Source: Ctenodactylus gundi (lineage: Eukaryota). Taken from it: a DNA stretch of 64,000 nt. The notes under the pieces were generated by a model. That model had not been told where the DNA came from. It saw only the letters and a list, made by a program, of their open reading frames with translations, and ran no database searches. Positions within the stretch are counted from its first letter, which is position 1; the number at the start of each line of letters is the position of its first letter. The DNA lies in contig CM109711.1 of NCBI GenBank assembly GCA_048771875.1, forward strand, positions 4,239,768 through 4,303,767, written 5' to 3'. The position numbers and the translations under genes are program-made. This document shows positions 1-64,000 of this stretch, piece after piece.

Positions 1-1504
1 TTGCATACCACCAGCTTTGGTTCTTCATCACCTGTGGGATGGGGGATGGGGTGAGGGGTAAACTGCCTTCACCTTCCTTCTGGACGCTCAGTCACCGCAT
101 CCGAGGACGGATGCTGCAATTTCTCCCACTGGAGGAACAACTCTTGCACTTAAGAAATGACACTGAGGACTTCCTGTAGAGCAGGGTCCCCACCACCCCT
201 TCCCCCGACTCCTGACAGAGATCCGCTTCCTCTCTCTGTGTTCCTGTAATGTTCTGACAGGAGGCAGAGCTTCATCCCCTCCTGCTGCTGCTGCTCCCCC
301 TTCAAAGCTCTCCTCCAACGACCTGCTGTGTAAGGAGTGTCCCCCTAACCCTGACCTTGGCAGAATGGTTTTCAACTAACGCGGTCCTTGTGGCAAGGCT
401 GGGACCACTGCTGTAGCACACACCGGAGCAGTTTCCAGGCAGTGGAGGAGACTGGACTCCACCTAGGCGGGTTGGGAGCAACAGAGTGAATCTGGGGTGC
501 CTCTTGTTGATGGTCCCCGTTGTGTCATGCCTGGATACCTCAGGCTTCTCCATGCTGCCACGTGGACTTGCTAGCTTGATCACGGATTGGGATGTGGACC
601 TAACAAGGAAGAGGAGGGACGGAGGATTCGAGAGAGAGGAAAGAGCTAGAAGGAGCACATGAGACAGGACATTGAGACATCAGGGAAATCAGTAAGCTGA
701 GAGTGCAAGCAGAATACAAAACAAAATCAAGCTGTGTGTGTTGGTGTGCATCTGTAATCTCACTACTGGGAAGACAGAGGCAGGACTGCTGTGGGTTCAA
801 GGCCAGCCTGGGCTTCACAGTGAGTTCAGGACCAGCCTGGACTATCTAGGAAAAACCTGTCTCAAAAAAAAAAAAAAGTCAATTGGAATTAGGTAAAAGT
901 TCCATTACCTGTTCAATATCTATCTTGAACATGAGAGAAAAAGGAGAGGAGAGGAGAAATGAGATGAGAGCATCACTGGCTGTTGTCGTGCGTCACCCTG
1001 GGTTCTTGCAGCCAGCAGCTGCACCCTGCTGCTAGTTCACCGCGGAGAATGTCCTTGCTCTCTGAGATGAATCCTCAGCACCAGATGGCGAGCCTGCAGG
1101 GGCACGGGTGGAGCACTGCCTGCCCTGCACTGTACTGCCCTCATTAAGGCCTGATAACTGCTCATTCCAGCCGCTCCCCGGGCTCCATCCTCTCCCCAGG
1201 GAGGCCCCTGCTAAGAAGGAACAGAGAGCTTTCCCCTGAGGGGGCCAACACTAGGAGTCTGGGCCAGTTTTAAGGTTGAAAGGAATTAGTCCTGGCAGAG
1301 GAGCCTTAAAGAGCAGAGTCTGTGACTTCCCTCTGGGTTTTAGCCTGAAGGCACGAACAAGTGTCCCAAGTGGATTACAACCACGACGCCCAAAGTTGCA
1401 AGTGAGAGGAATCATGCGTGTTTACCATTGTCTCTTTAAAGGCCTGAGTCTACACACAGAAGCTGCTGTTCTAACCATTTGAGAGAATAATCTTCCTTTC
1501 CTTA

Positions 1505-1800
1505 AAACTTCAGCTGGAGAGTATCTCAGTGGTTACAGCACTTGACTTGCCTAGGAAGTATAAAGTTGTGGGTCCAGTTCCCCAATGCCACATAATAGCT
1601 GGGTACCTGTGACCCCAGCACTTGAGAGGGTGAGGCACGCGGACTGCCTTGAGATCAAGACCAGCTTGGACTACAGAGAGCCCAGTGGCCCAGGTGTGTA
1701 AACCAGTCCCTGAGAGGCTGAGGCAAGAGAATCACAAGATTGAGCCTCGCCTGGACAACTTAGTGATGCAGTGAGATCCTGTGTCTAAGTCAAAAAAGAA
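1505..1800 (+). mobile_element. Dimeric ID/B1-type SINE
   Basis: tRNA-like head ggctggagagtatctcagtggttacagcacttg, followed by a B1-like ccagcacttgagag..gctgaggcaagagaatcacaag and an A-rich tail. Paralogous copy at 28025-28320. Confidence 0.6.
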
Positions 1801-3194
1801 AGTGGGTCAGAGATAAGGCTGTGTGTCAGGACCGGGGGTTGGACCCACAGTCTCGACTTCCCTCACATATTCCTTTTGAAGCCCCTTGCCCACCAGCCCT
1901 AATTAACTGTTCCGTGTTCCTCAATCGGTTCACTGGAGGGATTGTTCCTGGCAGCGCCCAGGGCATTGCAGTCTGGCCAGCGGAGGCATAATGTCAGGCT
2001 TTGCACAACGCCTGACCATCCCTTGCTGTGAGATGAACAGCAGGACACGGTGACCTGGTGGAGTGATTCCAGGATGGCCTAACCCAGAACTCTCCTCGCG
2101 CTGAGGTCACGTGTGAGACTCTGCGCTCTCCCTGTGGCACGGTGCCTTCTAGGCCTGGCCCACCGCTCCCGTGCCGTGTACCAATAAACCACCAACTCTT
2201 TCCTTGGCTGGTGATACATTCTTTCACCAGCCCACCATTCCTCTACAGGCCATGCCAGTCATAGCAGTTCTCAAATTTAGGATGATCCCCAGAAGTGGAC
2301 CTGTGTCTCTCATGTTCTAGCTTCCCACTTCACTAATGGACTGTTTCTGGGAAGGGATATCTGAGGTTCACGTCCCCCTGCAGCCCCAAGTCTCCCTTCT
2401 CCGAGAGGAAAGGTTTGAAGGACCTGGCAGACAGAATGGATAGAAGTTGCTATGACCATGCACCTCTGTAATCCCAGCACTTCGGTGGCTAAGGCAAGAA
2501 GACTGCCATGAGTTAGAGGCCATCCTCGGCTATGCAGAGAGCTCAAGTCTAGCCTGGCCTACTGTCTAACTCTGTCTCAAGAAAACAGAAAAAGAAGAAA
2601 AGAGAAGAAGTAAAAGGGGAATTGCATGGGGTGGAAGCAAGCACAGTGAGATACTGATTGTGGTAGACTGAATTTTCACCACATAATCAAACTTCACTCC
2701 ATGTTTGGAATTTTCATAATATCAGACAAGGGAAAGATAAAAAAAATTGGCAAGGAAATAGGCACTTGGTACGGGGTCCTGGCAGTGTGAGCCCTTGACA
2801 GAATCTATTTTAGAAGCCGGAAGAGGGCCATGTTTATCTAGGCAGGTGGCACATTTCAGGTGAGAGCCCCTACAGGCCTTGTAGCTGAGGGGGAGCCCGC
2901 TGCAGCCCCATAGACTGTACCCTAGATCTTACTAGCTACGTTTGTCCCTCGAAAGTTCTGGCCCTATTGTTGGCACCAAGTTTATTCTGCCCCTCTGTGA
3001 TTTGATAGTCAGCCCACAGTGGTTCCCACCTTGCCAGCTGTAATCCTTGAGGGAGGGGCAAGATAAGATGTTCCAGACCCTGCCCCACACCTGACCCTAA
3101 GAGGCTGATCATATTTGCTCAGGAGGAGAGGTTCACACGGTGAGTGTGGGAGGTAGGGGGTGGGGGGTTTGGGGGGCAGGGGAGGAAGGGTTTT

Positions 3195-3252
3195 GACCTG
3201 GTATAAATATCTGGGAGTACCTGGGGGGTATTTTTGCATCTGGAAGTGACAG
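3195..3252 (+). promoter_or_regulatory. ZG16: Putative ZG16 copy A core promoter with TATA box and a short non-coding first exon
   Basis: TATAAATA at 3202-3209, with a G-rich tract upstream. GT donor (caggtaagg) at 3253, about 50 nt downstream. The ATG exon at 4157 has a polypyrimidine tract and AG acceptor, which implies an upstream 5' exon. The same arrangement is seen at 29751-29803 in copy B. Confidence 0.45.
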
Positions 3253-4163
3253 GTAAGGCATGATGAAGGATGTCCAGATTAGAGTTAGGGGGCACTGCGT
3301 GTGAGGTGGAAAATATTCCTAGGTTAAGTGGCAGGAGAGCTTCAGGGCCAGGGAGGTGGGGCCCTTGGAGCAGAGCATTTGGGTGCAAGCCTGTGGTTTC
3401 AGCTGAAGGAAAGAGGGCATGAGGGCCTCACAGGAATTAAATGGCTAGTTGAATGTGAGACAGTTATGGCAAACAGACCACGCACTTGGGATCCAGTGTG
3501 TCCAGTGTCGGATTGTCCCAACTCCTTCTGCAACTTTTCAGGCTAGCCAAGCTTACGAGGTGCTGGGGAATAGAACTCAGGGCTGAGTGCTTGCTAGGCA
3601 AGCACTCTAACCATCGTGCCATTCATCCTCTATCTCAGTTAGGCCTGAACTGCTGTGACACTGACGTCAGCACAGCCTCTTCTGTCAGTACCTTCCTTCC
3701 TAAGGCGACACAGAGGCACCGCTACAATGCTCCCTTCTTTCTGATTTGAGACCAGGCGGAAGCTGGGAATTCAGTGGTGCCCTGGGTGCCCACTAGTGAG
3801 ACTAGTCTACTGGCTGCCTTCGTTAGGCGTTCCTCAGGTCCCCTTGCCAGGGTGGAATGGGGTTTGACTCAGCCTCATCTGGACACAGTTGGGATCGGCC
3901 ATCTGGTTTGGGAGGGAAGAGGAGGGTTGTTAACTGCAGCCATACCAGGGACAGCCATAGGGAGTGGGGCCATCAAAGACGGTATCCCGAAGGGACAGAT
4001 CCCAGATAGAGTCTTCTCTGGGCTCAGGACTGGGTGGGCTTGGTGTGAGGTGAAGAACAGAAAGAGCCCAAGTCTAGACTGGGGGACCGGATGGCAGATA
4101 CGTGACCTCCAGAGGGAGGAGGACGAGCTGTCGTTTCTCCTTTGTTCCCACTGCAGCCCCAGC

Positions 4164-4218
4164 ATGCTGACCATCGCCCTCCTCGGCCTTCTCTGCGCCT
4201 CGGCCTCTGCCAGTGCCA
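4164..4218 (+). CDS. ZG16: ZG16 copy A coding exon 1: signal peptide MLTIALLGLLCASASASA, phase-1 GT donor at 4219
   Basis: ATG at 4164 follows the acceptor ttcccactgcag|cc. The translation matches the N-terminus of human and mouse ZG16 (MLTVALLALLCASASG...). Donor is gtaagt. Confidence 0.85.
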
Positions 4219-4373
4219 GTAAGTGAGAAGTCCTGAGCCCGGCGGGGGTCGTGGGAGGGCAGTCCCTGTGCTGCTGTGGCCCAAGCTGTCAGACAGTCTT
4301 CGGATAGAGGGAACTGAGGTGCGGATGGTGGGGGTTTTGGTGGGGCCCTCACAGGGTTTCTCCTTCCCTCCAG

Positions 4374-4506
4374 TTGAGGCCAGGACCTCCTCCTACAACG
4401 GAGAGTATGGAGGTGGTGGAGGATCGAGGTTCTCCCATTCTGGGAACCAGCTGGAAGGCCCCATCACTGCCATCCGTGTGCGAGTCAACAGTTACTACAT
4501 CGTAGG
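4374..4506 (+). CDS. ZG16: ZG16 copy A coding exon 2 (..IEARTSSYNGEYGGGGGSRFSHSGNQLEGPITAIRVRVNSYYIVG)
   Basis: Acceptor ccctccag|tt. Reading frame is continuous with exon 1. Matches human ZG16 residues about 19-62 (SRFSHSGNQL.GPITA.RVRVN.YYIVG). Donor gtaaga at 4507. Confidence 0.88.
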
Positions 4507-4586
4507 GTAAGAGTCCTTTGAGTTTCTGTGGTCTGGGGACACCTGCTGTGGATAGCCCTGATTCACTTTTGACCACATCTGTTTTT

Positions 4587-4758
4587 TTCCCCTATTTTAT
4601 TGATATGTACAAGTGCAGAATTTAAGGTTTACAATGGAGTTGAGCATTTTGTGCACATATGTATCTTGTCAAGGTGACAAGGACTTTCCCGCTCTCCTTT
4701 TGTCCCTCCCTTACCCTCCCTTCCCTCCCTCCATCCCCACTGTCCCCCTCTTTCGCTT
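4587..4758 (-). mobile_element. L1 3'-UTR fragment inserted in ZG16-A intron 2, specific to copy A
   Basis: Flanked by the target-site duplication tgaccacatctgttt at 4572-4586 and 4759-4773. Absent from the orthologous site in copy B (31095-31120). The same L1 3'-end family is seen at 21120-21360, 21940-22110 and 47870-48130. Confidence 0.75.
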
Positions 4759-6310
4759 TGACCACATCTGTTTCAATCAACAAGTCACAGGTGTAATGTG
4801 ACATGGAGAGAAGTTGTTAAAAGGCCAGTATTCAAATTTGTGCTGTTACTGTTCTCGAAAATCCCCAAGGAAACAGCCCCTCTGATTGGGCCTGAAAATG
4901 TTAACCTCAGGGAAATCAGCCTGGGAAGCAGTCCTGTGCAGCACCCATGCCCCCCTTTAACTAAGTCTGTAATAGTTGAACTGTGAAGCTGTGTAGCTAT
5001 TTGTGCAGCTCAAGGTCAAGAATACAGCCTATTGCCAGGACAGGCAAGGAGAGAGGGCCAAAGACAGTGTGTACTGAAGTTTGCTTTGTGTGAAGAGAAA
5101 CTGTTTCAGCAAACTTGTTCTGCAGGCATTTCTATTTGTTACTGTGTTCTATGCTCGTTGGCTAGCAAGTCGACACCCTGTGCAAAGTGTATAGAAGTAT
5201 CCTGCCCCTGAGCTAGAGAGACCCAAGCCTTTTTGGAATTATTCATGCGAAGGTACCCTAGCAAGGTTAATAAATCTTCCTCTCACTTCTGACCTCCAGG
5301 CTCTGAGTCTTGTTACTGCTGGGTTTATCAAATTTCTGTAACATTCCTGGAGGATGGTGTAGTCTTTGCGGGAGCAGTTTTCCAGTTCTGTGACTAAAGC
5401 TTTCCTGAATACAGTAGGGAAGTTTTTGAGGCCCGAGGGGAAGCTGGTCCAGGTTAGCTGTCCTTTTTGTCACTGTGTCTTTTTACTCAAATGCAATCAG
5501 ATGCTGGCTGACCTCTGCCAGACCCAATCAGGAGAAAGCACCTTTCAGATCTAGGCAGGTGAGCATGCAGGAGGGTGCACAGGTTAAGAACAACTGGATG
5601 CATGGCTTCCACTGTCTTTGACCATACGCAGGTCTTGCGCAGGTCCACAGTCATTAGTACGCGGTGCCTTGACTAGGTGCGGTTGGTGCACTAGCTGTGT
5701 TTCAGGCTAGTCCGTCCCCTCATTTTCTCTGGCCTCTGAGGACACAGGATGCTGTCTGTGGTCCACTGGGTTAGTTGTCCCCTTTTGCCAGTCTTACCCT
5801 TCTATCGTGGTCCCAGATTTTAGGGAATCTCTGGAGCACTTGCACTAGGAACAGCTGAGGCACCAGCCATGTGTCAGCCGCAAGGAGGGGTCCATCCTAT
5901 TTCCTGTGGATGGAGCGTCTTTAAAGTTAATACAAGCAGGGCATTTGGGCCAGGGCCCCAAGTGTCTCGTCACTGTGGTGCCCAATTTAGATAACAAGTT
6001 TCTCCCTAAGAGCGAGCCTGGTGCCTCTGGAATTCAGAGGAACCAGTGCCAGACCTGCTATCTTTCTTAGCAGGTGTCATGGCCCCAAAGTGAGGTGGAG
6101 GCTGTCAGTAGTCATGGGGACTGGTCCCACTAGCAGGGGCTGTGAGGGACCTTTTGAGGCCAGGCACCAGCAGTTACTCAAAGGACCACAGAGAAACTCT
6201 CCAGGAGACTAAAGTGGAGAACACGAACCAGTATGCGCTGTCCTCGCATTTCCTTGGGTCTCCTGTGATAGGCTGCGCATTTGCAGCTTGAGGCAAAGGC
6301 AGTTCCAGCC

Positions 6311-7199
6311 TCACAGCTGGCTCCTGGCTGGGCAGCACCAGTTGGGACAGGAGCAAGAGACAGGGAACCATCCCACAGTGGGCACAGTGCCAGTGCCTGC
6401 TGGGCTGTGTGAGCTAGGGCAGGAATGTGAGGTGGGGAGACAGAAGCCATCTGCTCTTTGTTTTTGGACAGTGGGGCCTCTCACTCTGATCTCCAATTCC
6501 AACAAAAACTCGAAGAAAGTGATCTTTTGGGGGAGAGGAGAAGAGTGTGGGAGTATCTCACAGAGGACAGAAAGAAATGGGGGCCATGTCTGGGTGGGTG
6601 GATAATTGACCTGAAGCTGGGCACCTTCCCCACCTCTCGGGTGCAGGCTTTGTGGTTTGAGATGACAGGGAAGGGTATGGACGTGCTCTAAGTTGAACCT
6701 CTGGCTCTGGATCTGGGGAGGTGGCTGAGCAGGGCGCAGGGCCTTGCTCATCTGGTGGGGCATGAGGAATTGCTGCCACTGGCTGCATCGACCTTGGGAT
6801 GGCCAGCAGGGCACACAACAGGGGCTCATCTTCTGGCTCCTGGGCCAGGAAGGTGGGAGGTGGCTTTTGAGGCTTTTGGTGTGTTGTGAGCACTGCCATG
6901 GACCCTAAGGACGCAGGAAACCGCAGCTGGTCAGGTCGGCAAGCAGCCAAAGCATACCAAGAGCCAATGTAAGGAAAGTGAACTGGGTCTCCCTTGCAGC
7001 TCTCCCTTATACGAGCAACCATGGCCAAGTCCAACATTCCTTCAGGTGGCCATTCTGCTTCCAGTGTGGGCCACTCTCCTTCACAAAGGACCTGGTGGCT
7101 CTCTGGCTTCATCCGCACACCATAGTTTGCAGAGTAACCAGCTTTGAAGTGGCTCAGCACAGCCTGTAGTATGTCAGCTTCCCTCTCTCCTACAGCCAA
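6311..7199 (-). mobile_element. Endogenous gammaretrovirus-like gag fragment (MA/p15-like domain), antisense in ZG16-A intron 2, with a frameshift
   Basis: The minus-strand ORF 7199..6558 reads ..CEGEWPTLEAEWPPEGML...DPVHFPYIGSWYALAA...KPQKPPPTFL. From memory, this matches the MLV Gag MA motifs [32 protein letters not shown] and PKPPPPLPP. A second ORF (6829..6311) continues in another frame. The two are joined into a single ORF in copy B. Confidence 0.6.
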
Positions 7200-8689
7200 A
7201 GGAACCCATTTTATGTATGCCTACCATGTGGCCAGTGTCACAAGAAGAGGACAGGTGACCCCTGATGGAGACCACCCGGGCACCTGTCTGGCTGTGCCCC
7301 GCAGGAGCTTAGGTGTGGCTTCTGCATAGGGGGTTTCCTGGAGATGTTCAGCTCGACAGTGACTAATGACCAGACACTAGTCCATTCCCAGCCTAGGCCA
7401 TGTGCCAATCACCATGAAGTTGCAGAACCAGGCCCAATAAGTGCTCATAGCCTGAAGGGGACCTTAAGGATGTGAAGTTGTGAGACCACAACATCAACCA
7501 GACTCACTTAGCAGAACAGTTGCTCATTCACTCACCAGTCCCACAAGAGGTTATCACAAAAATCTCTATTTAAATTCCTCTAAATTAATGCTGCTGTTTA
7601 ACCCAATCTGGTAACCTATAACCTATAACCTGTTAGCTAGACCTGCAATTTCCTGATGACTGGAATCCTCCAGTCCCTCGTGTCCCAAGTTTCCGGTCAT
7701 CGTCTGCCATGGAAGGAGGGGAGTGGATACTTACAATCTCTTTCGAGGGCACTCTAATTGTTTTCTGTGGGGATCAATCTGCAAGGGCTCCTCACTACCC
7801 ACCCCAGGGACAACCTACCTAGTGTGGACATCCACTGTAAGTCTCTGTCTCACTCTGCCAGCCTGTAGTGTCGGTCATTAGCTGTGCAACTGTTTTCATG
7901 TGTCAAGAAAGGGACCCCAGAATTCCATCAGAGGTGCACATTTCCTGGTTCCAGGGACTGCAGTACGCTACAGGGTCAGGAATAGTAACCCTGACCCAAA
8001 TGGGTCCAGCCAGTCTTATTACTGGTGTATCACTGGGGCTTCCAGGAATGTTACAGACATCCAATACCACCAGGAAATATCAAATGAACAGAGGTTAGAT
8101 GAAGATTTATTACGCTAGTATGCCTTTTTCTAGATCATTCCAAAAATGGAGGGCCAGAACTCCAGGGCAGGCTACTTTCACACACTTTGTGGGATCAAGG
8201 GGGAGCCTTGCTGTCCAGCAAGCTGGGGACACGGAGATATCAGCCTGGCAAGTTTGCACAAACAGTTTCGTCTTTACACAAAGCCAGCTGCAGACAGCAC
8301 CCTTCGTCCTTGGCCCTGCAGCACACTCTCTCACTGCCGGCCTAGGGGGCAGGCTCTGTGCTTGTGCTGGAGCTACACTGCCAGGCACACCGCTTGACAC
8401 TTTAACTGTTACAGACTCAGCAGAGGGGCGGAGGGTGAGTGCTTTCTCTTAGGTTGTTTCAGGCCCAGTCAAGAGGGGCTGCTTTCCTGGGAATCTACCA
8501 CGATGTTACAATTCCTGTGCTCCAACACGTGTGACTTGGCAAGTCACGTAGCAAGGAACTTTTAGGGACCGGAAATCTGTGTGTGTCAGCCTCCACCCAA
8601 AGTTTAAAACTCCTTTGTAATATTCCTGTCAGATACCTTTCATGTCTGGTTCCTGTCTCTCTCTCTCTGTCTTCCTTTTGGAGACCAGG

Positions 8690-8865
8690 TATTGCTCTGT
8701 AGCCCAGGCTGGCTTCAAACTCACAACAGTTCTCTGCCTTACCTCCTAAGTGCTGGTATTACTGGCATGCAACTCCACGCCCAGCTTACGTGGTGCTTGG
8801 GAATTGAACCAGGACCTCATGCTTTTTATGCAAGTGCCTTAACCACTGTGCGCCAGCTCTTAGTG
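8690..8865 (-). mobile_element. tRNA-derived SINE (ID/B1-like), antisense
   Basis: RC of the SINE head: ..ttaaccactgtgcgccagctc. Paralogous copy at 35460-35640. Confidence 0.55.
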
Positions 8866-9527
8866 TCGCTATGTATCCTTGCTCATTTCATATAGTTAAA
8901 AATTCTACAATATGAAGAGGCAAAGTGTTTCCTCTGATACGCATTTTGTATCCTGAGACATCACTGCCAAGTCTCTTCTCTTTCCCACATGAGAAACTTG
9001 CAGGTAGTTTGAAAATAGTTTAGCATCAGGCTTGGTAGCACAGGCCTGTAATTCCAGCCCTCTGAGAGGGTTCCAAGTTTAAGACCAGCCTGGACATTTT
9101 AGTAGCTTAGTAAGGCCCTATCTCAAAATAAAAACTAAAAATGGGCAAGGGGCATAGCTTAGTATGAATGTCCTGGACTCAATCCCACTAATTAGTTAAC
9201 TTAAGAAACCAAAACAAAGGAAAAAAACACCCTTCTTGGTTCTTTGAAGTGAGGAATAGGAGCACAGAAGATCTTGGACTCCAAATTCAAGCTCTGACCT
9301 TGGCTTTCCAGGGGACTCTGAGCAATTCCTTTTCCTTTCCTTCTAGGAGGCTATTTGTGGGCAATATGAGGAGTTGATGTTCCCTGGGGGATCGTCTAGG
9401 GCTCACCCAGCTTTCGTATTCCGTGGGACCAGCAGGGGACCTGTCATCTCTGTCCCCATTTTGAGGCCTGGAGGTTCTGGATTCTAACCCTATTGTGTCT
9501 CCCTCCTCCCTCTTCAACCACCCCCAG

Positions 9528-9843
9528 GCTCCAGGTGCGCTATGGAAAGGAGTGGAGTGACTATGTGGGTGGCAAACAGGGTGACCTGGAGGAGATCTAC
9601 CTGCACCCTGGGGAGTCAGTGATCCAGGTGTCCGGCAAGTACAAGAGCTATGTGAAGCAGCTGGTCTTTGTTACGGACAAGGGCCGCTACCTGCCTTTTG
9701 GGAAAGACACCGGCACCAGCTTCAATGCTGCTCCATTGCATCCCGACACTGTCCTCCGATTCATCAGTGGCCGATCTAGTTCCGCCATCAATGCCATTGG
9801 CTTTCACTGGGATAATTACCCCAGTGAGTACAGCAGCTGCTGA
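9528..9843 (+). CDS. ZG16: ZG16 copy A coding exon 3: jacalin-type lectin domain (LQVRYGKEWSDYVGG...HWDNYPSEYSSC*), stop TGA 9841-9843
   Basis: Acceptor cccccag|g. Long near-match to human ZG16 (LQVRYG..WSDYVGG..GDLEEI.LHPGESVIQVSGKYK...VFVTDKGRYL.FGK..GTSFNA.PLHP.TVLRFISGRS). Total CDS is 504 nt, giving 167 aa, the same length as human ZG16. Confidence 0.9.
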
Positions 9844-9921
9844 GACCTGCCTCCTCTATGGCAGGGAGAACATGATTAGCATAAAAACTCCACCATTAGC
9901 TCCTCCCACACAGATGGCTTA

Positions 9922-9927
9922 ATAAAA
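9922..9927 (+). terminator. ZG16: ZG16 copy A polyadenylation signal AATAAA
   Basis: AATAAA lies about 80 nt after the stop codon. Confidence 0.5.
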
Positions 9928-11999
9928 GGGCTTGGCTAAAGCTGGTGTGTATATGGTGTCTTCAGCTGGGATGTGCCTTGTTCTGGCAGGAATGTGCAAA
10001 CCTCATTTCTGGCTCTCTGTTGGCGTAAATCTGAGAGAAGTGGGGGGATAAGGAAGAGAAGTGTTGAGACTCCTGGGCCTCTCCTTATAGTTTATCAAAA
10101 GTATGGCCAAGCATCGTCATGCATGCCTGAATTTGAAGTAATCATGTGTTAATTTGACATTCCCTGACAGATGCAAAAGTTGCTTCTTCTCTTCTAGTCA
10201 CATGATTTTACTGGTGCTGCGAGAACAGGGTTTTCCACACGGGGCCCACGGGGTGTGACAGAGGGGCACCTAACTACATCTGGGAGTGTCAGGGAAGGCT
10301 GTGAGGGGAGCGGTGTGTATGTGTGGATGCAGGTAACAAGCACAAGGCCCCGCTTAAGCAGACACAGGGGTAGACCACCACAGAGCACACGCTTAGTTTA
10401 GCATGTTATAAAGCCCTGCATCTGATCCTTATTAAAAAGGAAAACAAGGAAGAGTGATTAAATACACCTAAAATGCAAAGTACAAAGAGGCCAGGAATGA
10501 AGTCCACCAGGTGTGATGGTACATGGCTCGAACCACAGCAACTCAGGAGGCGGAGGCGGGAGGATTTCAAGTTTTGAAACCAGCCTGGGCAATTTAATGG
10601 ATCCTGTCTCAAAACAAATATTAAGGACTGGAGGAGTGGCTCGGTGGTCAAAGCATTTACTGAGAGGCACAAATTCTTGTGGTCAATTCCCTAAGACTAT
10701 ATAAGCCACATGTGGTGGCACAGGTCTGTGATCCCAGCCAGGAGGCTTGCCTGCACTCAAAGGCTAGATTATCCCACATACTTCAAGACCTTCCTGGGAT
10801 ACAGAGCAAGATCCTGTCAAAAAATAAATAAATAATAAAATAAAATAAACAAAGTTTACAGCAGATTGTAGCCCATGGTAGAGAATTTAGTTAACACGTG
10901 CAGGCCTTTACTTCATTCTCCTTATCCCCAAAACATGCACAAGACTGCAGCCCCCTGAAAAGGCTGAGGTAATGAATGTCATGCTAAACAACTTAAACTT
11001 ACTTTATGGGCTATGGGAAGAACCAAATCAAATTTTACCCTGAAGACTGATGAGACAATATGGAAGCATCATTTTCCTGTTGCTGAGTGGGGAAAGTAGA
11101 TAAGTTCCAACAGGAAGAAGCAAGGAAGTAGCTGGGATATTTGAAGTGTAGACTAGAAATGCTGACTATCTGCACCCAGAAGTGCCAGGGAGTGAGAAGA
11201 GGGACAGTATGGGGCAGTAGCAGAGGACAGATGGTGAGGAACCTGAGGGTGAGTGAAGGAGTGATGGCTAGGAGCACTAACTTGTCTGTAGCTTGGGCAA
11301 CTAGAAACAGAAGGGTATCATGTTCAGAGGTGGGGAATCAGAAGCAAAAATTAGTTCGTAGACTTGCTGAGTGTTGATGTATCTGTGAACATCTTAGTTG
11401 AAGTTGAAATCCTACCAGTGGTGTATCTGAGAATACAGCTTTTATAAAAATGTATCTTTTTTGACAAATACTAATTGTATATATTACGGAGTAGAATGTA
11501 ATGACTGGTATATGTTTACAATGTGGAATACTTAAATAACCCAGCACCTCACATAATTACTTGTGACAAAGACAGTTAACATCCATTCATCTAACAATTC
11601 TTTTCTTTTTGAAAGTCACATTGTGTAGCCCACATTGTTTCTGAAGTCACGAAGTAGCCCATGCTAACCTCAAATTCATGCCAACCCTCCTGCATCAGCC
11701 TCTGGAGTGTCTTTTGGCATTCTGGAAGTACACGATGCATTACTAATGACAGTCACCATTCTGTCAGTAGTTCATGAAGGCTTAGTCCTCCTGTCCAACT
11801 GAACCTGCATATTGTGATCAACATCTTCCTTCGCCTGCCTCAGGTAACCACCATTTCTCTGAATTCCACCTTTTTAGAATCTACATATAAGTGAGATCAT
11901 GCACTATTTGTCTTTCTGTGCCTGGCTTATTTCATTTAAGGAAATATGTTCCCGGTGCATCCATGTTGTTGCAAGTGACAGGCTGTGGAATAAAGCTCT

Positions 12000-13520
12000 G
12001 ATGAAGGTTTGATGTGGAGTTTAGATTTAGAAGATATTGACATAGTTCCAGTGATGGATGTGGAAGGGACTCAGGAACATTACAGGTATATAAAATGAGA
12101 AGGGGACTTCCGGGCAAGATGGCGGCCAAGGAGGAGTACTGCTCTATGGCTCCCTGCAGGCTCACTCAAAACGGTGAGATAAAGCTAAAAACTACATGGC
12201 TTCACTAAGCCAGGAGTGGGAACACAACTCTAAGAATTGAAAGGAGGCCAGGGGAATGCGGGAAACCCCGGAAACATGTCAGAAGCTGAAGAAAACACAA
12301 GTCCACGAAGCCACCCCAGGCCTCCTGGGAAAGGCCATGAACCACAGGCAAGCATGGGAACCACGGGAACCGACAGCAGCGGGTAGCCCCAGTCTCTAAA
12401 CACGAGCCTCGGTAGTGTAAACTGCAAATGCACTAGGAGCTTCCCCTTCCACATCTTACCAGAACAGCTCAGGAAAAGCAGTGCTCAGTAGCCATATGAG
12501 GCAGTGACATACACAGGAGCCAGTGGGAAAAAGCCTGGGTCTGAACTGTTTTAGCATAAAAGAAGCCACAGATGGGCCACATATACAGGATTTGGGGTAC
12601 ACTCTTAATCAGTGCCTGCAAAGGAACTGGCCCAAAAGACAGCTGCAGAGCGGGGAGAAAGGCCGCTGACCAGAAGAGAGGGGAGAAAGTCTATGGACCT
12701 GCTGAATGGTTTGGGTGGTAGCAAGGGTACCTCTGAGGGCAGAGAGCCACGCCCTCAGGGAAGGAACCCAGGATAGACAGGAGAGGTTTGCTGAGGGGCT
12801 GGGTGTGGACATGATACCTTAGAGTCCATGGGACTGTTAGGTCCTCTCCTCACTGCATACTCTGAACAAGAAACCAGAGTGCACTTTCGGCCCCGCTGGC
12901 ACACCCTGTACACCTTCTAAAAACACCTGTCAAGTAGGCTATTAAAGTTCCTCAGCAATAGAATCACAGGAAGACAAGGCACTGGGACGCATGCAGAAAC
13001 ACCTTGTAGGTCCTGACACAGGAACTCATAGGAAAAACAGTCAAAAACCAAGTAGGCCAGGTGGTTTATGTGAACAGTCAGTTCAAACAAGATATTCTTA
13101 AAGAAATACAAGTAATGATCAGTGGGCTTAAAGAGGAATTTACTACACAGTCAATGGTCCTAATGAATACAAAAATTTCTGAGCATATGTAAGACACCAA
13201 TAAAAACCTGGCTAAGGTAAATAAGATAATGCAGGATATGAAGGAACATTTTGATAGCAAAGTAGAAAATCTGAAACAATCTAGCTGATGCTCAGGAAAT
13301 AAAAAATTCATTTGAAAACAGAGGAAGTCAGCTGAAATGTTTCAAGGGCAGAATTTCACACTCTGAAGACAAGACTGATGAGACTAATGCTATAGCCAGT
13401 CATGACACGGAAGTAAGAAATGAGCCAAGCAGCAGCACGCACAGCTCTGGGATGACTCAAGGACAGCCAACCCAGGACCATGGGTGTGGGAGAAAGAGCA
13501 GAAGGCGGCACAAAAGGAGT
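12000..13520 (+). mobile_element. L1 5' region and ORF1 fragment
   Basis: Coiled-coil ORF1-like translations. The region is A-rich. Present only in copy A's inter-block region. Confidence 0.55.
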
Positions 13521-15099
13521 GAACTATATATATAATGAAATCATGGTAGAATATTTCACTAACCTAGAAAAGTAAATTATTATTCAGGTACAAGAAGGTT
13601 CTAGAATACCACACAACTATAAGCAGAAAAGAAACTCGTCACAACACATCATAATCAAATCCTCAGAAATTCAAAACAAAGAGAGAATATTAAGTGCACT
13701 AAGAGAAAAAAAAGCCTTTTTTTTTTGAGACAGGGTCTTACTCTATAGCCCAGATGGGTTCTGAACTCACTATGGTGTCCAGACTGGCCTTAGACTCACT
13801 GCAATCCTCCTGCCTCAGCGTCTCAAGTGCTGGGATTACAGGCATGCGCCACCACATCCAGATGATGTGGTGCTAGGGAATTGAAGTTAAGTACTTATAC
13901 TTGACTCAGTGGTTTCTAGGCAAGAGCATAAACCATTGAGCCATTCCTCCAGCTTGGGACAGACATTATTTTATTAAGGAAAAGCCATCAAAATTACTGG
14001 GAATTTCTCAACGTAAATACTGAAGGGGAGTAGAGCCTTGAATGAATTCTTTCAGGCTTTAAAGGAAACCAAGTGTTAACCTGGGTTGCACCCAGCAAAA
14101 TTATTCCTGTAAAACTGAAAAAGCAAAAAGTTATTACAACCTAGAAACTCTACATAGATTTGCAACCACTAGCCCCGTATTGCAGAAAATGCCAGAAGCA
14201 ATCTCAGACAGAGACAGAGAGAAGAGCAGCACCAAAGAACACACAAGAAAGGAAACATCAGAAGGGAAAGTGTAACAAAAAGAAAAAAACAAAAAGAATC
14301 AACACTAGAAGAACAGGGCAATGACAAGGTGTAGCAAAAATCTTCCAAAAATTACTTTCAGTGCTAATGGACTTAACTTATGAATCAAAAGACACAGACT
14401 GGAGGAGTGGATCAAAAAGCAAAACCCAACCATTTGTTGTTGGCTAGACACCCCCTTCACACAGAAAAAAGCACACAGACTGAAATTCAAAGATGGAAAC
14501 TAACACTACATGTTATGGGAGCCTGAAATGAACCAGAGTAGATATGGTAATCTCAGACACGGAAGACACTGCAGATGGACACTATATAGTGGTAAAAGGA
14601 ACAACCCAACAGGAAGAGCTCACAATTGTAAACATACATGCACTTATGCACTCAATGTATGTGTATGCAATTACATAAAATAGAAACTTCTGGACACAAA
14701 AGGCCAAACAGATCCCAATACAATCATATCTGAAGACTCTGATACTGCACTCTCACAAACAGAAAGGAGAACCCAACAACAACAACAAAAAAAATCAAGG
14801 AACATCAGAGCTAGGTCACTCCATGGATAAAATGGACTTAACAGATATCTACAGAGTGTTTTATCCAGATAGCTAGTGTGTACTATTCAACATCAACAGA
14901 ACATGCCTTTATCTCAGCAGCACATGGAACTTTTTCCAAAACAGACTGTAACACTGGACATAAGACATACTTAATACAAAAGAATTGAAATCATTCCCTG
15001 CATATATTAATATCAGAAGTGAATGAAACTAGAAATCAACAACAAAAGAAACTATAGAAAGTATACAAGTACATGGACGTTAAATAATACATTATTGCG

Positions 15100-15300
15100 C
15101 AGGAGAAATGGCACAGTGGTTAAAGTGCAAAGTCATGAGTTTGATTCCCCAGCACCATATAAAGCCTAGGACTTGACGGTGCATGGCTGTAAGCCCAGCA
15201 CTCAGAGGCTAAGGCAGGATTGCCATGAATCCAAGGTTAGCGTGAGCTACACAGTGAGTTCAGGGCCAGCCAGGGGTACAGCGAGACTCTGTCTCAATAA
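15100..15300 (+). mobile_element. ID/B1-type SINE
   Basis: ggagaaatggcacagtggttaaagtgc...gattccccagcacc...cccagcactcagaggctaaggcaggattgcc, with an (AAATA)n tail. Confidence 0.6.
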
Positions 15301-15714
15301 ATGAGTAAATAAATGAATAAATAAATATAAAAAACATTGAGAAAGCAATGGATCACAGAGGAAACCAAGAAAGAAATTAAAAGCTTCCTAACTCAAATGA
15401 CAATGGAAATATGTTGTAAGTATATCACACATGTTATATATGTTATACGTATTTGTTATAAGTACTAAGAGGGAAATTTATAGCTATGAATGCACACATA
15501 AAAAAAACCCTGAGGAATCTAAAATTAACAATCTAATGATGTAGCTCAGAGTCCTAGAGAAGGAAGAACAAGCCAAAACCAAAAGCAGTAGAGGGAAGGA
15601 AATTACAAGAATCAGAATGGAGATCAATAAAATTGTAACTAAAAATAAAATACAAAAAGATCAATGAATAAAAGACTTTGTTGTTCAGAAGAATAAATAA
15701 AATTGGTAAGCCTG

Positions 15715-15965
15715 GGGCTGGAGGAATGGCTCAGCGGTTAAAGTGCTTAGTCAGCAAGCGCTGCTAAGTCAAGTGCTAAGTACCTGAGTTCGATTCCCCT
15801 GCACCACATAAGCTGGGCATGGTGGTGCACACCTATAATCCCAGCACTCGGGAGGCTGAGGCAGGAGGATTGTCGTGAGTCCAAGGCCAGCTTGGGCTCC
15901 ATAGTGAGTTCAGGACCAGCCTGGACTACACAGCGAGACCCTGTCTCAAAAATAAAATAAAATAA
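15715..15965 (+). mobile_element. ID/B1-type SINE
   Basis: ggctggaggaatggctcagcggttaaagtgcttag..cgattcccctgcaccac..cccagcactcgggaggctgaggcaggaggattg, with an (AAAAT)n tail. Confidence 0.6.
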
Positions 15966-16399
15966 AATTGATAAACCTGTAGCCAAACTCACCAAAAGAA
16001 GGGAAGAAAATATCCACATCTATGCAATTAGAAATTTAAAAAGTGGGGCTGGAGGAGCTGCTCAGTGGTTAGAGTGCTTGCATAGGAAGCTCAGGGCTCT
16101 GGGTTTGATTCCCTGGTACTGCATAACCAAGGTGTGGTGGCACTTGTCTGTAGTTCAGGGCCTGAGGCAGGAGGATAGCCATGTGTTTGAGGCCAGCTGG
16201 GGTTACATGGGAGCTCAAAACTAGCCTGGACTAATGAATGAGACCTTAAGCTGGAGCATGGTGGCACAAGTCAGCAGCCCAGCATGTGGAAGGCTAAGGC
16301 GGAAGGATTGGTGGAAGTTCAAGGCTAACTTGACCTACATAGTGAGTTCAGGACCAGTACAGACAGAACAGTAGGAGCCTGTATGAAAAAATATAATTT

Positions 16400-17460
16400 A
16401 ATAAACACAGACAAAAGTAAAAACTGAGCTGAGGTTGTAGCTCAGTGTGAAGACCAGATATTGGATCTTCATGACTATGGGGGAAAAAAATGAAAAAAGT
16501 GAAATCACAACAGACACTACTGAAATCCATAGGATTACCCAACAGTATTTTGAAAACCTATATTCCAAAAATTCAAGATATGAATAAATTCCTAGATGTT
16601 TATAATATACCAAAATTGAACCAAGAATATATAAAAACTCTGAATACAGCAAGAGCCAGGAATAAAATTCAGACAATAATAAAGGGTCTACCAACAACGA
16701 AAAGGCCAGGACCTGAAGATTCATGGCAGACTTTATCAGATGGTAAAGGAGGAGTTAGAGCCACTGCCCCTTAAGTTCTTCCATTAAACTGCTAGAGAGG
16801 GAACACTGCTAAATTCCTTCCTAGAAGTAAGTATCACCTTGATCCCCAAACAAGATAAACAGCCAACCTGGAACAAACATGAAAAACCAATTTCCTTTAT
16901 GAATATTGATACAAAAAGATCTTAATAAGATCTTTGCAAACAAAATGGCAACAAATTATTAAACAGATAATACAGAATGGTCAACTTGGCTTCATCCTGG
17001 GGTTGAAAGGATGGTTCAACACATGTAGCTTGTAACTAACTCAATTAATGTAATACACCATATAAACAAAAACAAGGACAAAAATCACATGATGATCTCA
17101 ACAGATGCAGAAAAAGCCTTTGGCAAAATCCAATATCCCTTCCTAATCAGAACTCTGATGAAAATAAGTACCGAAGGATATTACCTCAAGCTGATAAAAG
17201 CAATCTATGAGAATCCAACTCTGAACCTTATTCTATGTGGGAAATACTGAAAGCATTTCTCCTAAAATCAGGAATACGACAATGGTGTCCCCTCTCACCA
17301 ATCCTTTTGAACGTAATGCTCTAAGCCACAACAGATCAGGCTCAAAAAGGAGTCATCCATGCTAAAAGTTCTACACAGCCAAGCCGAAACTGCTCTTCCT
17401 AGCATAAAGAGGTAACAACCAAATTCGCCAGAGGCCAGATTCACTTGGCATGATAACAAA
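16400..17460 (+). mobile_element. L1 ORF2 (5' part) fragment
   Basis: ORF 16490..16774 and neighbouring frames resemble the start of L1 ORF2 (..NQEYIKTLNTA...KGLPTKKSPGPD-like). Confidence 0.6.
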
Positions 17461-17699
17461 GGTAACCTCAAGTAACTCGATGCTGTCCTCCTACTCCCTC
17501 TCCCTGTAACACCTCCCGAGGTGAGAAGATCACTTTGGAGAAGGCCGATCCCCTCCTGTCTCCAACCTGCCTGTGTTATAACACCAACGCCTTCTGCTCA
17601 GCCTCCCGGGGCATTCACTCTAAGCTACGGCCTGAAGTGTTGCCCGACGCTAGAACAGCGTCAGCCACTCAAGACCTTTACACTGTACTTCTGTCCTTT

Positions 17700-18637
17700 G
17701 GCAGGTAGAACGTAATGTCCAACCGGGGCCCGACCCGGAGCTCCGAAGGACCGACCATCCTCACCGGAGGGACACGCGTGGACTTCGCAGCTGAACCCTC
17801 AAGGGATCGGCGCGAGCGTGACCAGGCAACCCGTAAGGCAGGACTGCAACGCTCGCTCCGAACAGCTGGCTGCCAAGTTACGAAGCGAGGTTGGCGGCGC
17901 TGGCGTCCTCGGCGCGGACACGAGACACGCGGGGCCACACGGCGGCTCTGGCTCGGTGAGACGTGCGCGACGCGTGACGGCACAGTGACTGCGCCCAGCC
18001 GGGGCGGGCGGCTCCGGTCCACGGAACCGACCCGACGTGGCAGCACGGCTGCTGCGTGACCACCTCGGCCTCAGGCGCAAAAAACTTCTGAAAAGATCAG
18101 CAGCCGTTCAGAGCAATCCGCTTCCTGATACTTTCAGCATTAAAGAGGCGAAAAGCGTACTCAGCGCTGGGAAGTTTTTGGATCCAGCGACCAAGCGGCT
18201 CCGACCACTGTCTCCTTGCTTCGTACCAAGATCGGAGCTGCAGGGGTCGCGGCGACTCTGCACGCACGGAAATGTACGCGCGGGAACCCCAGAGTCTGGA
18301 CACGAAAGGAGCCCGGCGGGCACGGACGTTTCCCGCAACACAACGCCTCGAGCTTCCGGTGTCCGCCGGTGCCTAAGCTCGACCTCAGCGGCTCCGCGGC
18401 CAACGCCCTTGCGCCTGCGTCCTCGGCCGGGGGAAGCTTTAACGTGACGGACGGGATGTGAGCTTTAGAACGCGGGCTGGGGAAGAGCTACGATCAGGGG
18501 CTTCCGGCGATGCAGAGTCGTGATTGGTGAATCCTGGGAGGGGGGCGGGGCGCCGGGCAATTCGAATTAGAGAGGCGGGTCCGAAGCCGTGAGAGGAATG
18601 GACGCTGGGGCTTCGGTCCCGTCGTTCCCGACGGGAG
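17700..18637 (+). promoter_or_regulatory. Orphan duplicate of the KIF22 CpG-island promoter (copy A)
   Basis: Essentially identical to 40126-41062, with identical ORF-track translations across about 1 kb. Carries CCAAT (ATTGG at 18523-18527), a GC box (18541-18550) and a CHR-like TTCGAA (18561-18566) upstream of the duplicated ATG. Confidence 0.7.
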
Positions 18638-18656
18638 ATGGCTGCGGCCACCTCAG
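18638..18656 (+). pseudogene. Orphan duplicate of KIF22 coding exon 1 (ATGGCTGCGGCCACCTCAG|gtacgt) with no downstream KIF22 exons
   Basis: Identical to the genuine exon 1 at 41063-41081, including the GT donor. Downstream homology ends at about 18850, where L1 and SINE sequence begins. Confidence 0.65.
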
Positions 18657-18815
18657 GTACGTGGGTCGTGCGAGGGTGAGGCGCGCACCAAAATCTGAAG
18701 CGGATTGAGTTGACAGTACAGTCAGGGAAATAAAGGACTGTTTCCTCAAAGCCCTTGCTGTGGAACTGAATGCGATTTAGTCAGAAAGACGGTTAACACC
18801 TTCAAAATCCTGTAT

Positions 18816-19020
18816 GTGCATATTTGCTTACGTCTACCTCTTGTTGCTGTTGGTATCTTATATGACCCAGCTACAGCTCTTCTGCGAATCTTCCCAAAAG
18901 AGTTAAAGTCGTCATACAGTAGTAATACATGCAAACCCATGTGTATAGCAGCACAATTTATAACAGCCAAATCTTGGGAGAATCCAATGTGCTCCAGAAC
19001 AGACACCTGTATAAAAAAGA
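18816..19020 (+). mobile_element. L1 ORF2 C-terminal fragment at the distal edge of block II, copy A
   Basis: Translation ..IFPKELKSSY..CKPMCIAAQFITAKSWENPMCS.TDTCIKKMW resembles the L1 ORF2 C-terminus. Confidence 0.6.
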
Positions 19021-19021
19021 T

Positions 19022-19260
19022 GTGGTGAAGGAATGGCTCAGCGATTAAAGCACTTGCCCAGCAAGCGCTAAGTCAGACGCTAAGTACCCGAGTTTGATTC
19101 CCCAGCACCACACAAGCTGGGCGTGGTGACCCACGCCTGTAATTCCAGCACTATGGAGGCTGAGACAGGAGAATTGAATTGAGTCCAGTGTCAGCCTGGG
19201 CTCCATAGTGAGTTCAGGACCAGCCTGGGCTACAGAGCGGGGACCTGTCTTTAAAAGAAA
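19022..19260 (+). mobile_element. ID/B1-type SINE directly after block II, copy A
   Basis: ggtgaaggaatggctcagcgattaaagcac..gattccccagcaccac..cagcactatggaggctgagacagg. Confidence 0.6.
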
Positions 19261-21119
19261 AAGATGTGGTAAGGATTGCTGGCAGTCCTGGGCTCAAGAC
19301 CAGCCTGGGAAACAGCGAAATCCTGTCTCATAAATAAATAAATAAATGTAAGAGATATGGAAGAAATAAAGTGAAAAGATGGACTTTGGGGAGAGGGAAA
19401 ATGACAGTGGGGTGGTGAGAGGGTAAGAAGGGGAAAGGGATGCATTATGTAAATAAAAGAACTAATAAAAATTAAGAGTAACAAATGCCTTGGGGGAAAA
19501 AAGATCCCCTTCTTGATATCATTGGGTGGCCAGGGAATATGAACGGTGTGTAACTTTAAAATGTCATTGTGCTCTGTGGGTCACTTTGGGCCTGAGTTCT
19601 GACAAATACACATAAACATATACACTGTAATTGTAACTAGCAAAGCCTGCTTTGGTGGACCCTTCCTCTCTCTTTAACCTTCAGGCAGGAGGTATGGATT
19701 TAGACTAAGTGCTTAGACTAGGGCCTCCTAAAGTCTACCTACCCTCCTAGCAAAGTAAGACTGGGAAGGAGGAGATAGGGAAACTCACCATTTGTTGTTG
19801 GTTTGTTTTGTTTTCATCTCCTTTATTAACTTAAAACTTTGAGAAAGATCCCTGGGGAGCCATGCAGGTAAGTACGCTAATCACTCAGCCGAGTGTCTGT
19901 ATTACAAGGATCATCAGCCCTAACTTTACCTAATCTGTCTCCTTCCCTTCTAGACCCTAGACACTGTCACACAAGTGAAGTGATTTTTAGGGACCGTCAT
20001 TTTCCAGCTAGCACACCCTCCAGACCACCCAGGAGCGATGCCTAAAATGTTTTCAAATCGCCAATCACCTTGCAGAGGCCTTGCTGTCCACTCTGTGATA
20101 AGATCCTATCCCCCTAAGTAGGTGCTATTGCCCCCCACTGTGACCCCAGAACAGCAGTTAGAGTGTCCAGTAAGCATAAGGCCCTGGTTTGATTCCCTAG
20201 CACCACCTAAGAAGACTGTGGTGCTGTACTTCTATAATCTCCGTACTTGGGAGACTGAGGCAGGAGGATTGCCCTGCATTAGAGGCCAGTTTGGGCTACA
20301 TAATGGGTACACATCCACCAGGACTATATATGCAGAGAAACTGAGTCTCAAAAATACATAAAATAAAAACAAATATAATGAAGTTCCTATGCTGGGCCTA
20401 GTGGCACACGATTCTTAGCACTCTGGAAGGCTGAGGCAGGAACATTGCAAATTTGAGGACAGCCTGGGAAACTTAGAAACATAGTGAGGTCCTTTCTCCA
20501 AATAAGAAACAATAACAGCCTGGGATTTATCTGAGTGAGAAGGTGCTGGATTCAGTCCCTAATAGGGCACAACAATAAAACCCCTGATGTTTCCAACCCT
20601 ACCTTCATGTGTGGCACCCGGCCACATGTCTCACATGGGTGCACAGCCAATCAGAACTTTAAAAAAAATTTAAAAGACCTTTTGCTGGTAGAAACCTCTC
20701 GCTGTCTACGCAGAACTACTCTCCGGAGTGCACGTTCACTGCACAGACTCACTCCAACAACGCTGCTGAGTGCTTTTCAGCCATTTGCAGGGGAGGGTGC
20801 TTAGAAAGAGCTGCGACCTTGTCCACTTGGTCTGAGCAGCTTCTTGTTTGGGTCAACAAGGACTAGGGACAGAGCTTTGACTATCCAGGTGGCTCTGCCA
20901 GTTTTGGCTCGGGTCATTAAGGACTCAGAAAGAGCTGGCCTCTACAATTCTTTGTTCTGCTCATCAAGGATCTAGAAAAGAGCTGTAATACTTCTGGTAA
21001 CTCCCATGGCAACCTTTGGTTAGAACACCCAGGACTGGAAAGACACACCACCCTTCAGGCCCACCATGTCAGTAACAAGAGAAGTGACTTGAGTTAAGGT
21101 CCCCATCTCCCTCCCTTTT

Positions 21120-22110
21120 TTCCCAGTATTTTTATTAATAAACACATGCAATATATAATGTTTACAATGAATTTGAGTATTTTCTGCACACATATATCAA
21201 CTTTACATTCTCTTCCCATTTTTGACCCTCCCACACTCTCCCCTTCTTTTCCCCCCAATTCCAGCTATCACCTCATGTGGTTCTATAGAATGTCTGTATT
21301 CTGGGTTTCCCAAGTCAGAGAGACTGTTCAGTACTTAACATATTTAATCTTCTGCATCTGAATCATTTCACTTAAATCTCCACTCTTTAGCTTAGCTTCC
21401 TATTCCTCGAATGGGCTGCAGTGGTCAAATCTCATGCCTCTTCTCTGAGTCTAGCCAATCCTTTTATTGAGATATTTGCTAAAAGTTCTTTTGGGTTTTT
21501 TTTTTTCCTATATTTTGCTGTATCTTTGTTGAGATTCTTAAACCTGGCCTCACCCACCAGTCCACATAAGAAAAGAACTACAACCATGTAAATCAAAAGG
21601 CTAGTAAATATGAGAAAGAAAAAGAAAAGTTAAATTTCAAATGCCTTAGCTGATTACTGGAAGATACATGTTTGTACATTCAAAGGGTTGTCTTTACATC
21701 AATCAGTTTTCTTAGGATAAACTTACATCAAACACCTAATTAGTGAATTGCTACAGTAAACCAATTTGAACTATATCACATACATATACTTAAAGTAACT
21801 ATATCACATACATATAAAGTAATTTAGCTATTTCAGAATTTTTAACTTTCATAACTTATTTACTCACTGATTAACATTTTGATAGATTTGGTTTATAATT
21901 TTATTTGCCTATTCATATATGCATGCATATCTATTTTTATAAGATTTTATGTTGGGAGGGTGGGGTAGGTAGGGGGAGGGACAAAAGGAGAGTGGCAAAG
22001 CAGCCCTTGTCACCTTGACAAGATACGAATGTGCACAAAATGCCCAACCTCATTGTAAACCTTGAATTTTGCATGTATACATATCAATAAAATGTGGGGA
22101 AAAATAAAAA
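21120..22110. mobile_element. Two inverted L1 3'-UTR fragments (21120-21360 minus, 21940-22110 plus) flanking AT-rich sequence
   Basis: Sequence family shared with 4587-4758 and 47870-48130. Confidence 0.5.
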
Positions 22111-22199
22111 TAAAAAATAAAAAGATTTTATGTCAATTCCTCATGTTACATGTAATTATTCTGTTTTGCACACTACTATACTATTACTAATAATGATGT

Positions 22200-24500
22200 G
22201 GGGAGATTTCACAGATTTTCTAGAACAGCTGGTACTGTTTTAGAAGTATGTCAATCAAATGATTTAAATACCAGTCTATCATTTTATTACATTTTCTCTT
22301 TAGATATTACCTTTCCTCCAAGTTATTTTGGTGCTGCTTATCTTTCTGCCTCTCTTAAAGAGGATAAACTCACACTCAACTTTAAAAAAGTGAATTGCTA
22401 CATTAAACAAGCTTAAGACTTTCTCGATTTGCTACATTAAATGGACTTAAATCTGTATCACATAAGTATACTATAGTTAAAGCAACAGAAAAGTATGCTT
22501 AGTTATTTCAGATTTTTTAACATTCATATATTGTTTACTCATATTTCACTAATTATTAACATTTTGCCCAATTTGATTGATCCTTTTACCTATCTATTCA
22601 TCCCTAACTTCATGCATGCATGTTTTTAAAGATTTTATACCATTTGCCCATATTGATTAGGTGTTTCCTATCCTCCATGTTTTTTCAGTGCTGCTTGCTT
22701 CTCTGCTTCTCTCAAATATTCTTTCAAGTAATATCTGCAATGCTGGGGTAGTTCTTGCAAATTTCTTAAGGGATTCTTGGTTATGAAAAAATTTTCTTCT
22801 TAAATTTTCAGGGATAATTTTGCTGGATAAAACAACCTGGGTTGACACTTGCTATTTTTTAATGCTTGAAGGATCCTGCTCCAGGCTTTCCTAGCTTTTA
22901 AAGTTTGCCTTGAGAAATCTGCAGTAAATCAAATGGGTTTGCCTTGGTAGAATAATGTCTGTTTTTGTCTTGCTGCGTTTTGTATTTTCTTTTTATGTTG
23001 TATCTCTGAGGTTTTGATTATGATATGTCATGGCGAGGCGAGTCTCATTGCTGGTTGAAGTTATTTGGTGTTTTATAACCTCCTTGTATCTAGAAGTCAA
23101 TTTCTTTTCCTAGGCTAGGGAAATTTTCTTGCGCTATTGCCGTGAATAAATTCTTTACACCTTTGGTGCTGTCTTCTGCTCTTTCTCTCACACCCATATT
23201 TCTGATGTTCGTTCTCTTTAAATCATCCATCAGCTGGTGTATCCAGCTACTTTGCTCATTTCTAACTTTTCAGCCTTGCCTAATTATATCTTTTGTTTCC
23301 TCAGCCTCTCTTCAGGGTCTAAAACTGTGTCCTCACAATATATGAGTCATCTTTCCCTGTTGTTACATGTAATTTTCCTGTCCTCAGTTTCATCTAGATT
23401 TCTTTTTATATTGTCCACTTCTCTATTAAAATGTTCCTTCACATCTCTTATTTCTTTATTTACCTCAGCCAACTTCTTATTTGTGGCCTCAATATGCTCA
23501 GTGAACTTTGTCTCCACTAGAAATATTATTTACTTAGTAAGATCCTCTTTCAGCTTTCTGATCAATACTTGCATTTCTTTGAGAATATCTTGTCTGAACT
23601 GGTTGTTTGATTCACATATTTGCTTTTTGACTTCTTTCCCTATGAGTTCCACTATTTCAGGGCCCAGGCCATTAGTATCTGGGGTCTCAGTCATCTCTGT
23701 GGGTGCCCAGTTGCCCTGTCTTCTGCCCACGTTTCTGGTGTTGAGGGATTTCACTTTAGAGGCTTAGCCATGAGATTCCTTTGAATGGCTATGATGGTGT
23801 GTTATGGAGAGCCACAGTTCTTCTTAGTTCTGTGCTGGGAAAAGGTGTTGAGGGGGACCTGAGAGTCTGATGGCCTTTGAGGTGTCTTGTTCCCTGCGGC
23901 CCCTCAGCAAAGCTCTCCTACCTGTCCTGGCTTCCCTCTCCAGGGAGGGCTCTCCACCTTTGGAGGTGTGGCCACTACACTGAGCCATTCAGGAGATCAG
24001 CAGCCTTTTCCCCCCCTTTGCTCCTCTCTCTGATTCTTGTGCCAGTTTTTCGTAGGCGCTGTTTAATGGTGACCCCAAAAGTCCTGATGTGCTTTTCTCA
24101 GCTTTCTTTTACTCTAAAGGGTTCAGTCTTGGGCTTTTTATTTTCCTTCTTTTTTAAATGGCTCCTGCTTATGTAACTGCCTGTTATGGCTGCTGAGTGT
24201 GGCTTCTGGTCTGGACTCCCAGGGGCCTTTTCTAGCAGGAGCACAGGTTGTGTTTGCAGTAAACACTACCCTTTGGCTTGTATTTTGAAGGCTGGGGCTG
24301 CCAGCTGCCAACAATTTCCACTTCTCCTGGGTCCGTGCCAACCTCAAACTGAGGTTCTGGCTCCGGGCTTTCCTCTGACTGTGGTCTGTGGATGCTTGTA
24401 GCTCAGAGCCGGCCAACTCGGCTGTTGTTTTTCTCCACTTCCGATATGTCTTCCAGATTTCTGACCTTCCTGTAGCCTCCTGTCAGTTCTTGGGGCGATC
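22200..24500 (-). mobile_element. L1 fragment (ORF1 region) in antisense
   Basis: Minus-strand ORF 23530..23754 is an L1 ORF1-like coiled coil (..QDILKEMQVLIRKLKEDLTK). The plus-strand ORF 23237..23767 is low-complexity antisense of it. Confidence 0.5.
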
Positions 24501-27500
24501 CTTCCTATCCCAGACCTATCAGATGTTCTAGGCCAATGTGGGCTTTCCTCTTCTGCAGCTGCCTGCGGCTACCAGCTGTTTGCAGCCGACCTGTAGCAGC
24601 TTCCTGGCATGTGGGGGTTTTCGCTTCGATTTCGATGTTCCTTGAGGATTTCTGACCTTCGCCTGGCCTCCTTTCAGTTGTTGGAGTGCTTCTCTCTGTC
24701 CTGGCTAGATTGAACACACATTTTATGACTAAATTTTTGACTTTTTAAGTAGTTTGTTGAAGAGACATTGTGCCACTCTGTTACTTGGCTGCCTTCTTGA
24801 CCTGGAAGTCTGCCCCCTCCTTTTTAAGACTGAGCCCAGAGCCCTAACACTGAGCTCCATTCCCCAGCTTACTTGATATTTGTTTTGAGAGAGGGTCTCA
24901 CCAATTTGCTAAATTGCCCAACCTGGGGTTGAGCTTAAAATCCTCCTGCTTTGGCCTCACCAGAGAGCTAGGATTACAGGTGTGCGCCACCATCACCAGC
25001 TCCCCATATTCTCTTTGGGGGACCTCCTAAGATCTGTTACAGTGACAAAAAGACCAACGTAATTTTTTCCTCAGTTTCTGCTCGCCATTTAGCATCTGTG
25101 TGAGACAGTTTCCTCTGCTTATCTCACTGGACCACTAACTCTGCCTAATGGAATTTAGTACTGTCTGATTCTAAAATTGTATCTAAAAGCCAGTTGAGAT
25201 ATTTAAATGAAAGCTGGATGTGGTGGAGCAGTCCTGTCATTTCAGCACTTGAAAGGCTGAGGCAGGAGGATTGCTGTGAGTCCAAGACCAGTCTGGGCTC
25301 CATAGTGAGTTCAGGACCAGCCTGGAGTACAGAGCGAGGCCCTGTCTCAAAAAAAAAAAAAAAAGATTAAATGATATTTTTGGTAATCTTGTCTTTTGAC
25401 AGGGTGGAAAAAGAAATCTCCACCATGGGGTTTCCGTTTGCATGGACTCTGGGAAGAGCTTTGCCTACCCAACAGTGAGAGTTGCTGTCAGGGCCACTGA
25501 AGAGAAAAAAAAGAGAAGAATCCAGGAATGGAAGAGACTTCACACATCTCCTGCCGTGACTGCCCATTTTGACTCATACTGTTGCCCAAATCCATTCTCT
25601 ACTTTATCCAAAAGCAGAGAGTAAACTTTGTAAAATGTAAATGCAATCCTGGACCGTCCTCCTCATCTTTGACCCACTTAAAACCTTCTAGGACTTCCCT
25701 CAAGAATAACAACTAAAATCTTGACCTGGCCTTCCAGACCAGGCGCCATCTGCCCACTCCATTGCCCCTGCCCAAACCTCACCTCGCATTGACTTCCCTT
25801 ACGTACCACCAGCCACCCTGCCCACCTTGCTGTTTGAAAAGTCATCAAACATACTTTCTCCTCAGGGGATTTCGTGTTTGTTGTTCTCTGTGCCTGTACT
25901 CAGATGTCTGTATTTCTCTCCATTAATTCAGGTCTGTAAATCCAAGCACCCTGGGAGGCTGAGGCAAGAGGATCACAACTTTGAATCTGTGCTGGGCAAT
26001 TACAATTCAGTTAGAGTCTGTCTCAAAAAAAGAAAAGAAAAAGAAAGAAAGAAAGAGAGAAAGAAAGACAGACAGACTGACCATCAGGGATGCAGCATTC
26101 AGTATGAAGGCTCTGGGCTCAATCCCCAATGCCACAGGAAAAAAAAAATACTAGCTAAGTGGAGAAGTCTCCCAGTAAGGAGAGCAGCTTCCCACCTCCC
26201 CGCGGGCTCTCCTGCTTCACTGTTCACGGCACAACCCTCCAGCTTCGTGGTATGTGGCGTGTGATCTCACATGACAACTGTGCTGACTCTGCCCAGAGTC
26301 TGAGCTTCCTGAGGTGGGCAGCGGGCTTCCCACTCACTTCACGTCCTGGGCCTCTGGAATGGGGCTCAGTGTAGAGATTGACACGTGAGGAGTGAATCTC
26401 TACCCAGGGGCAGAGGAGGCAGCAAGAGGTCAGCTGCCAGTTGCCCTGCAGTAGCGGAAAACGTGGGAAGGGCTTTGGTTCTTCATCTGCCGTGGGACGG
26501 GGGATGGGGAGAGGTGTGAACTGCCTTCACCTTCCTTCTGGACGCTCAGTTACCTCATCTGAGGAGAGGTACTGCAATTTCTCCCACTGGAGGAACAACT
26601 CTTACACTTAAGAAATGACACTGAGGACTTCCTGTAGAGCAGGGTCCCCACCACCCCTTCCCCCCACTCTTGACAGAGATCTGCTTCCTCCGCTTCCTCT
26701 CTCTGTGTTCCTGTAATGTTCTGACAGGAGGCAGAGCTTCATCCCCTCCTGCTGCTGCTGCTCCCCCTTTCAAAGCTCTCCTCCAACCTGCTGTGTAAGG
26801 AGTGTCCCCCTAACCCTGACCTTGGCAAAATGGTTTTCAACTAACGCGGTCCTTGTGGCAAGGCTGGGGACCACTGCTGTAGTGCACACCGGAGCAGTTT
26901 CCAGGCAGTGGAGGAGACTGGACTCCACCTAGGCGGGTTGGGAGCAACAGAGTGAATCTGGGGTGCCTCTTGTTGATGGTCCCCATTGTGTCATGCCTGG
27001 ATACCTCAGGCTTCTCCATGCTGCCACGTGGACTTGCTGGCTTGATCACAGACTGGGATGTGGACGTGACAAGGAAGAGGAGGGACGGAGGATTCGAGAG
27101 AGAGGAAAGAGCTAGAAGGAGCACAGGGGAAAGATGCAGAGGGAGAAGGGGAAAGACGTGGGAAGAAGAGACCGAAACACCAGAGCAAGACATTAAGAGT
27201 TCAGGAAAAGCAACAATCAGAAGGTAAGCAACATGCAAAACAAAACCATGCTGTCTGTGGTGGTGCGCATCTGTAATCCCAGCACTGGGAAGGCAGAGAC
27301 AAGAGGACTGCTGTGAGGTCAAGGCCAGCCTGGGCTACACAGTGAGCTCAGGACCAGCCTGGAGTATACAGCAAGACCTAGTCTCAAAAGAAAAAATAAT
27401 TGGATTGGACTTAGGTAAGGGTTAAATTACCTGTTCAGTGCCTATCGAACTTGAGAAAAAATGGAACCAAGGAAGAAGAAACGAGGACATCATTGGCTGT

Positions 27501-29744
27501 GGACTGGCGTCACCTGGGGACCTTGCACCCAAGAGCTGCACCCTATTTCCAGTTCACCAGGGAAGGACTTCCTCCTTATCTGAGATGAATCCTCAGCACC
27601 AGATGGCGAGCCTGCAGGGGCACGGGTGGAGCACTGCCTGCCCCGCACTGTACTGCCCTCATTAAGGCCTGATAACTGCTCATTCCAGCCGCTCCCTGGG
27701 TTCCATCCTTCTCTCCCCAGGGAGGGCCCTGCTAAGAAGGAACAGAGAGCCTTCCCCTGAGGGGGCCAACACTAGGACTCTGGGCCAGTTTTAAGGTTGA
27801 AAGGAATTAGTCCTGGTAGAGGAGCCTTAAAGAGCAGAGTCTGTGACTTCCCTCTGGGTTTTAGCCTGAAGGCACGAACAAGTGTCCCGAGTGGATTACA
27901 ACCATGAAGCCCAAAGTCGCAAGTGAGAGGAATCATGTGTATTTACCATTGTCTCTTTAAAGGCCTCTTTGCAGCTAGAACAGAAGCTGCTGTTCTAACC
28001 ATTTGAAAGAATAATCTTCCTTTCCTTAAAACTTCAGCTGGAGAGTATCTCAGTGGTTACAGCACTTGACTTGCCTAGGAAGTATAAAGTTGTGGGTCCA
28101 GTTCCCCAATGCCACATAATAGCTGGGTACCTGTGACCCCAGCACTTGAGAGGGTGAGGCACGCGGACTGCCTTGAGATCAAGACCAGCTTGGACTACAG
28201 AGAGCCCCGTGGCCCAGGTGTGTAAACCAGTCCCTGAGAGGCTGAGGCAAGAGAATCACAAGATTGAGCCTCACCTGGACAACTTAGTGATGCAGTGAGA
28301 TCCTGTGTCTAAGTCAAAAAAGAAAGTGGGTCAGAGATAAGGCTGTGTGTCAGGACCGGGGGTTGGACCAACAGTCTCAACTTCCCTCACATATTCCTTT
28401 TGAAGCCCCTTGCCCACCAGCCCTAATTAACTGTTCTGTGTTCCTCAATCGGTTCACTGGAGGGATTGTTCCTGGCAGTGCCCAGGGCATTGCAGTCTGG
28501 CCAGCGGAGGCATAATGTCAGGCTTTGCACAACGCCTGACCATCCCTTGCTGAGAGATGAACAGCAGGACACGGTGACTGGTGGAGTGATTCCAGGATGG
28601 CCTAACCCAGAACTCTCCTCGCGCTGAGGTCACGTGTGAGACTCTCTGCGCTCTCCCTGTGGCACGGTTCCTTCTAGGCCTGGCCCACCGCTCCCGTGCC
28701 GTGTACCAATAAACCACCAACTCTTTCCTTGGCTGGTGATACATTCTTTCACCAGCCCACCATTCCTCTACAGGCCATGCCAGTCATAGCAGTTCTCAAA
28801 TTTCAGGTTGATCCCCAGAAGTGGACCTGTGTCCCTCACTTTCTAGCTTCCCACTTCGCTAATGGACTGTGTCTGGGAAGGGATATCTGAGGTTCACGTC
28901 CCCCTGCAGCCCCAAGTCGCCCTTCTCCGAGAGGAAAGGTTTGAAGGACTTGGCAGACAGAACAGATAGACGTTGCTATGACCATGCACCTCTGTAATCC
29001 CAGCACTTGTGAGGCTGAGACAGGAAGACTTTCATGAGTTAGAGGCCATGCTCAGCTATGCAGTTAGCTCAAGTCTAGTGGGGCCTCCTGAGCAAGATCC
29101 TATCTCAAGTTAAAAAAAAAAACAAGAAGAAAAAGAATAAAAATGCATGGTTGGAAGCAAGCACAGTGAGATACTGATTGGGGTAGACACTAGGAATTTT
29201 CACCGCACAATCAAACTTGACTAAATGTTTGGAATTTTCAGAATAAAGGCAAGGGAAAGAAAAAAAGCAAGGAAATAGTAGGCAATCTCAGTACAGGGTC
29301 TTGGGAGTGTGTGCCCTTGACAGAATCTGCATTTCAGAAGATGGGAGAGGGCCATATTTATCTAGGTATATGGCACATTTCAGGTGAGAGCCCCTACAGG
29401 GGTTTCAACTGAGGGGTTGCCCGCTGCAGCCCTCTTAGGCTGTACCCTAGATCTGTTTGTTTTTTTTGTTTTTTTTGTTTTTTTTTTTTTTGTATGCTAG
29501 ATCTGAGTAGCTACGTTTGTCCCTCAAAAGTTCTGGCCCTTTTGTTGCCGGTAACTTAAGTTTATCCTGCCCCTCATGTGATTTGGCAGTTGGCCACAGT
29601 GGGCCCCACCTTGCCAGCTGTGACCCTTGTCAGAGGGGCAGGATAAGATGTTCCAGACCCTGCCCCACACCTGACCCTAAGAGGCTGATCGTGTTTGCTC
29701 AGAAGGTGAGGTTCATGCGATAAGGGCCAGGGGGGAGGTCTTCG

Positions 29745-29801
29745 ACCTGGTATAAATATCTGGAAGTACCTGGGGGCTTATTTTGCATCTGAAAGTGCCA
29801 G
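29745..29801 (+). promoter_or_regulatory. Putative ZG16 copy B core promoter with TATA box and a short non-coding first exon
   Basis: TATAAATA at 29751-29758 and donor g|gtaagg at 29802. This is the paralogous counterpart of 3195-3252. Confidence 0.4.
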
Positions 29802-30702
29802 GTAAGGTGTGACAAGGATGTCCTGATCAGAGTTAGGGGCTACCAGGTGTGAGGTGGAGAAGAAGATTCCTAGATTGAGTGGCAGGAGAGCTTCAGGGAC
29901 AGGGAGGCGGGGCCCCTGGAGCTGAGCATTTAGATGCCAAGATGTCTGGTTTCATGGGGGCATGAGGGGCTCTCCAGAATTAAATGGCTAGGTATGGGTG
30001 AAATGGTTATGACCAAAAAAACAAAAAACAACAGGCATCTGGAATCCAGTGTCGGATTGTCCCAACTCCTTCTGCAACTTTTCAGGCTAGCCAAGCTCAC
30101 GTGGTGCTAGGGAATAGAACTCACGGCTGAGTGCTTGCAAGCACTCTAACCATCATGCCATTCATCCTCTATCTCAGGCCTGAACTGTTGTGACACTGAC
30201 ATCAGCACAGCCTCTTCTGTCACTACCTTCCTTCCTAAGGCGACCCAGAGGCACCGCTACAATGCTCCCTTTCTGGTTTGAGACCAGGCGGAAGCTGGGA
30301 ATTTAATGGTGCCCTGGGTGCCCACTAGTGAGGCTAGTCTACTGGCTGCCTTTGTTAGGTGTTCCTCAGGTCCCCTTGCCAGGGTAGGATGGGGTTTGAC
30401 TCAGCCTCACCCGGATCCAGTTGGGATCGGCCATCTGGTTTGGGGGGGGGGGGGGAAGAGGAGGGTTGTTAACTGCAGCCATACCAGGGACAGCCATAGG
30501 GAGCGGGGCCATCAAAGACGGTGTCCCGAAGGGACAGATCCCAGATGGAGTCTTCTCTGAGCTCAGGACTGGGTGGGCTCGGTGTGAGGTGAAGAACAGA
30601 AAGAGCCCGAGTCTAGACTGGGGGACCGGATGGCCGATACATGACCTCCAGAGGGAGGAGGACGAGCTGTCGTTTCTCCTTTGTTCCCACTGCAGCCCCA
30701 GC

Positions 30703-30757
30703 ATGCTGACCATCGCCCTCCTCGGCCTTCTCTGCGCCTCGGCCTCTGCCAGTGCCA
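30703..30757 (+). CDS. ZG16 paralog (copy B) coding exon 1, signal peptide identical to copy A
   Basis: ATG at 30703. Translation MLTIALLGLLCASASASA. Donor gtaagt at 30758. Confidence 0.85.
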
Positions 30758-30909
30758 GTAAGTGAGAAGTCCTGAGCCCGGCGGGGGTCGTGGGAGGGCA
30801 GTCCCTGTGCTGCTGTGGCCCAAGCTGTCAGACATTCGGATGGAGGGAACTGAGGTGCGGATGGTGGGGGTTTTGGTGGGGTCCTCACAGGGTTTCTCCT
30901 TCCCTCCAG

Positions 30910-31042
30910 TTCAGGCCAGGTCCTCTTCCTTCAACGGAGAGTATGGAGGTGGTGGAGGATCGAGATTCTCCCATTCTGGGAACCAGCTGGAAGGCCCCAT
31001 CACTGCCATCCGTGTCCGAGTCAACAGTTACTACATCGTAGG
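30910..31042 (+). CDS. ZG16 paralog (copy B) coding exon 2 (..IQARSSSFNGEYGGGGGSRFSHSGNQLEGPITAIRVRVNSYYIVG)
   Basis: Acceptor ag at 30908-30909 and donor gt at 31043. Reading frame is intact. There are a few amino-acid differences from copy A (EARTSSY versus QARSSSF). Confidence 0.85.
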
Positions 31043-32755
31043 GTAAGAGTCCTTTGAGTTTCTGTGGTGTGGGGACTCAGGTTGTGGAAAGTATTCATTC
31101 CATTCGACCACATCGGTTTCAATCAACAAGTCACAGGTGTAATGTGACATGGAGAGAAGTTGTTAAAAGGCCAGTATTCAAATTTGTGCTGTTACTGTTG
31201 TGGAAGATCCCCAGGAAAACAACCCCTCTGACTGAGCCTGAAAACTGTTAACCCAAGAGAAATCAGGCTGAGAAAGCAGCCCTGTCCTCCTCCTTAACTA
31301 AGTTTGTTATGCTGAAGATTGCTTTGTGTAAACAGGAACTGTTTCAGCCCACTTTGTAAGCAGGCATTATTTGGTTCCTATGTTTCTGCTTGATGCCTGG
31401 GAATCCCCTTCTTCCCAGGCTAAAGTATATAAAAGTAGCCTGACACTGAGATTGGGGCCCAACCATTTTTGGAATGATCTTGGTGAGGGGACTCGTCTTA
31501 GCTAAATAAATGTTCCTCTAACCCCTGACGTTTAGGCGCTGAATCTTGTCATTGCTGGGTTTATCAGATTTCTGTAACATTCCTGGAGGATGGTGCAGGT
31601 TTTTTTTTTTTTTTTTTTTTTTAGGTTGGGAGGGAGACAGCGGATTGGGAAGAGTGATGCTGGGGGAAGGGGACAATGACAGTTTTCCAATTCTGACTAA
31701 AACCTTCTGGATATAGCAGGGAAGTTTTTGAGGCCCAAGAGGAAGCTGGTCCAGGTTAACTGTCCTTTTTGTCACTGTGTCTTTTTACTCAAATGCAATC
31801 AAATGCTGGCTGACCTCTGCCAGACTCAATCAGGAGAAAGCACCTTTCAGATCTAGGCAGGTGAGCACGCAGGAGGGTGCACAGGTTAAGAACAACTGGA
31901 TGCATGGCTTCCACTGTCTTTGACCATACGCAGGTCTTGCGCAGGTCCACAGTCATTAGTACGAGGTCCCTTGACTAGGTGCAGTTGGTGCACTAGCTGT
32001 GTTTCAGGCTAGTCCATCCCCTCATTTTCTCTGGCCTCTGAGGACACACGGTGCTGTCTGTGGCCCACTGGGTTGGTTGTCCCCTTTTGCCAGTCTTACC
32101 CTTCTATCGTGGTCTCAGATTTTAGGGAATCTCTGGAGCACTTGCACTAGGAACAGCTGAGGCACCAGCCATGTGTCCGCCGCAAGGAGGTGTCCATCCT
32201 ATTTCCTGTGGATGGAGCTTCTTTAAAGTCAATACAAGCAGGGCATTTGGGCCAGGGCCCCAAGTGTCTCGTCACTGTGGTGCCCAATTTAGAGCGAGCC
32301 TGGTGCCTCTGGAATTCAGAGGAACCAGTGCCAGACCTGCTATCTTTCTTAGCAGGTGTCGTGACCCCAAAGTGAGGTGGAGGCTGTCAGTAGTCGTGGG
32401 GACTGGTCCCACTAGCAGGGGCTGCGAAGGACTGGTTGAGGCTGGGCTCTTGCAGTTACTCAAGGGCCCAAAAAGAAACTCCAGGAAATAACTCTCCCAT
32501 GGCAACCCTGGAACCAGTCTGGGCTCTCTTCCTAGCATTTTGCCAGTTCCCAGGTGATGAGCTGCGTATTTGTATCCCGAGGCAAGGGCGGTTACAGTCC
32601 TATAGTTGGCTCCTGGCTGGGCAGCACCAGGTGGGACAGGAGCAAGAGACAGGGAACAGCCCACAGTGGGCACAGAGCAGGTGCCTGCTGGGCTGTGTGA
32701 GCTAGGGCAGGAATGTGAGGTGGGGAGACAGAGCCATATGCTGGCTCTTTGTTTA

Positions 32756-32888
32756 CCTTTTTATTTATTTATTGTGTTGTATATTTGGTTTTTTTTGGTG
32801 GTGCTGGCGAATCAAACTCAGGTATTTAGCACTTGATTTAGCTCTTTCTAGGCACACATTTTAACTGCTGAACCATTTCTCCAGCCCC
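32756..32888 (-). mobile_element. Copy-B-specific SINE insertion with target-site duplication
   Basis: The TSD ctggctctttgttta occurs at 32741-32755 and again at 32889-32903. The orthologous site in copy A (about 6440-6470) is unoccupied. Confidence 0.7.
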
Positions 32889-33048
32889 TGGCTCTTTGTT
32901 TAGAACCAGTGGGTCCTATCACTCTAATCTCCAGTTCCAACAAAAACTCTATATAAAGTGATCATTTAGGGGGGCAGAAGGAATCTGGAAAATTTTCACA
33001 GAAGACACTAAAGAATCTGGTTTGGGTCTGGATTGGTGAATAATTGGC

Positions 33049-33630
33049 TCAAAGCTGGGCACCTTCCCCACCTCTCAGGTGCAGGCTTTGTGGTTTGAGA
33101 TGACAGGGAAGGGTATGGACGTGCTCTAAGTTGAACCTCTGGCTCTGGATCTGGGGAGGTGGCTGAGCAGGGCCTTGCTCATCTGGTGGGGCATGAGGAA
33201 TTGCTGCCACTGGCTGCATCAACCTTGGGATGGCCAGCAGGGCACACAACAGGGGCTCATCTTCTGGCTCCTGGGCCAGGAAGGTGGGAGGTGGCTTTTG
33301 AGGCTTTTGGTGTGTTGTGAGCACTGCCATGGACCCTAAGGATGCAGGAAACCGCAGCTGGTCAGGTCGGCAAGCAGCCAAAGCATACCAAGAGCCAATG
33401 TAAGGAAAGTGAACTGGGTCTCCCTTGCAGCTCTCCCTTATACGAGCAACCATGGCCAAGTCCAACATTCCTTCAGGTGGCCATTCTGCTTCCAGTGTGG
33501 GCCACTCTCCTTCACAAAGGACCTGGTGGCTCTCTGGCTTCATCCGCACACCATAGTTTGCAGAGTAACCAGCTTTGAAGTGGCTCAGCACAGCCTGTAG
33601 TATGTCAGCTTCCCTCTCTCCTAGAGCCAA
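33049..33630 (-). mobile_element. Paralogous copy of the ERV gag-like fragment in ZG16-B intron 2
   Basis: 193-aa minus-strand ORF. It differs from the copy A ORF by 2 amino acids over about 150 residues. Nucleotide identity is about 99.5%. Confidence 0.6.
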
Positions 33631-34511
33631 AGGAACCCATTTTATGTATGCCTACCATGTGGCCAGTGTCACAAGAAGAGGACAGGTGACCCCTGATGGA
33701 GACCACCCGGGCACCTGTCTGGCTGTGCCCCGCAGGAGCTTAGGTGTGGCTTCTGCATAGGGGGTTTCCTGGAGATGTTCAGCTCGACAGTGACTTATGA
33801 CCAGACACTAGTCCATTCCCAGCCTAGGCCATGTGCCAATCACCATGGAGTTGCAGAACCAGGCCCAATAAGTGCTCATAGCCTGAAGGGGACCTTAGGG
33901 ATGTGAACTTGTGAGACCACAACATCAACCAGACTCACTTAGCAGAACAGCTGCTCATTCACTCACCATTCCCACAAGAGGTTATCACAAAAATCTCTAT
34001 TTAAATTCCTCTAAATTAATGCTGCTGTTTAACCCAATCTGGTAACCTATAACCTATAACCTGTTAGCTAGACCTGCAATTTCCTGATGACTGGAATCCT
34101 TCAGTCCCTCGTGTCCCAAGTTTCCGGTCATCGTCTGCCATGGAAGGAGGGGAGTGGATACTTACAATCTCTTTCGAGGGCACTCTAATTGTTTTCTGTG
34201 GGGATCAATCTGCAAGGGCTCCTCACTACCCACCCCAGGGACAACCTACCTAGTGTGGACATCCACTGTAAGTCTCTGTCTCACTCTGCCAGCCTGGGGT
34301 GTCTGTCATTAGCTCTGCAGCCATTTTCATTTGTCGAGCAGGGAACCCTAGAATTCCATGAGGGATGCGCACTTCGTGTTTCCAGGGACTATCGCAGTTT
34401 ACAGCACCAGGGAATAGTGACCCTGACCCAAAAGGGTTCTGTTCAGCCTTATCACTGGTATCTTGCTCAGGCCACCACGTACATTACAGACATTTGATAA
34501 CCCCAAGGATG

Positions 34512-34790
34512 TCAAGACTTAGAGGGACTGGAGGAACAACTCGGGTTAAAGTGCTTGCCTAGCAAGTGCTACGTCAAGTGCTAAGTGCCTGAGTTCAATT
34601 CCTCAGCACCACATAAGCTGTACGTGGTGGTGCAAGCCTGTAATCCCAGTGTTCAGGAGGCTGAGGCAGGATGAGGATAGCCGTGATTCTAGGGCCAGCC
34701 TGGGCAGCTCTATAGTGAGTTCAAGACCAGCTTGAGCTATAGAAGGAGACCCTGCCTCAAAAAAGAAAAAGAAAAAAAGTTAAGAAAATG
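34512..34790 (+). mobile_element. Copy-B-specific ID/B1 SINE insertion with TSD (aagacttagag)
   Basis: SINE head ggactggaggaacaactcgggttaaagtgcttgcc; direct repeats aagacttagag occur on both sides of the SINE (about 34512-34522 and again at the end of the insertion, before 34790). No SINE in copy A near 8090. Confidence 0.6.
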
Positions 34791-35376
34791 AAAAAAGACT
34801 TAGAGCCAACAGTTCAGAGGTGAAAGATCTATTACTCTAGTGTGTGCCTTTCCCTAGATCATTCCAAAAATTGAGAGACCCTGAGCTCCAATAGCAGACT
34901 ACTTTTATCCATTTTATGGGGAAGGGGGGAGGGGAGAGGCCTTGCCAGACAGCATGCAAGGAACACAGAAACACAGAGAAATATCTGCATAGCAAGTTTG
35001 CAGAAAGTTTCTGTTTTACACAATGCAAGCCAGAGAGAGCACACTTTGTCCTTACCCCTATTGCACACTATCTCCCTGCCGGCCTAGGGAGCAGGATCTG
35101 TTCTTGTCCTTGAGCTACACTGCCATCAACACAGCTTCACAGTTTAACCGTTATAGACTCAGTTAGAGTTGAGGGGGGACGACTTGCTTTTCCTAGGTTG
35201 TATCAGACTCAATTAGAGGGACTCTTCCCCTGGGAATCTGCCACAACATACAATTCCTGTGCCCCTCAACATGTGTCACTTGTCAAGTGATATAGCCATG
35301 AACTTTCAGGTACCGGAAAGTTGTGTGTGTCAGCCTCCATCTAAACCTCCTTTGTAATATTCCTGTCATGTCTGGT

Positions 35377-35379
<3 letters not shown>

Positions 35380-35437
<58 letters not shown>
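35380..35437. repeat. (CT)n microsatellite
   Basis: About 29 CT units. The counterpart in copy A (about 8655-8675) has only about 6 units. Confidence 0.9.
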
Positions 35438-35441
<4 letters not shown>

Positions 35442-36309
35442 CCTTTTGAGCCCAGGCATTGCTTTATAGTCCAGGCTGGTCTTGAACTCACTATGTATCC
35501 CAGGCTAGCTTCAAACTCACAGTAGTTCTCTGCCTTAGCCTCCTACATGCTGGTATTACTGGCATACACCTCCATGCCCAGTTTACATCGTGCTTGGGAA
35601 TTGAACCAGGGTCTTACGCATATGCTTTAACCACTGTGCTATTTCTCCAGGTCTTGCTGTCTCTCTCTTCATATCTTTGTTCATTTTATATAGTTGAAAA
35701 TTTTTATAGTATGAAGAGGCAAAGTGTGTTCACTATGATCTGCACTGTGTATCCTGAGACAGGATACTGACAAGTCTCTTCCCTTTCTCACATGAGAGAC
35801 TTTCAGATGTTTGAAAATCCTTTAGCATCAGACCTGGTAGCACAGGCCTGTAATCCCAGCCCTCTGAGAGGGTTCCAAGTTTAAGACCACTCTGGGCATC
35901 TTAGCAACTTATCAAGACCCTATTTCAAAATTAAAACTAACAATGTACCAGGGGTGTAGCTCAGTATGAGGGTCTTGGACTCAATAACCAAGAACACTAA
36001 ATAAATAGATAAATAAATAAATAAACCCTTCTTCTGCTTTAAAGTAAGGAATCAGTACACAACAAGATCTTGGACTCCAAATTCAAGCTCTGACCTTGAT
36101 TTCCAGGGGACTCTGAGCAATTCCTTCTCCTTTCCTGTTTGTGGGCAATATGAGGAGTTGATGTTCCCTGGGATCGTCTAGGGCTCACCCAGCTTTCGTA
36201 TTCTGTGGGACCAGCAGGGGACCTGTCATCTCTGTCCCCATTTTGAGGCCTGGAGGTTCTGGATTCTAACCCTATTGTGTTTCCCTCTTCCCTCTTCAAC
36301 CACCCCCAG

Positions 36310-36613
36310 GCTCCAGGTGCGCTATGGAAAGGAGTGGAGTGACTATGTGGGTGGCAAACAGGGTGACCTGGAGGAGATCTACCTGCACCCTGGGGAGTCA
36401 GTGATCCAGGTGTCCGGCAAGTACAAGAGCTACGTGAGGAAGCTGGTCTTTGTGACAGACAAGGGCCGCTACCTGGCGTTTGGGAAAGACACCGGCACCA
36501 GCTTCAATGCTGCTCCATTGCATCCCGACACTGTCCTCCGATTCATCAGTGGCCGATCTAGTTCCGCCATCAATGCCATTGGCTTTCACTGGGATAACTA
36601 TCCCACCTGCTAA
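36310..36613 (+). CDS. ZG16 paralog (copy B) coding exon 3, lectin domain ending ..HWDNYPTC*, stop TAA 36611-36613
   Basis: Acceptor ag at 36308-36309. The ORF is intact, giving a 163-aa protein. It differs from copy A at VKQL/VRKL and LPFG/LAFG, and has a shorter C-terminus. Confidence 0.85.
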
Positions 36614-36690
36614 GCCTGGCCTCCTCTATGGCAGAGGAATTGTGATTGACGTAAAAGCTCCATCGACATCTCCTTCCACCAAAATAGGTT

Positions 36691-36696
36691 AATAAA
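36691..36696 (+). terminator. ZG16 copy B polyadenylation signal AATAAA
   Basis: AATAAA lies about 80 nt downstream of the stop codon. Confidence 0.45.
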
Positions 36697-36865
36697 ATAG
36701 CATGGCTAAAGTTGGTGTGTAGATGGTGTTTTCAGCTGGGATTTGCCTTATTCTGGTAGAAACATGCAAATCTCATTTCTGGCTCTCTGTTGGCATAAAT
36801 CTGGGTGGGAAGATAAAGAGAAGTGTGAGACTACTGGGCCTCTCTATAATTTATCAAAAGTATGG

Positions 36866-36990
36866 CTGGGCATGGTGGTTCATGCCTGTAATCTCAACAC
36901 TCTGGGAGGCAGAGGCAGGACGATCATAAGTTTGGGCTCAGCCTCACAAATTCAGCAATTTGGCAAGACCCTGTGTGATGATGAAAAGTC
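36866..36990 (+). mobile_element. B1 SINE at the distal end of block I, copy B
   Basis: ggctgggcatggtggttcatgcctgtaatctcaacactctgggaggcagaggcagg.. Absent from copy A at 10095. Confidence 0.6.
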
Positions 36991-37993
36991 CTGGGGATGG
37001 ACATTTAACCCTGAGACCTTTCTCACACCTTTCTAATCCCAAAATAGTTTCAACACATGAATAAGAAACTTGAGGTCCCTCTATCCTCATCTGCCTACTC
37101 CAGTGTTACACAGGAGGGGCCACCACGACAAGGCAGACTTTCTGTCTGGCTTTCCTCAGTTACTGTTCCCTCCTGGCTCACCACTGCTGCAGGTCTCAGT
37201 ATCTACTCCTCTTTTAGAGGGAGTAGATAAGATTCTCACTTGCAACATCCTTTTGCGAGGTTATTTCCTAAGAATATTTTCCCAAAGAAAGAGTCTAGAG
37301 CCCAGGGGAATGTCACATTAAGGCTCAGTGTCCAAACCCCAGAAGGCCCCCTCTCCAGCTCTCTTCTTCCCTGGCCCACCCTTTGGAAAGTGCTTCTCCT
37401 AGGTCTGCTGACCTTGACCCACCTGCTTTAAACACGGGGCCTGGACCATTATCCTCTGTCCTTTCACTGAATTTATCTCCTGAAGTCCTGCCCAAGTTGG
37501 TGCCTACACCCAACACCAGTTCCTCTCATCTTTACCTGTGAGCCCAGGTGTCCACGTCGAGCTCTCAGAACAGAGATTCTTTCTTCAGGCAGCCAGCAGC
37601 TCCTCACACACATACTGTCAACACCATGCTCCGACACAGAAACCTCTAACACCAAGAGATCTTCACTTTGGGCCATCACAAATGTGGTCAGAATTCACAG
37701 AGCCCATTGGGGTGATGGGATAGATACGTCAAGATTGTAAGTTGCTTTGAAATTTTTTAATTCCCAGGCCTAGAATTTTTTTTTTTTTTTGAAACAGGGA
37801 CCCATTCTGTAACCCAGGCTGGTCCTCATGTCACTATCTCACTGTGTAGCCCCAGTTAGTCTTGGACTCATAGCAGTCCTCCTATCTCAGCACCCCAAGG
37901 GCTGGGATTAGGGTACTGTTTTTTGTTGGTGGTAGCAGAGGGTTGCTTGTATTCTAATGGATTTCATCGTGACAAGATACGTCAGTCACATTT

Positions 37994-37997
<4 letters not shown>

Positions 37998-38036
<39 letters not shown>
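37998..38036. repeat. (TA)n microsatellite
   Basis: tatatatata... Confidence 0.9.
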
Positions 38037-38041
<5 letters not shown>

Positions 38042-38799
38042 CTTTTCAATGTGTAGAAAAGGCATTTATTTAGAAACAAGCGAGAGAGGAGGGTAAAAGT
38101 TCCTCCTATCTAGTAGTGAGCCCCAAGTAACTTACCCCTACATAAATGATTTTATAAAGAAATATGAAAATTGTTAAAATAAGCTCACAACTAACAAGTT
38201 TTTCTAAAAATAATTCCTTAATTTCCTTCAAATAATTCCATGGAACAGATTATTTTTGTCATTGCTTTTCCTTTTGAGATATAAATCATACAACATAAAA
38301 TTCACTTCTTCAAAGTATGCAATCCAAGTGGGCATGGTGGTGAATGCCTGTAATCCCACCATGCAGGAGGCTGAGGCAGGAGGACTCCTGTGACTCTGAA
38401 GCCTGCCTCACATCGTGAGTCCAGGGCCAGTGTGGACTAGAGAGCAATACCCTGTGTCTGAAACAAAAGAAAACACCACCTAGAGTATACAATTCAGTGC
38501 TTTTTAAAATTACTATATTCACAAAGTTATACAACTATCACACTTTCCTAATTCCAAAACGGTTTCAACACATCAACAAGAAACCTGGCAAGCACTACCA
38601 GTTCCTCATTCCCCTGCCCCCGTCTGCCTAGTTCAGCGTTACACAGGAGTGACCGTTACCACACGGCGCACTTTCTGTATGGCTTCCTTCAACTGCCCCC
38701 TCATGGCTCATCACTGCTGCAGGTGTCAGTACTGCATTGCTCTATGGTTGAATGTTATGGTGTGGATCTGGAATGTCCCCCAAGTGTATTGTATCTGGA

Positions 38800-39655
38800 A
38801 GTTGTTTTTATAGAGTTGTGTTTTAGAAAGAATAAATAAGATTAATAAATCTCTAGCCAAACTCACCAAAAGAAGAGAAAATTCACATTGATGCAACTAG
38901 AAATGAAAACAGCGAAATCACAACAGACAGCTAAAATCCAGGGGATTATCAGAAACTATTTTGAAAACCTACAGTCCAACAAATTCAAGGACTCAGAAGA
39001 AATGGATAAATTCCTAGACATACATGATGTATCAAAATTGAACCAAGAAGATATAAAAACTCTGAATACAGCCAACAGGCAGGGATGACACTGAGACAGT
39101 AATAAAGGGTCTGCCAACAACAACAACAAAAAAACAGGACCTGAGCATTCGTGGCAGATTTTATCAGATCTTAAGGGAAGAGTTAGGGCCAATGTTTCTT
39201 AAACTCTTCTGGGAAACTGCAAGAGAGGGAACACTGCCAAACTCCTTTCTGGAAGCAAGTATCATCTTGATCCTCAAACCAGATAAAGACCAACAAAGAA
39301 AGAACACTACAAGCCAATTCCCTTCATGAATATAGATACAAAATCCTTAAGAAGATACTTACAAACAGAACGCAACAAATTATTAAACATATGATACACC
39401 ATGGCCAACTTGACTTCATCCTTGGGATGCAAGGATGGTTCAACATACATCATTTGCAAGTCAATGTTAGTACACCACATGAAGAGAAAAACAAATCATA
39501 TGATGATCTCAAGATGCAAAAAAGCCTCTGACAAAACACAAATACAGCATGTATTCCTAATCAAAACTCCAATGAAAGTAGGTAACAAAGGATCTGACTT
39601 CAAGGTAATAAATGCCATTTATGACAATCCTGCCAACATCATCCTAAAGGGAAAA
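38800..39655 (+). mobile_element. L1 ORF2 fragment upstream of the KIF22 promoter (copy B)
   Basis: ORFs 38888..39088 and 39401..39661 resemble L1 ORF2. Only about 60% amino-acid similarity to the L1 at 16400-17230 in copy A. Confidence 0.55.
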
Positions 39656-40125
39656 TACTGAAAGCATTTTTATTAAAATCAGGAATACGACAATGGTGTC
39701 CCCTCTCACCACTCCTTTTGAACGTAATGCTCTAAGCCACAACAGGTCAGACTCAAAATTAAAAAGGAGTCATCCATGCTAAAGTTCTACACAGCCAAGC
39801 CGAAACTGCTCTTTCCAGAAATTAGGATGAAGAGGTTAACAACTAAATTTGGCAAAGAGGCCAGATTCACTTGGCATGATAACAAAGGTAACCTCAAGTA
39901 ACTCGATGCTGTCCTCCTACTCCCTCTCCCTGTAACACCTCCCGAGGTGAGAAGATCACTTTGGAGAAGGCCGATCCCCTCCTGTCTCCAACCTGCCTGT
40001 GTTATAACACCAACGCCTTCTGCTCAGCCTCCCGGGGCATTCACTCTAAGCTACGGCCTGAAGTGTTGCCCGACGCTAGAACAGCGTCAGCCACTCAAGA
40101 CCTTTACACTGTACTTCTGTCCTTT

Positions 40126-41062
40126 GGCAGGTAGAACGTAATGTCCAACCGGGGCCCGACCCGGAGCTCCGAAGGACCGACCATCCTCACCGGAGGGACA
40201 CGCGTGGACTTCGCAGCTGAACCCTCAAGGGATCGGCGCGAGCGTGACCAGGCAACCCGTAAGGCAGGACTGCAACGCTCGCTCCGAACAGCTGGCTGCC
40301 AAGTTACGAAGCGAGGTTGGCGGCGCTGGCGTCCTCGGCGCGGACACGAGACACGCGGGGCCACACGGCGGCTCTGGCTCGGTGAGACGTGCGCGACGCG
40401 TGACGGCACAGTGACTGCGCCCAGCCGGGGCGGGCGGCTCCGGTCCACGGAACCGACCCGACGTGGCAGCACGGCTGCTGCGTGACCACCTCGGCCTCAG
40501 GCGCAAAAAACTTCTGAAAAGATCAGCAGCCGTTCAGAGCAATCCGCTTCCTGATACTTTCAGCATTAAAGAGGCGAAAAGCGTACTCAGCGCTGGGAAG
40601 TTTTTGGATCCAGCGACCAAGCGGCTCCGACCACTGTCTCCTTGCTTCGTACCAAGATCGGAGCTGCAGGGGTCGCGGCGACTCTGCACGCACGGAAATG
40701 TACGCGCGGGAACCCCAGAGTCTGGACACGAAAGGAGCCCGGCGGGCACGGACGTTTCCCGCAACACAACGCCTCGAGCTTCCGGTGTCCGCCGGTGCCT
40801 AAGCTCGACCTCAGCGGCTCCGCGGCCAACGCCCTTGCGCCTGCGTCCTCGGCCGGGGGAAGCTTTAACGTGACGGACGGGATGTGAGCTTTAGAACGCG
40901 GGCTGGGGAAGAGCTACGATCAGGGGCTTCCGGTGATGCAGAGTCGTGATTGGTGAATCCTGGGAGGGGGGCGGGGCCCCGGGCAATTCGAATTAGAGAG
41001 GCGGGTCCGAAGCCGCGAGAGGAATGGACGCTGGGGCTTCGGCTCGTCGTTCCCGACGGGAG
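40126..41062 (+). promoter_or_regulatory. KIF22: KIF22 CpG-island promoter: CCAAT (40948-40952), GC box, CHR-like TTCGAA (40987-40992)
   Basis: Very GC- and CpG-rich. A reverse CCAAT box and a CHR element lie about 115 and 77 nt upstream of the ATG. This is the layout typical of G2/M genes. Confidence 0.7.
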
Positions 41063-41081
41063 ATGGCTGCGGCCACCTCAG
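41063..41081 (+). CDS. KIF22: KIF22 coding exon 1 (MAAATS + G), phase 1
   Basis: ATG at 41063 and donor gtacgt at 41082. Joins in frame to exon 2, giving [29 protein letters not shown]. Confidence 0.8.
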
Positions 41082-41865
41082 GTACGTGGGTCGTGCGAGG
41101 GTGAGGCGCGCACCAAAATCTGAAGCTTCATGGGGTAATGCGTCGGCGCCTGGTCAGGTCTCTGAAGGTGAGTGCAGAATGGCTCAGGGGCTGGAAGAGG
41201 AAGAAGGCGGCAATGTGAGCGACGCGAGCGCGTCAAGCCTCCACCCTCCGTGTTTGTGATCACAGCTTGAATCCGGTGACCCAGCGTAACACCCAGTTCC
41301 CGCCCAAGCGCTTGGTTCGAGCCCAGCGCAATGTCTCTATATAAAATTCGTTGAGGAATCAAAGCAAAAGTCGGCAAGATCTTACTGTAAGGATAAAGAG
41401 AGAGGAGCCGGTCGCGTTGTGTACGACGCGGTGTTTGGCCGGCTGGTGAGGTCCAGATCATACCGCAGGCGGGATTGAGCTGACAGCGTAAGGTGTGCGC
41501 ATCACAGACGGGGTGATAAAGGACTGTTTCCTTAAAGCCTGTGCCTGGACCTGAATGCTATTTATTGTCAGAAAGACGGTGCACACTTTCAGAATCTTGT
41601 ATGTGACTATTTGTTTACGTGTACCTCTTGTTGTTTTCTGTTGTGATTACTGTGGGACTGTAGCAGTTGACTTGCTCTACTTATTGTTGAAGAGGGATAT
41701 GTGGAAAGAAAGACATCTGGGGGTGTGATTTACACAGGTTGAGCCCTTGTTAGGCGCCAGGCACAACCTCAACATTTTATGGTGCTGAACCATGTAATAT
41801 CCACATAACACTGTTTGCGTTGTGTTTTGAGACACGGTCTTGCTAGGTAGTCCAGGCCTTGAAGG

Positions 41866-41896
<31 letters not shown>

Positions 41897-43329
41897 GGGG
41901 GTTTTTTTTGAGCAACATCCCCTTCCTGACCTGATGGTTGTGGGAGGGCTTCTTTAAGAAATTGCTGTCTGGCTGGACTGTGTGGCACAGTCCTGTAATC
42001 CAGCACTCTGGGTAGCTGAGACAGGAGAACTGCAAGTTTGAATCTAGTCTGGGTAACTTAGTGACTTTATCAAAAATCAAAAATTGGCCAGGTTTGGAGT
42101 TGAGTTCTTGGATGGAAATAAAGAGAGCTATAAGAGCACCTGACAAAGCCTCAGTCGAGTAGTGATGTCTGTAAAGGAAGGATAATTTTAAAAAAATTCA
42201 GATTTAATGTTTACTTGGAAGCTGGGGGATGCTGGTGAAGAGATTTCAGAAAGAATAGTATGTACAAAAAGGCCTACCGGTGTGAGAGAACTTTTTTGGG
42301 GTAGGATTTGAAGGAAATTTAGTATGGCTGAGAACTTAGAGTGTGAGGATGGAAGTGGAAGGGGGATTAAGGAGAGGCATGAGGTCAGCTGGGACGCTGC
42401 TGAGACAGTGACACTGGGCAAATACACAGCGGGTTGCAGTGGAACTAAAACATTTCTGTCCTAGGGCCTGTGCTAGTCATATAAGGTACAGAGTAAAGCA
42501 GGAAGAGGTTGCAGTGAGATGGGGAAGGATTCAGTTTAGGACAGTGGAGTGTGAGGTCCTGAGAGCCAGCAGCTCAGAATGTGGACCTGGAGTTCCCAGG
42601 TAGAGCCCTCCTGCGGAGGTACCAAATAGAAGCTGTTAATTGTAGATGTTAGTTGAAGCTAAGAAAGCAGCTGACCTTACCCCTGAAATGAACCTGAGGG
42701 GTCTGGGTGGGAGGAGGGCAATTTCGTCTTCCTTGGAACACTTGGAGATGCCCAAGGACCTTTTTGCAGCTGGTTACGGGGAATGCTACTGGGGTCTAGT
42801 AGGTTACAGGCTGCACAGCCCACAATGCACAGCACACCCCACAACAAAGAATCCCCAACCCAAAATGTAAGTAGTGTGGAAGTGGCAAAACCCTGGCCTA
42901 GAGAGAGGTTTGAGGGAACACAGGAAAAACATTTAAGACAAGCAGAAATTGAGGAGGAGTGAACAGAGAGCTAGTAAGAGAACCAGGAGAGGCGATGGCA
43001 TGGGCAGTAAGGGAATAAATAGTGTGTTGATCCTGCTGGAAAGTTTGGTAGGATTGGGACCTAGTGTGCCTACTGGATCTTGTGACCCTGGTGAATAGCA
43101 AGGACAAAGGCAAATTGCAGAGGATGTGATGTGAGCAGCAAGACAAAGGGTACATTAATCGTATTATTTACCGAAGGCTTGCTACCAGGCAGTGCACTGT
43201 GTTAAGCATTGTGTGTACATTATTACTGTGAATCAGTCTTATGATACTTTTTTTGGTAGTACATGGGATTAAATCCAGGGCTTTGGTACTGGGCTACATC
43301 CCAAGCCACTTTTATTTTTATTTATTTAT

Positions 43330-43759
43330 TTGAGACAAGTCTTGGTCTGTAGCCCAGGCTGGTCCTGAACTCACTATGGAGTCCAGGCTGTCCTTGGACT
43401 CACGGCAATCCTCCTGCCTCAGGCTTCTGAGTGCTGGGATTACAAGCGTGCGCCACCATGCCCAGTATATGTGGTGCTGGGGAATCAAACTCGGGTACTT
43501 AACACTTGACATAGCACTTGCTAGGCAAGTTCTTTAACCGCTGAGCCATTCCTCCAGCCCACCCCAGGCTGATCCTTAACTTACTGTGTAGTCCAGGCTA
43601 GCCTTGGACTCATGGCAATCTTCCTGCCTCAGCCTCCTGTGAGCTGGGAATGCGAGCATGCGCCACCACGCCTGGCTTTATGTGGTGCTGGGGAATCAAA
43701 CTCAGAGCCTTGCGTTTGCTAGGCAAGGTCTTTAAATGCTGTGCTATTCCTCCTACCCA

Positions 43760-43760
<1 letters not shown>
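43330..43760 (-). mobile_element. Two tandem antisense ID/B1 SINEs in KIF22 intron 1
   Basis: tttgagacaagtcttggtctgtagcccaggctgg...ttaaccgctgagccattcctccagcc, followed by a second copy and then the (ATT)n repeat. Confidence 0.55.

Positions 43761-43808
<48 letters not shown>
43761..43808. repeat. (ATT)n microsatellite
   Basis: About 16 ATT units in KIF22 intron 1. Confidence 0.9.
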
Positions 43809-45863
43809 TTTGAAACTGGGTCCCATCAGATCCTTTAAGCAGCATAGGCTGGGCTCAAATTTACTTCTCTCTTGCCTCAGCCTTCCAGATTGCTAGGATT
43901 ATAAACGTAGCCTGTTGTTATTTTTATAAAGACGAACAGGCTTGGAATGGTTGCATCTCAAAGTCACACAGCTTTTAAGTAGACCTTGTTTCTGATTCCA
44001 TGTCCCAGTGGGTTGAGGCGGCCTGGTAATTCATTGTAATCTTTGGAGCTGGACCTTTCTTTGAAGCTCTGGCGCCTGCTGTGGAACCTGGACAAGTTGG
44101 CCAACCGTGCTGTACCAAGGTTTCTTTATCTGGAAAGTGGGGATGACTATAAAAGAAAACATGCACTGAGCTTGTATCAAGTAGCAGATGCTGTTACAAG
44201 CGCTTTTACATGATTACTTCAATTACTCCCCTAACAATCTGATGAGTAGGCATTTTATTTATTTCCATTTTATAGGTAAGGAAATTGAAGTAGCAGGATG
44301 GTCATTTAGTTGTAAATGGCAGACTGGGATTTTAACTCAGGCCATTTTACTTAAATAGTGACTCTCCATACCATCACTGTGCAGGCGTTTTACCTGTAAC
44401 TTTTCTCGTAAAGCCCCTCCAAGGGCCACCTTATCTCATCCCATTTTACAGATGGAAACCAAGATGCATGGATGCTAAGTCCCTTTCCTGAGTATTTTTG
44501 TGTCTTTCTTCTTTCTCTCTTCACTTTAAAAAAAAGCCCTACAGAAGTGAAGCAGAGGAGGCTTCTGCACACATCTTTGACAAGTCAGTGAAGGTCTGTG
44601 CATTTCAGATTTCTGTTGCGTCCATGCTCTGCAGGGTTTATGGGTTTGCTCCAGACCTTCAGAATGCATGAAGAGCAAATGAGAACTGTGTATCCAAGTG
44701 TTCTGTCAATGATCAAGTGAGAAGTGGTGGTATTGGCTCCTTTTGTCAGATAAACAGGTCCTGATTTCAAACAGACCATCTGCTTGTGGGCACGCCTTAC
44801 TTATATGTAGGATTCTTTCCAGGGATAATCCGTCTGCCTTTCTGTCTTGCTATTTCTGGGTCCACATACATCAGTCCCCCCACACACACACACACTTTTT
44901 TTTTTCTTTCCTCAAGGCCCCTGGCTCCGAGTAACCAGCGGCCAAAGTCAAAGCTACCAAGAGTTTTCCCAGATGGTACATAAAAGGGAGGCTATTCAGC
45001 ATCTGCATTTAAAGGAGAATTTTGGAGTGAAGAGATCTAGGTTTGAATTTTATTAGCTATGAGCTTTACTAAGCTATCTTACTTTTAAGACTTTTTTTCA
45101 GCTCACTTAATCCTAACAAAAATAGAGGCTTTATTTGGTTTATGTTTTGGTTTTCTTATGATAAAAATAATTCATAATTGTTTTTTCCAGATGCCTTACT
45201 ATTAATCATCAGAAATAAACTAGCAAAAGACTTATGAGAATTGGACTTCTGCTCCTCCAACTGATTTCTTCTAGAGACATTCATAGGGTCATTTTTTTAA
45301 GTGCAAGCATTATAGCATTTCAAAATTAAGTAACATAAAATAGAAACCCACATTTCCTCCAGCAAGAGAAAAACACTTCACAGTTTAGGGGAATAAGTGT
45401 ATATTTACATCTGAGTATGGGTCATAAACTTCAGGAAAGAACAGAGTCAGGCAGTTCATGTCTAATGTTAGGAAGGGTCAGGTGTCAAGTCTTTCAGCCC
45501 TTAGGACAACCCTGTGATGTGCCTATCTGCTACACCTGGGCAACTCAGAAAGTGCCTCAGCCAGCCACAGCATCTGCAAACCTGTCAGAAAAGCTGAATC
45601 TCAGGCATCACCCCAGGGACTGAAGCTGAATCGGAGTTTTAGCAAGATCTTCCACATTATTTGCATACACATTACACTTTGAGAAACCTCTGCCCCCCAG
45701 CCGACTCACGTGACTGAGCATGGAAGGGAACAGGGTTGAGCTCGGGAGGCGCCCACAGCAAACCAGGGTAGAAAGTTTCCCCCTGGTTGTACTGGGCCCC
45801 ACAAGGTTGGTTCCCGCTTCCTTGGTTACCAGCAGACTTCATGCCTAAATCTCTCTCTTCCAG

Positions 45864-46059
45864 GTGCTGGTCGCTGTAGTCTACGCAAGGTAGGAGCTGG
45901 CCGGCGCCCACCTCCAGCTCGAGTGAGGGTGGCTGTGCGACTGCGGCCATTTTTGGATGGAACAGCAGGAGCAAGTGAACCCCCCTGTGTACGAGGCATA
46001 GACAGCTGCTCTCTTGAGGTTGCCAACTGGAGGAACTACCAGGAGACTCTCAAATACCA
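45864..46059 (+). CDS. KIF22: KIF22 coding exon 2 (..[65 protein letters not shown])
   Basis: Acceptor ag at 45862-45863 and donor gtaagt at 46060. Matches human KIF22 ([53 protein letters not shown]). Confidence 0.9.
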
Positions 46060-47869
46060 GTAAGTACAGTAAAGTTCAGCCCCTCCTTCCCTCTCCTAGG
46101 ACTGCTTCCATCATCACTTGCCCAGATAGTTTCTTGGGCATTCAGGAAATGATCCTGGGTGCCCACCCTTACTATGTGACCGAGCCTGCTCAGTCAGTCA
46201 GCGGGTACTCGGGTACTCGAGTGGGAGAGTGCGGATTGAAAAAAAAAAACATGGACTCTTGCAAGGGATGCTGCAAAAGACACTTCATTTTTTACAGTTT
46301 TTCCTTTTATACACCAGTTGTTTACCAGCTTCTACATTTCCTTATCAGTGCTGTCAAGAACAAAGAGCAGACCAAGGTATGCTTCTACATTTCCGTATCA
46401 ATGCTTGTTAAGAGCAGACCAAGGAAGAACATCTGGGCTTAGGTTTAAAGTACAGGTAGTAAGTAATTCTTTGTAGGAAGGAACCCTGCCAAGGTCTGCA
46501 ATGCTGAGGCTCGCAGGCCGCCCACGAGGGCCCCAACATAGTTGTCAGGGGAAGGGATAGAGGTTGGATCAGACAACATTCCCATTCACAGTCATGGAGG
46601 GGATATGGCACAACGGGAGCAGCAAAGATGGGCACGGAGCACCCCAAGTGGGTCCTTGGGAACACTTGGGTGAGAAAACGCAGACCACCTGGCCAAGCCA
46701 GGCGGAGTTGGCAGTGTCAGAGGGGACTGCTTGGATTTAAGGAATAGTGCTCACAAGGGCAGCTACTTGCAAATTCCAGTGGGGCTGGAAGTTCAGTTTC
46801 CTTGGCCCCTCCTAGGTGGAGTAGCCAACCTCAGCTGCAGGTCAGAGCAGATCAGGAGTCTTTCTGTAAATTGATTTATCATTTATTTACATGTTGCTCT
46901 TAGCTGCTTTGGAACTACAACTGAGAGCTGAGTAGTTATGAAAGGAACTCAATGGCCCAGGAAGTCTGAAATGTTTACCATCTGGCTCTTTATAGGAAAA
47001 TTTTACTGGCTCCCATTCTAGACCTTTAGTAATTTGCCTTCAAGGGGCTGGAGGAATGGCACAGTGGTTTAAGTGCTTGACTTGCAAGTGCAAGGCCCTG
47101 AGTTTGATTCCCCAGCACCATGTGAAGCTGAGTATGGTGGTACAAATTTGGCTTCAAGCATGAGGCCTCTCTGCCCTTGCCAGCATCTGAGCGGTTCTCT
47201 CCATAGGCCACCTCCTTAATCAGTTCAGGTTCCATGCAGGGTGAAGAGTGGGCTTTTAGTACTTTGGGACATGGTCCTGTGATTGGCCTTTGGCCATGCT
47301 GCTGCCCAACTCCACTCCCCTCCCTGGGACTGGCCCCTAGCCCGAGTGCCTTTGATAGGTGGGCTGTGCCGTGGGGTCCTGCACTTGCTGAGCTTCCCCA
47401 TCATGGGATTGAGGAAGGGAATTGCTACAGTCCCTCCAGTGTACAGAGGGTGTTGGCGTAGCCAGCGGGATTCCTTATCTGGATCCCTTCCTCACACCCA
47501 GGGAAGTAGTTCTAAATTTTTAAATTTTTGTTTGAAATAAAATCCTTAGTTAGCCAAAATAAATAAATAAATAATAATTTGGCTTCAGTTTCTCTTCAGC
47601 TTTATCCCATCAATATGTCCTTTATTCCCTGCTTTAGCCTAAGCCGCAGCCTCTCCTGCAGCACAGTTAATGGGCTGTAAGCGTGCTGAGTCTCGTCCAG
47701 TGCTGAGCAGCACCCTCTTACCTACCTCTTACTATTGGTGCCCAATAATACTCTATATATGCTGCCTTGGGAAAATCAGGAATACCTGCTCTTCCTCATT
47801 GTGTCTTATACACGTGTTACTCCTGATATACAGAACTAATTTCTTTTTATTATTTTCCTTAGGATAAAT

Positions 47870-49000
47870 AAAGTTTTCCCCCCAATTTTATTGATACGTA
47901 TAAGTGCAAAATTTAAGGTTTACATTGTTTTGGGGCATTTTGTGCACATACATATCTAGTTAAGGTAACAAGACCTTCCCTGCCTTCCTTTCGATCCACC
48001 CCCTACCCACTCCCATAACCCACCCCACCCCATCCCCACCCTCCCCCTGTTCCCTTTATTTTTCACTTAACATTCTGTGAGATAATTGTGATCTGGGATC
48101 TGGGTTTCTCTTATCAGAGAGACCATTCAATATTTCACCTTATGCTTCTGACGCACTTCACTAAGCATGATGGCCTCAAGTTTCCTCCATTTGCCTACAA
48201 AAGCCTCCAAGCTGTCAGACTTTATAGATGCATAGTATTCCATTGTGTATAAATACCACAGTTTGTGTATCCATTGGTCTGTTGGTGGGTATTTTGGTGA
48301 CTTCCACATTTTAGCTACTGTTAGTTGTGCTGCTGTGAACATGGGTGTACATGTATCTCTGTTGTATTCTCTTTAACTCTTGGGAATATTCCCAGGAGAG
48401 GTATAGCTGGATCGAAGGGGATATTTATTTCCAATCTTTTGAGAAACCCCCATACTGCTTTCCATAGCAGTTGTTCCAATTTATGTTCCCACCAGCAGTG
48501 CAGGAGGGTTCCTTTCTCCCCACTGCCTTGCCAGCACTGATTGCTATTTGAGTTGTTGATATAGGCCATTCTCTCTGGAGTTAGATGGTATCTTAGCAGT
48601 GTTTTGATTTGCATTTCCCTATGGCTAGGGATGTTGAACAACTTTTCATGTATCTATTGGCCATTTGTACTTCTTCCTGAGAAAATTGCCTCTTCATTTC
48701 TTTTGCCCATTTTTCAATGGGATCCTTGATTTTGGTAGGCTTACTTTTCTTCAGTTCCCTATATATTCTGGTTATGAGCCCCTATCTGAGGTGTTGGTGG
48801 TGAATATTTTTTCCCAGTCTGTTGGTTCTCTTTTTCAGAACTAATTTCTTCCTTGATTTTCTCTCTTTACTTTTTTCTGGCAAAATCTTCCTCCAGCAGA
48901 ATAATTTCACCCTTCTAGTATGTTCTCCTTATTTTTGGAATCACAGCAAAGTATAGGTATCTATACTTTGGCGAAAATCCCAAGAGCAGCAACTTCGGCT
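47870..49000 (-). mobile_element. L1 3' end (ORF2 C-terminus plus 3' UTR) in KIF22 intron 2
   Basis: Minus-strand ORFs 48127..48342 and 48321..48641 are the L1 ORF2 C-terminus (..[36 protein letters not shown]..). The T-rich RC of the polyA tail lies at about 47870. Confidence 0.7.
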
Positions 49001-49091
49001 CTTTGTAAGCTTTCTTAGCACCAGTCTAGCCACTGGGACAGAACTTGTGTTCGATGCTTTTAAGTTCTTTGAGCAAGAAAAGGAATAGTGA

Positions 49092-49334
<243 letters not shown>

Positions 49335-49394
49335 TGAGTCAGAAAGGTCTAGAAAAATAGAAAAACCTCCTAGCTTTCTCTGTTCTTTCTCCAG

Positions 49395-49549
49395 GAAAGA
49401 CACACACAATGCTGGGCAGCCCAGAGCAGCCTGGAGTGATTCCTCGCGCTCTCATGGACCTCCTACAGCTCATAAGGGAGGAGGGCGCTGAGGGCCGGCC
49501 ATGGGCGCTCTCTGTCACTATGTCCTACTTAGAGATCTACCAGGAAAAG
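49395..49549 (+). CDS. KIF22: KIF22 coding exon 4 ([52 protein letters not shown])
   Basis: Completes the P-loop GAGKTHTM. Acceptor ag at 49393-49394 and donor gt at 49550. Confidence 0.9.
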
Positions 49550-49639
49550 GTGAGGCCTGTCTGTAGTTGAGACAAGAAGAAACAAGGTCAAAGAAGTTGG
49601 GGGAGGGGGTTCTAGGACATGAAGCTCTGCTGTAGTATG

Positions 49640-49850
49640 AAGGTAAGGTGAGGGATGGGGCTGAAAGCTTGCCTAGCATACACAAGACCCTGGATTTGAT
49701 TCCCCAGCACCACATAAAAATAATTAGCAATTGGCACTTGGGAGGCTGCGGCAGAATAATTGTCATGAGTTCAAGGCCAGCTTGGGCTACATTGCGAGTC
49801 CAGGACCAGCCTGGACTACAGAGTGGTATCCTATCTTAAAAAAGAAGGTA
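49640..49850 (+). mobile_element. ID/B1 SINE in KIF22 intron 4
   Basis: ggctgaaagcttgcctagcatacacaagaccctggatttgattccccagcaccac...ggaggctgcggcag... Confidence 0.55.
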
Positions 49851-49985
49851 ATATTAGACCTGGTGTCAGAGGTAGAGGTAATAGACAGTAAACTCTGAGA
49901 TTCCAACAGAGAACCAGAGACCTGTTCCCAGGAAATAAGCAGCCTGTGCATGGAAACTTGGCCCTACCTGTCACTGCTCAAATAG

Positions 49986-50240
<255 letters not shown>

Positions 50241-50274
50241 TAAGCTGAGTCCAGGGTCCTTGTTCTTTTCCTAG

Positions 50275-50800
<526 letters not shown>

Positions 50801-50911
50801 TAGGGGAAGCAGGAGTAGAAAGGCCAGGTCTGGACAACTGGGGAGTTTGTTGAAGTCACTAAACATCAGTACAGAGGTTGATCATACCCCATACTCTCAA
50901 TGTCCTACTAG

Positions 50912-51047
50912 CCTTGGCACCTGTTAAGCTGTCTCAGAAAGAACTGCTAGGCCCAGCAGAAGCAAAGAAAGCCCGAGGTTCTGAGGAAGAGGACAGTGGG
51001 AGCCCTGAGCCTGCAGCAGCTCCAGCCTCTGCCTCCCAGAAATTCAG
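50912..51047 (+). CDS. KIF22: KIF22 coding exon 8 ([45 protein letters not shown])
   Basis: Acceptor ag at 50910-50911 and donor gtgagc at 51048. Confidence 0.85.
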
Positions 51048-62299: not shown

Positions 62300-62800
62300 C
62301 TGGTCTCCCGGTGACCGTTGGCGGGAGGGGCTGAGTACTTTGGAAAGGGGAGCCCCACTGCAGGTGCACGTGGGTGAGGTGGGGAGGGGGGCGCTAGTGG
62401 TCCCGGGCTGTTGCCTGGGTAACGCTGGGCCTGGCACACGAGGCGCTTTCAGCCTCACCCTCCCCTCCGGGAGGGGCCGGAGGCGTGCTAGGGGCGGGGG
62501 CGGCGCAGCGGCTGTGGAGCGTAGGGGAGGGGACCAAAGAAGAGGGAACCAGCGAACGGGAGGAGACAGGAGGGGAGACCTGCCGCCTCCCTCCTTCGCT
62601 CACTGACGTGCTCCCTCCCGGGCTGCGGCTGCTGCAACGGCGGCAGCGGCGGGAGCAGTCAGAGGCCGGCTTCGAGGGAAGACTGGTTCGGGCTAAAGCT
62701 TCGGGTAGGAAATGGACTGAAAGACTGCTGAAATGCACGGGAATTCGGGCGCCTGGAGGGCTGAAGGGTGGTGCTGGGCGCGCCGCTGCACCTTAGGGAG
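62300..62800 (+). promoter_or_regulatory. PRRT2: CpG island, probable PRRT2 promoter and non-coding exon 1
   Basis: GC- and CpG-rich block about 600-1100 bp upstream of the PRRT2 ATG exon, which starts with an acceptor at about 63373. Confidence 0.5.
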
Positions 62801-63399
62801 GAGGTGCTGGCTGGCCAAGGGCGAGGGAATCCCTGAGAGGGGCCTGAAAAGGGACTGAGGAGGCGCACAGGTTCCTCAGGATTAGGGGCGTCAACGCCCC
62901 AAACACGCAGTAATAAAACCCGCCTGCCCGACGGGCCTCCAGGGAGGGAAGGATGCAGAGGGAGTGGAATGTGTATGTTGGGTCCCCTGCTTAGCCGCCT
63001 TGTTGGAGTGTCAAGAGTGTTGGGTGTCCCCACAGCTTTTTGGTTTGGGGATGCTGGACCATCTGGTGTCTGGGAATGTGGATCTTGTTGCTGCCCAGGA
63101 AGAGACTCTGGGGAGGGGTTCTGTTTATAAAAGGGTTTATCTTCTTAGGGCTCCCCAAGCGGAAGACTGAGTAGAGCACTTCTCTAGGATGTACAACCCC
63201 AAGGCAAAGGAACCCCCTAACTTTCTTCCTCTCCCCAGAGACAGTCCCAGCCTGGCCCTGAGACAGGAGCCCGGTCCCCTCGGGCCTGAGCACCCCTCTC
63301 CCCTCCTCACACCAAGCCTATCTCTTCCTCTTCCAGGATTTGCTACTGTCTGCTGTTCCCCCCTCTCCACAGGGGCCCTCTCCCCTCTCCTATCTCAAA

Positions 63400-64000
63400 A
63401 TGGCAGCCAGCAGCTCTGAGGTCTCTGAGATGAAGGGGATGGAGGAGAGTTCTGAAACCCAGGGAGAAGGGCCTGGCCATTCTGAAGCTGGAACTGGCCC
63501 TGTCCAGGTCCCAGCAGGGGTCGCAGACCAGTCAGAGGCCCTGCAGCCAATCCCAGACACAACTGCAGCCCCTGTGGACTCAGGGCCAAAGGCTGGGCTG
63601 GCTCCAGAAACCACAGAGACCCTGACTGGTGCCCCAGACACAGCCCAAGCTGCAGACCTTAGCTTAAGTCCAGGAGGGGAATCAAAGGCCAACTCCAACC
63701 CTGAAGAAGCATGCCAAGAGCCAGCACCCAAACCAGAAGTGAACAGTGAGCCTACTGCAGACTCAGGGTCCAAGCAGGAGACTGCTGCCCCTCCTGAGCC
63801 TGCTTCGGATCCTGCTTCCAAGCTGGACTCCCAGTCCGACCCTCAGTCAGCTTCCCAGTCCACCCCCAAACTAGCCTCTCAACCAGACGCAACCCCTGAG
63901 GTCCCAACTGAGAGTGTGGGGGAGAAGCAAGAGAATGGGGCAGTGGTCCCTCTGCAGGCTGGTGAAGAGGAAGAGGGCCCAGCCCCTCAGCCCCACTCAC
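63400..64000 (+). CDS. PRRT2: PRRT2 (proline-rich transmembrane protein 2), start of the large coding exon, running off the window
   Basis: ATG at 63400. Translation [37 protein letters not shown]...[37 protein letters not shown]...[30 protein letters not shown]. Matches human PRRT2 (MAASSSEISEMKGVEES...[14 protein letters not shown]...[17 protein letters not shown]). No stop codon before 64000. Confidence 0.88.

Follow-up and report, generated by a model that had tools for sequence, protein, structure and literature searches.

The window analysed here, a stretch of 64,000 nucleotides from the North African rodent Ctenodactylus gundi (GCA_048771875.1 CM109711.1:4239768-4303767), carries two copies of the gut lectin gene ZG16, named ZG16-A and ZG16-B in this article, and downstream of ZG16-B, on the same strand, KIF22 followed by MAZ. 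Self-BLAST of the window revealed same-strand homology between positions 14-10129 and 26472-36888, broken into five collinear pieces that are 79-93% identical, and a second homologous stretch further on, between 16488-18846 and 38901-41633 (self-BLAST and MAFFT profile). A sequence-only reading of the same DNA had described a block of about 10 kb occurring twice in the same orientation (13-10095 and 26473-36866); the orientation is correct and the coordinates agree within ~30 bp of self-BLAST, but since homology picks up again beyond the block, the true unit is larger and takes in the 5' end of KIF22. The first part of unit A (14-10129, plus strand) holds ZG16-A with 3.2 kb of upstream DNA, all exons and the 3' UTR, and its second part (16488-18846, plus strand) an L1 ORF2 fragment (16488-17262) followed by an orphan CpG island and exon 1 of KIF22. 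In unit B, the corresponding parts are ZG16-B (26472-36888, plus strand) and the shared L1 fragment with the 5' end of the functional KIF22 gene, from its CpG island through exon 1 into intron 1 (38901-41633, plus strand). The shared L1 fragment is only 76-80% identical between the units. The two parts of unit A are separated by 6.4 kb of intergenic filler (10130-16487) containing copy-specific insertions, and those of unit B by only 2.0 kb (36889-38900), with no real homology between the two fillers; several insertions of 150-400 bp each are specific to one copy. The inter-unit spacer (18847-26471) is repeat-rich, with a 3' fragment of L1 ORF2 at the junction (18816-19028) and SINEs further along, and no protein-family match was found within it. 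Because homology begins 13 nt from the window edge, the left edge of unit A is cut off by the window start, which leaves both the unit size and the simple tandem structure provisional.

Both copies have a complete gene structure on the plus strand. ZG16-A starts with a TATA box, GGTATAAATATCTGG (3200-3214), and a short 5' non-coding exon with a putative transcription start site, ending at 3252 with the donor GTAAGG at 3253; this promoter block (3200-3252) is conserved in copy B and in Dipodomys. The ATG exon (4157-4218, acceptor CAG at 4154-4156, ATG at 4164) encodes the predicted signal peptide, coding exon 2 (4374-4506) encodes residues 19-63 including the GG loop, and the last exon (9528-9926) has its stop at 9841-9843 and AATAAA at 9921-9926, so that coding exons 4164-4218, 4374-4506 and 9528-9843 yield 167 aa. 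In ZG16-B, the promoter block spans 29749-29801, with the TATA box at 29749-29763, a likewise short 5' non-coding exon and its donor just beyond at 29802, followed by the ATG exon (30696-30757, ATG at 30703), coding exon 2 (30910-31042) and a last exon (36310-36696) with stop at 36611-36613, AATAAA at 36691-36696 and a 12-nt in-frame tail deletion relative to A; coding exons 30703-30757, 30910-31042 and 36310-36613 yield 163 aa. All four coding introns of the two copies are bounded by GT and AG, AATAAA sits 78 nt past the stop in each copy, and gundi and Dipodomys share coding exons of 55 and 133 nt. Intron 2 of ZG16-A contains an antisense gammaretroviral Gag_MA fragment (6561-7220, minus strand; Pfam, 33.2 bits, cutoff 30), and the aligned stretch of B (~33000-33650) is ~99% identical to it. 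The promoter, non-coding exon, uninterrupted reading frames, splice sites, polyadenylation signal and endogenous retrovirus fragment had all been read from the sequence earlier, and each was found as described. Both predicted proteins are exact matches to GenBank gundi entries named "ZG16-like," which exist only as NCBI genome predictions.

Family membership of the two proteins is well defined. The Jacalin domain (PF01419, residues 28-156) scores 76.7 bits in A, 74.1 bits in B and 76.5 bits in a third gundi ZG16 paralog (cutoff 22), which lies elsewhere on the same scaffold, outside the window, and likewise matches a GenBank entry exactly. The earlier count of two paralogs therefore stands for the window, where both are intact, but the genome holds at least three. 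The closest solved structure is ZG16 in the PDB (E = 5e-81), and as the alignment with human ZG16 is ungapped across residues 21-167, human numbering can be used. ZG16B matches at E = 2e-17 and was rejected as the identity of these genes, which are duplicates of ZG16. Every descriptively named protein among the top 120 database hits is a ZG16, ZG16-like or jacalin-domain protein, with identities of 62-85%. The signal peptides of orthologs can be aligned with residues 1-18 (MLTIALLGLLCASASASA), and the first 19 residues are the same in A and B, in agreement with the identical signal peptide proposed before, which is thus predicted by alignment. The order of ZG16, KIF22 and MAZ on one strand is shared by Dipodomys, guinea pig and degu.

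Outside the tail, 6 of 161 residues differ between A and B (3.7%), at positions 20, 23, 26, 106, 107 and 119. The peptide differences quoted by the sequence-only reading (IEARTSSYN/IQARSSSFN, VKQL/VRKL and LPFG/LAFG) are exact, as is that of the tail, SEYSSC in A and TC in B; its estimate of 5-7% replaced residues holds if the tail is counted, but not for the body alone. The GG loop (G34, G35) is retained in both proteins. The GXXXD motif is replaced by S147-S-A-I-N151 in A and B and by G-I-A-I-N in the third paralog, and in human ZG16 the substitution D151N abolishes mannose binding (PMC4059138). Mannose binding by the gundi proteins is hence uncertain, yet Asn151 is common among mammalian ZG16, and membership of the ZG16 family is not in doubt. 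The tail of human ZG16 is a redox-active C-terminal CXXC motif (PMC9291870). Each of the two copies has a single Cys instead, YSSC in A and a short tail ending TC in B, and CXXC is kept only in the third gundi paralog, as CSSC. This C-terminal redox tail is the largest protein difference between A and B.

The exons of KIF22 were located by tblastn with a KIF22 probe, together with open reading frames. The functional gene has the coding part of exon 1 at 41024-41081 (MDAGASARRSRREMAAATS, plus strand), which splices in frame to exon 2 at 45864, and exons 2 to last (45864-55917, plus strand) encode the kinesin motor and the helix-hairpin-helix tail. The orphan copy consists of a CpG island (17263-18709, plus strand; GC 0.64, CpG o/e 1.09) and a copy of the exon-1 coding part (18598-18656, plus strand) in which the ATG and GT donor are intact and a 1-bp insertion causes a frameshift. 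The remainder of KIF22 follows unit B only. The orphan and functional islands share an identical run of 1,079 bp (17429-18507 = 39853-40933).

Nucleotide divergence between the units is not uniform but bimodal: HMM segmentation assigned 6,844 columns to a class at 1.9% divergence and 5,077 columns to a class at 20.3%. The longest identical run measures 1,079 bp, whereas none of 1,000 permutations gave a run above 159 bp; the dispersion index is 9.5, and GC is 0.54 in the low-divergence tracts vs 0.47 elsewhere. All coding exons of both copies lie in low-divergence tracts, and the KIF22 island is likewise homogenised. When the units are compared with the Dipodomys or guinea pig loci, alignment is confined to the exons, the promoter block and exon 1 of KIF22, and BLAST found no counterpart in these loci for the near-identical ERV, L1 and island-flank tracts. 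Since these long tracts are not conserved in the outgroups, they appear to be better explained by gene conversion than by constraint, a preference that draws on two outgroup loci and the absence of BLAST similarity.

ZG16 is single, compact and located ~5.8 kb upstream of KIF22 in guinea pig, degu and Dipodomys, and Nannospalax also has one compact ZG16, with no KIF22 called in its locus. None of the outgroup loci has the ERV and L1 insertions common to the two gundi copies, and intron 2 measures 5 kb in the gundi copies vs <1 kb in outgroup rodents. In the diverged 3' UTR tract, four-taxon site patterns favour AB|CD (12 vs 4 and 5, p = 0.02), and S36, Y87 and A149 are common to all three gundi proteins. 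These comparisons support the view, already put forward in the sequence-only reading as a lineage-specific expansion beside KIF22, that the duplication arose in the gundi lineage after its split from guinea-pig-like rodents. The duplication is probably old, with neutral tracts ~20% apart (K ~0.24). Its estimated age, ~0.7 of the distance between gundi and guinea pig (K of 0.24 vs dS of 0.51 to Dipodomys), is a rough figure that past conversion would bias downward.

The most plausible scenario, which we hold with good though not complete confidence, is an old tandem duplication in the gundi lineage, later turned into a mosaic by gene conversion, that left two intact paralogs. A segment with the whole of ZG16, its downstream DNA and the first ~0.2-0.6 kb of KIF22 would have been duplicated in tandem, giving the order ZG16-A, orphan KIF22 5' end, ZG16-B, complete KIF22 and MAZ. 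Later, about half of the unit would have been brought back to ~2% divergence by recurrent rounds of non-allelic gene conversion or by unequal exchange among the arrayed copies. The ancestral TATA promoter and polyadenylation signal are retained in both copies, as are the splice sites, the predicted signal peptide and the residues of the jacalin fold, and both copies may be expressed, perhaps with some partition of function between them.

The same mosaic could also be read in the opposite direction, as a recent duplication at the ~2% level into which tracts of 20% divergence were pasted by conversion from an older third paralog. Low-divergence tracts do make up over half of the aligned columns, and the third paralog protein is itself a mosaic, B-like at residues 20-26 and 106-107 and A-like at 119 and in tail length. 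Against this, the diverged tracts include copy-specific indels, and the non-homologous fillers of 6.4 and 2.0 kb would require many independent events within a short time, which makes a recent origin improbable, if still worth keeping in mind.

Conversion raises another concern, namely that one copy is dead or silent and looks intact through repair from its neighbour. All coding exons lie in converted tracts, only A has a ~31-nt G-rich insertion just upstream of the TATA box, and both copies have lost the CXXC tail kept by most orthologs (PMC9291870). Polarised with Dipodomys, moreover, A has most of the derived amino-acid changes, with 5 nonsynonymous and 4 synonymous changes against 1 and 3 in B, although these counts are tiny. 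On the other hand, the TATA box, upstream conserved motifs, splice sites and polyadenylation signal are present in both copies, and tails with a single Cys are also found in cattle, whales, rabbit and pika, whose ZG16 is clearly functional (PMC9291870). The dN/dS between A and B, a comparison that the sequence-only reading had proposed, is 0.20 since the last homogenisation, with 6 nonsynonymous and 9 synonymous changes, significantly below 1 (binomial p vs neutrality 0.003), and that of orthologs is 0.16-0.18. This value points to purifying rather than diversifying selection and indicates that the ZG16 copies are constrained like single-copy orthologs, a constraint seen for the pair rather than for each branch. 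A dead copy is about as unlikely as a recent duplication.

Less likely again is adaptive neofunctionalisation, in which positive selection at the sugar-binding site would have driven the paralogs toward different glycans; the earlier suggestion that the substitutions may affect glycan-binding loops belongs here. ZG16 contacts mannose through Gly35, Tyr104, Gly147, Ser148, Leu149 and Asp151, and a patch of Lys102, Lys106 and Lys122 is a proposed binding site for phosphate or sulfate groups (PMC4059138). Two of the replacements, at 106/107 (KQ vs RK), lie 2-3 residues from the ligand-contacting Tyr104, Lys106 itself belongs to that lysine patch (PMC4059138), and position 119 is near Lys122. When mapped on the ZG16 structure numbering, however, none of the six substituted positions is a mannose contact, A and B do not differ at Gly35, Tyr104 or 147-151, and positions 106 and 107 alone touch the anion patch, at the edge of the basic patch, as K106/Q107 in A and R106/K107 in B. 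In addition, KQ, RK, A119, F26 and T23 are each also seen in single-copy orthologs of other mammals; as these states occur elsewhere in this way, the variants look neutral or nearly so, and dN/dS equals the ortholog value. The suggestion is therefore largely not borne out. Most likely, both genes encode beta-prism lectins that are secreted and whose primary sugar pocket is essentially the same, with a mild difference at the anionic-ligand patch and a clear one in the flexible C-terminal tail.

Finally, that a single ZG16 locus was written twice in the assembly, as an uncollapsed haplotype or false duplication, is very improbable: tracts of 99-100% identity, including the 1,079-bp run, are a signal typical of such errors, but ~5 kb of the unit is ~20% diverged, far beyond heterozygosity, the 150-400 bp insertions and the 6.4 and 2.0 kb fillers differ between the copies, unit B alone runs into the rest of KIF22, the window contains zero Ns and comes from a species sampled for the Vertebrate Genomes Project, and three distinct proteins are annotated on the scaffold.

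An old tandem duplication overlaid by conversion is an ordinary kind of gene-family expansion, and "ZG16-like" proteins are already in public annotation. The primate alpha- and gamma-globin duplicates are the textbook case of concerted evolution by non-allelic gene conversion. They resemble the gundi locus in being direct repeats tens of kb apart, with sharply delimited tracts of near-identity and of higher GC set in an old diverged background.

At the protein level, the nearest known system is human ZG16/ZG16p (PDB 3APA, 3VY6-3VZG, 7O3I, 7O4P), which is 81% identical to the gundi proteins and has the same jacalin beta-prism fold, three coding exons with a 5' non-coding exon, and the position upstream of KIF22. 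A and B agree with human ZG16 at Gly34, Gly35, Arg37, Arg55, Tyr104, Lys102 and Lys122, whereas the human G-S-L-I-D is S147-S-A-I-N151, Lys36 is Ser, the CSRC redox motif is YSSC in A, the tail of B is 4 residues shorter and ends TC, and gundi has at least three copies of the gene. ZG16B/PAUF (PDB 3AQG) shares the jacalin-related fold but is a distant match. A lineage-specific multiplication on one strand of one chromosome is also found in the rabbit ZG16/ZG16-like array (OZ175203.1, 6.97-7.16 Mb), with at least four jacalin genes at ~6.98, 7.07 (two) and 7.15 Mb, more distinct proteins on the same record, and tails that are in some cases short with a single Cys, for example YPRNC. The rabbit array arose independently, within Lagomorpha, and exceeds that of gundi in copy number, in the distance between genes and in protein divergence (70-85% identity). 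Single-Cys tails are likewise known from Cetartiodactyla (PMC9291870). Copy A has Tyr for the first Cys of CXXC, as in cattle and takin (YPSDYESC), and also retains Tyr160 and Pro161, but in cetartiodactyls Glu nearly always comes after the replaced Cys (PMC9291870), where copy A has Ser, and in gundi the single-Cys forms share a genome with a CXXC paralog.

Two ZG16 genes lie in the same orientation in this part of the gundi genome, each within a larger repeated unit. Self-BLAST of the window, which holds no ambiguous bases, returned collinear same-strand homology between 14-10129 (unit A) and 26472-36888 (unit B) in five pieces of 79-93% identity, bearing out the two blocks described in the sequence-only reading. 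Searching with a human ZG16 probe placed three coding exons in either block, at 4164-4218, 4374-4506 and 9528-9843 in ZG16-A (copy A, an ORF of 167 aa) and at 30703-30757, 30910-31042 and 36310-36613 in ZG16-B (copy B, 163 aa), with GT...AG introns throughout. The two predicted proteins are exact matches to KAM5227605.1 (167 aa) and KAM5228343.1 (163 aa), both named 'zymogen granule membrane protein 16-like [Ctenodactylus gundi]' and both on the 66.86-Mb scaffold of this species, which was sampled for the Vertebrate Genomes Project; the intact ORFs and splice sites claimed earlier are confirmed by the gene models and these GenBank records, and every peptide difference that had been quoted is exact. 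A third gundi protein, KAM5228212.1 (167 aa), falls in the same 90% cluster and on the same scaffold, and the window has no gene for it. Domain, closest structure, exon structure and synteny all identify the predicted gundi genes as ZG16, and ZG16B, considered as an alternative identity, was rejected, the closest solved structure being ZG16 instead.

The elements that had been read around the coding exons, namely a TATA box, a 5′ non-coding exon, an AATAAA and an ERV fragment in intron 2, were all found. The TATA box (GGTATAAATATCTGG; 3200-3214 in A, 29749-29763 in B) is shared with Dipodomys, as are ~150 bp of motifs upstream of it, and in both copies a GTAAGG donor follows it after ~38 nt. 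An acceptor stands 7 nt 5′ of each ATG, hence the short non-coding exon at the 5′ end is real, and AATAAA lies 78 nt past the stop codon in both copies. The ERV fragment is an antisense gammaretroviral Gag_MA match above the Pfam threshold; the Pfam scan, run on stop-to-stop segments of the window, returned no other family and none in the spacers, L1 ORF2 remnants were recognised by eye in the ORF list, and an Rfam scan of the whole window gave no family at threshold. Copy A alone carries a G-rich insertion of ~31 nt (GGGAGGTAGGGGGTGGGGGGTTTGGGGGGCAGGGG; ~3150-3190), located ~25 nt upstream of its TATA box and missing from copy B and Dipodomys, which might alter promoter activity or fold into a G-quadruplex. 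A SINE family of ~150-250 bp recurs in the window (729-877, 13717-13953, 15715-15970, 19026-19261, 25211-25364, 27250-27399, 34524-34778, 43310-43560, 53805-54041 and others) and is probably B1-like, since repeats of 72-82% identity to it also occur in the loci of Dipodomys and guinea pig; the SINE at 34508-34759 is an insertion found only in intron 2 of ZG16-B. Directly downstream of KIF22, the 5′ end of MAZ forms a stretch of GC 0.77 (56000-58000) that yields long spurious ORFs on both strands.

The extent originally proposed for the duplicated block holds for its ZG16 portion, but the unit is larger. Beyond unrelated filler of 6.4 kb in A and 2.0 kb in B after the ZG16 3′ end, homology resumes at 16488-18846 in A and 38901-41633 in B. 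Its first ~0.8 kb is in both units an L1 ORF2 remnant (16488-17262 and 38901-39673), just 76-80% identical between them, which makes it of use as a neutral marker in dating the duplication, and the remainder is a CpG island (GC 0.64, CpG o/e ~1.1). In unit B this island bears the KIF22 start (MDAGASARRSRREMAAATS and then a GT donor), which joins exon 2 at 45864 in frame, and the gene extends to 55917, with MAZ next. In unit A the island is an orphan (17263-18709; functional counterpart 39674-41126), as CpG-rich as the functional one at a CpG o/e of 1.09; its KIF22 exon 1 (18598-18656) retains the ATG and the GT donor, the frame is shifted by a 1-bp insertion, GGTCCCG vs. GGCTCG distinguishes it from the functional exon, and no KIF22 exons follow downstream in the unit. 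From the orphan donor to the exon with the ZG16-B ATG, ~11-12 kb downstream, a splice would be in frame from the first ATG. The right breakpoint falls within KIF22 intron 1 (18846 in A, 41633 in B), and the right junction of unit A abuts a 3′ fragment of L1 (ORF2 remnant at 18816-19028, + strand); on the left, homology begins 13 nt from the window edge, the left edge of the unit being cut by the window start.

Divergence between the units is a mosaic. In a column-by-column profile, tracts of 98-100% identity alternate with tracts of 72-83%, and a two-state HMM divided the alignment into 6,844 columns with 1.9% mismatches and 5,077 columns with 20.3%. A 17429-18507 and B 39853-40933 agree over 1,079 bp without a single mismatch, the longest such run, against a maximum of 159 bp in 1,000 permutations, and the index of dispersion is 9.5 for mismatches per 100-column window. 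All ZG16 coding exons lie within low-divergence tracts, the one over the last exon stopping at 9815, just ahead of the codons where the tails differ; GC is 0.54 in low- vs. 0.47 in high-divergence tracts with the island excluded. We take the pattern to reflect an old duplication in which non-allelic gene conversion or unequal exchange later re-homogenised part of the unit. The third paralog protein, B-like at residues 20-26 and 106-107 and A-like at 119 and in tail length, shows mixed states that fit this re-homogenisation. Constraint could be considered instead, and the exons, proximal promoter, end of intron 2 with the 3′UTR, and KIF22 exon 1 do align to Dipodomys and guinea pig at 68-88%; these are the only parts that do, and the near-identical ERV intron segment, island flank and L1 remnant have no counterpart in the Dipodomys or guinea-pig loci, so constraint is not the explanation of the long tracts. 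Neither a haplotype nor an assembly duplicate would account for the tracts at 20% or for indels specific to one copy, and both are ruled out. With partial re-homogenisation as the preferred account, the locus would be a clean and compact example of concerted evolution, one that includes a CpG-island promoter of housekeeping type cut off from the gene it belongs to.

The main interpretation of the sequence-only reading, a lineage-specific duplication of ZG16, proved right. A single ZG16 of 1.2-1.6 kb from ATG to stop is present in each of guinea pig, degu and Dipodomys, with KIF22 starting ~5.8 kb downstream and no second jacalin gene within 10 kb, and Nannospalax has a single compact ZG16 with no KIF22 called in the locus, the comparison for Nannospalax and degu being made from gene tables alone. 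Both gundi copies have an intron 2 of 5 kb that contains the ERV, plus the L1 remnant upstream of the island, and therefore these insertions predate the duplication, or its last full homogenisation, in the gundi lineage. In the diverged 3′UTR tract, A and B stand 0.20-0.22 apart and 0.25-0.31 from guinea pig, and four-taxon site patterns favour A+B (12 vs. 4 and 5, p = 0.02). S36, Y87 and A149 are common to all three gundi proteins and rare or absent elsewhere. A K of 0.24 in the diverged tracts, beside a gundi-Dipodomys dS of 0.51, suggests that the duplication dates back tens of millions of years; since any earlier conversion would have removed divergence, this age is a rough minimum. The guinea-pig diverged-promoter tract was left out of the dating for its unreliable alignment (61% differences), behind which there is probably a local repeat. 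At 7941-9247 and 17312-17922 of the guinea-pig locus there are paired adjacent matches to the gundi ZG16 promoter and KIF22 exon-1 regions, which suggests small local tandem repeats.

It had been proposed that the substitutions may affect glycan-binding loops, with dN/dS and alignment to the solved structure as checks, and both were carried out. Across 161 alignable codons A and B show 6 nonsynonymous and 9 synonymous differences (dN 0.017, dS 0.081), giving a dN/dS of 0.20, on a par with orthologs (0.16-0.18) and significantly lower than expected under neutrality (p = 0.003); polarised changes are 5N/4S in A and 1N/3S in B, counts too small for per-branch constraint. The alignment to human ZG16 is ungapped from residue 21, therefore human numbering applies, and the copies differ at positions 20, 23, 26, 106, 107 and 119, each variant state also being found in some single-copy ortholog. 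None of the six is a primary contact, and the proposal survives only in part, for 106 in the anion patch and 107 and 119 close to it. The mannose contacts of human ZG16p are Gly35, Gly147, Ser148, Leu149 and Asp151, with Tyr104 via water (PMC4059138), and A equals B at every one, as they do at the positions of heparin binding (S36, R37 and R55 in gundi; Lys36, Arg37 and Arg55 in human ZG16p; PMC4059138). In the proposed phosphate/anion patch of the human protein (Lys102, Lys106, Lys122; PMC4059138), position 106 is K in A and R in B, adjoined by 107 (Q/K) and with 119 (P/A) near.

The motif at 147-151 reads S-S-A-I-N in both gundi copies (codons at ~9781-9795 in A and ~36563-36577 in B), in contrast to G-S-L-I-D in human ZG16; in every gundi ZG16 copy the human Asp151 position is occupied by Asn, and A and B are also without the Gly of GXXXD. 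Mannose binding is lost in the human D151N mutant (PMC4059138). A gundi-specific loss of mannose binding was considered and rejected: Asn151 is also present in platypus, a marsupial, rabbit, pika, bat, tiger, rhino, beaver and Dipodomys, and being widespread in mammalian ZG16, it is therefore not a gundi peculiarity. Its commonness prompts one to ask whether ZG16 proteins bind mannose in general.

The clearest predicted difference between the two proteins is the C-terminal tail. In human ZG16 the C-terminus is a flexible redox-active CXXC, oxidised by QSOX1 and PDI, and some lineages have a single-Cys tail with the first Cys replaced by Tyr or His (PMC9291870). Copy A ends in YPSEYSSC, a Tyr-substituted single Cys (...AGTGAGTACAGCAGCTGCTGA), copy B in YPTC, the result of a 12-nt in-frame deletion (...ACCTGCTAA), and the third paralog in YPSHCSSC with the CXXC intact (CSSC); in the latter, Ser replaces Lys102 and Asn replaces Thr137, two residues that hardly vary elsewhere, and position 146 is Cys. 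We regard it as rather improbable that tail functions have been divided among the paralogs, with the CXXC in the third copy, the Tyr-substituted single Cys in A and the short single-Cys form in B, and that the orphan KIF22 island is active ~11 kb upstream of ZG16-B, giving a new transcript or expression domain. If this were true, the tail split between mammalian orders would be reproduced inside one genome.

ZG16 holds Gram-positive bacteria off the colon epithelium. Its ligands include fungal mannans as well as granule proteoglycans (PMC4059138, PMC9291870), and neither what it does physiologically nor what its redox tail is for has yet been made clear (PMC9291870). With three tails occurring naturally on lectin bodies that are otherwise nearly identical, the gundi offers a ready-made set for testing the role of the tail. 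Read from the sequence, the gundi case is one of tandem duplication of a secreted lectin within a single lineage, followed by probable concerted evolution of the copies. Literature searches found no published description of ZG16 gene duplications, and several other species have multiple 'ZG16-like' database entries. The gundi proteins are already in the GenBank annotation, and modest added interest lies in the orphan KIF22 island identical over 1,079 bp, the sharp mosaic of putative conversion, and the three tail types per genome. The duplication is otherwise routine and has a parallel in rabbit, where at least four same-strand ZG16/ZG16-like genes lie on one chromosome (OZ175203.1, 6.97-7.16 Mb), an array that is an independent lineage-specific expansion of ZG16.

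Follow-up and report, generated by a model that had tools for sequence, protein, structure and literature searches.

The 64,000-nucleotide stretch of the Ctenodactylus gundi genome analysed here (the window) contains, antisense in intron 2 of a ZG16-like lectin gene, an open reading frame (ORF) which, judged by its sequence, is the matrix-domain remnant of an old and defective class I (gammaretrovirus-like) endogenous retrovirus (ERV). The element as a whole is very probably a dead fossil, which was inserted before the duplication of ZG16; the near-identity of its ORF between the two gene copies was probably brought about by gene conversion. At face value, the locus would point to a retroviral gene that has been conserved, in antisense, inside a lectin gene of mucosal defence; the analysis points to an ordinary dead ERV. 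The initial annotation had recognised the class I, gammaretrovirus-like gag matrix (MA) region correctly, and the extent of the ERV proved larger than described there, amounting to a 3.7-kb provirus remnant (4844-8516).

The matrix reading frame and its relatives

Three minus-strand ORFs are found at the positions first given for them: a 213-aa ORF with a TTG start in copy A (7199..6558), a 172-aa ORF in an alternative frame (6829..6311) and a 193-aa ORF in copy B (33630..33049). The peptide quoted for the first agrees with its translation, and the fusion of the two frames in copy B can be traced to a 7-bp indel (6729..6735), where GCAGGGC is present in A and missing from B, which shifts the frame. 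The resemblance to MA is statistically real, as Pfam, phmmer against the PDB and a large homologue search agree. The profile PF01140 (Gag_MA) is matched by copy A with E 5.9e-8 (33.0 bits) and by copy B with E 3.2e-8 (33.9 bits), both above the gathering cutoff of 30 bits, and the match spans profile positions 22-95 of 113. In the PDB, the best match to the ORF is the mouse Gag MA-like domain (1uhu; E 1.1e-7), and MLV p15 (1mn8) is found with E 1.5e-6. An exhaustive HMMER search of 1.84 billion representatives returned 142 matches with E<=1e-3 (best E 4e-17, 40-47 % identity), and the long homologues have the architecture MA-p30-zfCCHC-PR-RT-IN. When the ORF was run against a word-indexed protein set, zero matches came back, and among 15 billion sequences an identical or near-identical protein was absent. 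The closest protein relative found shares 47 % identity.

The MA-like part of the 213-aa ORF, a decayed domain, is limited to approximately aa 1-125 (7199-6825), and in the tail past the 7-bp indel Gag homology was not detected. Like MLV p15 (1mn8) and the PF01140 family, the gundi domain displays the hallmark motifs (EWPTx..WPPEG and FPYIxSW, kept as EWPT..WPPEG and FPYI.SW), a proline-rich tail and a place after a long leader downstream of the primer-binding site (PBS). It differs from them in its score of 33 bits, in a Met-Gly that is out of frame, in a degraded PPPY late domain of which only PPPTF is left, and in that no p12, capsid (CA) or nucleocapsid (NC) comes after it. The claim that a second frame continues gag to 6311 was not supported, since the 172-aa ORF is without detectable homology to Gag, or to anything else, and is probably fortuitous. 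A suspected likeness of this frame to a CA N-terminus (GGEGAQLQ..WPPF), based on GGNGQLQYWPF of MLV, is unsupported by the PDB and by 169 ERV Gag proteins.

That the ORF is a product of chance, its MA similarity being spurious, has nothing in its favour other than a modest Pfam score. This score exceeds the gathering cutoff, 142 homologues were found with a best E of 4e-17, and the leader, PBS, long terminal repeat (LTR), protease (PR) and reverse transcriptase (RT) share one strand in proviral order, and we count this explanation as refuted.

A provirus remnant within ZG16

The host gene (copy A; 4164..9843, plus strand) has exons at 4164-4218, 4374-4506 and 9528-9843 and encodes a jacalin-type lectin in three coding exons with canonical GT-AG introns. 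Its naming as ZG16 was borne out by the spliced exons, which match PDB ZG16 (7o3i) with E 5.5e-81 as against 2.4e-17 for ZG16B (3aqg), and the exon translation is 100 % identical to the Ctenodactylus gundi ZG16-like protein KAM5227605.1. The gundi also has a third ZG16 paralog (locus of KAM5228212.1 or KAM5228343.1), and the comparisons below are between copies A and B. The ORF lies, as proposed, antisense in intron 2 (4507-9527).

Read on the minus strand, 4844-8516 comprises, in this order, LTR-a, the PBS, a leader of about 820 nt, gag MA, about 640 nt in which gag is not recognisable, a PR fragment, an RT fragment and the inverted LTR-b. LTR-a (8049..8516, minus strand) has a U3-R-U5 structure with TG..CA ends (8049-8510), an AATAAA at 8111-8106 and 6 extra outer nt, AGGAAT. 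Just downstream of it follows a decayed PBS (8027..8044, minus strand), TGGAAGCCCCAGTGATAC, which matches the family PBS TGGAGGCCCCAGCGAGAT of the ERV contigs L002-L006 at 14 of 18 positions and, when aligned to L002, lies at the corresponding homologous site; the PBS of copy B (34477-34460) likewise matches at 14/18, with decayed positions that differ from those of copy A. The site may correspond to tRNA-Thr(UGU); ARAGORN folds the tRNA sequence used for this assignment as tRNA-Thr(TGT), which bears on its fold only and not on the PBS assignment. The untranslated 5' leader (7210..8026, minus strand) is homologous at 7434-7346 to the leader of contigs L001/L002. The LTR, PBS and leader were placed through DNA homology to L001/L002 and through the family PBS of L002-L006, and the PBS was located only via these relatives, a blind scan of the window with about 21 primer-binding sequences having given nothing above background. 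The 5' LTR was found elsewhere than predicted: 7200-7860 is leader, homologous to that of the related contigs, and the LTR lies at 8049-8510 with the PBS at 8044-8027.

These closest relatives, with 39-47 % aa identity in MA, are class I ERV contigs in JGI metagenomes 33000355xx (L001/L002 with P0003; L003-L006 with P0001), and L001/L002 share about 70-78 % DNA identity with the gundi ERV in patches of LTR R/U5, PBS, leader, MA and RT. They are host-derived contigs, in which the PBS TGGAGGCCCCAGCGAGAT lies about 690-720 nt upstream of gag and the gag-to-pol order is normal, whereas in the gundi element CA and NC are lost, RT is cut and the second LTR is inverted.

Downstream of MA, a C-terminal remnant of PR (5968..6054, minus strand; ..LLGRNLLSKLG..) is indicated by tblastn (E 1e-3), phmmer (5e-3) and a Pfam RVP match below cutoff (E 0.026). 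An RT remnant (5347..5650, minus strand), which contains 2 stops and 2 frameshifts and ends with ..DYTILQ directly before the YxDD box, is indicated by tblastn (E 2e-4 and 6e-3), phmmer (3e-6), blastn to L001 and a Pfam RVT_1 match below cutoff (E 1e-4, 22.5 bits). Both came to light only when full-length relatives were used in tblastn and when peptides were stitched together across the frameshifts, and each is sub-cutoff in Pfam individually; MA (7199-6825), PR (6054-5968) and RT (5650-5347) lie on the same strand and in gag-pro-pol order in both copies. In a Pfam scan of the whole stop-masked minus frames of 2500-9500, Gag_MA was the only domain found, Gag_p30 and zf-CCHC being absent from all of these frames and neither TLV_coat nor another env domain being found there; the element stops in RT. 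The stretch after MA contains no recognisable gag (6060-6720 gave no match to 169 ERV Gag proteins), about 700 nt net are missing, and p12 (PPPY), CA and NC do not follow MA in the same polyprotein. The only purine-rich sequence found in place of a polypurine tract is AGGAA in the hexamer adjoining the outer end of LTR-a, and an Rfam scan of the intron returned no family.

The ERV is absent from the orthologous site in Heterocephalus and Fukomys, which is empty with contiguous host flanks, and from ZG16 intron 2 of the guinea pig, which measures about 530 bp. The whole complex recurs in copy B (31190..35262, minus strand) with outer junctions as in A (GTGC followed by TGTTAC.., and ..ACAATTCCT followed by GTGC), but in B a SINE interrupts U5 of LTR-a, part of LTR-b is deleted, and poly-T/SINE sequence has been inserted past the RT junction. 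As the initial annotation had argued, the ERV is older than the ZG16 duplication, because copy B has the same junctions: LTR/flank and RT/LTR rearrangement junctions are shared between the copies, at baseline divergence. The insertion thus appears to have taken place in the gundi (Ctenodactylidae) lineage, after the split from Hystricognathi and before the tandem duplication of ZG16.

Inverted LTRs and a microhomology junction

LTR-b (4844..5343, plus strand; AATAAA at 5269-5274) is a second full LTR, inverted with respect to LTR-a. A start at 4792, the end of the mole-rat blast match, was discarded; the match breaks off there because the mole-rat sequence carries an inserted SINE, and LTR-b begins at 4844. 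The two LTRs are 69 % identical over 442 columns of a global alignment in opposite orientation (K2P 0.40), and LTR-sized direct repeats were not found in 4500-8300; the pair of TG..CA LTRs is an inverted and not a direct one. LTR-b is followed by the spacer TTCC and by TGGAGG, the 6 nt with which the PBS begins (5344..5353, plus strand). Within this sequence, CTGGAGG (5347-5353) is the reverse complement of CCTCCAG in RT and forms a 7-nt microhomology junction between LTR-b and RT; the RT homology stops exactly at CCTCCAG, where the relative L001 goes on into HVDD, and copy B has exactly this junction (31576-31595). The residues CYRN after ILQ, considered as a mutated YVDD box, are actually inverted U5 sequence. 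Candidate copies of a 4-bp target site duplication (TSD), GTGC, are found at 4840..4843 on the left and at 8517..8520 on the right, where only one GTG(T) is seen in the outgroups. The right candidate is offset, 6 extra nt (ATTCCT) lying between the right LTR end and GTGC, which leaves a single integration of the inverted-LTR element as a tentative model.

We infer that this layout may predate integration and may have come from a faulty reverse-transcription or end-joining event. In a candidate route, plus-strand strong-stop DNA would have been extended by about 6 nt into the PBS and would then have switched, at the 7-nt microhomology, to plus-sense sequence in RT. With synthesis running back as far as the U3 end, the result would be a DNA flanked by U3 ends, which would have been integrated once, with GTGC as the candidate 4-bp duplication. 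We propose tentatively, as one possible origin, that the element is a germ-line fossil of such an aberrant reverse-transcription product with two U3 ends, generated by a strong-stop switch onto RT via microhomology. In HIV-1, defective proviruses have been documented to arise when second-strand transfer goes astray (PMC12657518). These resemble the gundi element in that plus-strand strong-stop DNA is joined at the PBS/U5 edge to an internal viral site and in that the product is integrated and replication-defective; the HIV-1 cases are, however, all in direct orientation and consist of deletions or of insertions from tRNA read-through, inversions not being mentioned there (PMC12657518), whereas in the gundi element the joined segment is inverted, which makes both outer ends U3.

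It is rather unlikely, though worth weighing, that the layout stems from two proviruses of the same family in opposite orientation and a deletion, or from a post-integration fold-back of a normal provirus. Rearrangements of genomic DNA by replication-based mechanisms also typically leave microhomology junctions, and the present one fits such an origin. The K2P of 0.40 between LTR-a and LTR-b exceeds the 0.30-0.32 between the orthologous LTRs of copies A and B, which fits different elements, and the right junction is unclean, with 6 extra nt between the LTR end and the TSD. Such scenarios are opposed by the outer ends, which are LTR termini, and by the host flanks, which in two outgroups adjoin each other with a single GTGC, so that two insertions would need the same few bases and exact deletions. 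They are further opposed by the TTCC spacer and PBS start that follow LTR-b as they would in the context of a 5' LTR. Nested insertion, LTR-LTR inversion and in-place LTR inversion were rejected by reasoning, as they fail to give LTR termini abutting contiguous host flanks.

Coding state and identity between the gene copies

The ancestral gag start, ATG-GGT (7204..7209, minus strand), encodes the Met-Gly with which the proteins of all relatives begin. In the gundi element it lies +1 out of the frame of the MA ORF and reads MGSFGCRREGS, with a stop after 11 codons. An in-frame TAG is located upstream of the MA ORF (7223-7221), whose first in-frame ATG is codon 30, within the MA domain, and an in-frame N-terminal Met-Gly, the myristoylation signal, is lacking. 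The element very probably has no coding function: ATG-GGT is out of frame, CA and NC are gone, and RT, with its stops and frameshifts, is cut before the YxDD box. One observation counts against the fossil reading, namely that MA, with 1 disruption in about 155 codons, has been kept open better than RT, with 4 in about 115 codons (P~0.03 under equal decay, by a post hoc Poisson estimate).

The initial annotation had described the ORF as conserved in both paralogs, and this identity does not point to constraint. A block of 1.2 kb (6627..7826) is 99.1 % identical to 33065-34257 of copy B and covers the ORF and the leader alike, with 4 substitutions in 573 nt of the ORF and 7 in 627 nt of the leader; the 155 codons shared by the copies differ by 2 nonsynonymous changes and 1 synonymous one. 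Divergence between the copies forms a mosaic, with a K2P of 0.009 in this gag and leader block, 0.043 in the RT/PR block, 0.27 in the intron flank and 0.30-0.32 in the LTRs. The remainder of the ERV is about 30 % diverged, and similar blocks of high identity, likewise conversion-like, are present in other parts of the 10-kb duplicated unit. From this mosaic, we infer that the ORF and leader tract was homogenised between the ZG16 copies by recent gene conversion, rather than kept by selection, because the non-coding leader shares in the near-identity to the same degree. Where tandem paralogs undergo interlocus gene conversion, near-identical tracts (0.4-1.2 kb) are likewise left on a background of 20-30 % divergence, across exons and non-coding DNA, and the gundi mosaic shows nothing unusual in this respect. 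By the same comparison, the gundi ZG16 cluster shows what appears to be ongoing gene conversion.

A domesticated MA-only gene would use the leader as its 5' UTR, stand under purifying selection in both paralogs and be expressed antisense from the ZG16 intron, which we regard as very improbable. An ORF that is open over 155-213 codons next to an RT with 4 disruptions in about 115 codons, the 1.2-kb block of 99 % identity in both copies and the kept motifs EWPT..WPPEG and FPYI.SW could be cited in its favour. There is also a precedent in the mouse, where an MA-like domain occurs in a cDNA (RIKEN 3110009E22; 1uhu) and has been listed among protein domains derived from transposable elements (PMC2203978). 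Both are MA-only retroviral domains, the mouse one residing in a host transcript, and at about 35 % identity the two are not orthologs. Domestication is contradicted by the out-of-frame ATG-GGT and by a first in-frame ATG at codon 30, inside the domain, and also by the Pfam score, which is 33 bits for the gundi ORF as compared with 50-90 bits for the scanned ERV relatives. The leader is as conserved as the ORF, with 2 nonsynonymous changes to 1 synonymous in the latter, the C-termini of the copies differ through a frameshift, and among 15 billion sequences there is no near-identical protein; the nearest relative found stands at 47 % identity. The MA ORF is open with its start lost, and it is absent from Hystricognathi.

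A variant in which selection plus conversion keeps the MA ORF and the leader, either as a co-opted, N-terminally remodelled MA-only Gag or as an antisense regulatory RNA of ZG16 in the gundi lineage, strikes us as equally improbable; if true, it would be a rare MA-derived domestication, comparable only to the MA-like protein of the mouse (PDB 1uhu), which is itself poorly understood. An origin of the inverted layout in an aberrant reverse-transcription product, as tentative as it is, is more probable than this selection reading, and less consequential.

The initial annotation had also suggested that the LTR could serve as an antisense promoter within ZG16. LTR-a (8049-8510) does run antisense to ZG16, and an AATAAA as well as R/U5 can still be recognised in it. 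The LTR lies outside 7200-7860, the region proposed for it; between the paralogs LTR-a has diverged by about 30 %, a SINE sits in its U5 in copy B, and the TATA-like element TATAGAAG of LTR-b reads TGTGAAAG in the aligned LTR-a. We regard a promoter function as very improbable.

With the dead ERV as the preferred reading, the locus is a caution that identity between tandem paralogs can mislead on constraint. The relic provides a dated marker, placed after the split between gundi and Hystricognathi and before the ZG16 duplication. Its inverted-LTR layout, in which the 7-nt microhomology junction comes just ahead of YxDD, is of some minor interest to retrovirologists; if it formed before integration, it would document, as a fossil, that an aberrant product of plus-strand transfer was integrated in the germ line.

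Matrix reading frame and host gene

The ZG16-like gene of copy A consists of three plus-strand exons (4164-4218, 4374-4506 and 9528-9843) separated by canonical GT-AG introns. Spliced, they encode a 167-aa jacalin lectin, which is 100 % identical to the 'ZG16-like' protein KAM5227605.1 of Ctenodactylus gundi and matches ZG16 structures at E 5.5e-81, versus 2.4e-17 for ZG16B; the annotation of its gundi scaffold lists three ZG16-like proteins. This exon map confirms that the matrix (MA) ORF lies antisense in ZG16 intron 2 (4507-9527), where an Rfam scan returned no family. A unit of ~10 kb is duplicated, with copy A at 14-10132 and copy B at 26472-36892. Another duplicated segment (16488-18701 versus 38901-41126) is 90 % identical, with an offset of ~22.4 kb instead of ~26.5 kb. 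Members of a ~250-bp repeat family occur in both orientations (15715-15970, 19026-19261 and 43307-43560). It follows that indels or rearrangements are present within the duplication unit.

The three minus-strand ORFs of the initial annotation were all recovered, namely the MA ORF of copy A (7199..6558, 213 aa, TTG start), an alternative-frame ORF of the same copy (6829..6311, 172 aa) and the MA ORF of copy B (33630..33049, 193 aa). The similarity to the MLV matrix protein proposed earlier is statistically upheld by Pfam, PDB phmmer and exhaustive HMMER searches. Gag_MA (PF01140) is matched at 33.0 bits (E 5.9e-8) by copy A and at 33.9 bits (E 3.2e-8) by copy B, both above the Pfam gathering cutoff of 30 bits, and phmmer against the PDB detected MLV p15 (1mn8) at E 1.5e-6 and, at E 1.1e-7, a 'Gag MA-like domain' from mouse (1uhu). 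A word-indexed protein search with the MA ORF gave no match; when 1.84 billion representatives were searched exhaustively with HMMER, 142 relatives appeared at E<=1e-3 (best E 4e-17, 40-47 % identity). The short relatives are MA fragments, and the long ones combine MA, Gag_p30, zf-CCHC, RVP, RVT_1, RNase H and MLVIN_C domains, the architecture of class I (gamma-like) ERVs.

With an out-of-frame start codon, the ORF does not qualify as a functional MA. All relatives begin with MG…, and the ATG-GGT at 7209-7204 (-) is one base out of the MA frame and meets a stop after 11 codons. Within the MA frame, a TAG is located upstream (7223-7221, -), and the earliest ATG comes only at codon 30, within the domain. 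At 33 bits the Pfam match is clearly weaker than those of the scanned relatives (50-90 bits), and the PPPY motif is degraded to PPPTF. The proposed second frame to 6311 exists as the 172-aa ORF, but Gag homology beyond a 7-bp indel (6729-6735) is absent from the frames of both copies. Copy B does carry a single 193-aa ORF, and this indel alters the C-terminal frame between the copies.

Extent of the relic and its two LTRs

The relic extends far beyond the ORF first described. Pfam searches of stop-masked minus frames (2500-9500) returned Gag_MA only; tblastn with P0108, a full Gag-Pol relative, revealed additional matches on this strand, located downstream of MA and ordered as in Gag-Pol, in both copies. 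These are a protease (PR) remnant at 6054-5968 (-; P0108 aa 639-667, E 1e-3) and a reverse transcriptase (RT) remnant at 5608-5326 (-; aa 816-911, E 6e-3 and 2e-4). Frameshift-stitched peptides scored 22.5 bits (E 1e-4) against RVT_1 and E 0.026 against RVP, neither reaching the Pfam cutoff, and phmmer against 169 ERV proteins gave 3e-6 for RT and 5e-3 for PR. The motifs LLGRNLLSKLG, AQDLRMVK, LDLKGAFS, IAFE and LTWTSFPSGLKNFPTVF are still readable. No resemblance to p12, CA or NC was found in any frame of 6060-6720, and the gag-pro region is about 700 nt shorter than in L001, a contig carrying a related ERV. MA contains one disruption in ~155 codons, whereas ~115 codons of RT hold two stops and two frameshifts, a mild oddity at P~0.03 in a rough, post hoc Poisson comparison that carries the ascertainment bias of choosing an ORF. 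In the host intron flank that adjoins the plus-strand LTR on its left, the peptide KFEYWPFNNFSPCHI (~4780-4800, -; copy B ~31130, -) superficially resembles the gammaretroviral CA N-terminus (QYWPFSSSDLYNW); it lies outside the ERV, no search gave a significant match, and the likeness is probably due to chance.

The contigs encoding the closest MA relatives (L001-L006) were retrieved, and the window was compared with L001 and L002 by blastn. In each of L002-L006 the primer binding site (PBS) TGGAGGCCCCAGCGAGAT precedes gag by about 690-720 nt. It is presumably complementary to the 3' end of tRNA-Thr(UGU); the tRNA sequence used for this assignment is folded by ARAGORN as tRNA-Thr(TGT), a check of the fold only. 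Window segments 7434-7346, 8057-7907 and 8149-8101 correspond to the leader, to the U5 end, PBS and leader start, and to the R region including AATAAA, respectively. The PBS of copy A (TGGAAGCCCCAGTGATAC, 8044-8027) and that of copy B (TGGTGGCCTGAGCAAGAT, 34477-34460) each match the family PBS at 14/18 positions, with different positions decayed. The blastn segments and this PBS thus identify 7210-8026 (-) as a leader of ~820 nt and 8049-8510 (-) as the LTR, here LTR-a, which runs from TGTAAC to TGTAACA. LTR features are therefore present, but farther out than the 7200-7860 originally proposed, which is leader, and the suggested antisense promoter rests on a misplaced LTR.

The R-U5-PBS segment of L002 also matches the plus strand at 5268-5353. 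Global alignment extends this match to a full LTR, LTR-b, at 4844-5343 (+; TGTTAC...GTAACA), 69 % identical to LTR-a (K2P 0.40) and inverted relative to it; an LTR-sized direct repeat was not found. LTR-b is followed by a TTCC spacer and TGGAGG, the first six PBS bases, and directly by the reverse complement of RT. Both LTRs (4844-5353, +, and 8027-8516, -; copy B 31190-31595 and 34460-35262) have TTCC and the PBS start facing inward. The minus-strand RT ends in ...KDYTILQ (…ACCATCCTCCAG) and passes into GAATGTTACAG…; L001 continues from TILQ into HVDD, so that the break in the window RT falls exactly in front of the YxDD box. Seven bases, CCTCCAG, are common to RT and the reverse-complemented PBS-spacer context, forming a microhomology junction that is identical in copy B (AACATTCCTGGAGGATGGTG, 31576-31595). 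In copy B, a poly-T/SINE sequence begins at 31596, after this junction.

By its MA, PR, RT, PBS and LTR features the element is a class I ERV; it does not qualify as an intact provirus, as direct LTRs, env, CA and NC are all missing from it. Its closest relatives are ERV lineages that occur in JGI metagenomes (3300035504/08/09/18) as contaminating host sequence, the gag-pol-bearing contigs L001-L006 being evidently mammalian host DNA within 'metagenome' samples. A full-length relative at greater distance, P0104 (E 1.3e-4), comes from the annotation of a bat, Hipposideros larvatus. Upstream of ZG16, two very weak tblastn matches to P0104 RT/IN (1013-1215, +; E 0.74 each, in protein order) may represent another, further decayed ERV fragment.

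Identity mosaic between the copies

Identity between copies A and B varies as a mosaic along the duplicated unit. K2P distances are 0.30-0.32 for the LTRs, 0.27 for the intron flank and 0.22 for the 5' part of the leader, 0.043 for the RT/PR block (5385-5984) and 0.009 for the gag and leader block (6627-7826). This last block, 1.2 kb long, contains the 7-bp indel and 11 substitutions, four of them within the ORF (573 nt) and seven within the leader (627 nt); among 155 shared codons, two changes are nonsynonymous (V3L, S136L) and one is synonymous. The MA ORF, described as conserved in both paralogs, is indeed near-identical in the copies, but the leader is equally alike. Such near-identity across a coding/non-coding boundary, in a background diverged by ~30 %, points to recent interlocus gene conversion and not to purifying selection on the ORF; such conversion would account for the apparent conservation of the ORF. 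Blocks of 97-99.5 % identity in a 75-85 % background occur at 200-590, 1131-2320 (2-3 kb upstream of ZG16), 3684-4476, 5385-5984, 6627-7826 and 9432-9831, a sequence pattern that suggests repeated gene conversion, non-coding DNA included.

Insertion site and origin of the inverted architecture

The ZG16 gene spans 1.6 kb in the naked mole-rat, 1.4 kb in Fukomys and 1.2 kb in the guinea-pig, with an intron 2 far too small for the element, and MA was not found in the mole-rat ZG16 locus. The gundi flanks left of 4844 (…AAATTTGTGC) and right of 8516 (ATTCCT GTGC TCCAACACGTG…) align to contiguous Heterocephalus and Fukomys sequence; the empty site of the mole-rat reads …ACGTTTGTGTCCGCCAGCACGTG…. 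In gundi GTGC is found on each side of the element, in the outgroups a single time, and it is therefore a candidate 4-bp duplication; MLV target-site duplications are 4 bp long. Six additional bases at the right end, ATTCCT, are the reverse complement of AGGAAT. Both outer junctions are the same in copy B, which backs the earlier view that the insertion predates the duplication more strongly than ORF presence alone. Given the contiguous outgroup flanks and shared junctions, the complex as a whole represents one insertion at a single site, placed by these alignments after gundi split from Hystricognathi, about 45-50 Ma, and before the ZG16 duplication.

Several SINEs lie nearby. Intron 2 of mole-rat ZG16 (L007, 10457-10567) has its own tRNA-derived SINE with an AAGTCA(T/C)AGG duplication on both sides, ~75 bp from the gundi insertion site; an ERV boundary suggested by mole-rat blast output was produced by this SINE and was rejected. 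A B1/Alu-like SINE in the intron of copy A (8677-8790), right of the ERV beside a (CT)n microsatellite, is specific to that copy and not found in the outgroups, and U5 of LTR-a in copy B contains another such SINE, present in B only (34540-34790).

Two proviruses joined by exact deletions, or a fold-back after integration, could be envisaged, but the contiguous host flanks speak against both and we consider them rather unlikely. U3 termini at both outer ends, one target site and the 5'-type spacer with PBS start at LTR-b point instead to aberrant viral DNA made before integration as the simplest origin. On one possible route, plus-strand strong-stop DNA (U3-R-U5 and a few PBS bases) would have switched onto plus-sense RT via the 7-nt CTGGAGG/CCTCCAG microhomology and been copied back via PR, gag, leader, PBS and LTR. 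Synthesis stopping a few bases inside the polypurine primer could account for AGGAAT, and the resulting DNA would carry U3 att sites on both ends. Aberrant second-strand transfer is a documented source of defective HIV-1 proviruses, although the inverted form of the gundi element is not documented there (PMC12657518). The element is a genuine yet unremarkable fossil of a dead ERV, and its unusual inverted-LTR architecture is a minor curiosity, which may be the fossil of an integrated aberrant plus-strand transfer or end-joining product.

Follow-up and report, generated by a model that had tools for sequence, protein, structure and literature searches.

A second copy of the KIF22 CpG-island promoter and first exon lies between two intact ZG16 genes in a 64,000-nucleotide stretch of DNA (the window) from the gundi (Ctenodactylus gundi), a rodent of North Africa. 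The window is the gundi orthologue of the ZG16-KIF22-MAZ-PRRT2 block. As judged from the sequence, this orphan promoter is not an isolated copy and constitutes the 3' end of a tandem segmental duplication, making it a by-product of ZG16 amplification. We consider it highly probable that an old tandem duplication of the gundi lineage has been patched by gene conversion, with a recent event over the CpG island. The features on which this reading is based are collected in Table 1.

Table 1. Features of the duplicated ZG16-KIF22 region (positions in the window).
Feature	Copy A or single position	Copy B (real gene)	Strand	Details
Duplication unit, copy A	14..18850		+	Start clipped by window; ZG16-A, intergenic L1 and SINE, orphan KIF22 5' end
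Duplication unit, copy B		26472..41640	+	ZG16-B, true KIF22 promoter, exon 1, first ~560 bp of intron 1
ZG16-A coding region	4164..9843		+	Exons 4164-4218, 4374-4506, 9528-9843; ATG-exon acceptor 4157
ZG16-B coding region		30703..36613	+	Exons 30703-30757, 30910-31042, 36310-36613; ATG-exon acceptor 30696
L1 ORF2 (reverse-transcriptase) fragment, diverged 5' flank	16488..17429	38901-39855	+	In both copies; ~75-88% identical
Perfect tract, upstream part of KIF22 CpG island	17430..18507		+	Probable youngest interlocus conversion tract; MAFFT and permutation
Partner tract, real KIF22 CpG-island promoter and exon 1		39856..41126	+	ATG1 41024, ATG2 41063, last exon base 41081
Orphan KIF22 core promoter, exon 1, first 45 nt of intron 1	18508..18701		+	Alignment
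CCAAT box, reverse	18520-18529	40946-40955		
GC box	18542-18550	40968-40976		
CHR-like TTCGAA	18561-18566	40987-40992		
ATG1	18598	41024		Conserved upstream start, strong context
ATG2	18638	41063		
Last exon-1 base	18656	41081		Donor next
Remnant of orphan KIF22 intron 1	18702..18850		+	Homology ends at ~18850
Presumed L1 ORF2 C-terminal fragment	~18851-19025		+	At or next to duplication junction; peptide LYDPATALLRIFPKELKSSYSSNTCKPMCIAAQFITAKSWENPMC
SINE after junction L1 fragment	19026-19261		+	~10 other copies matched in window (self-BLAST)
KIF22 exons 2 to last		45864..55917	+	Once only, downstream of copy B; tblastn

Results

The orphan promoter belongs to a tandem duplication that ends inside KIF22 intron 1

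Self-BLAST and a global alignment revealed a collinear duplication in which 14-18850 (copy A) corresponds to 26472-41640 (copy B). The left end of the unit is outside the window, so that its size of at least 19 kb is a lower bound. Seven collinear self-BLAST blocks joined 14-18846 to 26472-41633, the first starting with 14-4584 and the last covering 18718-18846, and the global alignment of the two copies comprised 14,125 shared columns. The first-pass annotation had let the homology start at 17230, but it extends further left, across an L1 ORF2 fragment present in both copies, as far as 16488 and belongs to this much longer unit.

Both ZG16 open reading frames are intact. The spliced translation of ZG16-A is exactly that of KAM5227605.1 (Ctenodactylus gundi) and the translation of ZG16-B exactly that of KAM5228343.1, while the same chromosome carries a third ZG16 paralogue (KAM5228212.1) outside the window, giving three annotated gundi ZG16 proteins. 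A single ZG16 lies directly upstream of KIF22 in Dipodomys merriami, Heterocephalus glaber and Cavia porcellus, within the stretches compared, which cover 10 kb on either side of ZG16. These kangaroo rat, naked mole-rat and guinea pig sequences served as outgroups, and all three predate the duplication.

The homology between the copies stops at ~18850 in copy A and ~41640 in copy B, which places the duplication breakpoint inside KIF22 intron 1. Both past 41126 and past 41640 it is copy B, and not copy A, that is collinear with the outgroups (guinea pig and naked mole-rat). A tblastn search with a human KIF22 probe detected no KIF22 exon between 18850 and 45854; exons 2 to last were found only at 45864-55917. 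The alignments and the ZG16 translations thus agree with the earlier description of a second promoter and exon 1 between two intact ZG16 genes, running into L1 and SINE sequence without further KIF22 exons. The peptide encoded at 18851-19025 we take to be the C-terminus of L1 ORF2, and Pfam returned no match for this 62-aa peptide. NAHR between L1 elements was unsupported as the mechanism of duplication, since no L1 occupies the equivalent of the junction in intron 1 of the real gene; the L1 at the copy-A junction may have inserted later.

The orphan copy retains core promoter elements and carries lesions downstream

The CCAAT box, GC box, TTCGAA, ATG and splice donor that had been ascribed to the repeat were each located in both copies, and the orphan accordingly retains the CCAAT box, the GC box, the CHR, both ATGs and the donor. 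Conservation of the CHR and CCAAT elements near the TSS was tested in an alignment of five sequences (the two gundi copies and three outgroups), in which GTGATTGGTG was invariant, as were the columns of the other motifs, and AATTYGAAT (TTCGAA or TTTGAA) was conserved; at the CHR position the naked mole-rat and guinea pig have TTTGAA, and the kangaroo rat has TTCGAA. Exon 1 had been described as 19 nt long, but its coding part amounts to 58 nt when counted from the conserved upstream ATG (41024). Splicing of the real exon 1 from ATG1 to the acceptor at 45864 yields an open frame homologous to KIF22.

In the orphan, a +1 insertion at 18617 breaks the frame between ATG1 and ATG2, a frame that copy B and the three outgroups have all conserved. 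Two of the five differences between the copies in this region could be polarised (18552 and 18617), and both are derived in copy A. At the 18701/18702 junction the orphan also lacks 377 bp of the real gene (41127-41503). This deletion arose in copy A, because copy B aligns with the outgroups across the missing segment. The proposal that 17230-18850 reproduces 39655-41650 is therefore right as to the copy, but not as to its completeness. Finally, a copy-A-specific AATAAA is present at 18729, 73 nt past the donor. Together, the frameshift between conserved ATGs, the deletion and the AATAAA after the donor look like signs of relaxed constraint on the orphan.

An exact tract of 1078 bp is flanked by diverged sequence

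Direct reading of both stretches, self-BLAST and MAFFT all gave 0 differences in 1078 bp between 17430-18507 and 39856-40933, and 17430-18701 as a whole is 99.6% identical to its partner, which upholds the earlier observation of near-100% identity over ~1.2 kb. The letter-identical translations of the ORF track that had been cited for it are real, but they are a mere consequence of the DNA identity. When differences were spread at random in 2000 permutations, the longest exact run had a median of 37 bp and a maximum of 70 bp, and even for an assumed divergence of 2% the probability of 0 differences in 1078 bp is 4e-10. The adjoining segment 18508-18701 is 97.4% identical to 40934-41126, with 4 substitutions (18508, 18552, 18590 and 18619) besides the 1-bp insertion at 18617. 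All five differences of 17430-18701 hence fall in its last 194 bp (P ~8e-5 under a uniform spread), which implies at least two conversion events or a partial overlap.

The alignment puts the 5' edge of the tract at 17430, and not near 17230 as had been supposed, and the 3' edge at 18701, at the deletion; the suggested end of homology near 18850 stands. On the 5' side lies the L1 fragment, the stitched translation of which matched Pfam RVT_1 (E=1.8e-10) and which has a CpG o/e of 0.20. On the 3' side, beyond the 377-bp deletion, 18718-18846 is ~83% identical to 41504-41633. Since both flanks are diverged, the segment is a patch and not the product of a crossover. Unequal crossing-over between units of a ZG16 array, which the presence of at least three ZG16 paralogues on the chromosome would allow to expand or contract, should have left the copies identical, on one side, from the exchange point to the end of the unit; instead, identity falls back to 75-88% on both sides of the 1.1-1.3-kb patch, the signature of a non-crossover tract. 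We therefore reject this origin of the identical segment as extremely improbable.

The perfect tract has a GC content of 0.62 and a CpG o/e of 1.02. With thresholds of GC > 0.5, CpG o/e > 0.6 and length > 200 bp, 17700-18701 qualifies as a CpG island (GC 0.65, o/e 1.11, 117 CpGs), and copy B has a GC content of 0.65 and an o/e of 1.10. Rfam at gathering thresholds reported nothing across the whole window, and Pfam had no match for any of the perfect tract's three GC-rich ORFs (114-136 aa). On these empty searches we reject a hidden gene or RNA in the tract.

Identity between the copies does not follow constraint

Identity could in principle also have been preserved by purifying selection, if both promoters were functional and so constrained that they had tolerated no substitution after the duplication. 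Motifs of the core promoter are indeed invariant across four rodent lineages, and KIF22 is a listed DREAM-CDE/CHR target, with TTCGAA among the ten accepted CHR variants (PMC4705690). However, the perfect tract lies mostly upstream of this conserved core, and the outgroup BLAST found a counterpart for only 1-24% of 17430-18507, at ~74% identity. It is the cross-species-conserved segment 18508-18701 that holds the differences between the copies, frameshift included, and the probability of 4e-10 calculated above for 2% divergence speaks against selection as well.

The rest of the duplication points the same way. Background identity between the copies is ~78-87%, and it is broken by ~11 other tracts at ~94-98.9%, which are GC-richer than the background (0.53-0.62 versus 0.46). 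High-identity tracts occur in ZG16 intron and intergenic DNA without conservation; no counterpart was found by outgroup BLAST for the tracts at 114-591, 1474-2324, 5428-6147 and 6625-7881, while copies A and B share only 78-86% identity in a block (2673-3290) that is conserved across species. Identity thus fails to track constraint. The outgroup BLAST and the alignment effectively refute constraint as its cause, and purifying selection is left with next to no probability. Read across all tracts, the high identity is best described as the outcome of repeated interlocus gene conversion, not constraint.

The first-pass annotation had contrasted the promoter with a ZG16 block of 75-95% identity. 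This contrast does not hold, since the ZG16 part has tracts of up to 98.9% identity and exact runs of up to 280 bp. Given the many conversion tracts in the ZG16 part itself, that of the promoter is simply the youngest in a series, not a special case. The annotation's preference for recent gene conversion as an account of the identity is nevertheless sustained by the exact run measured against the null, the diverged flanks and the outgroup comparison.

The assembly is unlikely to have created the identity

A perfect and sharply bounded identity might also arise if the GC-rich island of one copy had been filled, polished or consensus-called from the other, or if haplotypes or paralogues had been mis-threaded. 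Nowhere in the duplication is the GC content higher than in the tract (0.62-0.65), and such a stretch is the classic place for coverage drop-out in short-read assemblies. Yet the window is free of gaps and Ns, and its ZG16 proteins are matched by GenBank proteins of the KAM series, whose 66.9-Mb record is apparently a HiFi/hifiasm assembly; the VGP gundi assembly mCteGun2.hap1 is HiFi/hifiasm, Hi-C-phased and GenBank-annotated. Reads of > 10 kb would span the 1.3-kb repeat together with unique flanks that are 12-25% diverged. Moreover, eleven other tracts at intermediate identities of 94-98.9% are not expected from an artefact, and the 194 bp beside the perfect tract carry genuine copy-specific differences. 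The HiFi origin is deduced from the exact protein matches, and the correctness of the assembly from that technology. The artefact that had been offered as an alternative is thus weakened by the type of assembly, the lack of Ns and the graded ages of the other tracts, and we regard it as decidedly unlikely.

Discussion

Our data are best accounted for by a duplication that was followed by repeated conversion. A tandem segmental duplication would have taken place tens of millions of years ago in the gundi lineage. The copied unit would have started upstream of ZG16 and reached ~560 bp into intron 1 of KIF22, resulting in the order ZG16-A, KIF22 promoter/exon-1 stub, ZG16-B and complete KIF22. 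The diverged units would then have kept swapping short patches by interlocus (non-allelic) conversion, leaving about a dozen tracts of 95-100% identity. The core promoter and exon 1, at 2.6% divergence today, were probably homogenised in an earlier event; the latest would have overwritten ~1.1 kb of the CpG island, with the diverged L1 fragment as its 5' limit. The 377-bp deletion would mark the 3' bound of the surrounding high-identity tract. From the 0 differences in 1078 bp, and assuming 2.2-4.5e-9 per site per year, the latest event should be younger than roughly 0.3-0.6 Myr (95% bound), and it may still be polymorphic. The perfect tract itself gives no direction, but the functional KIF22 promoter is the probable donor, since in the reverse case mutations of the orphan would be carried into an essential gene. 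The third ZG16 unit could also be involved in conversion.

Would the orphan be more than a passive target of conversion? With all conserved core elements intact, it is probably an unmethylated, transcription-competent CpG island. The first-pass annotation had pointed to an acceptor at 30696 and to a stop codon met when exon 1 is read into the ZG16-B ATG exon; both are real, the stop lying in the ATG2 frame. This brings up the idea of an exapted promoter, that is, an active and cell-cycle-regulated element with a selected output (a KIF22-exon-1/ZG16-B chimera, read-through or lncRNA) that is maintained by conversion. Such a reading would complement conversion as an explanation, not displace it. 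It could draw on the intact CCAAT box, GC box, CHR, TSS region and consensus-like donor of the orphan, on a CpG o/e of 1.1 as in the real island, on the genuine acceptor of the ZG16-B ATG exon, and on the frameshifted ATG1 frame of the orphan, which is in frame with ZG16-B across an 18656-to-30696 splice. However, intact motifs are expected anyway so soon after conversion, and an in-frame junction is a 1-in-3 coincidence that would place 22 residues before the signal peptide. Transcripts would meet the AATAAA 73 nt after the donor, and the 12 kb of L1/SINE sequence before ZG16-B contain 24 AATAAA/ATTAAA motifs, compared with 4 in the 4.8-kb real intron. Furthermore, the N-terminal extension is absent from all three annotated gundi ZG16 proteins. 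We therefore judge exaptation to be unlikely.

A more specific version of this idea is very improbable. Here the predicted 18656-to-30696 splice would, through ATG1 (18598) and the insertion at 18617, produce MDAGASVPSFPTGDGCGHLSPS-MLTIALL..., a proliferation-coupled, N-terminally extended lectin, and conversion by the KIF22 promoter would prevent its decay. As to the suggested decoy for DREAM/MMB factors, one extra CHR/CCAAT site should be a negligible sink for abundant factors. A function of the orphan through chimeric transcripts or as a factor decoy is a matter of speculation. Its transcripts are probably short or non-coding by-products, not a selected function, and nothing in the analysis suggests that the orphan is more than a by-product.

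The gundi locus is a clean, ordinary and textbook-like case of homogenisation of duplicated DNA. It documents that an old tandem duplication of ~80% identity is still being patched, and that the youngest patch can sit on a CpG-island promoter that lost its gene. The gut mucus lectin ZG16 has also undergone a lineage-specific expansion, with three copies in the gundi, and this may be biologically the more interesting event. For annotation and comparative work it holds a caution: it does not follow from 100% identity that a 'second promoter' is recent, functional or artefactual. Short reads from ChIP, ATAC, CAGE or bisulfite experiments will multi-map and remain ambiguous over 17430-18507 and 39856-40933. 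Should the orphan be active, it would offer a natural experiment on an isolated DREAM/CHR promoter without its gene.

Interlocus conversion and concerted evolution are well documented in human segmental duplications and in tandem gene families. The gundi units share with such systems the short, near-perfect patches (hundreds of bp to ~1.3 kb) within older, diverged paralogues, the multiple tracts of differing age that are GC-richer than the background, and the tract ends at heterologies such as indels and a diverged L1. They differ in that the background divergence (~13-22% raw) is high for ongoing conversion, and in that the youngest tract covers a promoter without a gene body and with no obvious function to preserve. 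With the CHR/CCAAT G2/M promoters of the DREAM and MMB-FOXM1 class both gundi copies, as putative members, have in common an NF-Y-type CCAAT box, a GC box and a TTCGAA that precedes ATG1 by ~30 nt; the orphan drives no kinesin ORF. As a partial gene, the orphan can be compared with HYDIN2, a human-specific neural gene born by incomplete duplication and gene fusion (PMC5345166). In both cases the breakpoint lies within a gene and a truncated paralogue has come to lie beside foreign sequence, with the potential for fusion transcripts. HYDIN2, however, is without the original promoter and 5' exons and has gained a new promoter, whereas the gundi orphan is the opposite fragment, consisting of promoter and exon 1 only, and its fusion transcript is hypothetical.

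Gene content of the window

With ZG16 and KIF22 proteins as probes, the window proved to hold two complete ZG16 genes and a single KIF22 gene, with exons 2 to last of the latter at 45.9-55.9 kb. Both ZG16 proteins were rebuilt exactly from the exon coordinates, which verifies these coordinates: splicing the ZG16-A exons yields a protein with 100% identity to KAM5227605.1 ([quoted passage not shown]), and the ZG16-B product equals KAM5228343.1. ZG16-B stops early (36598-36613 versus 9826-9843), ending in …DNYPTC-stop after 163 aa, compared with 167 aa in ZG16-A (…DNYPSEYSSC-stop) and in kangaroo rat, naked mole-rat and guinea pig (…SYPSDCSSC-stop), and has therefore lost the conserved Cys-containing C-terminal tail. 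Outside the window, the same 66.86-Mb record holds a third paralogue, KAM5228212.1; its protein is a mosaic, with N-terminal residues matching ZG16-B (IQARSSSF) and a C-terminus like that of ZG16-A and the outgroups (…YPSHCSSC). The ZG16 array probably comprises at least three units, so that another KIF22 stub could exist.

Peptides in open frames downstream of KIF22 were taken to represent MAZ and PRRT2, which makes this block orthologous to ZG16-KIF22-MAZ-PRRT2 in human 16p11.2. The stretch 56000-64000 includes an extremely GC-rich island (maximum 82% GC at 57-58 kb). From peptide recognition only, MAZ zinc-finger exons presumably lie 3' of this island (e.g. GPYICALCAKEFKNGYNLRRHEAIHTG around 58.1-58.3 kb), and PRRT2 presumably starts at ~63.4 kb.

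Tandem duplication and the KIF22 stub

Self-BLAST revealed collinear homology between 14-18846 (copy A, with ZG16-A) and 26472-41633 (copy B, with ZG16-B and the true KIF22 promoter). As position 14 adjoins the window edge, the duplication unit is longer than its visible part, which contains ZG16, intergenic L1/SINE sequence, the KIF22 CpG island, exon 1 and ~560 bp of intron 1. Since kangaroo rat (Dipodomys merriami), naked mole-rat (Heterocephalus glaber) and guinea pig (Cavia porcellus) have a single ZG16 directly upstream of KIF22 in the stretches fetched (10 kb each side of ZG16), the duplication originated in the lineage leading to gundi. When the distal breakpoint of a tandem duplication falls within KIF22 intron 1, a stub of promoter plus exon 1 must remain between the two ZG16 genes, and the orphan KIF22 5' end in copy A is best explained as such a stub, a real feature left by the lineage-specific event that expanded ZG16. 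The first-pass annotation, made from the sequence alone, had spotted a genuine duplicated promoter.

As had also been described, copy A runs into L1 (a 3' fragment) and then SINE sequence after ~18850, beyond which homology to KIF22 intron 1 never resumed in this copy. Copy B is collinear with guinea pig and naked mole-rat over the 377-bp segment missing from copy A and over the breakpoint; both the deletion and the truncation are thus changes on the copy A side. The L1 ORF2 fragment directly 5' of the promoter tract was confirmed by a Pfam RVT_1 match. Between ZG16 and this shared L1 fragment, copy A is ~4.3 kb longer than copy B (10130-16487 versus 36889-38900); the surplus is AT-rich, holds several SINE copies (13717-13953, 15715-15970) and L1-like pieces, and looks like post-duplication insertions.

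Identity between the two units

Identity was mapped by window self-BLAST and by aligning 16400-18900 with 38800-41700, both stretches also being inspected directly. The second copy of the KIF22 promoter and exon 1 is real; the near-100% identity previously claimed over ~1.2 kb is exact for 1078 bp, with four substitutions and a 1-bp insertion in the next 194 bp. Identity drops immediately to ~75-88% 5' of 17430, where homology extends further left than the 17230 first given; its 3' end lies at ~18850, after the 377-bp gap. When differences in confidently homologous columns were redistributed at random (2000 permutations), the longest exact run had a median of 37 bp and a maximum of 70 bp, far below the run observed.

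Segments compared between copies A and B (window coordinates)
Feature	Copy A	Copy B	Length, identity or differences
High-identity tract	114-591		
High-identity tract	1074-1398		
High-identity tract	1474-2324		
High-identity tract	3506-3817		
High-identity tract	3893-4545		
High-identity tract	5428-6147		
High-identity tract, within second ZG16 intron (~5 kb)	6625-7881	33063-34312	1257 bp, 98.9%
High-identity tract	9286-9836		
High-identity tract, KIF22 promoter	17423-18698		99.5%
Perfect tract	17430-18507	39856-40933	1078 bp, 0 differences
Core promoter/exon 1	18508-18701	40934-41126	194 bp; 4 substitutions, 1-bp insertion in copy A
Missing from copy A	18701/18702	41127-41503	377 bp
Last homologous segment	18718-18846	41504-41633	~83%; homology ends thereafter
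Block upstream of ZG16	2673-3290	~29200-29830	78-86%

Global alignment of the two units gave 83.6% identity over 14,125 shared columns, with a background of ~78% broken by tracts of 94-99% whose GC content is 0.53-0.62 versus 0.46 in the background. Setting the promoter against a ZG16 block at 75-95% was therefore too coarse, as the ZG16 part itself holds such tracts. No tract of the series is younger or cleaner than that of KIF22, and 6625-7881 is the longest of the older conversion tracts. The second ZG16 intron is much larger in gundi; the entire ZG16 gene spans only 1.2-1.6 kb in the outgroups.

That the identical patch is an assembly artefact is argued against indirectly, by the absence of Ns from the window and by the nature of the assembly to which the window is inferred to belong: GCA_048771875.1 is the VGP assembly mCteGun2.hap1 ("HiFi, Hifiasm Hi-C phasing" in the VGP table), whose GenBank annotation fits the window-matching KAM-series proteins, and HiFi reads of >10 kb would span the 1.3-kb repeat together with flanks that are 12-25% diverged. 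Identities in the remaining tracts, moreover, are graded in a way expected of biological processes and not of gap-filling.

Gene conversion versus constraint

When copy A was compared by BLAST with the loci of the three outgroups, a counterpart was essentially absent for 114-591, 1474-2324, 5428-6147, 6625-7881 and most of 17430-18507, where only 17627-17758 matched naked mole-rat, weakly. Each of the three outgroups shows conservation of the core promoter and exon 1 (~18495-18701), at 72-74%. In the KIF22 tract the perfect part is thus non-conserved across species, while the differences between copies sit in the conserved core. The block 2673-3290, conserved across suborders (68-77% identity in all three outgroups), ranks with the portions in which the gundi copies resemble each other less, and might represent regulatory or 5'-exon sequence of ZG16 that is diverging between paralogues. 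Because identity does not track cross-species conservation, purifying selection fails as its cause, being unable to explain non-conserved perfect tracts together with a diverged conserved block, and repeated conversion fits. Simple unequal crossover is excluded by divergence on both sides of the tract. Recent gene conversion, as originally suggested, stands: repeated non-crossover interlocus events fit the mosaic, the conservation pattern and the diverged flanks, and best explain the latest homogenisation of the stub.

The five differences in the 1272-bp tract are all confined to its last 194 bp (P about 8e-5), which suggests that an older conversion event covered the core promoter and that a younger one covered the upstream 1.1 kb. 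If neutral sites are taken to change at 2.2-4.5e-9 per site per year, rates which are general and not gundi-measured, the perfect tract would be younger than roughly 0.3-0.6 Myr (95% bound), the core would be some ~2-5 Myr old, and the background K of ~0.14-0.26 would correspond to very approximately tens of Myr.

Promoter anatomy and possible read-through

In a five-sequence alignment (two gundi copies and three outgroups), the reverse CCAAT box, the GC-box core, both exon-1 start codons and the GT donor are invariant, and the CHR position is kept as TTCGAA or TTTGAA; the promoter motifs named in the first-pass annotation occur in both copies. PMC4705690 lists KIF22 among the DREAM-CDE/CHR targets and accepts TTCGAA as a CHR variant. 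In copy B and all outgroups, the upstream start codon, ATG1 (at 41024 in copy B), shares its frame with the second, ATG2, and across the 41081-to-45864 splice this frame reads MDAGASARRSRREMAAATS followed by GAGRC...; exon 1 therefore has 58 coding nt in place of the 19 nt that had been assigned. In the orphan this frame is broken by a 1-bp insertion at 18617. Copy A has the derived state at both differences that could be polarised, this insertion and the one at 18552. The orphan carries AATAAA at 18729 (18729-18734), 73 nt 3' of the exon-1 donor, versus GATAAA in copy B (41514-41519 region), which, judged from sequence, could cause early polyadenylation of putative orphan transcripts. AATAAA/ATTAAA hexamers number 24 in the 12 kb before ZG16-B versus four in the 4.8-kb real KIF22 intron 1. 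The frameshift, the 377-bp deletion and the AATAAA indicate that constraint has relaxed outside the recently converted patch. The two copies have the same CpG-island metrics (GC 0.65, o/e 1.1), but a conversion this recent would lead one to expect as much, and the match is no evidence of function.

For the proposed read-through into ZG16-B, the acceptor at 30696 is genuine and the predicted stop in the ATG2 frame across the junction was recovered (MAAATSAPAC-stop). Owing to the orphan-specific +1 insertion, a splice from 18656 to 30696 (30696-30757) would bring the shifted ATG1 frame (18598-18656) into phase with the ZG16-B start, placing 22 residues ahead of the ZG16-B signal peptide. This is probably a coincidence (1 in 3), and the 22-aa N-terminal extension is absent from all three annotated gundi ZG16 proteins. 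We infer that titration of abundant factors by one extra CHR/CCAAT site is unlikely. The orphan may plausibly be transcribed, but a selected function is not indicated.

Nonallelic conversion between promoters of duplicates offers a comparable case (PMC10100218), and HYDIN2 is a comparable incomplete duplicate (PMC5345166). The stub is thus a fresh instance of an already well-known phenomenon.
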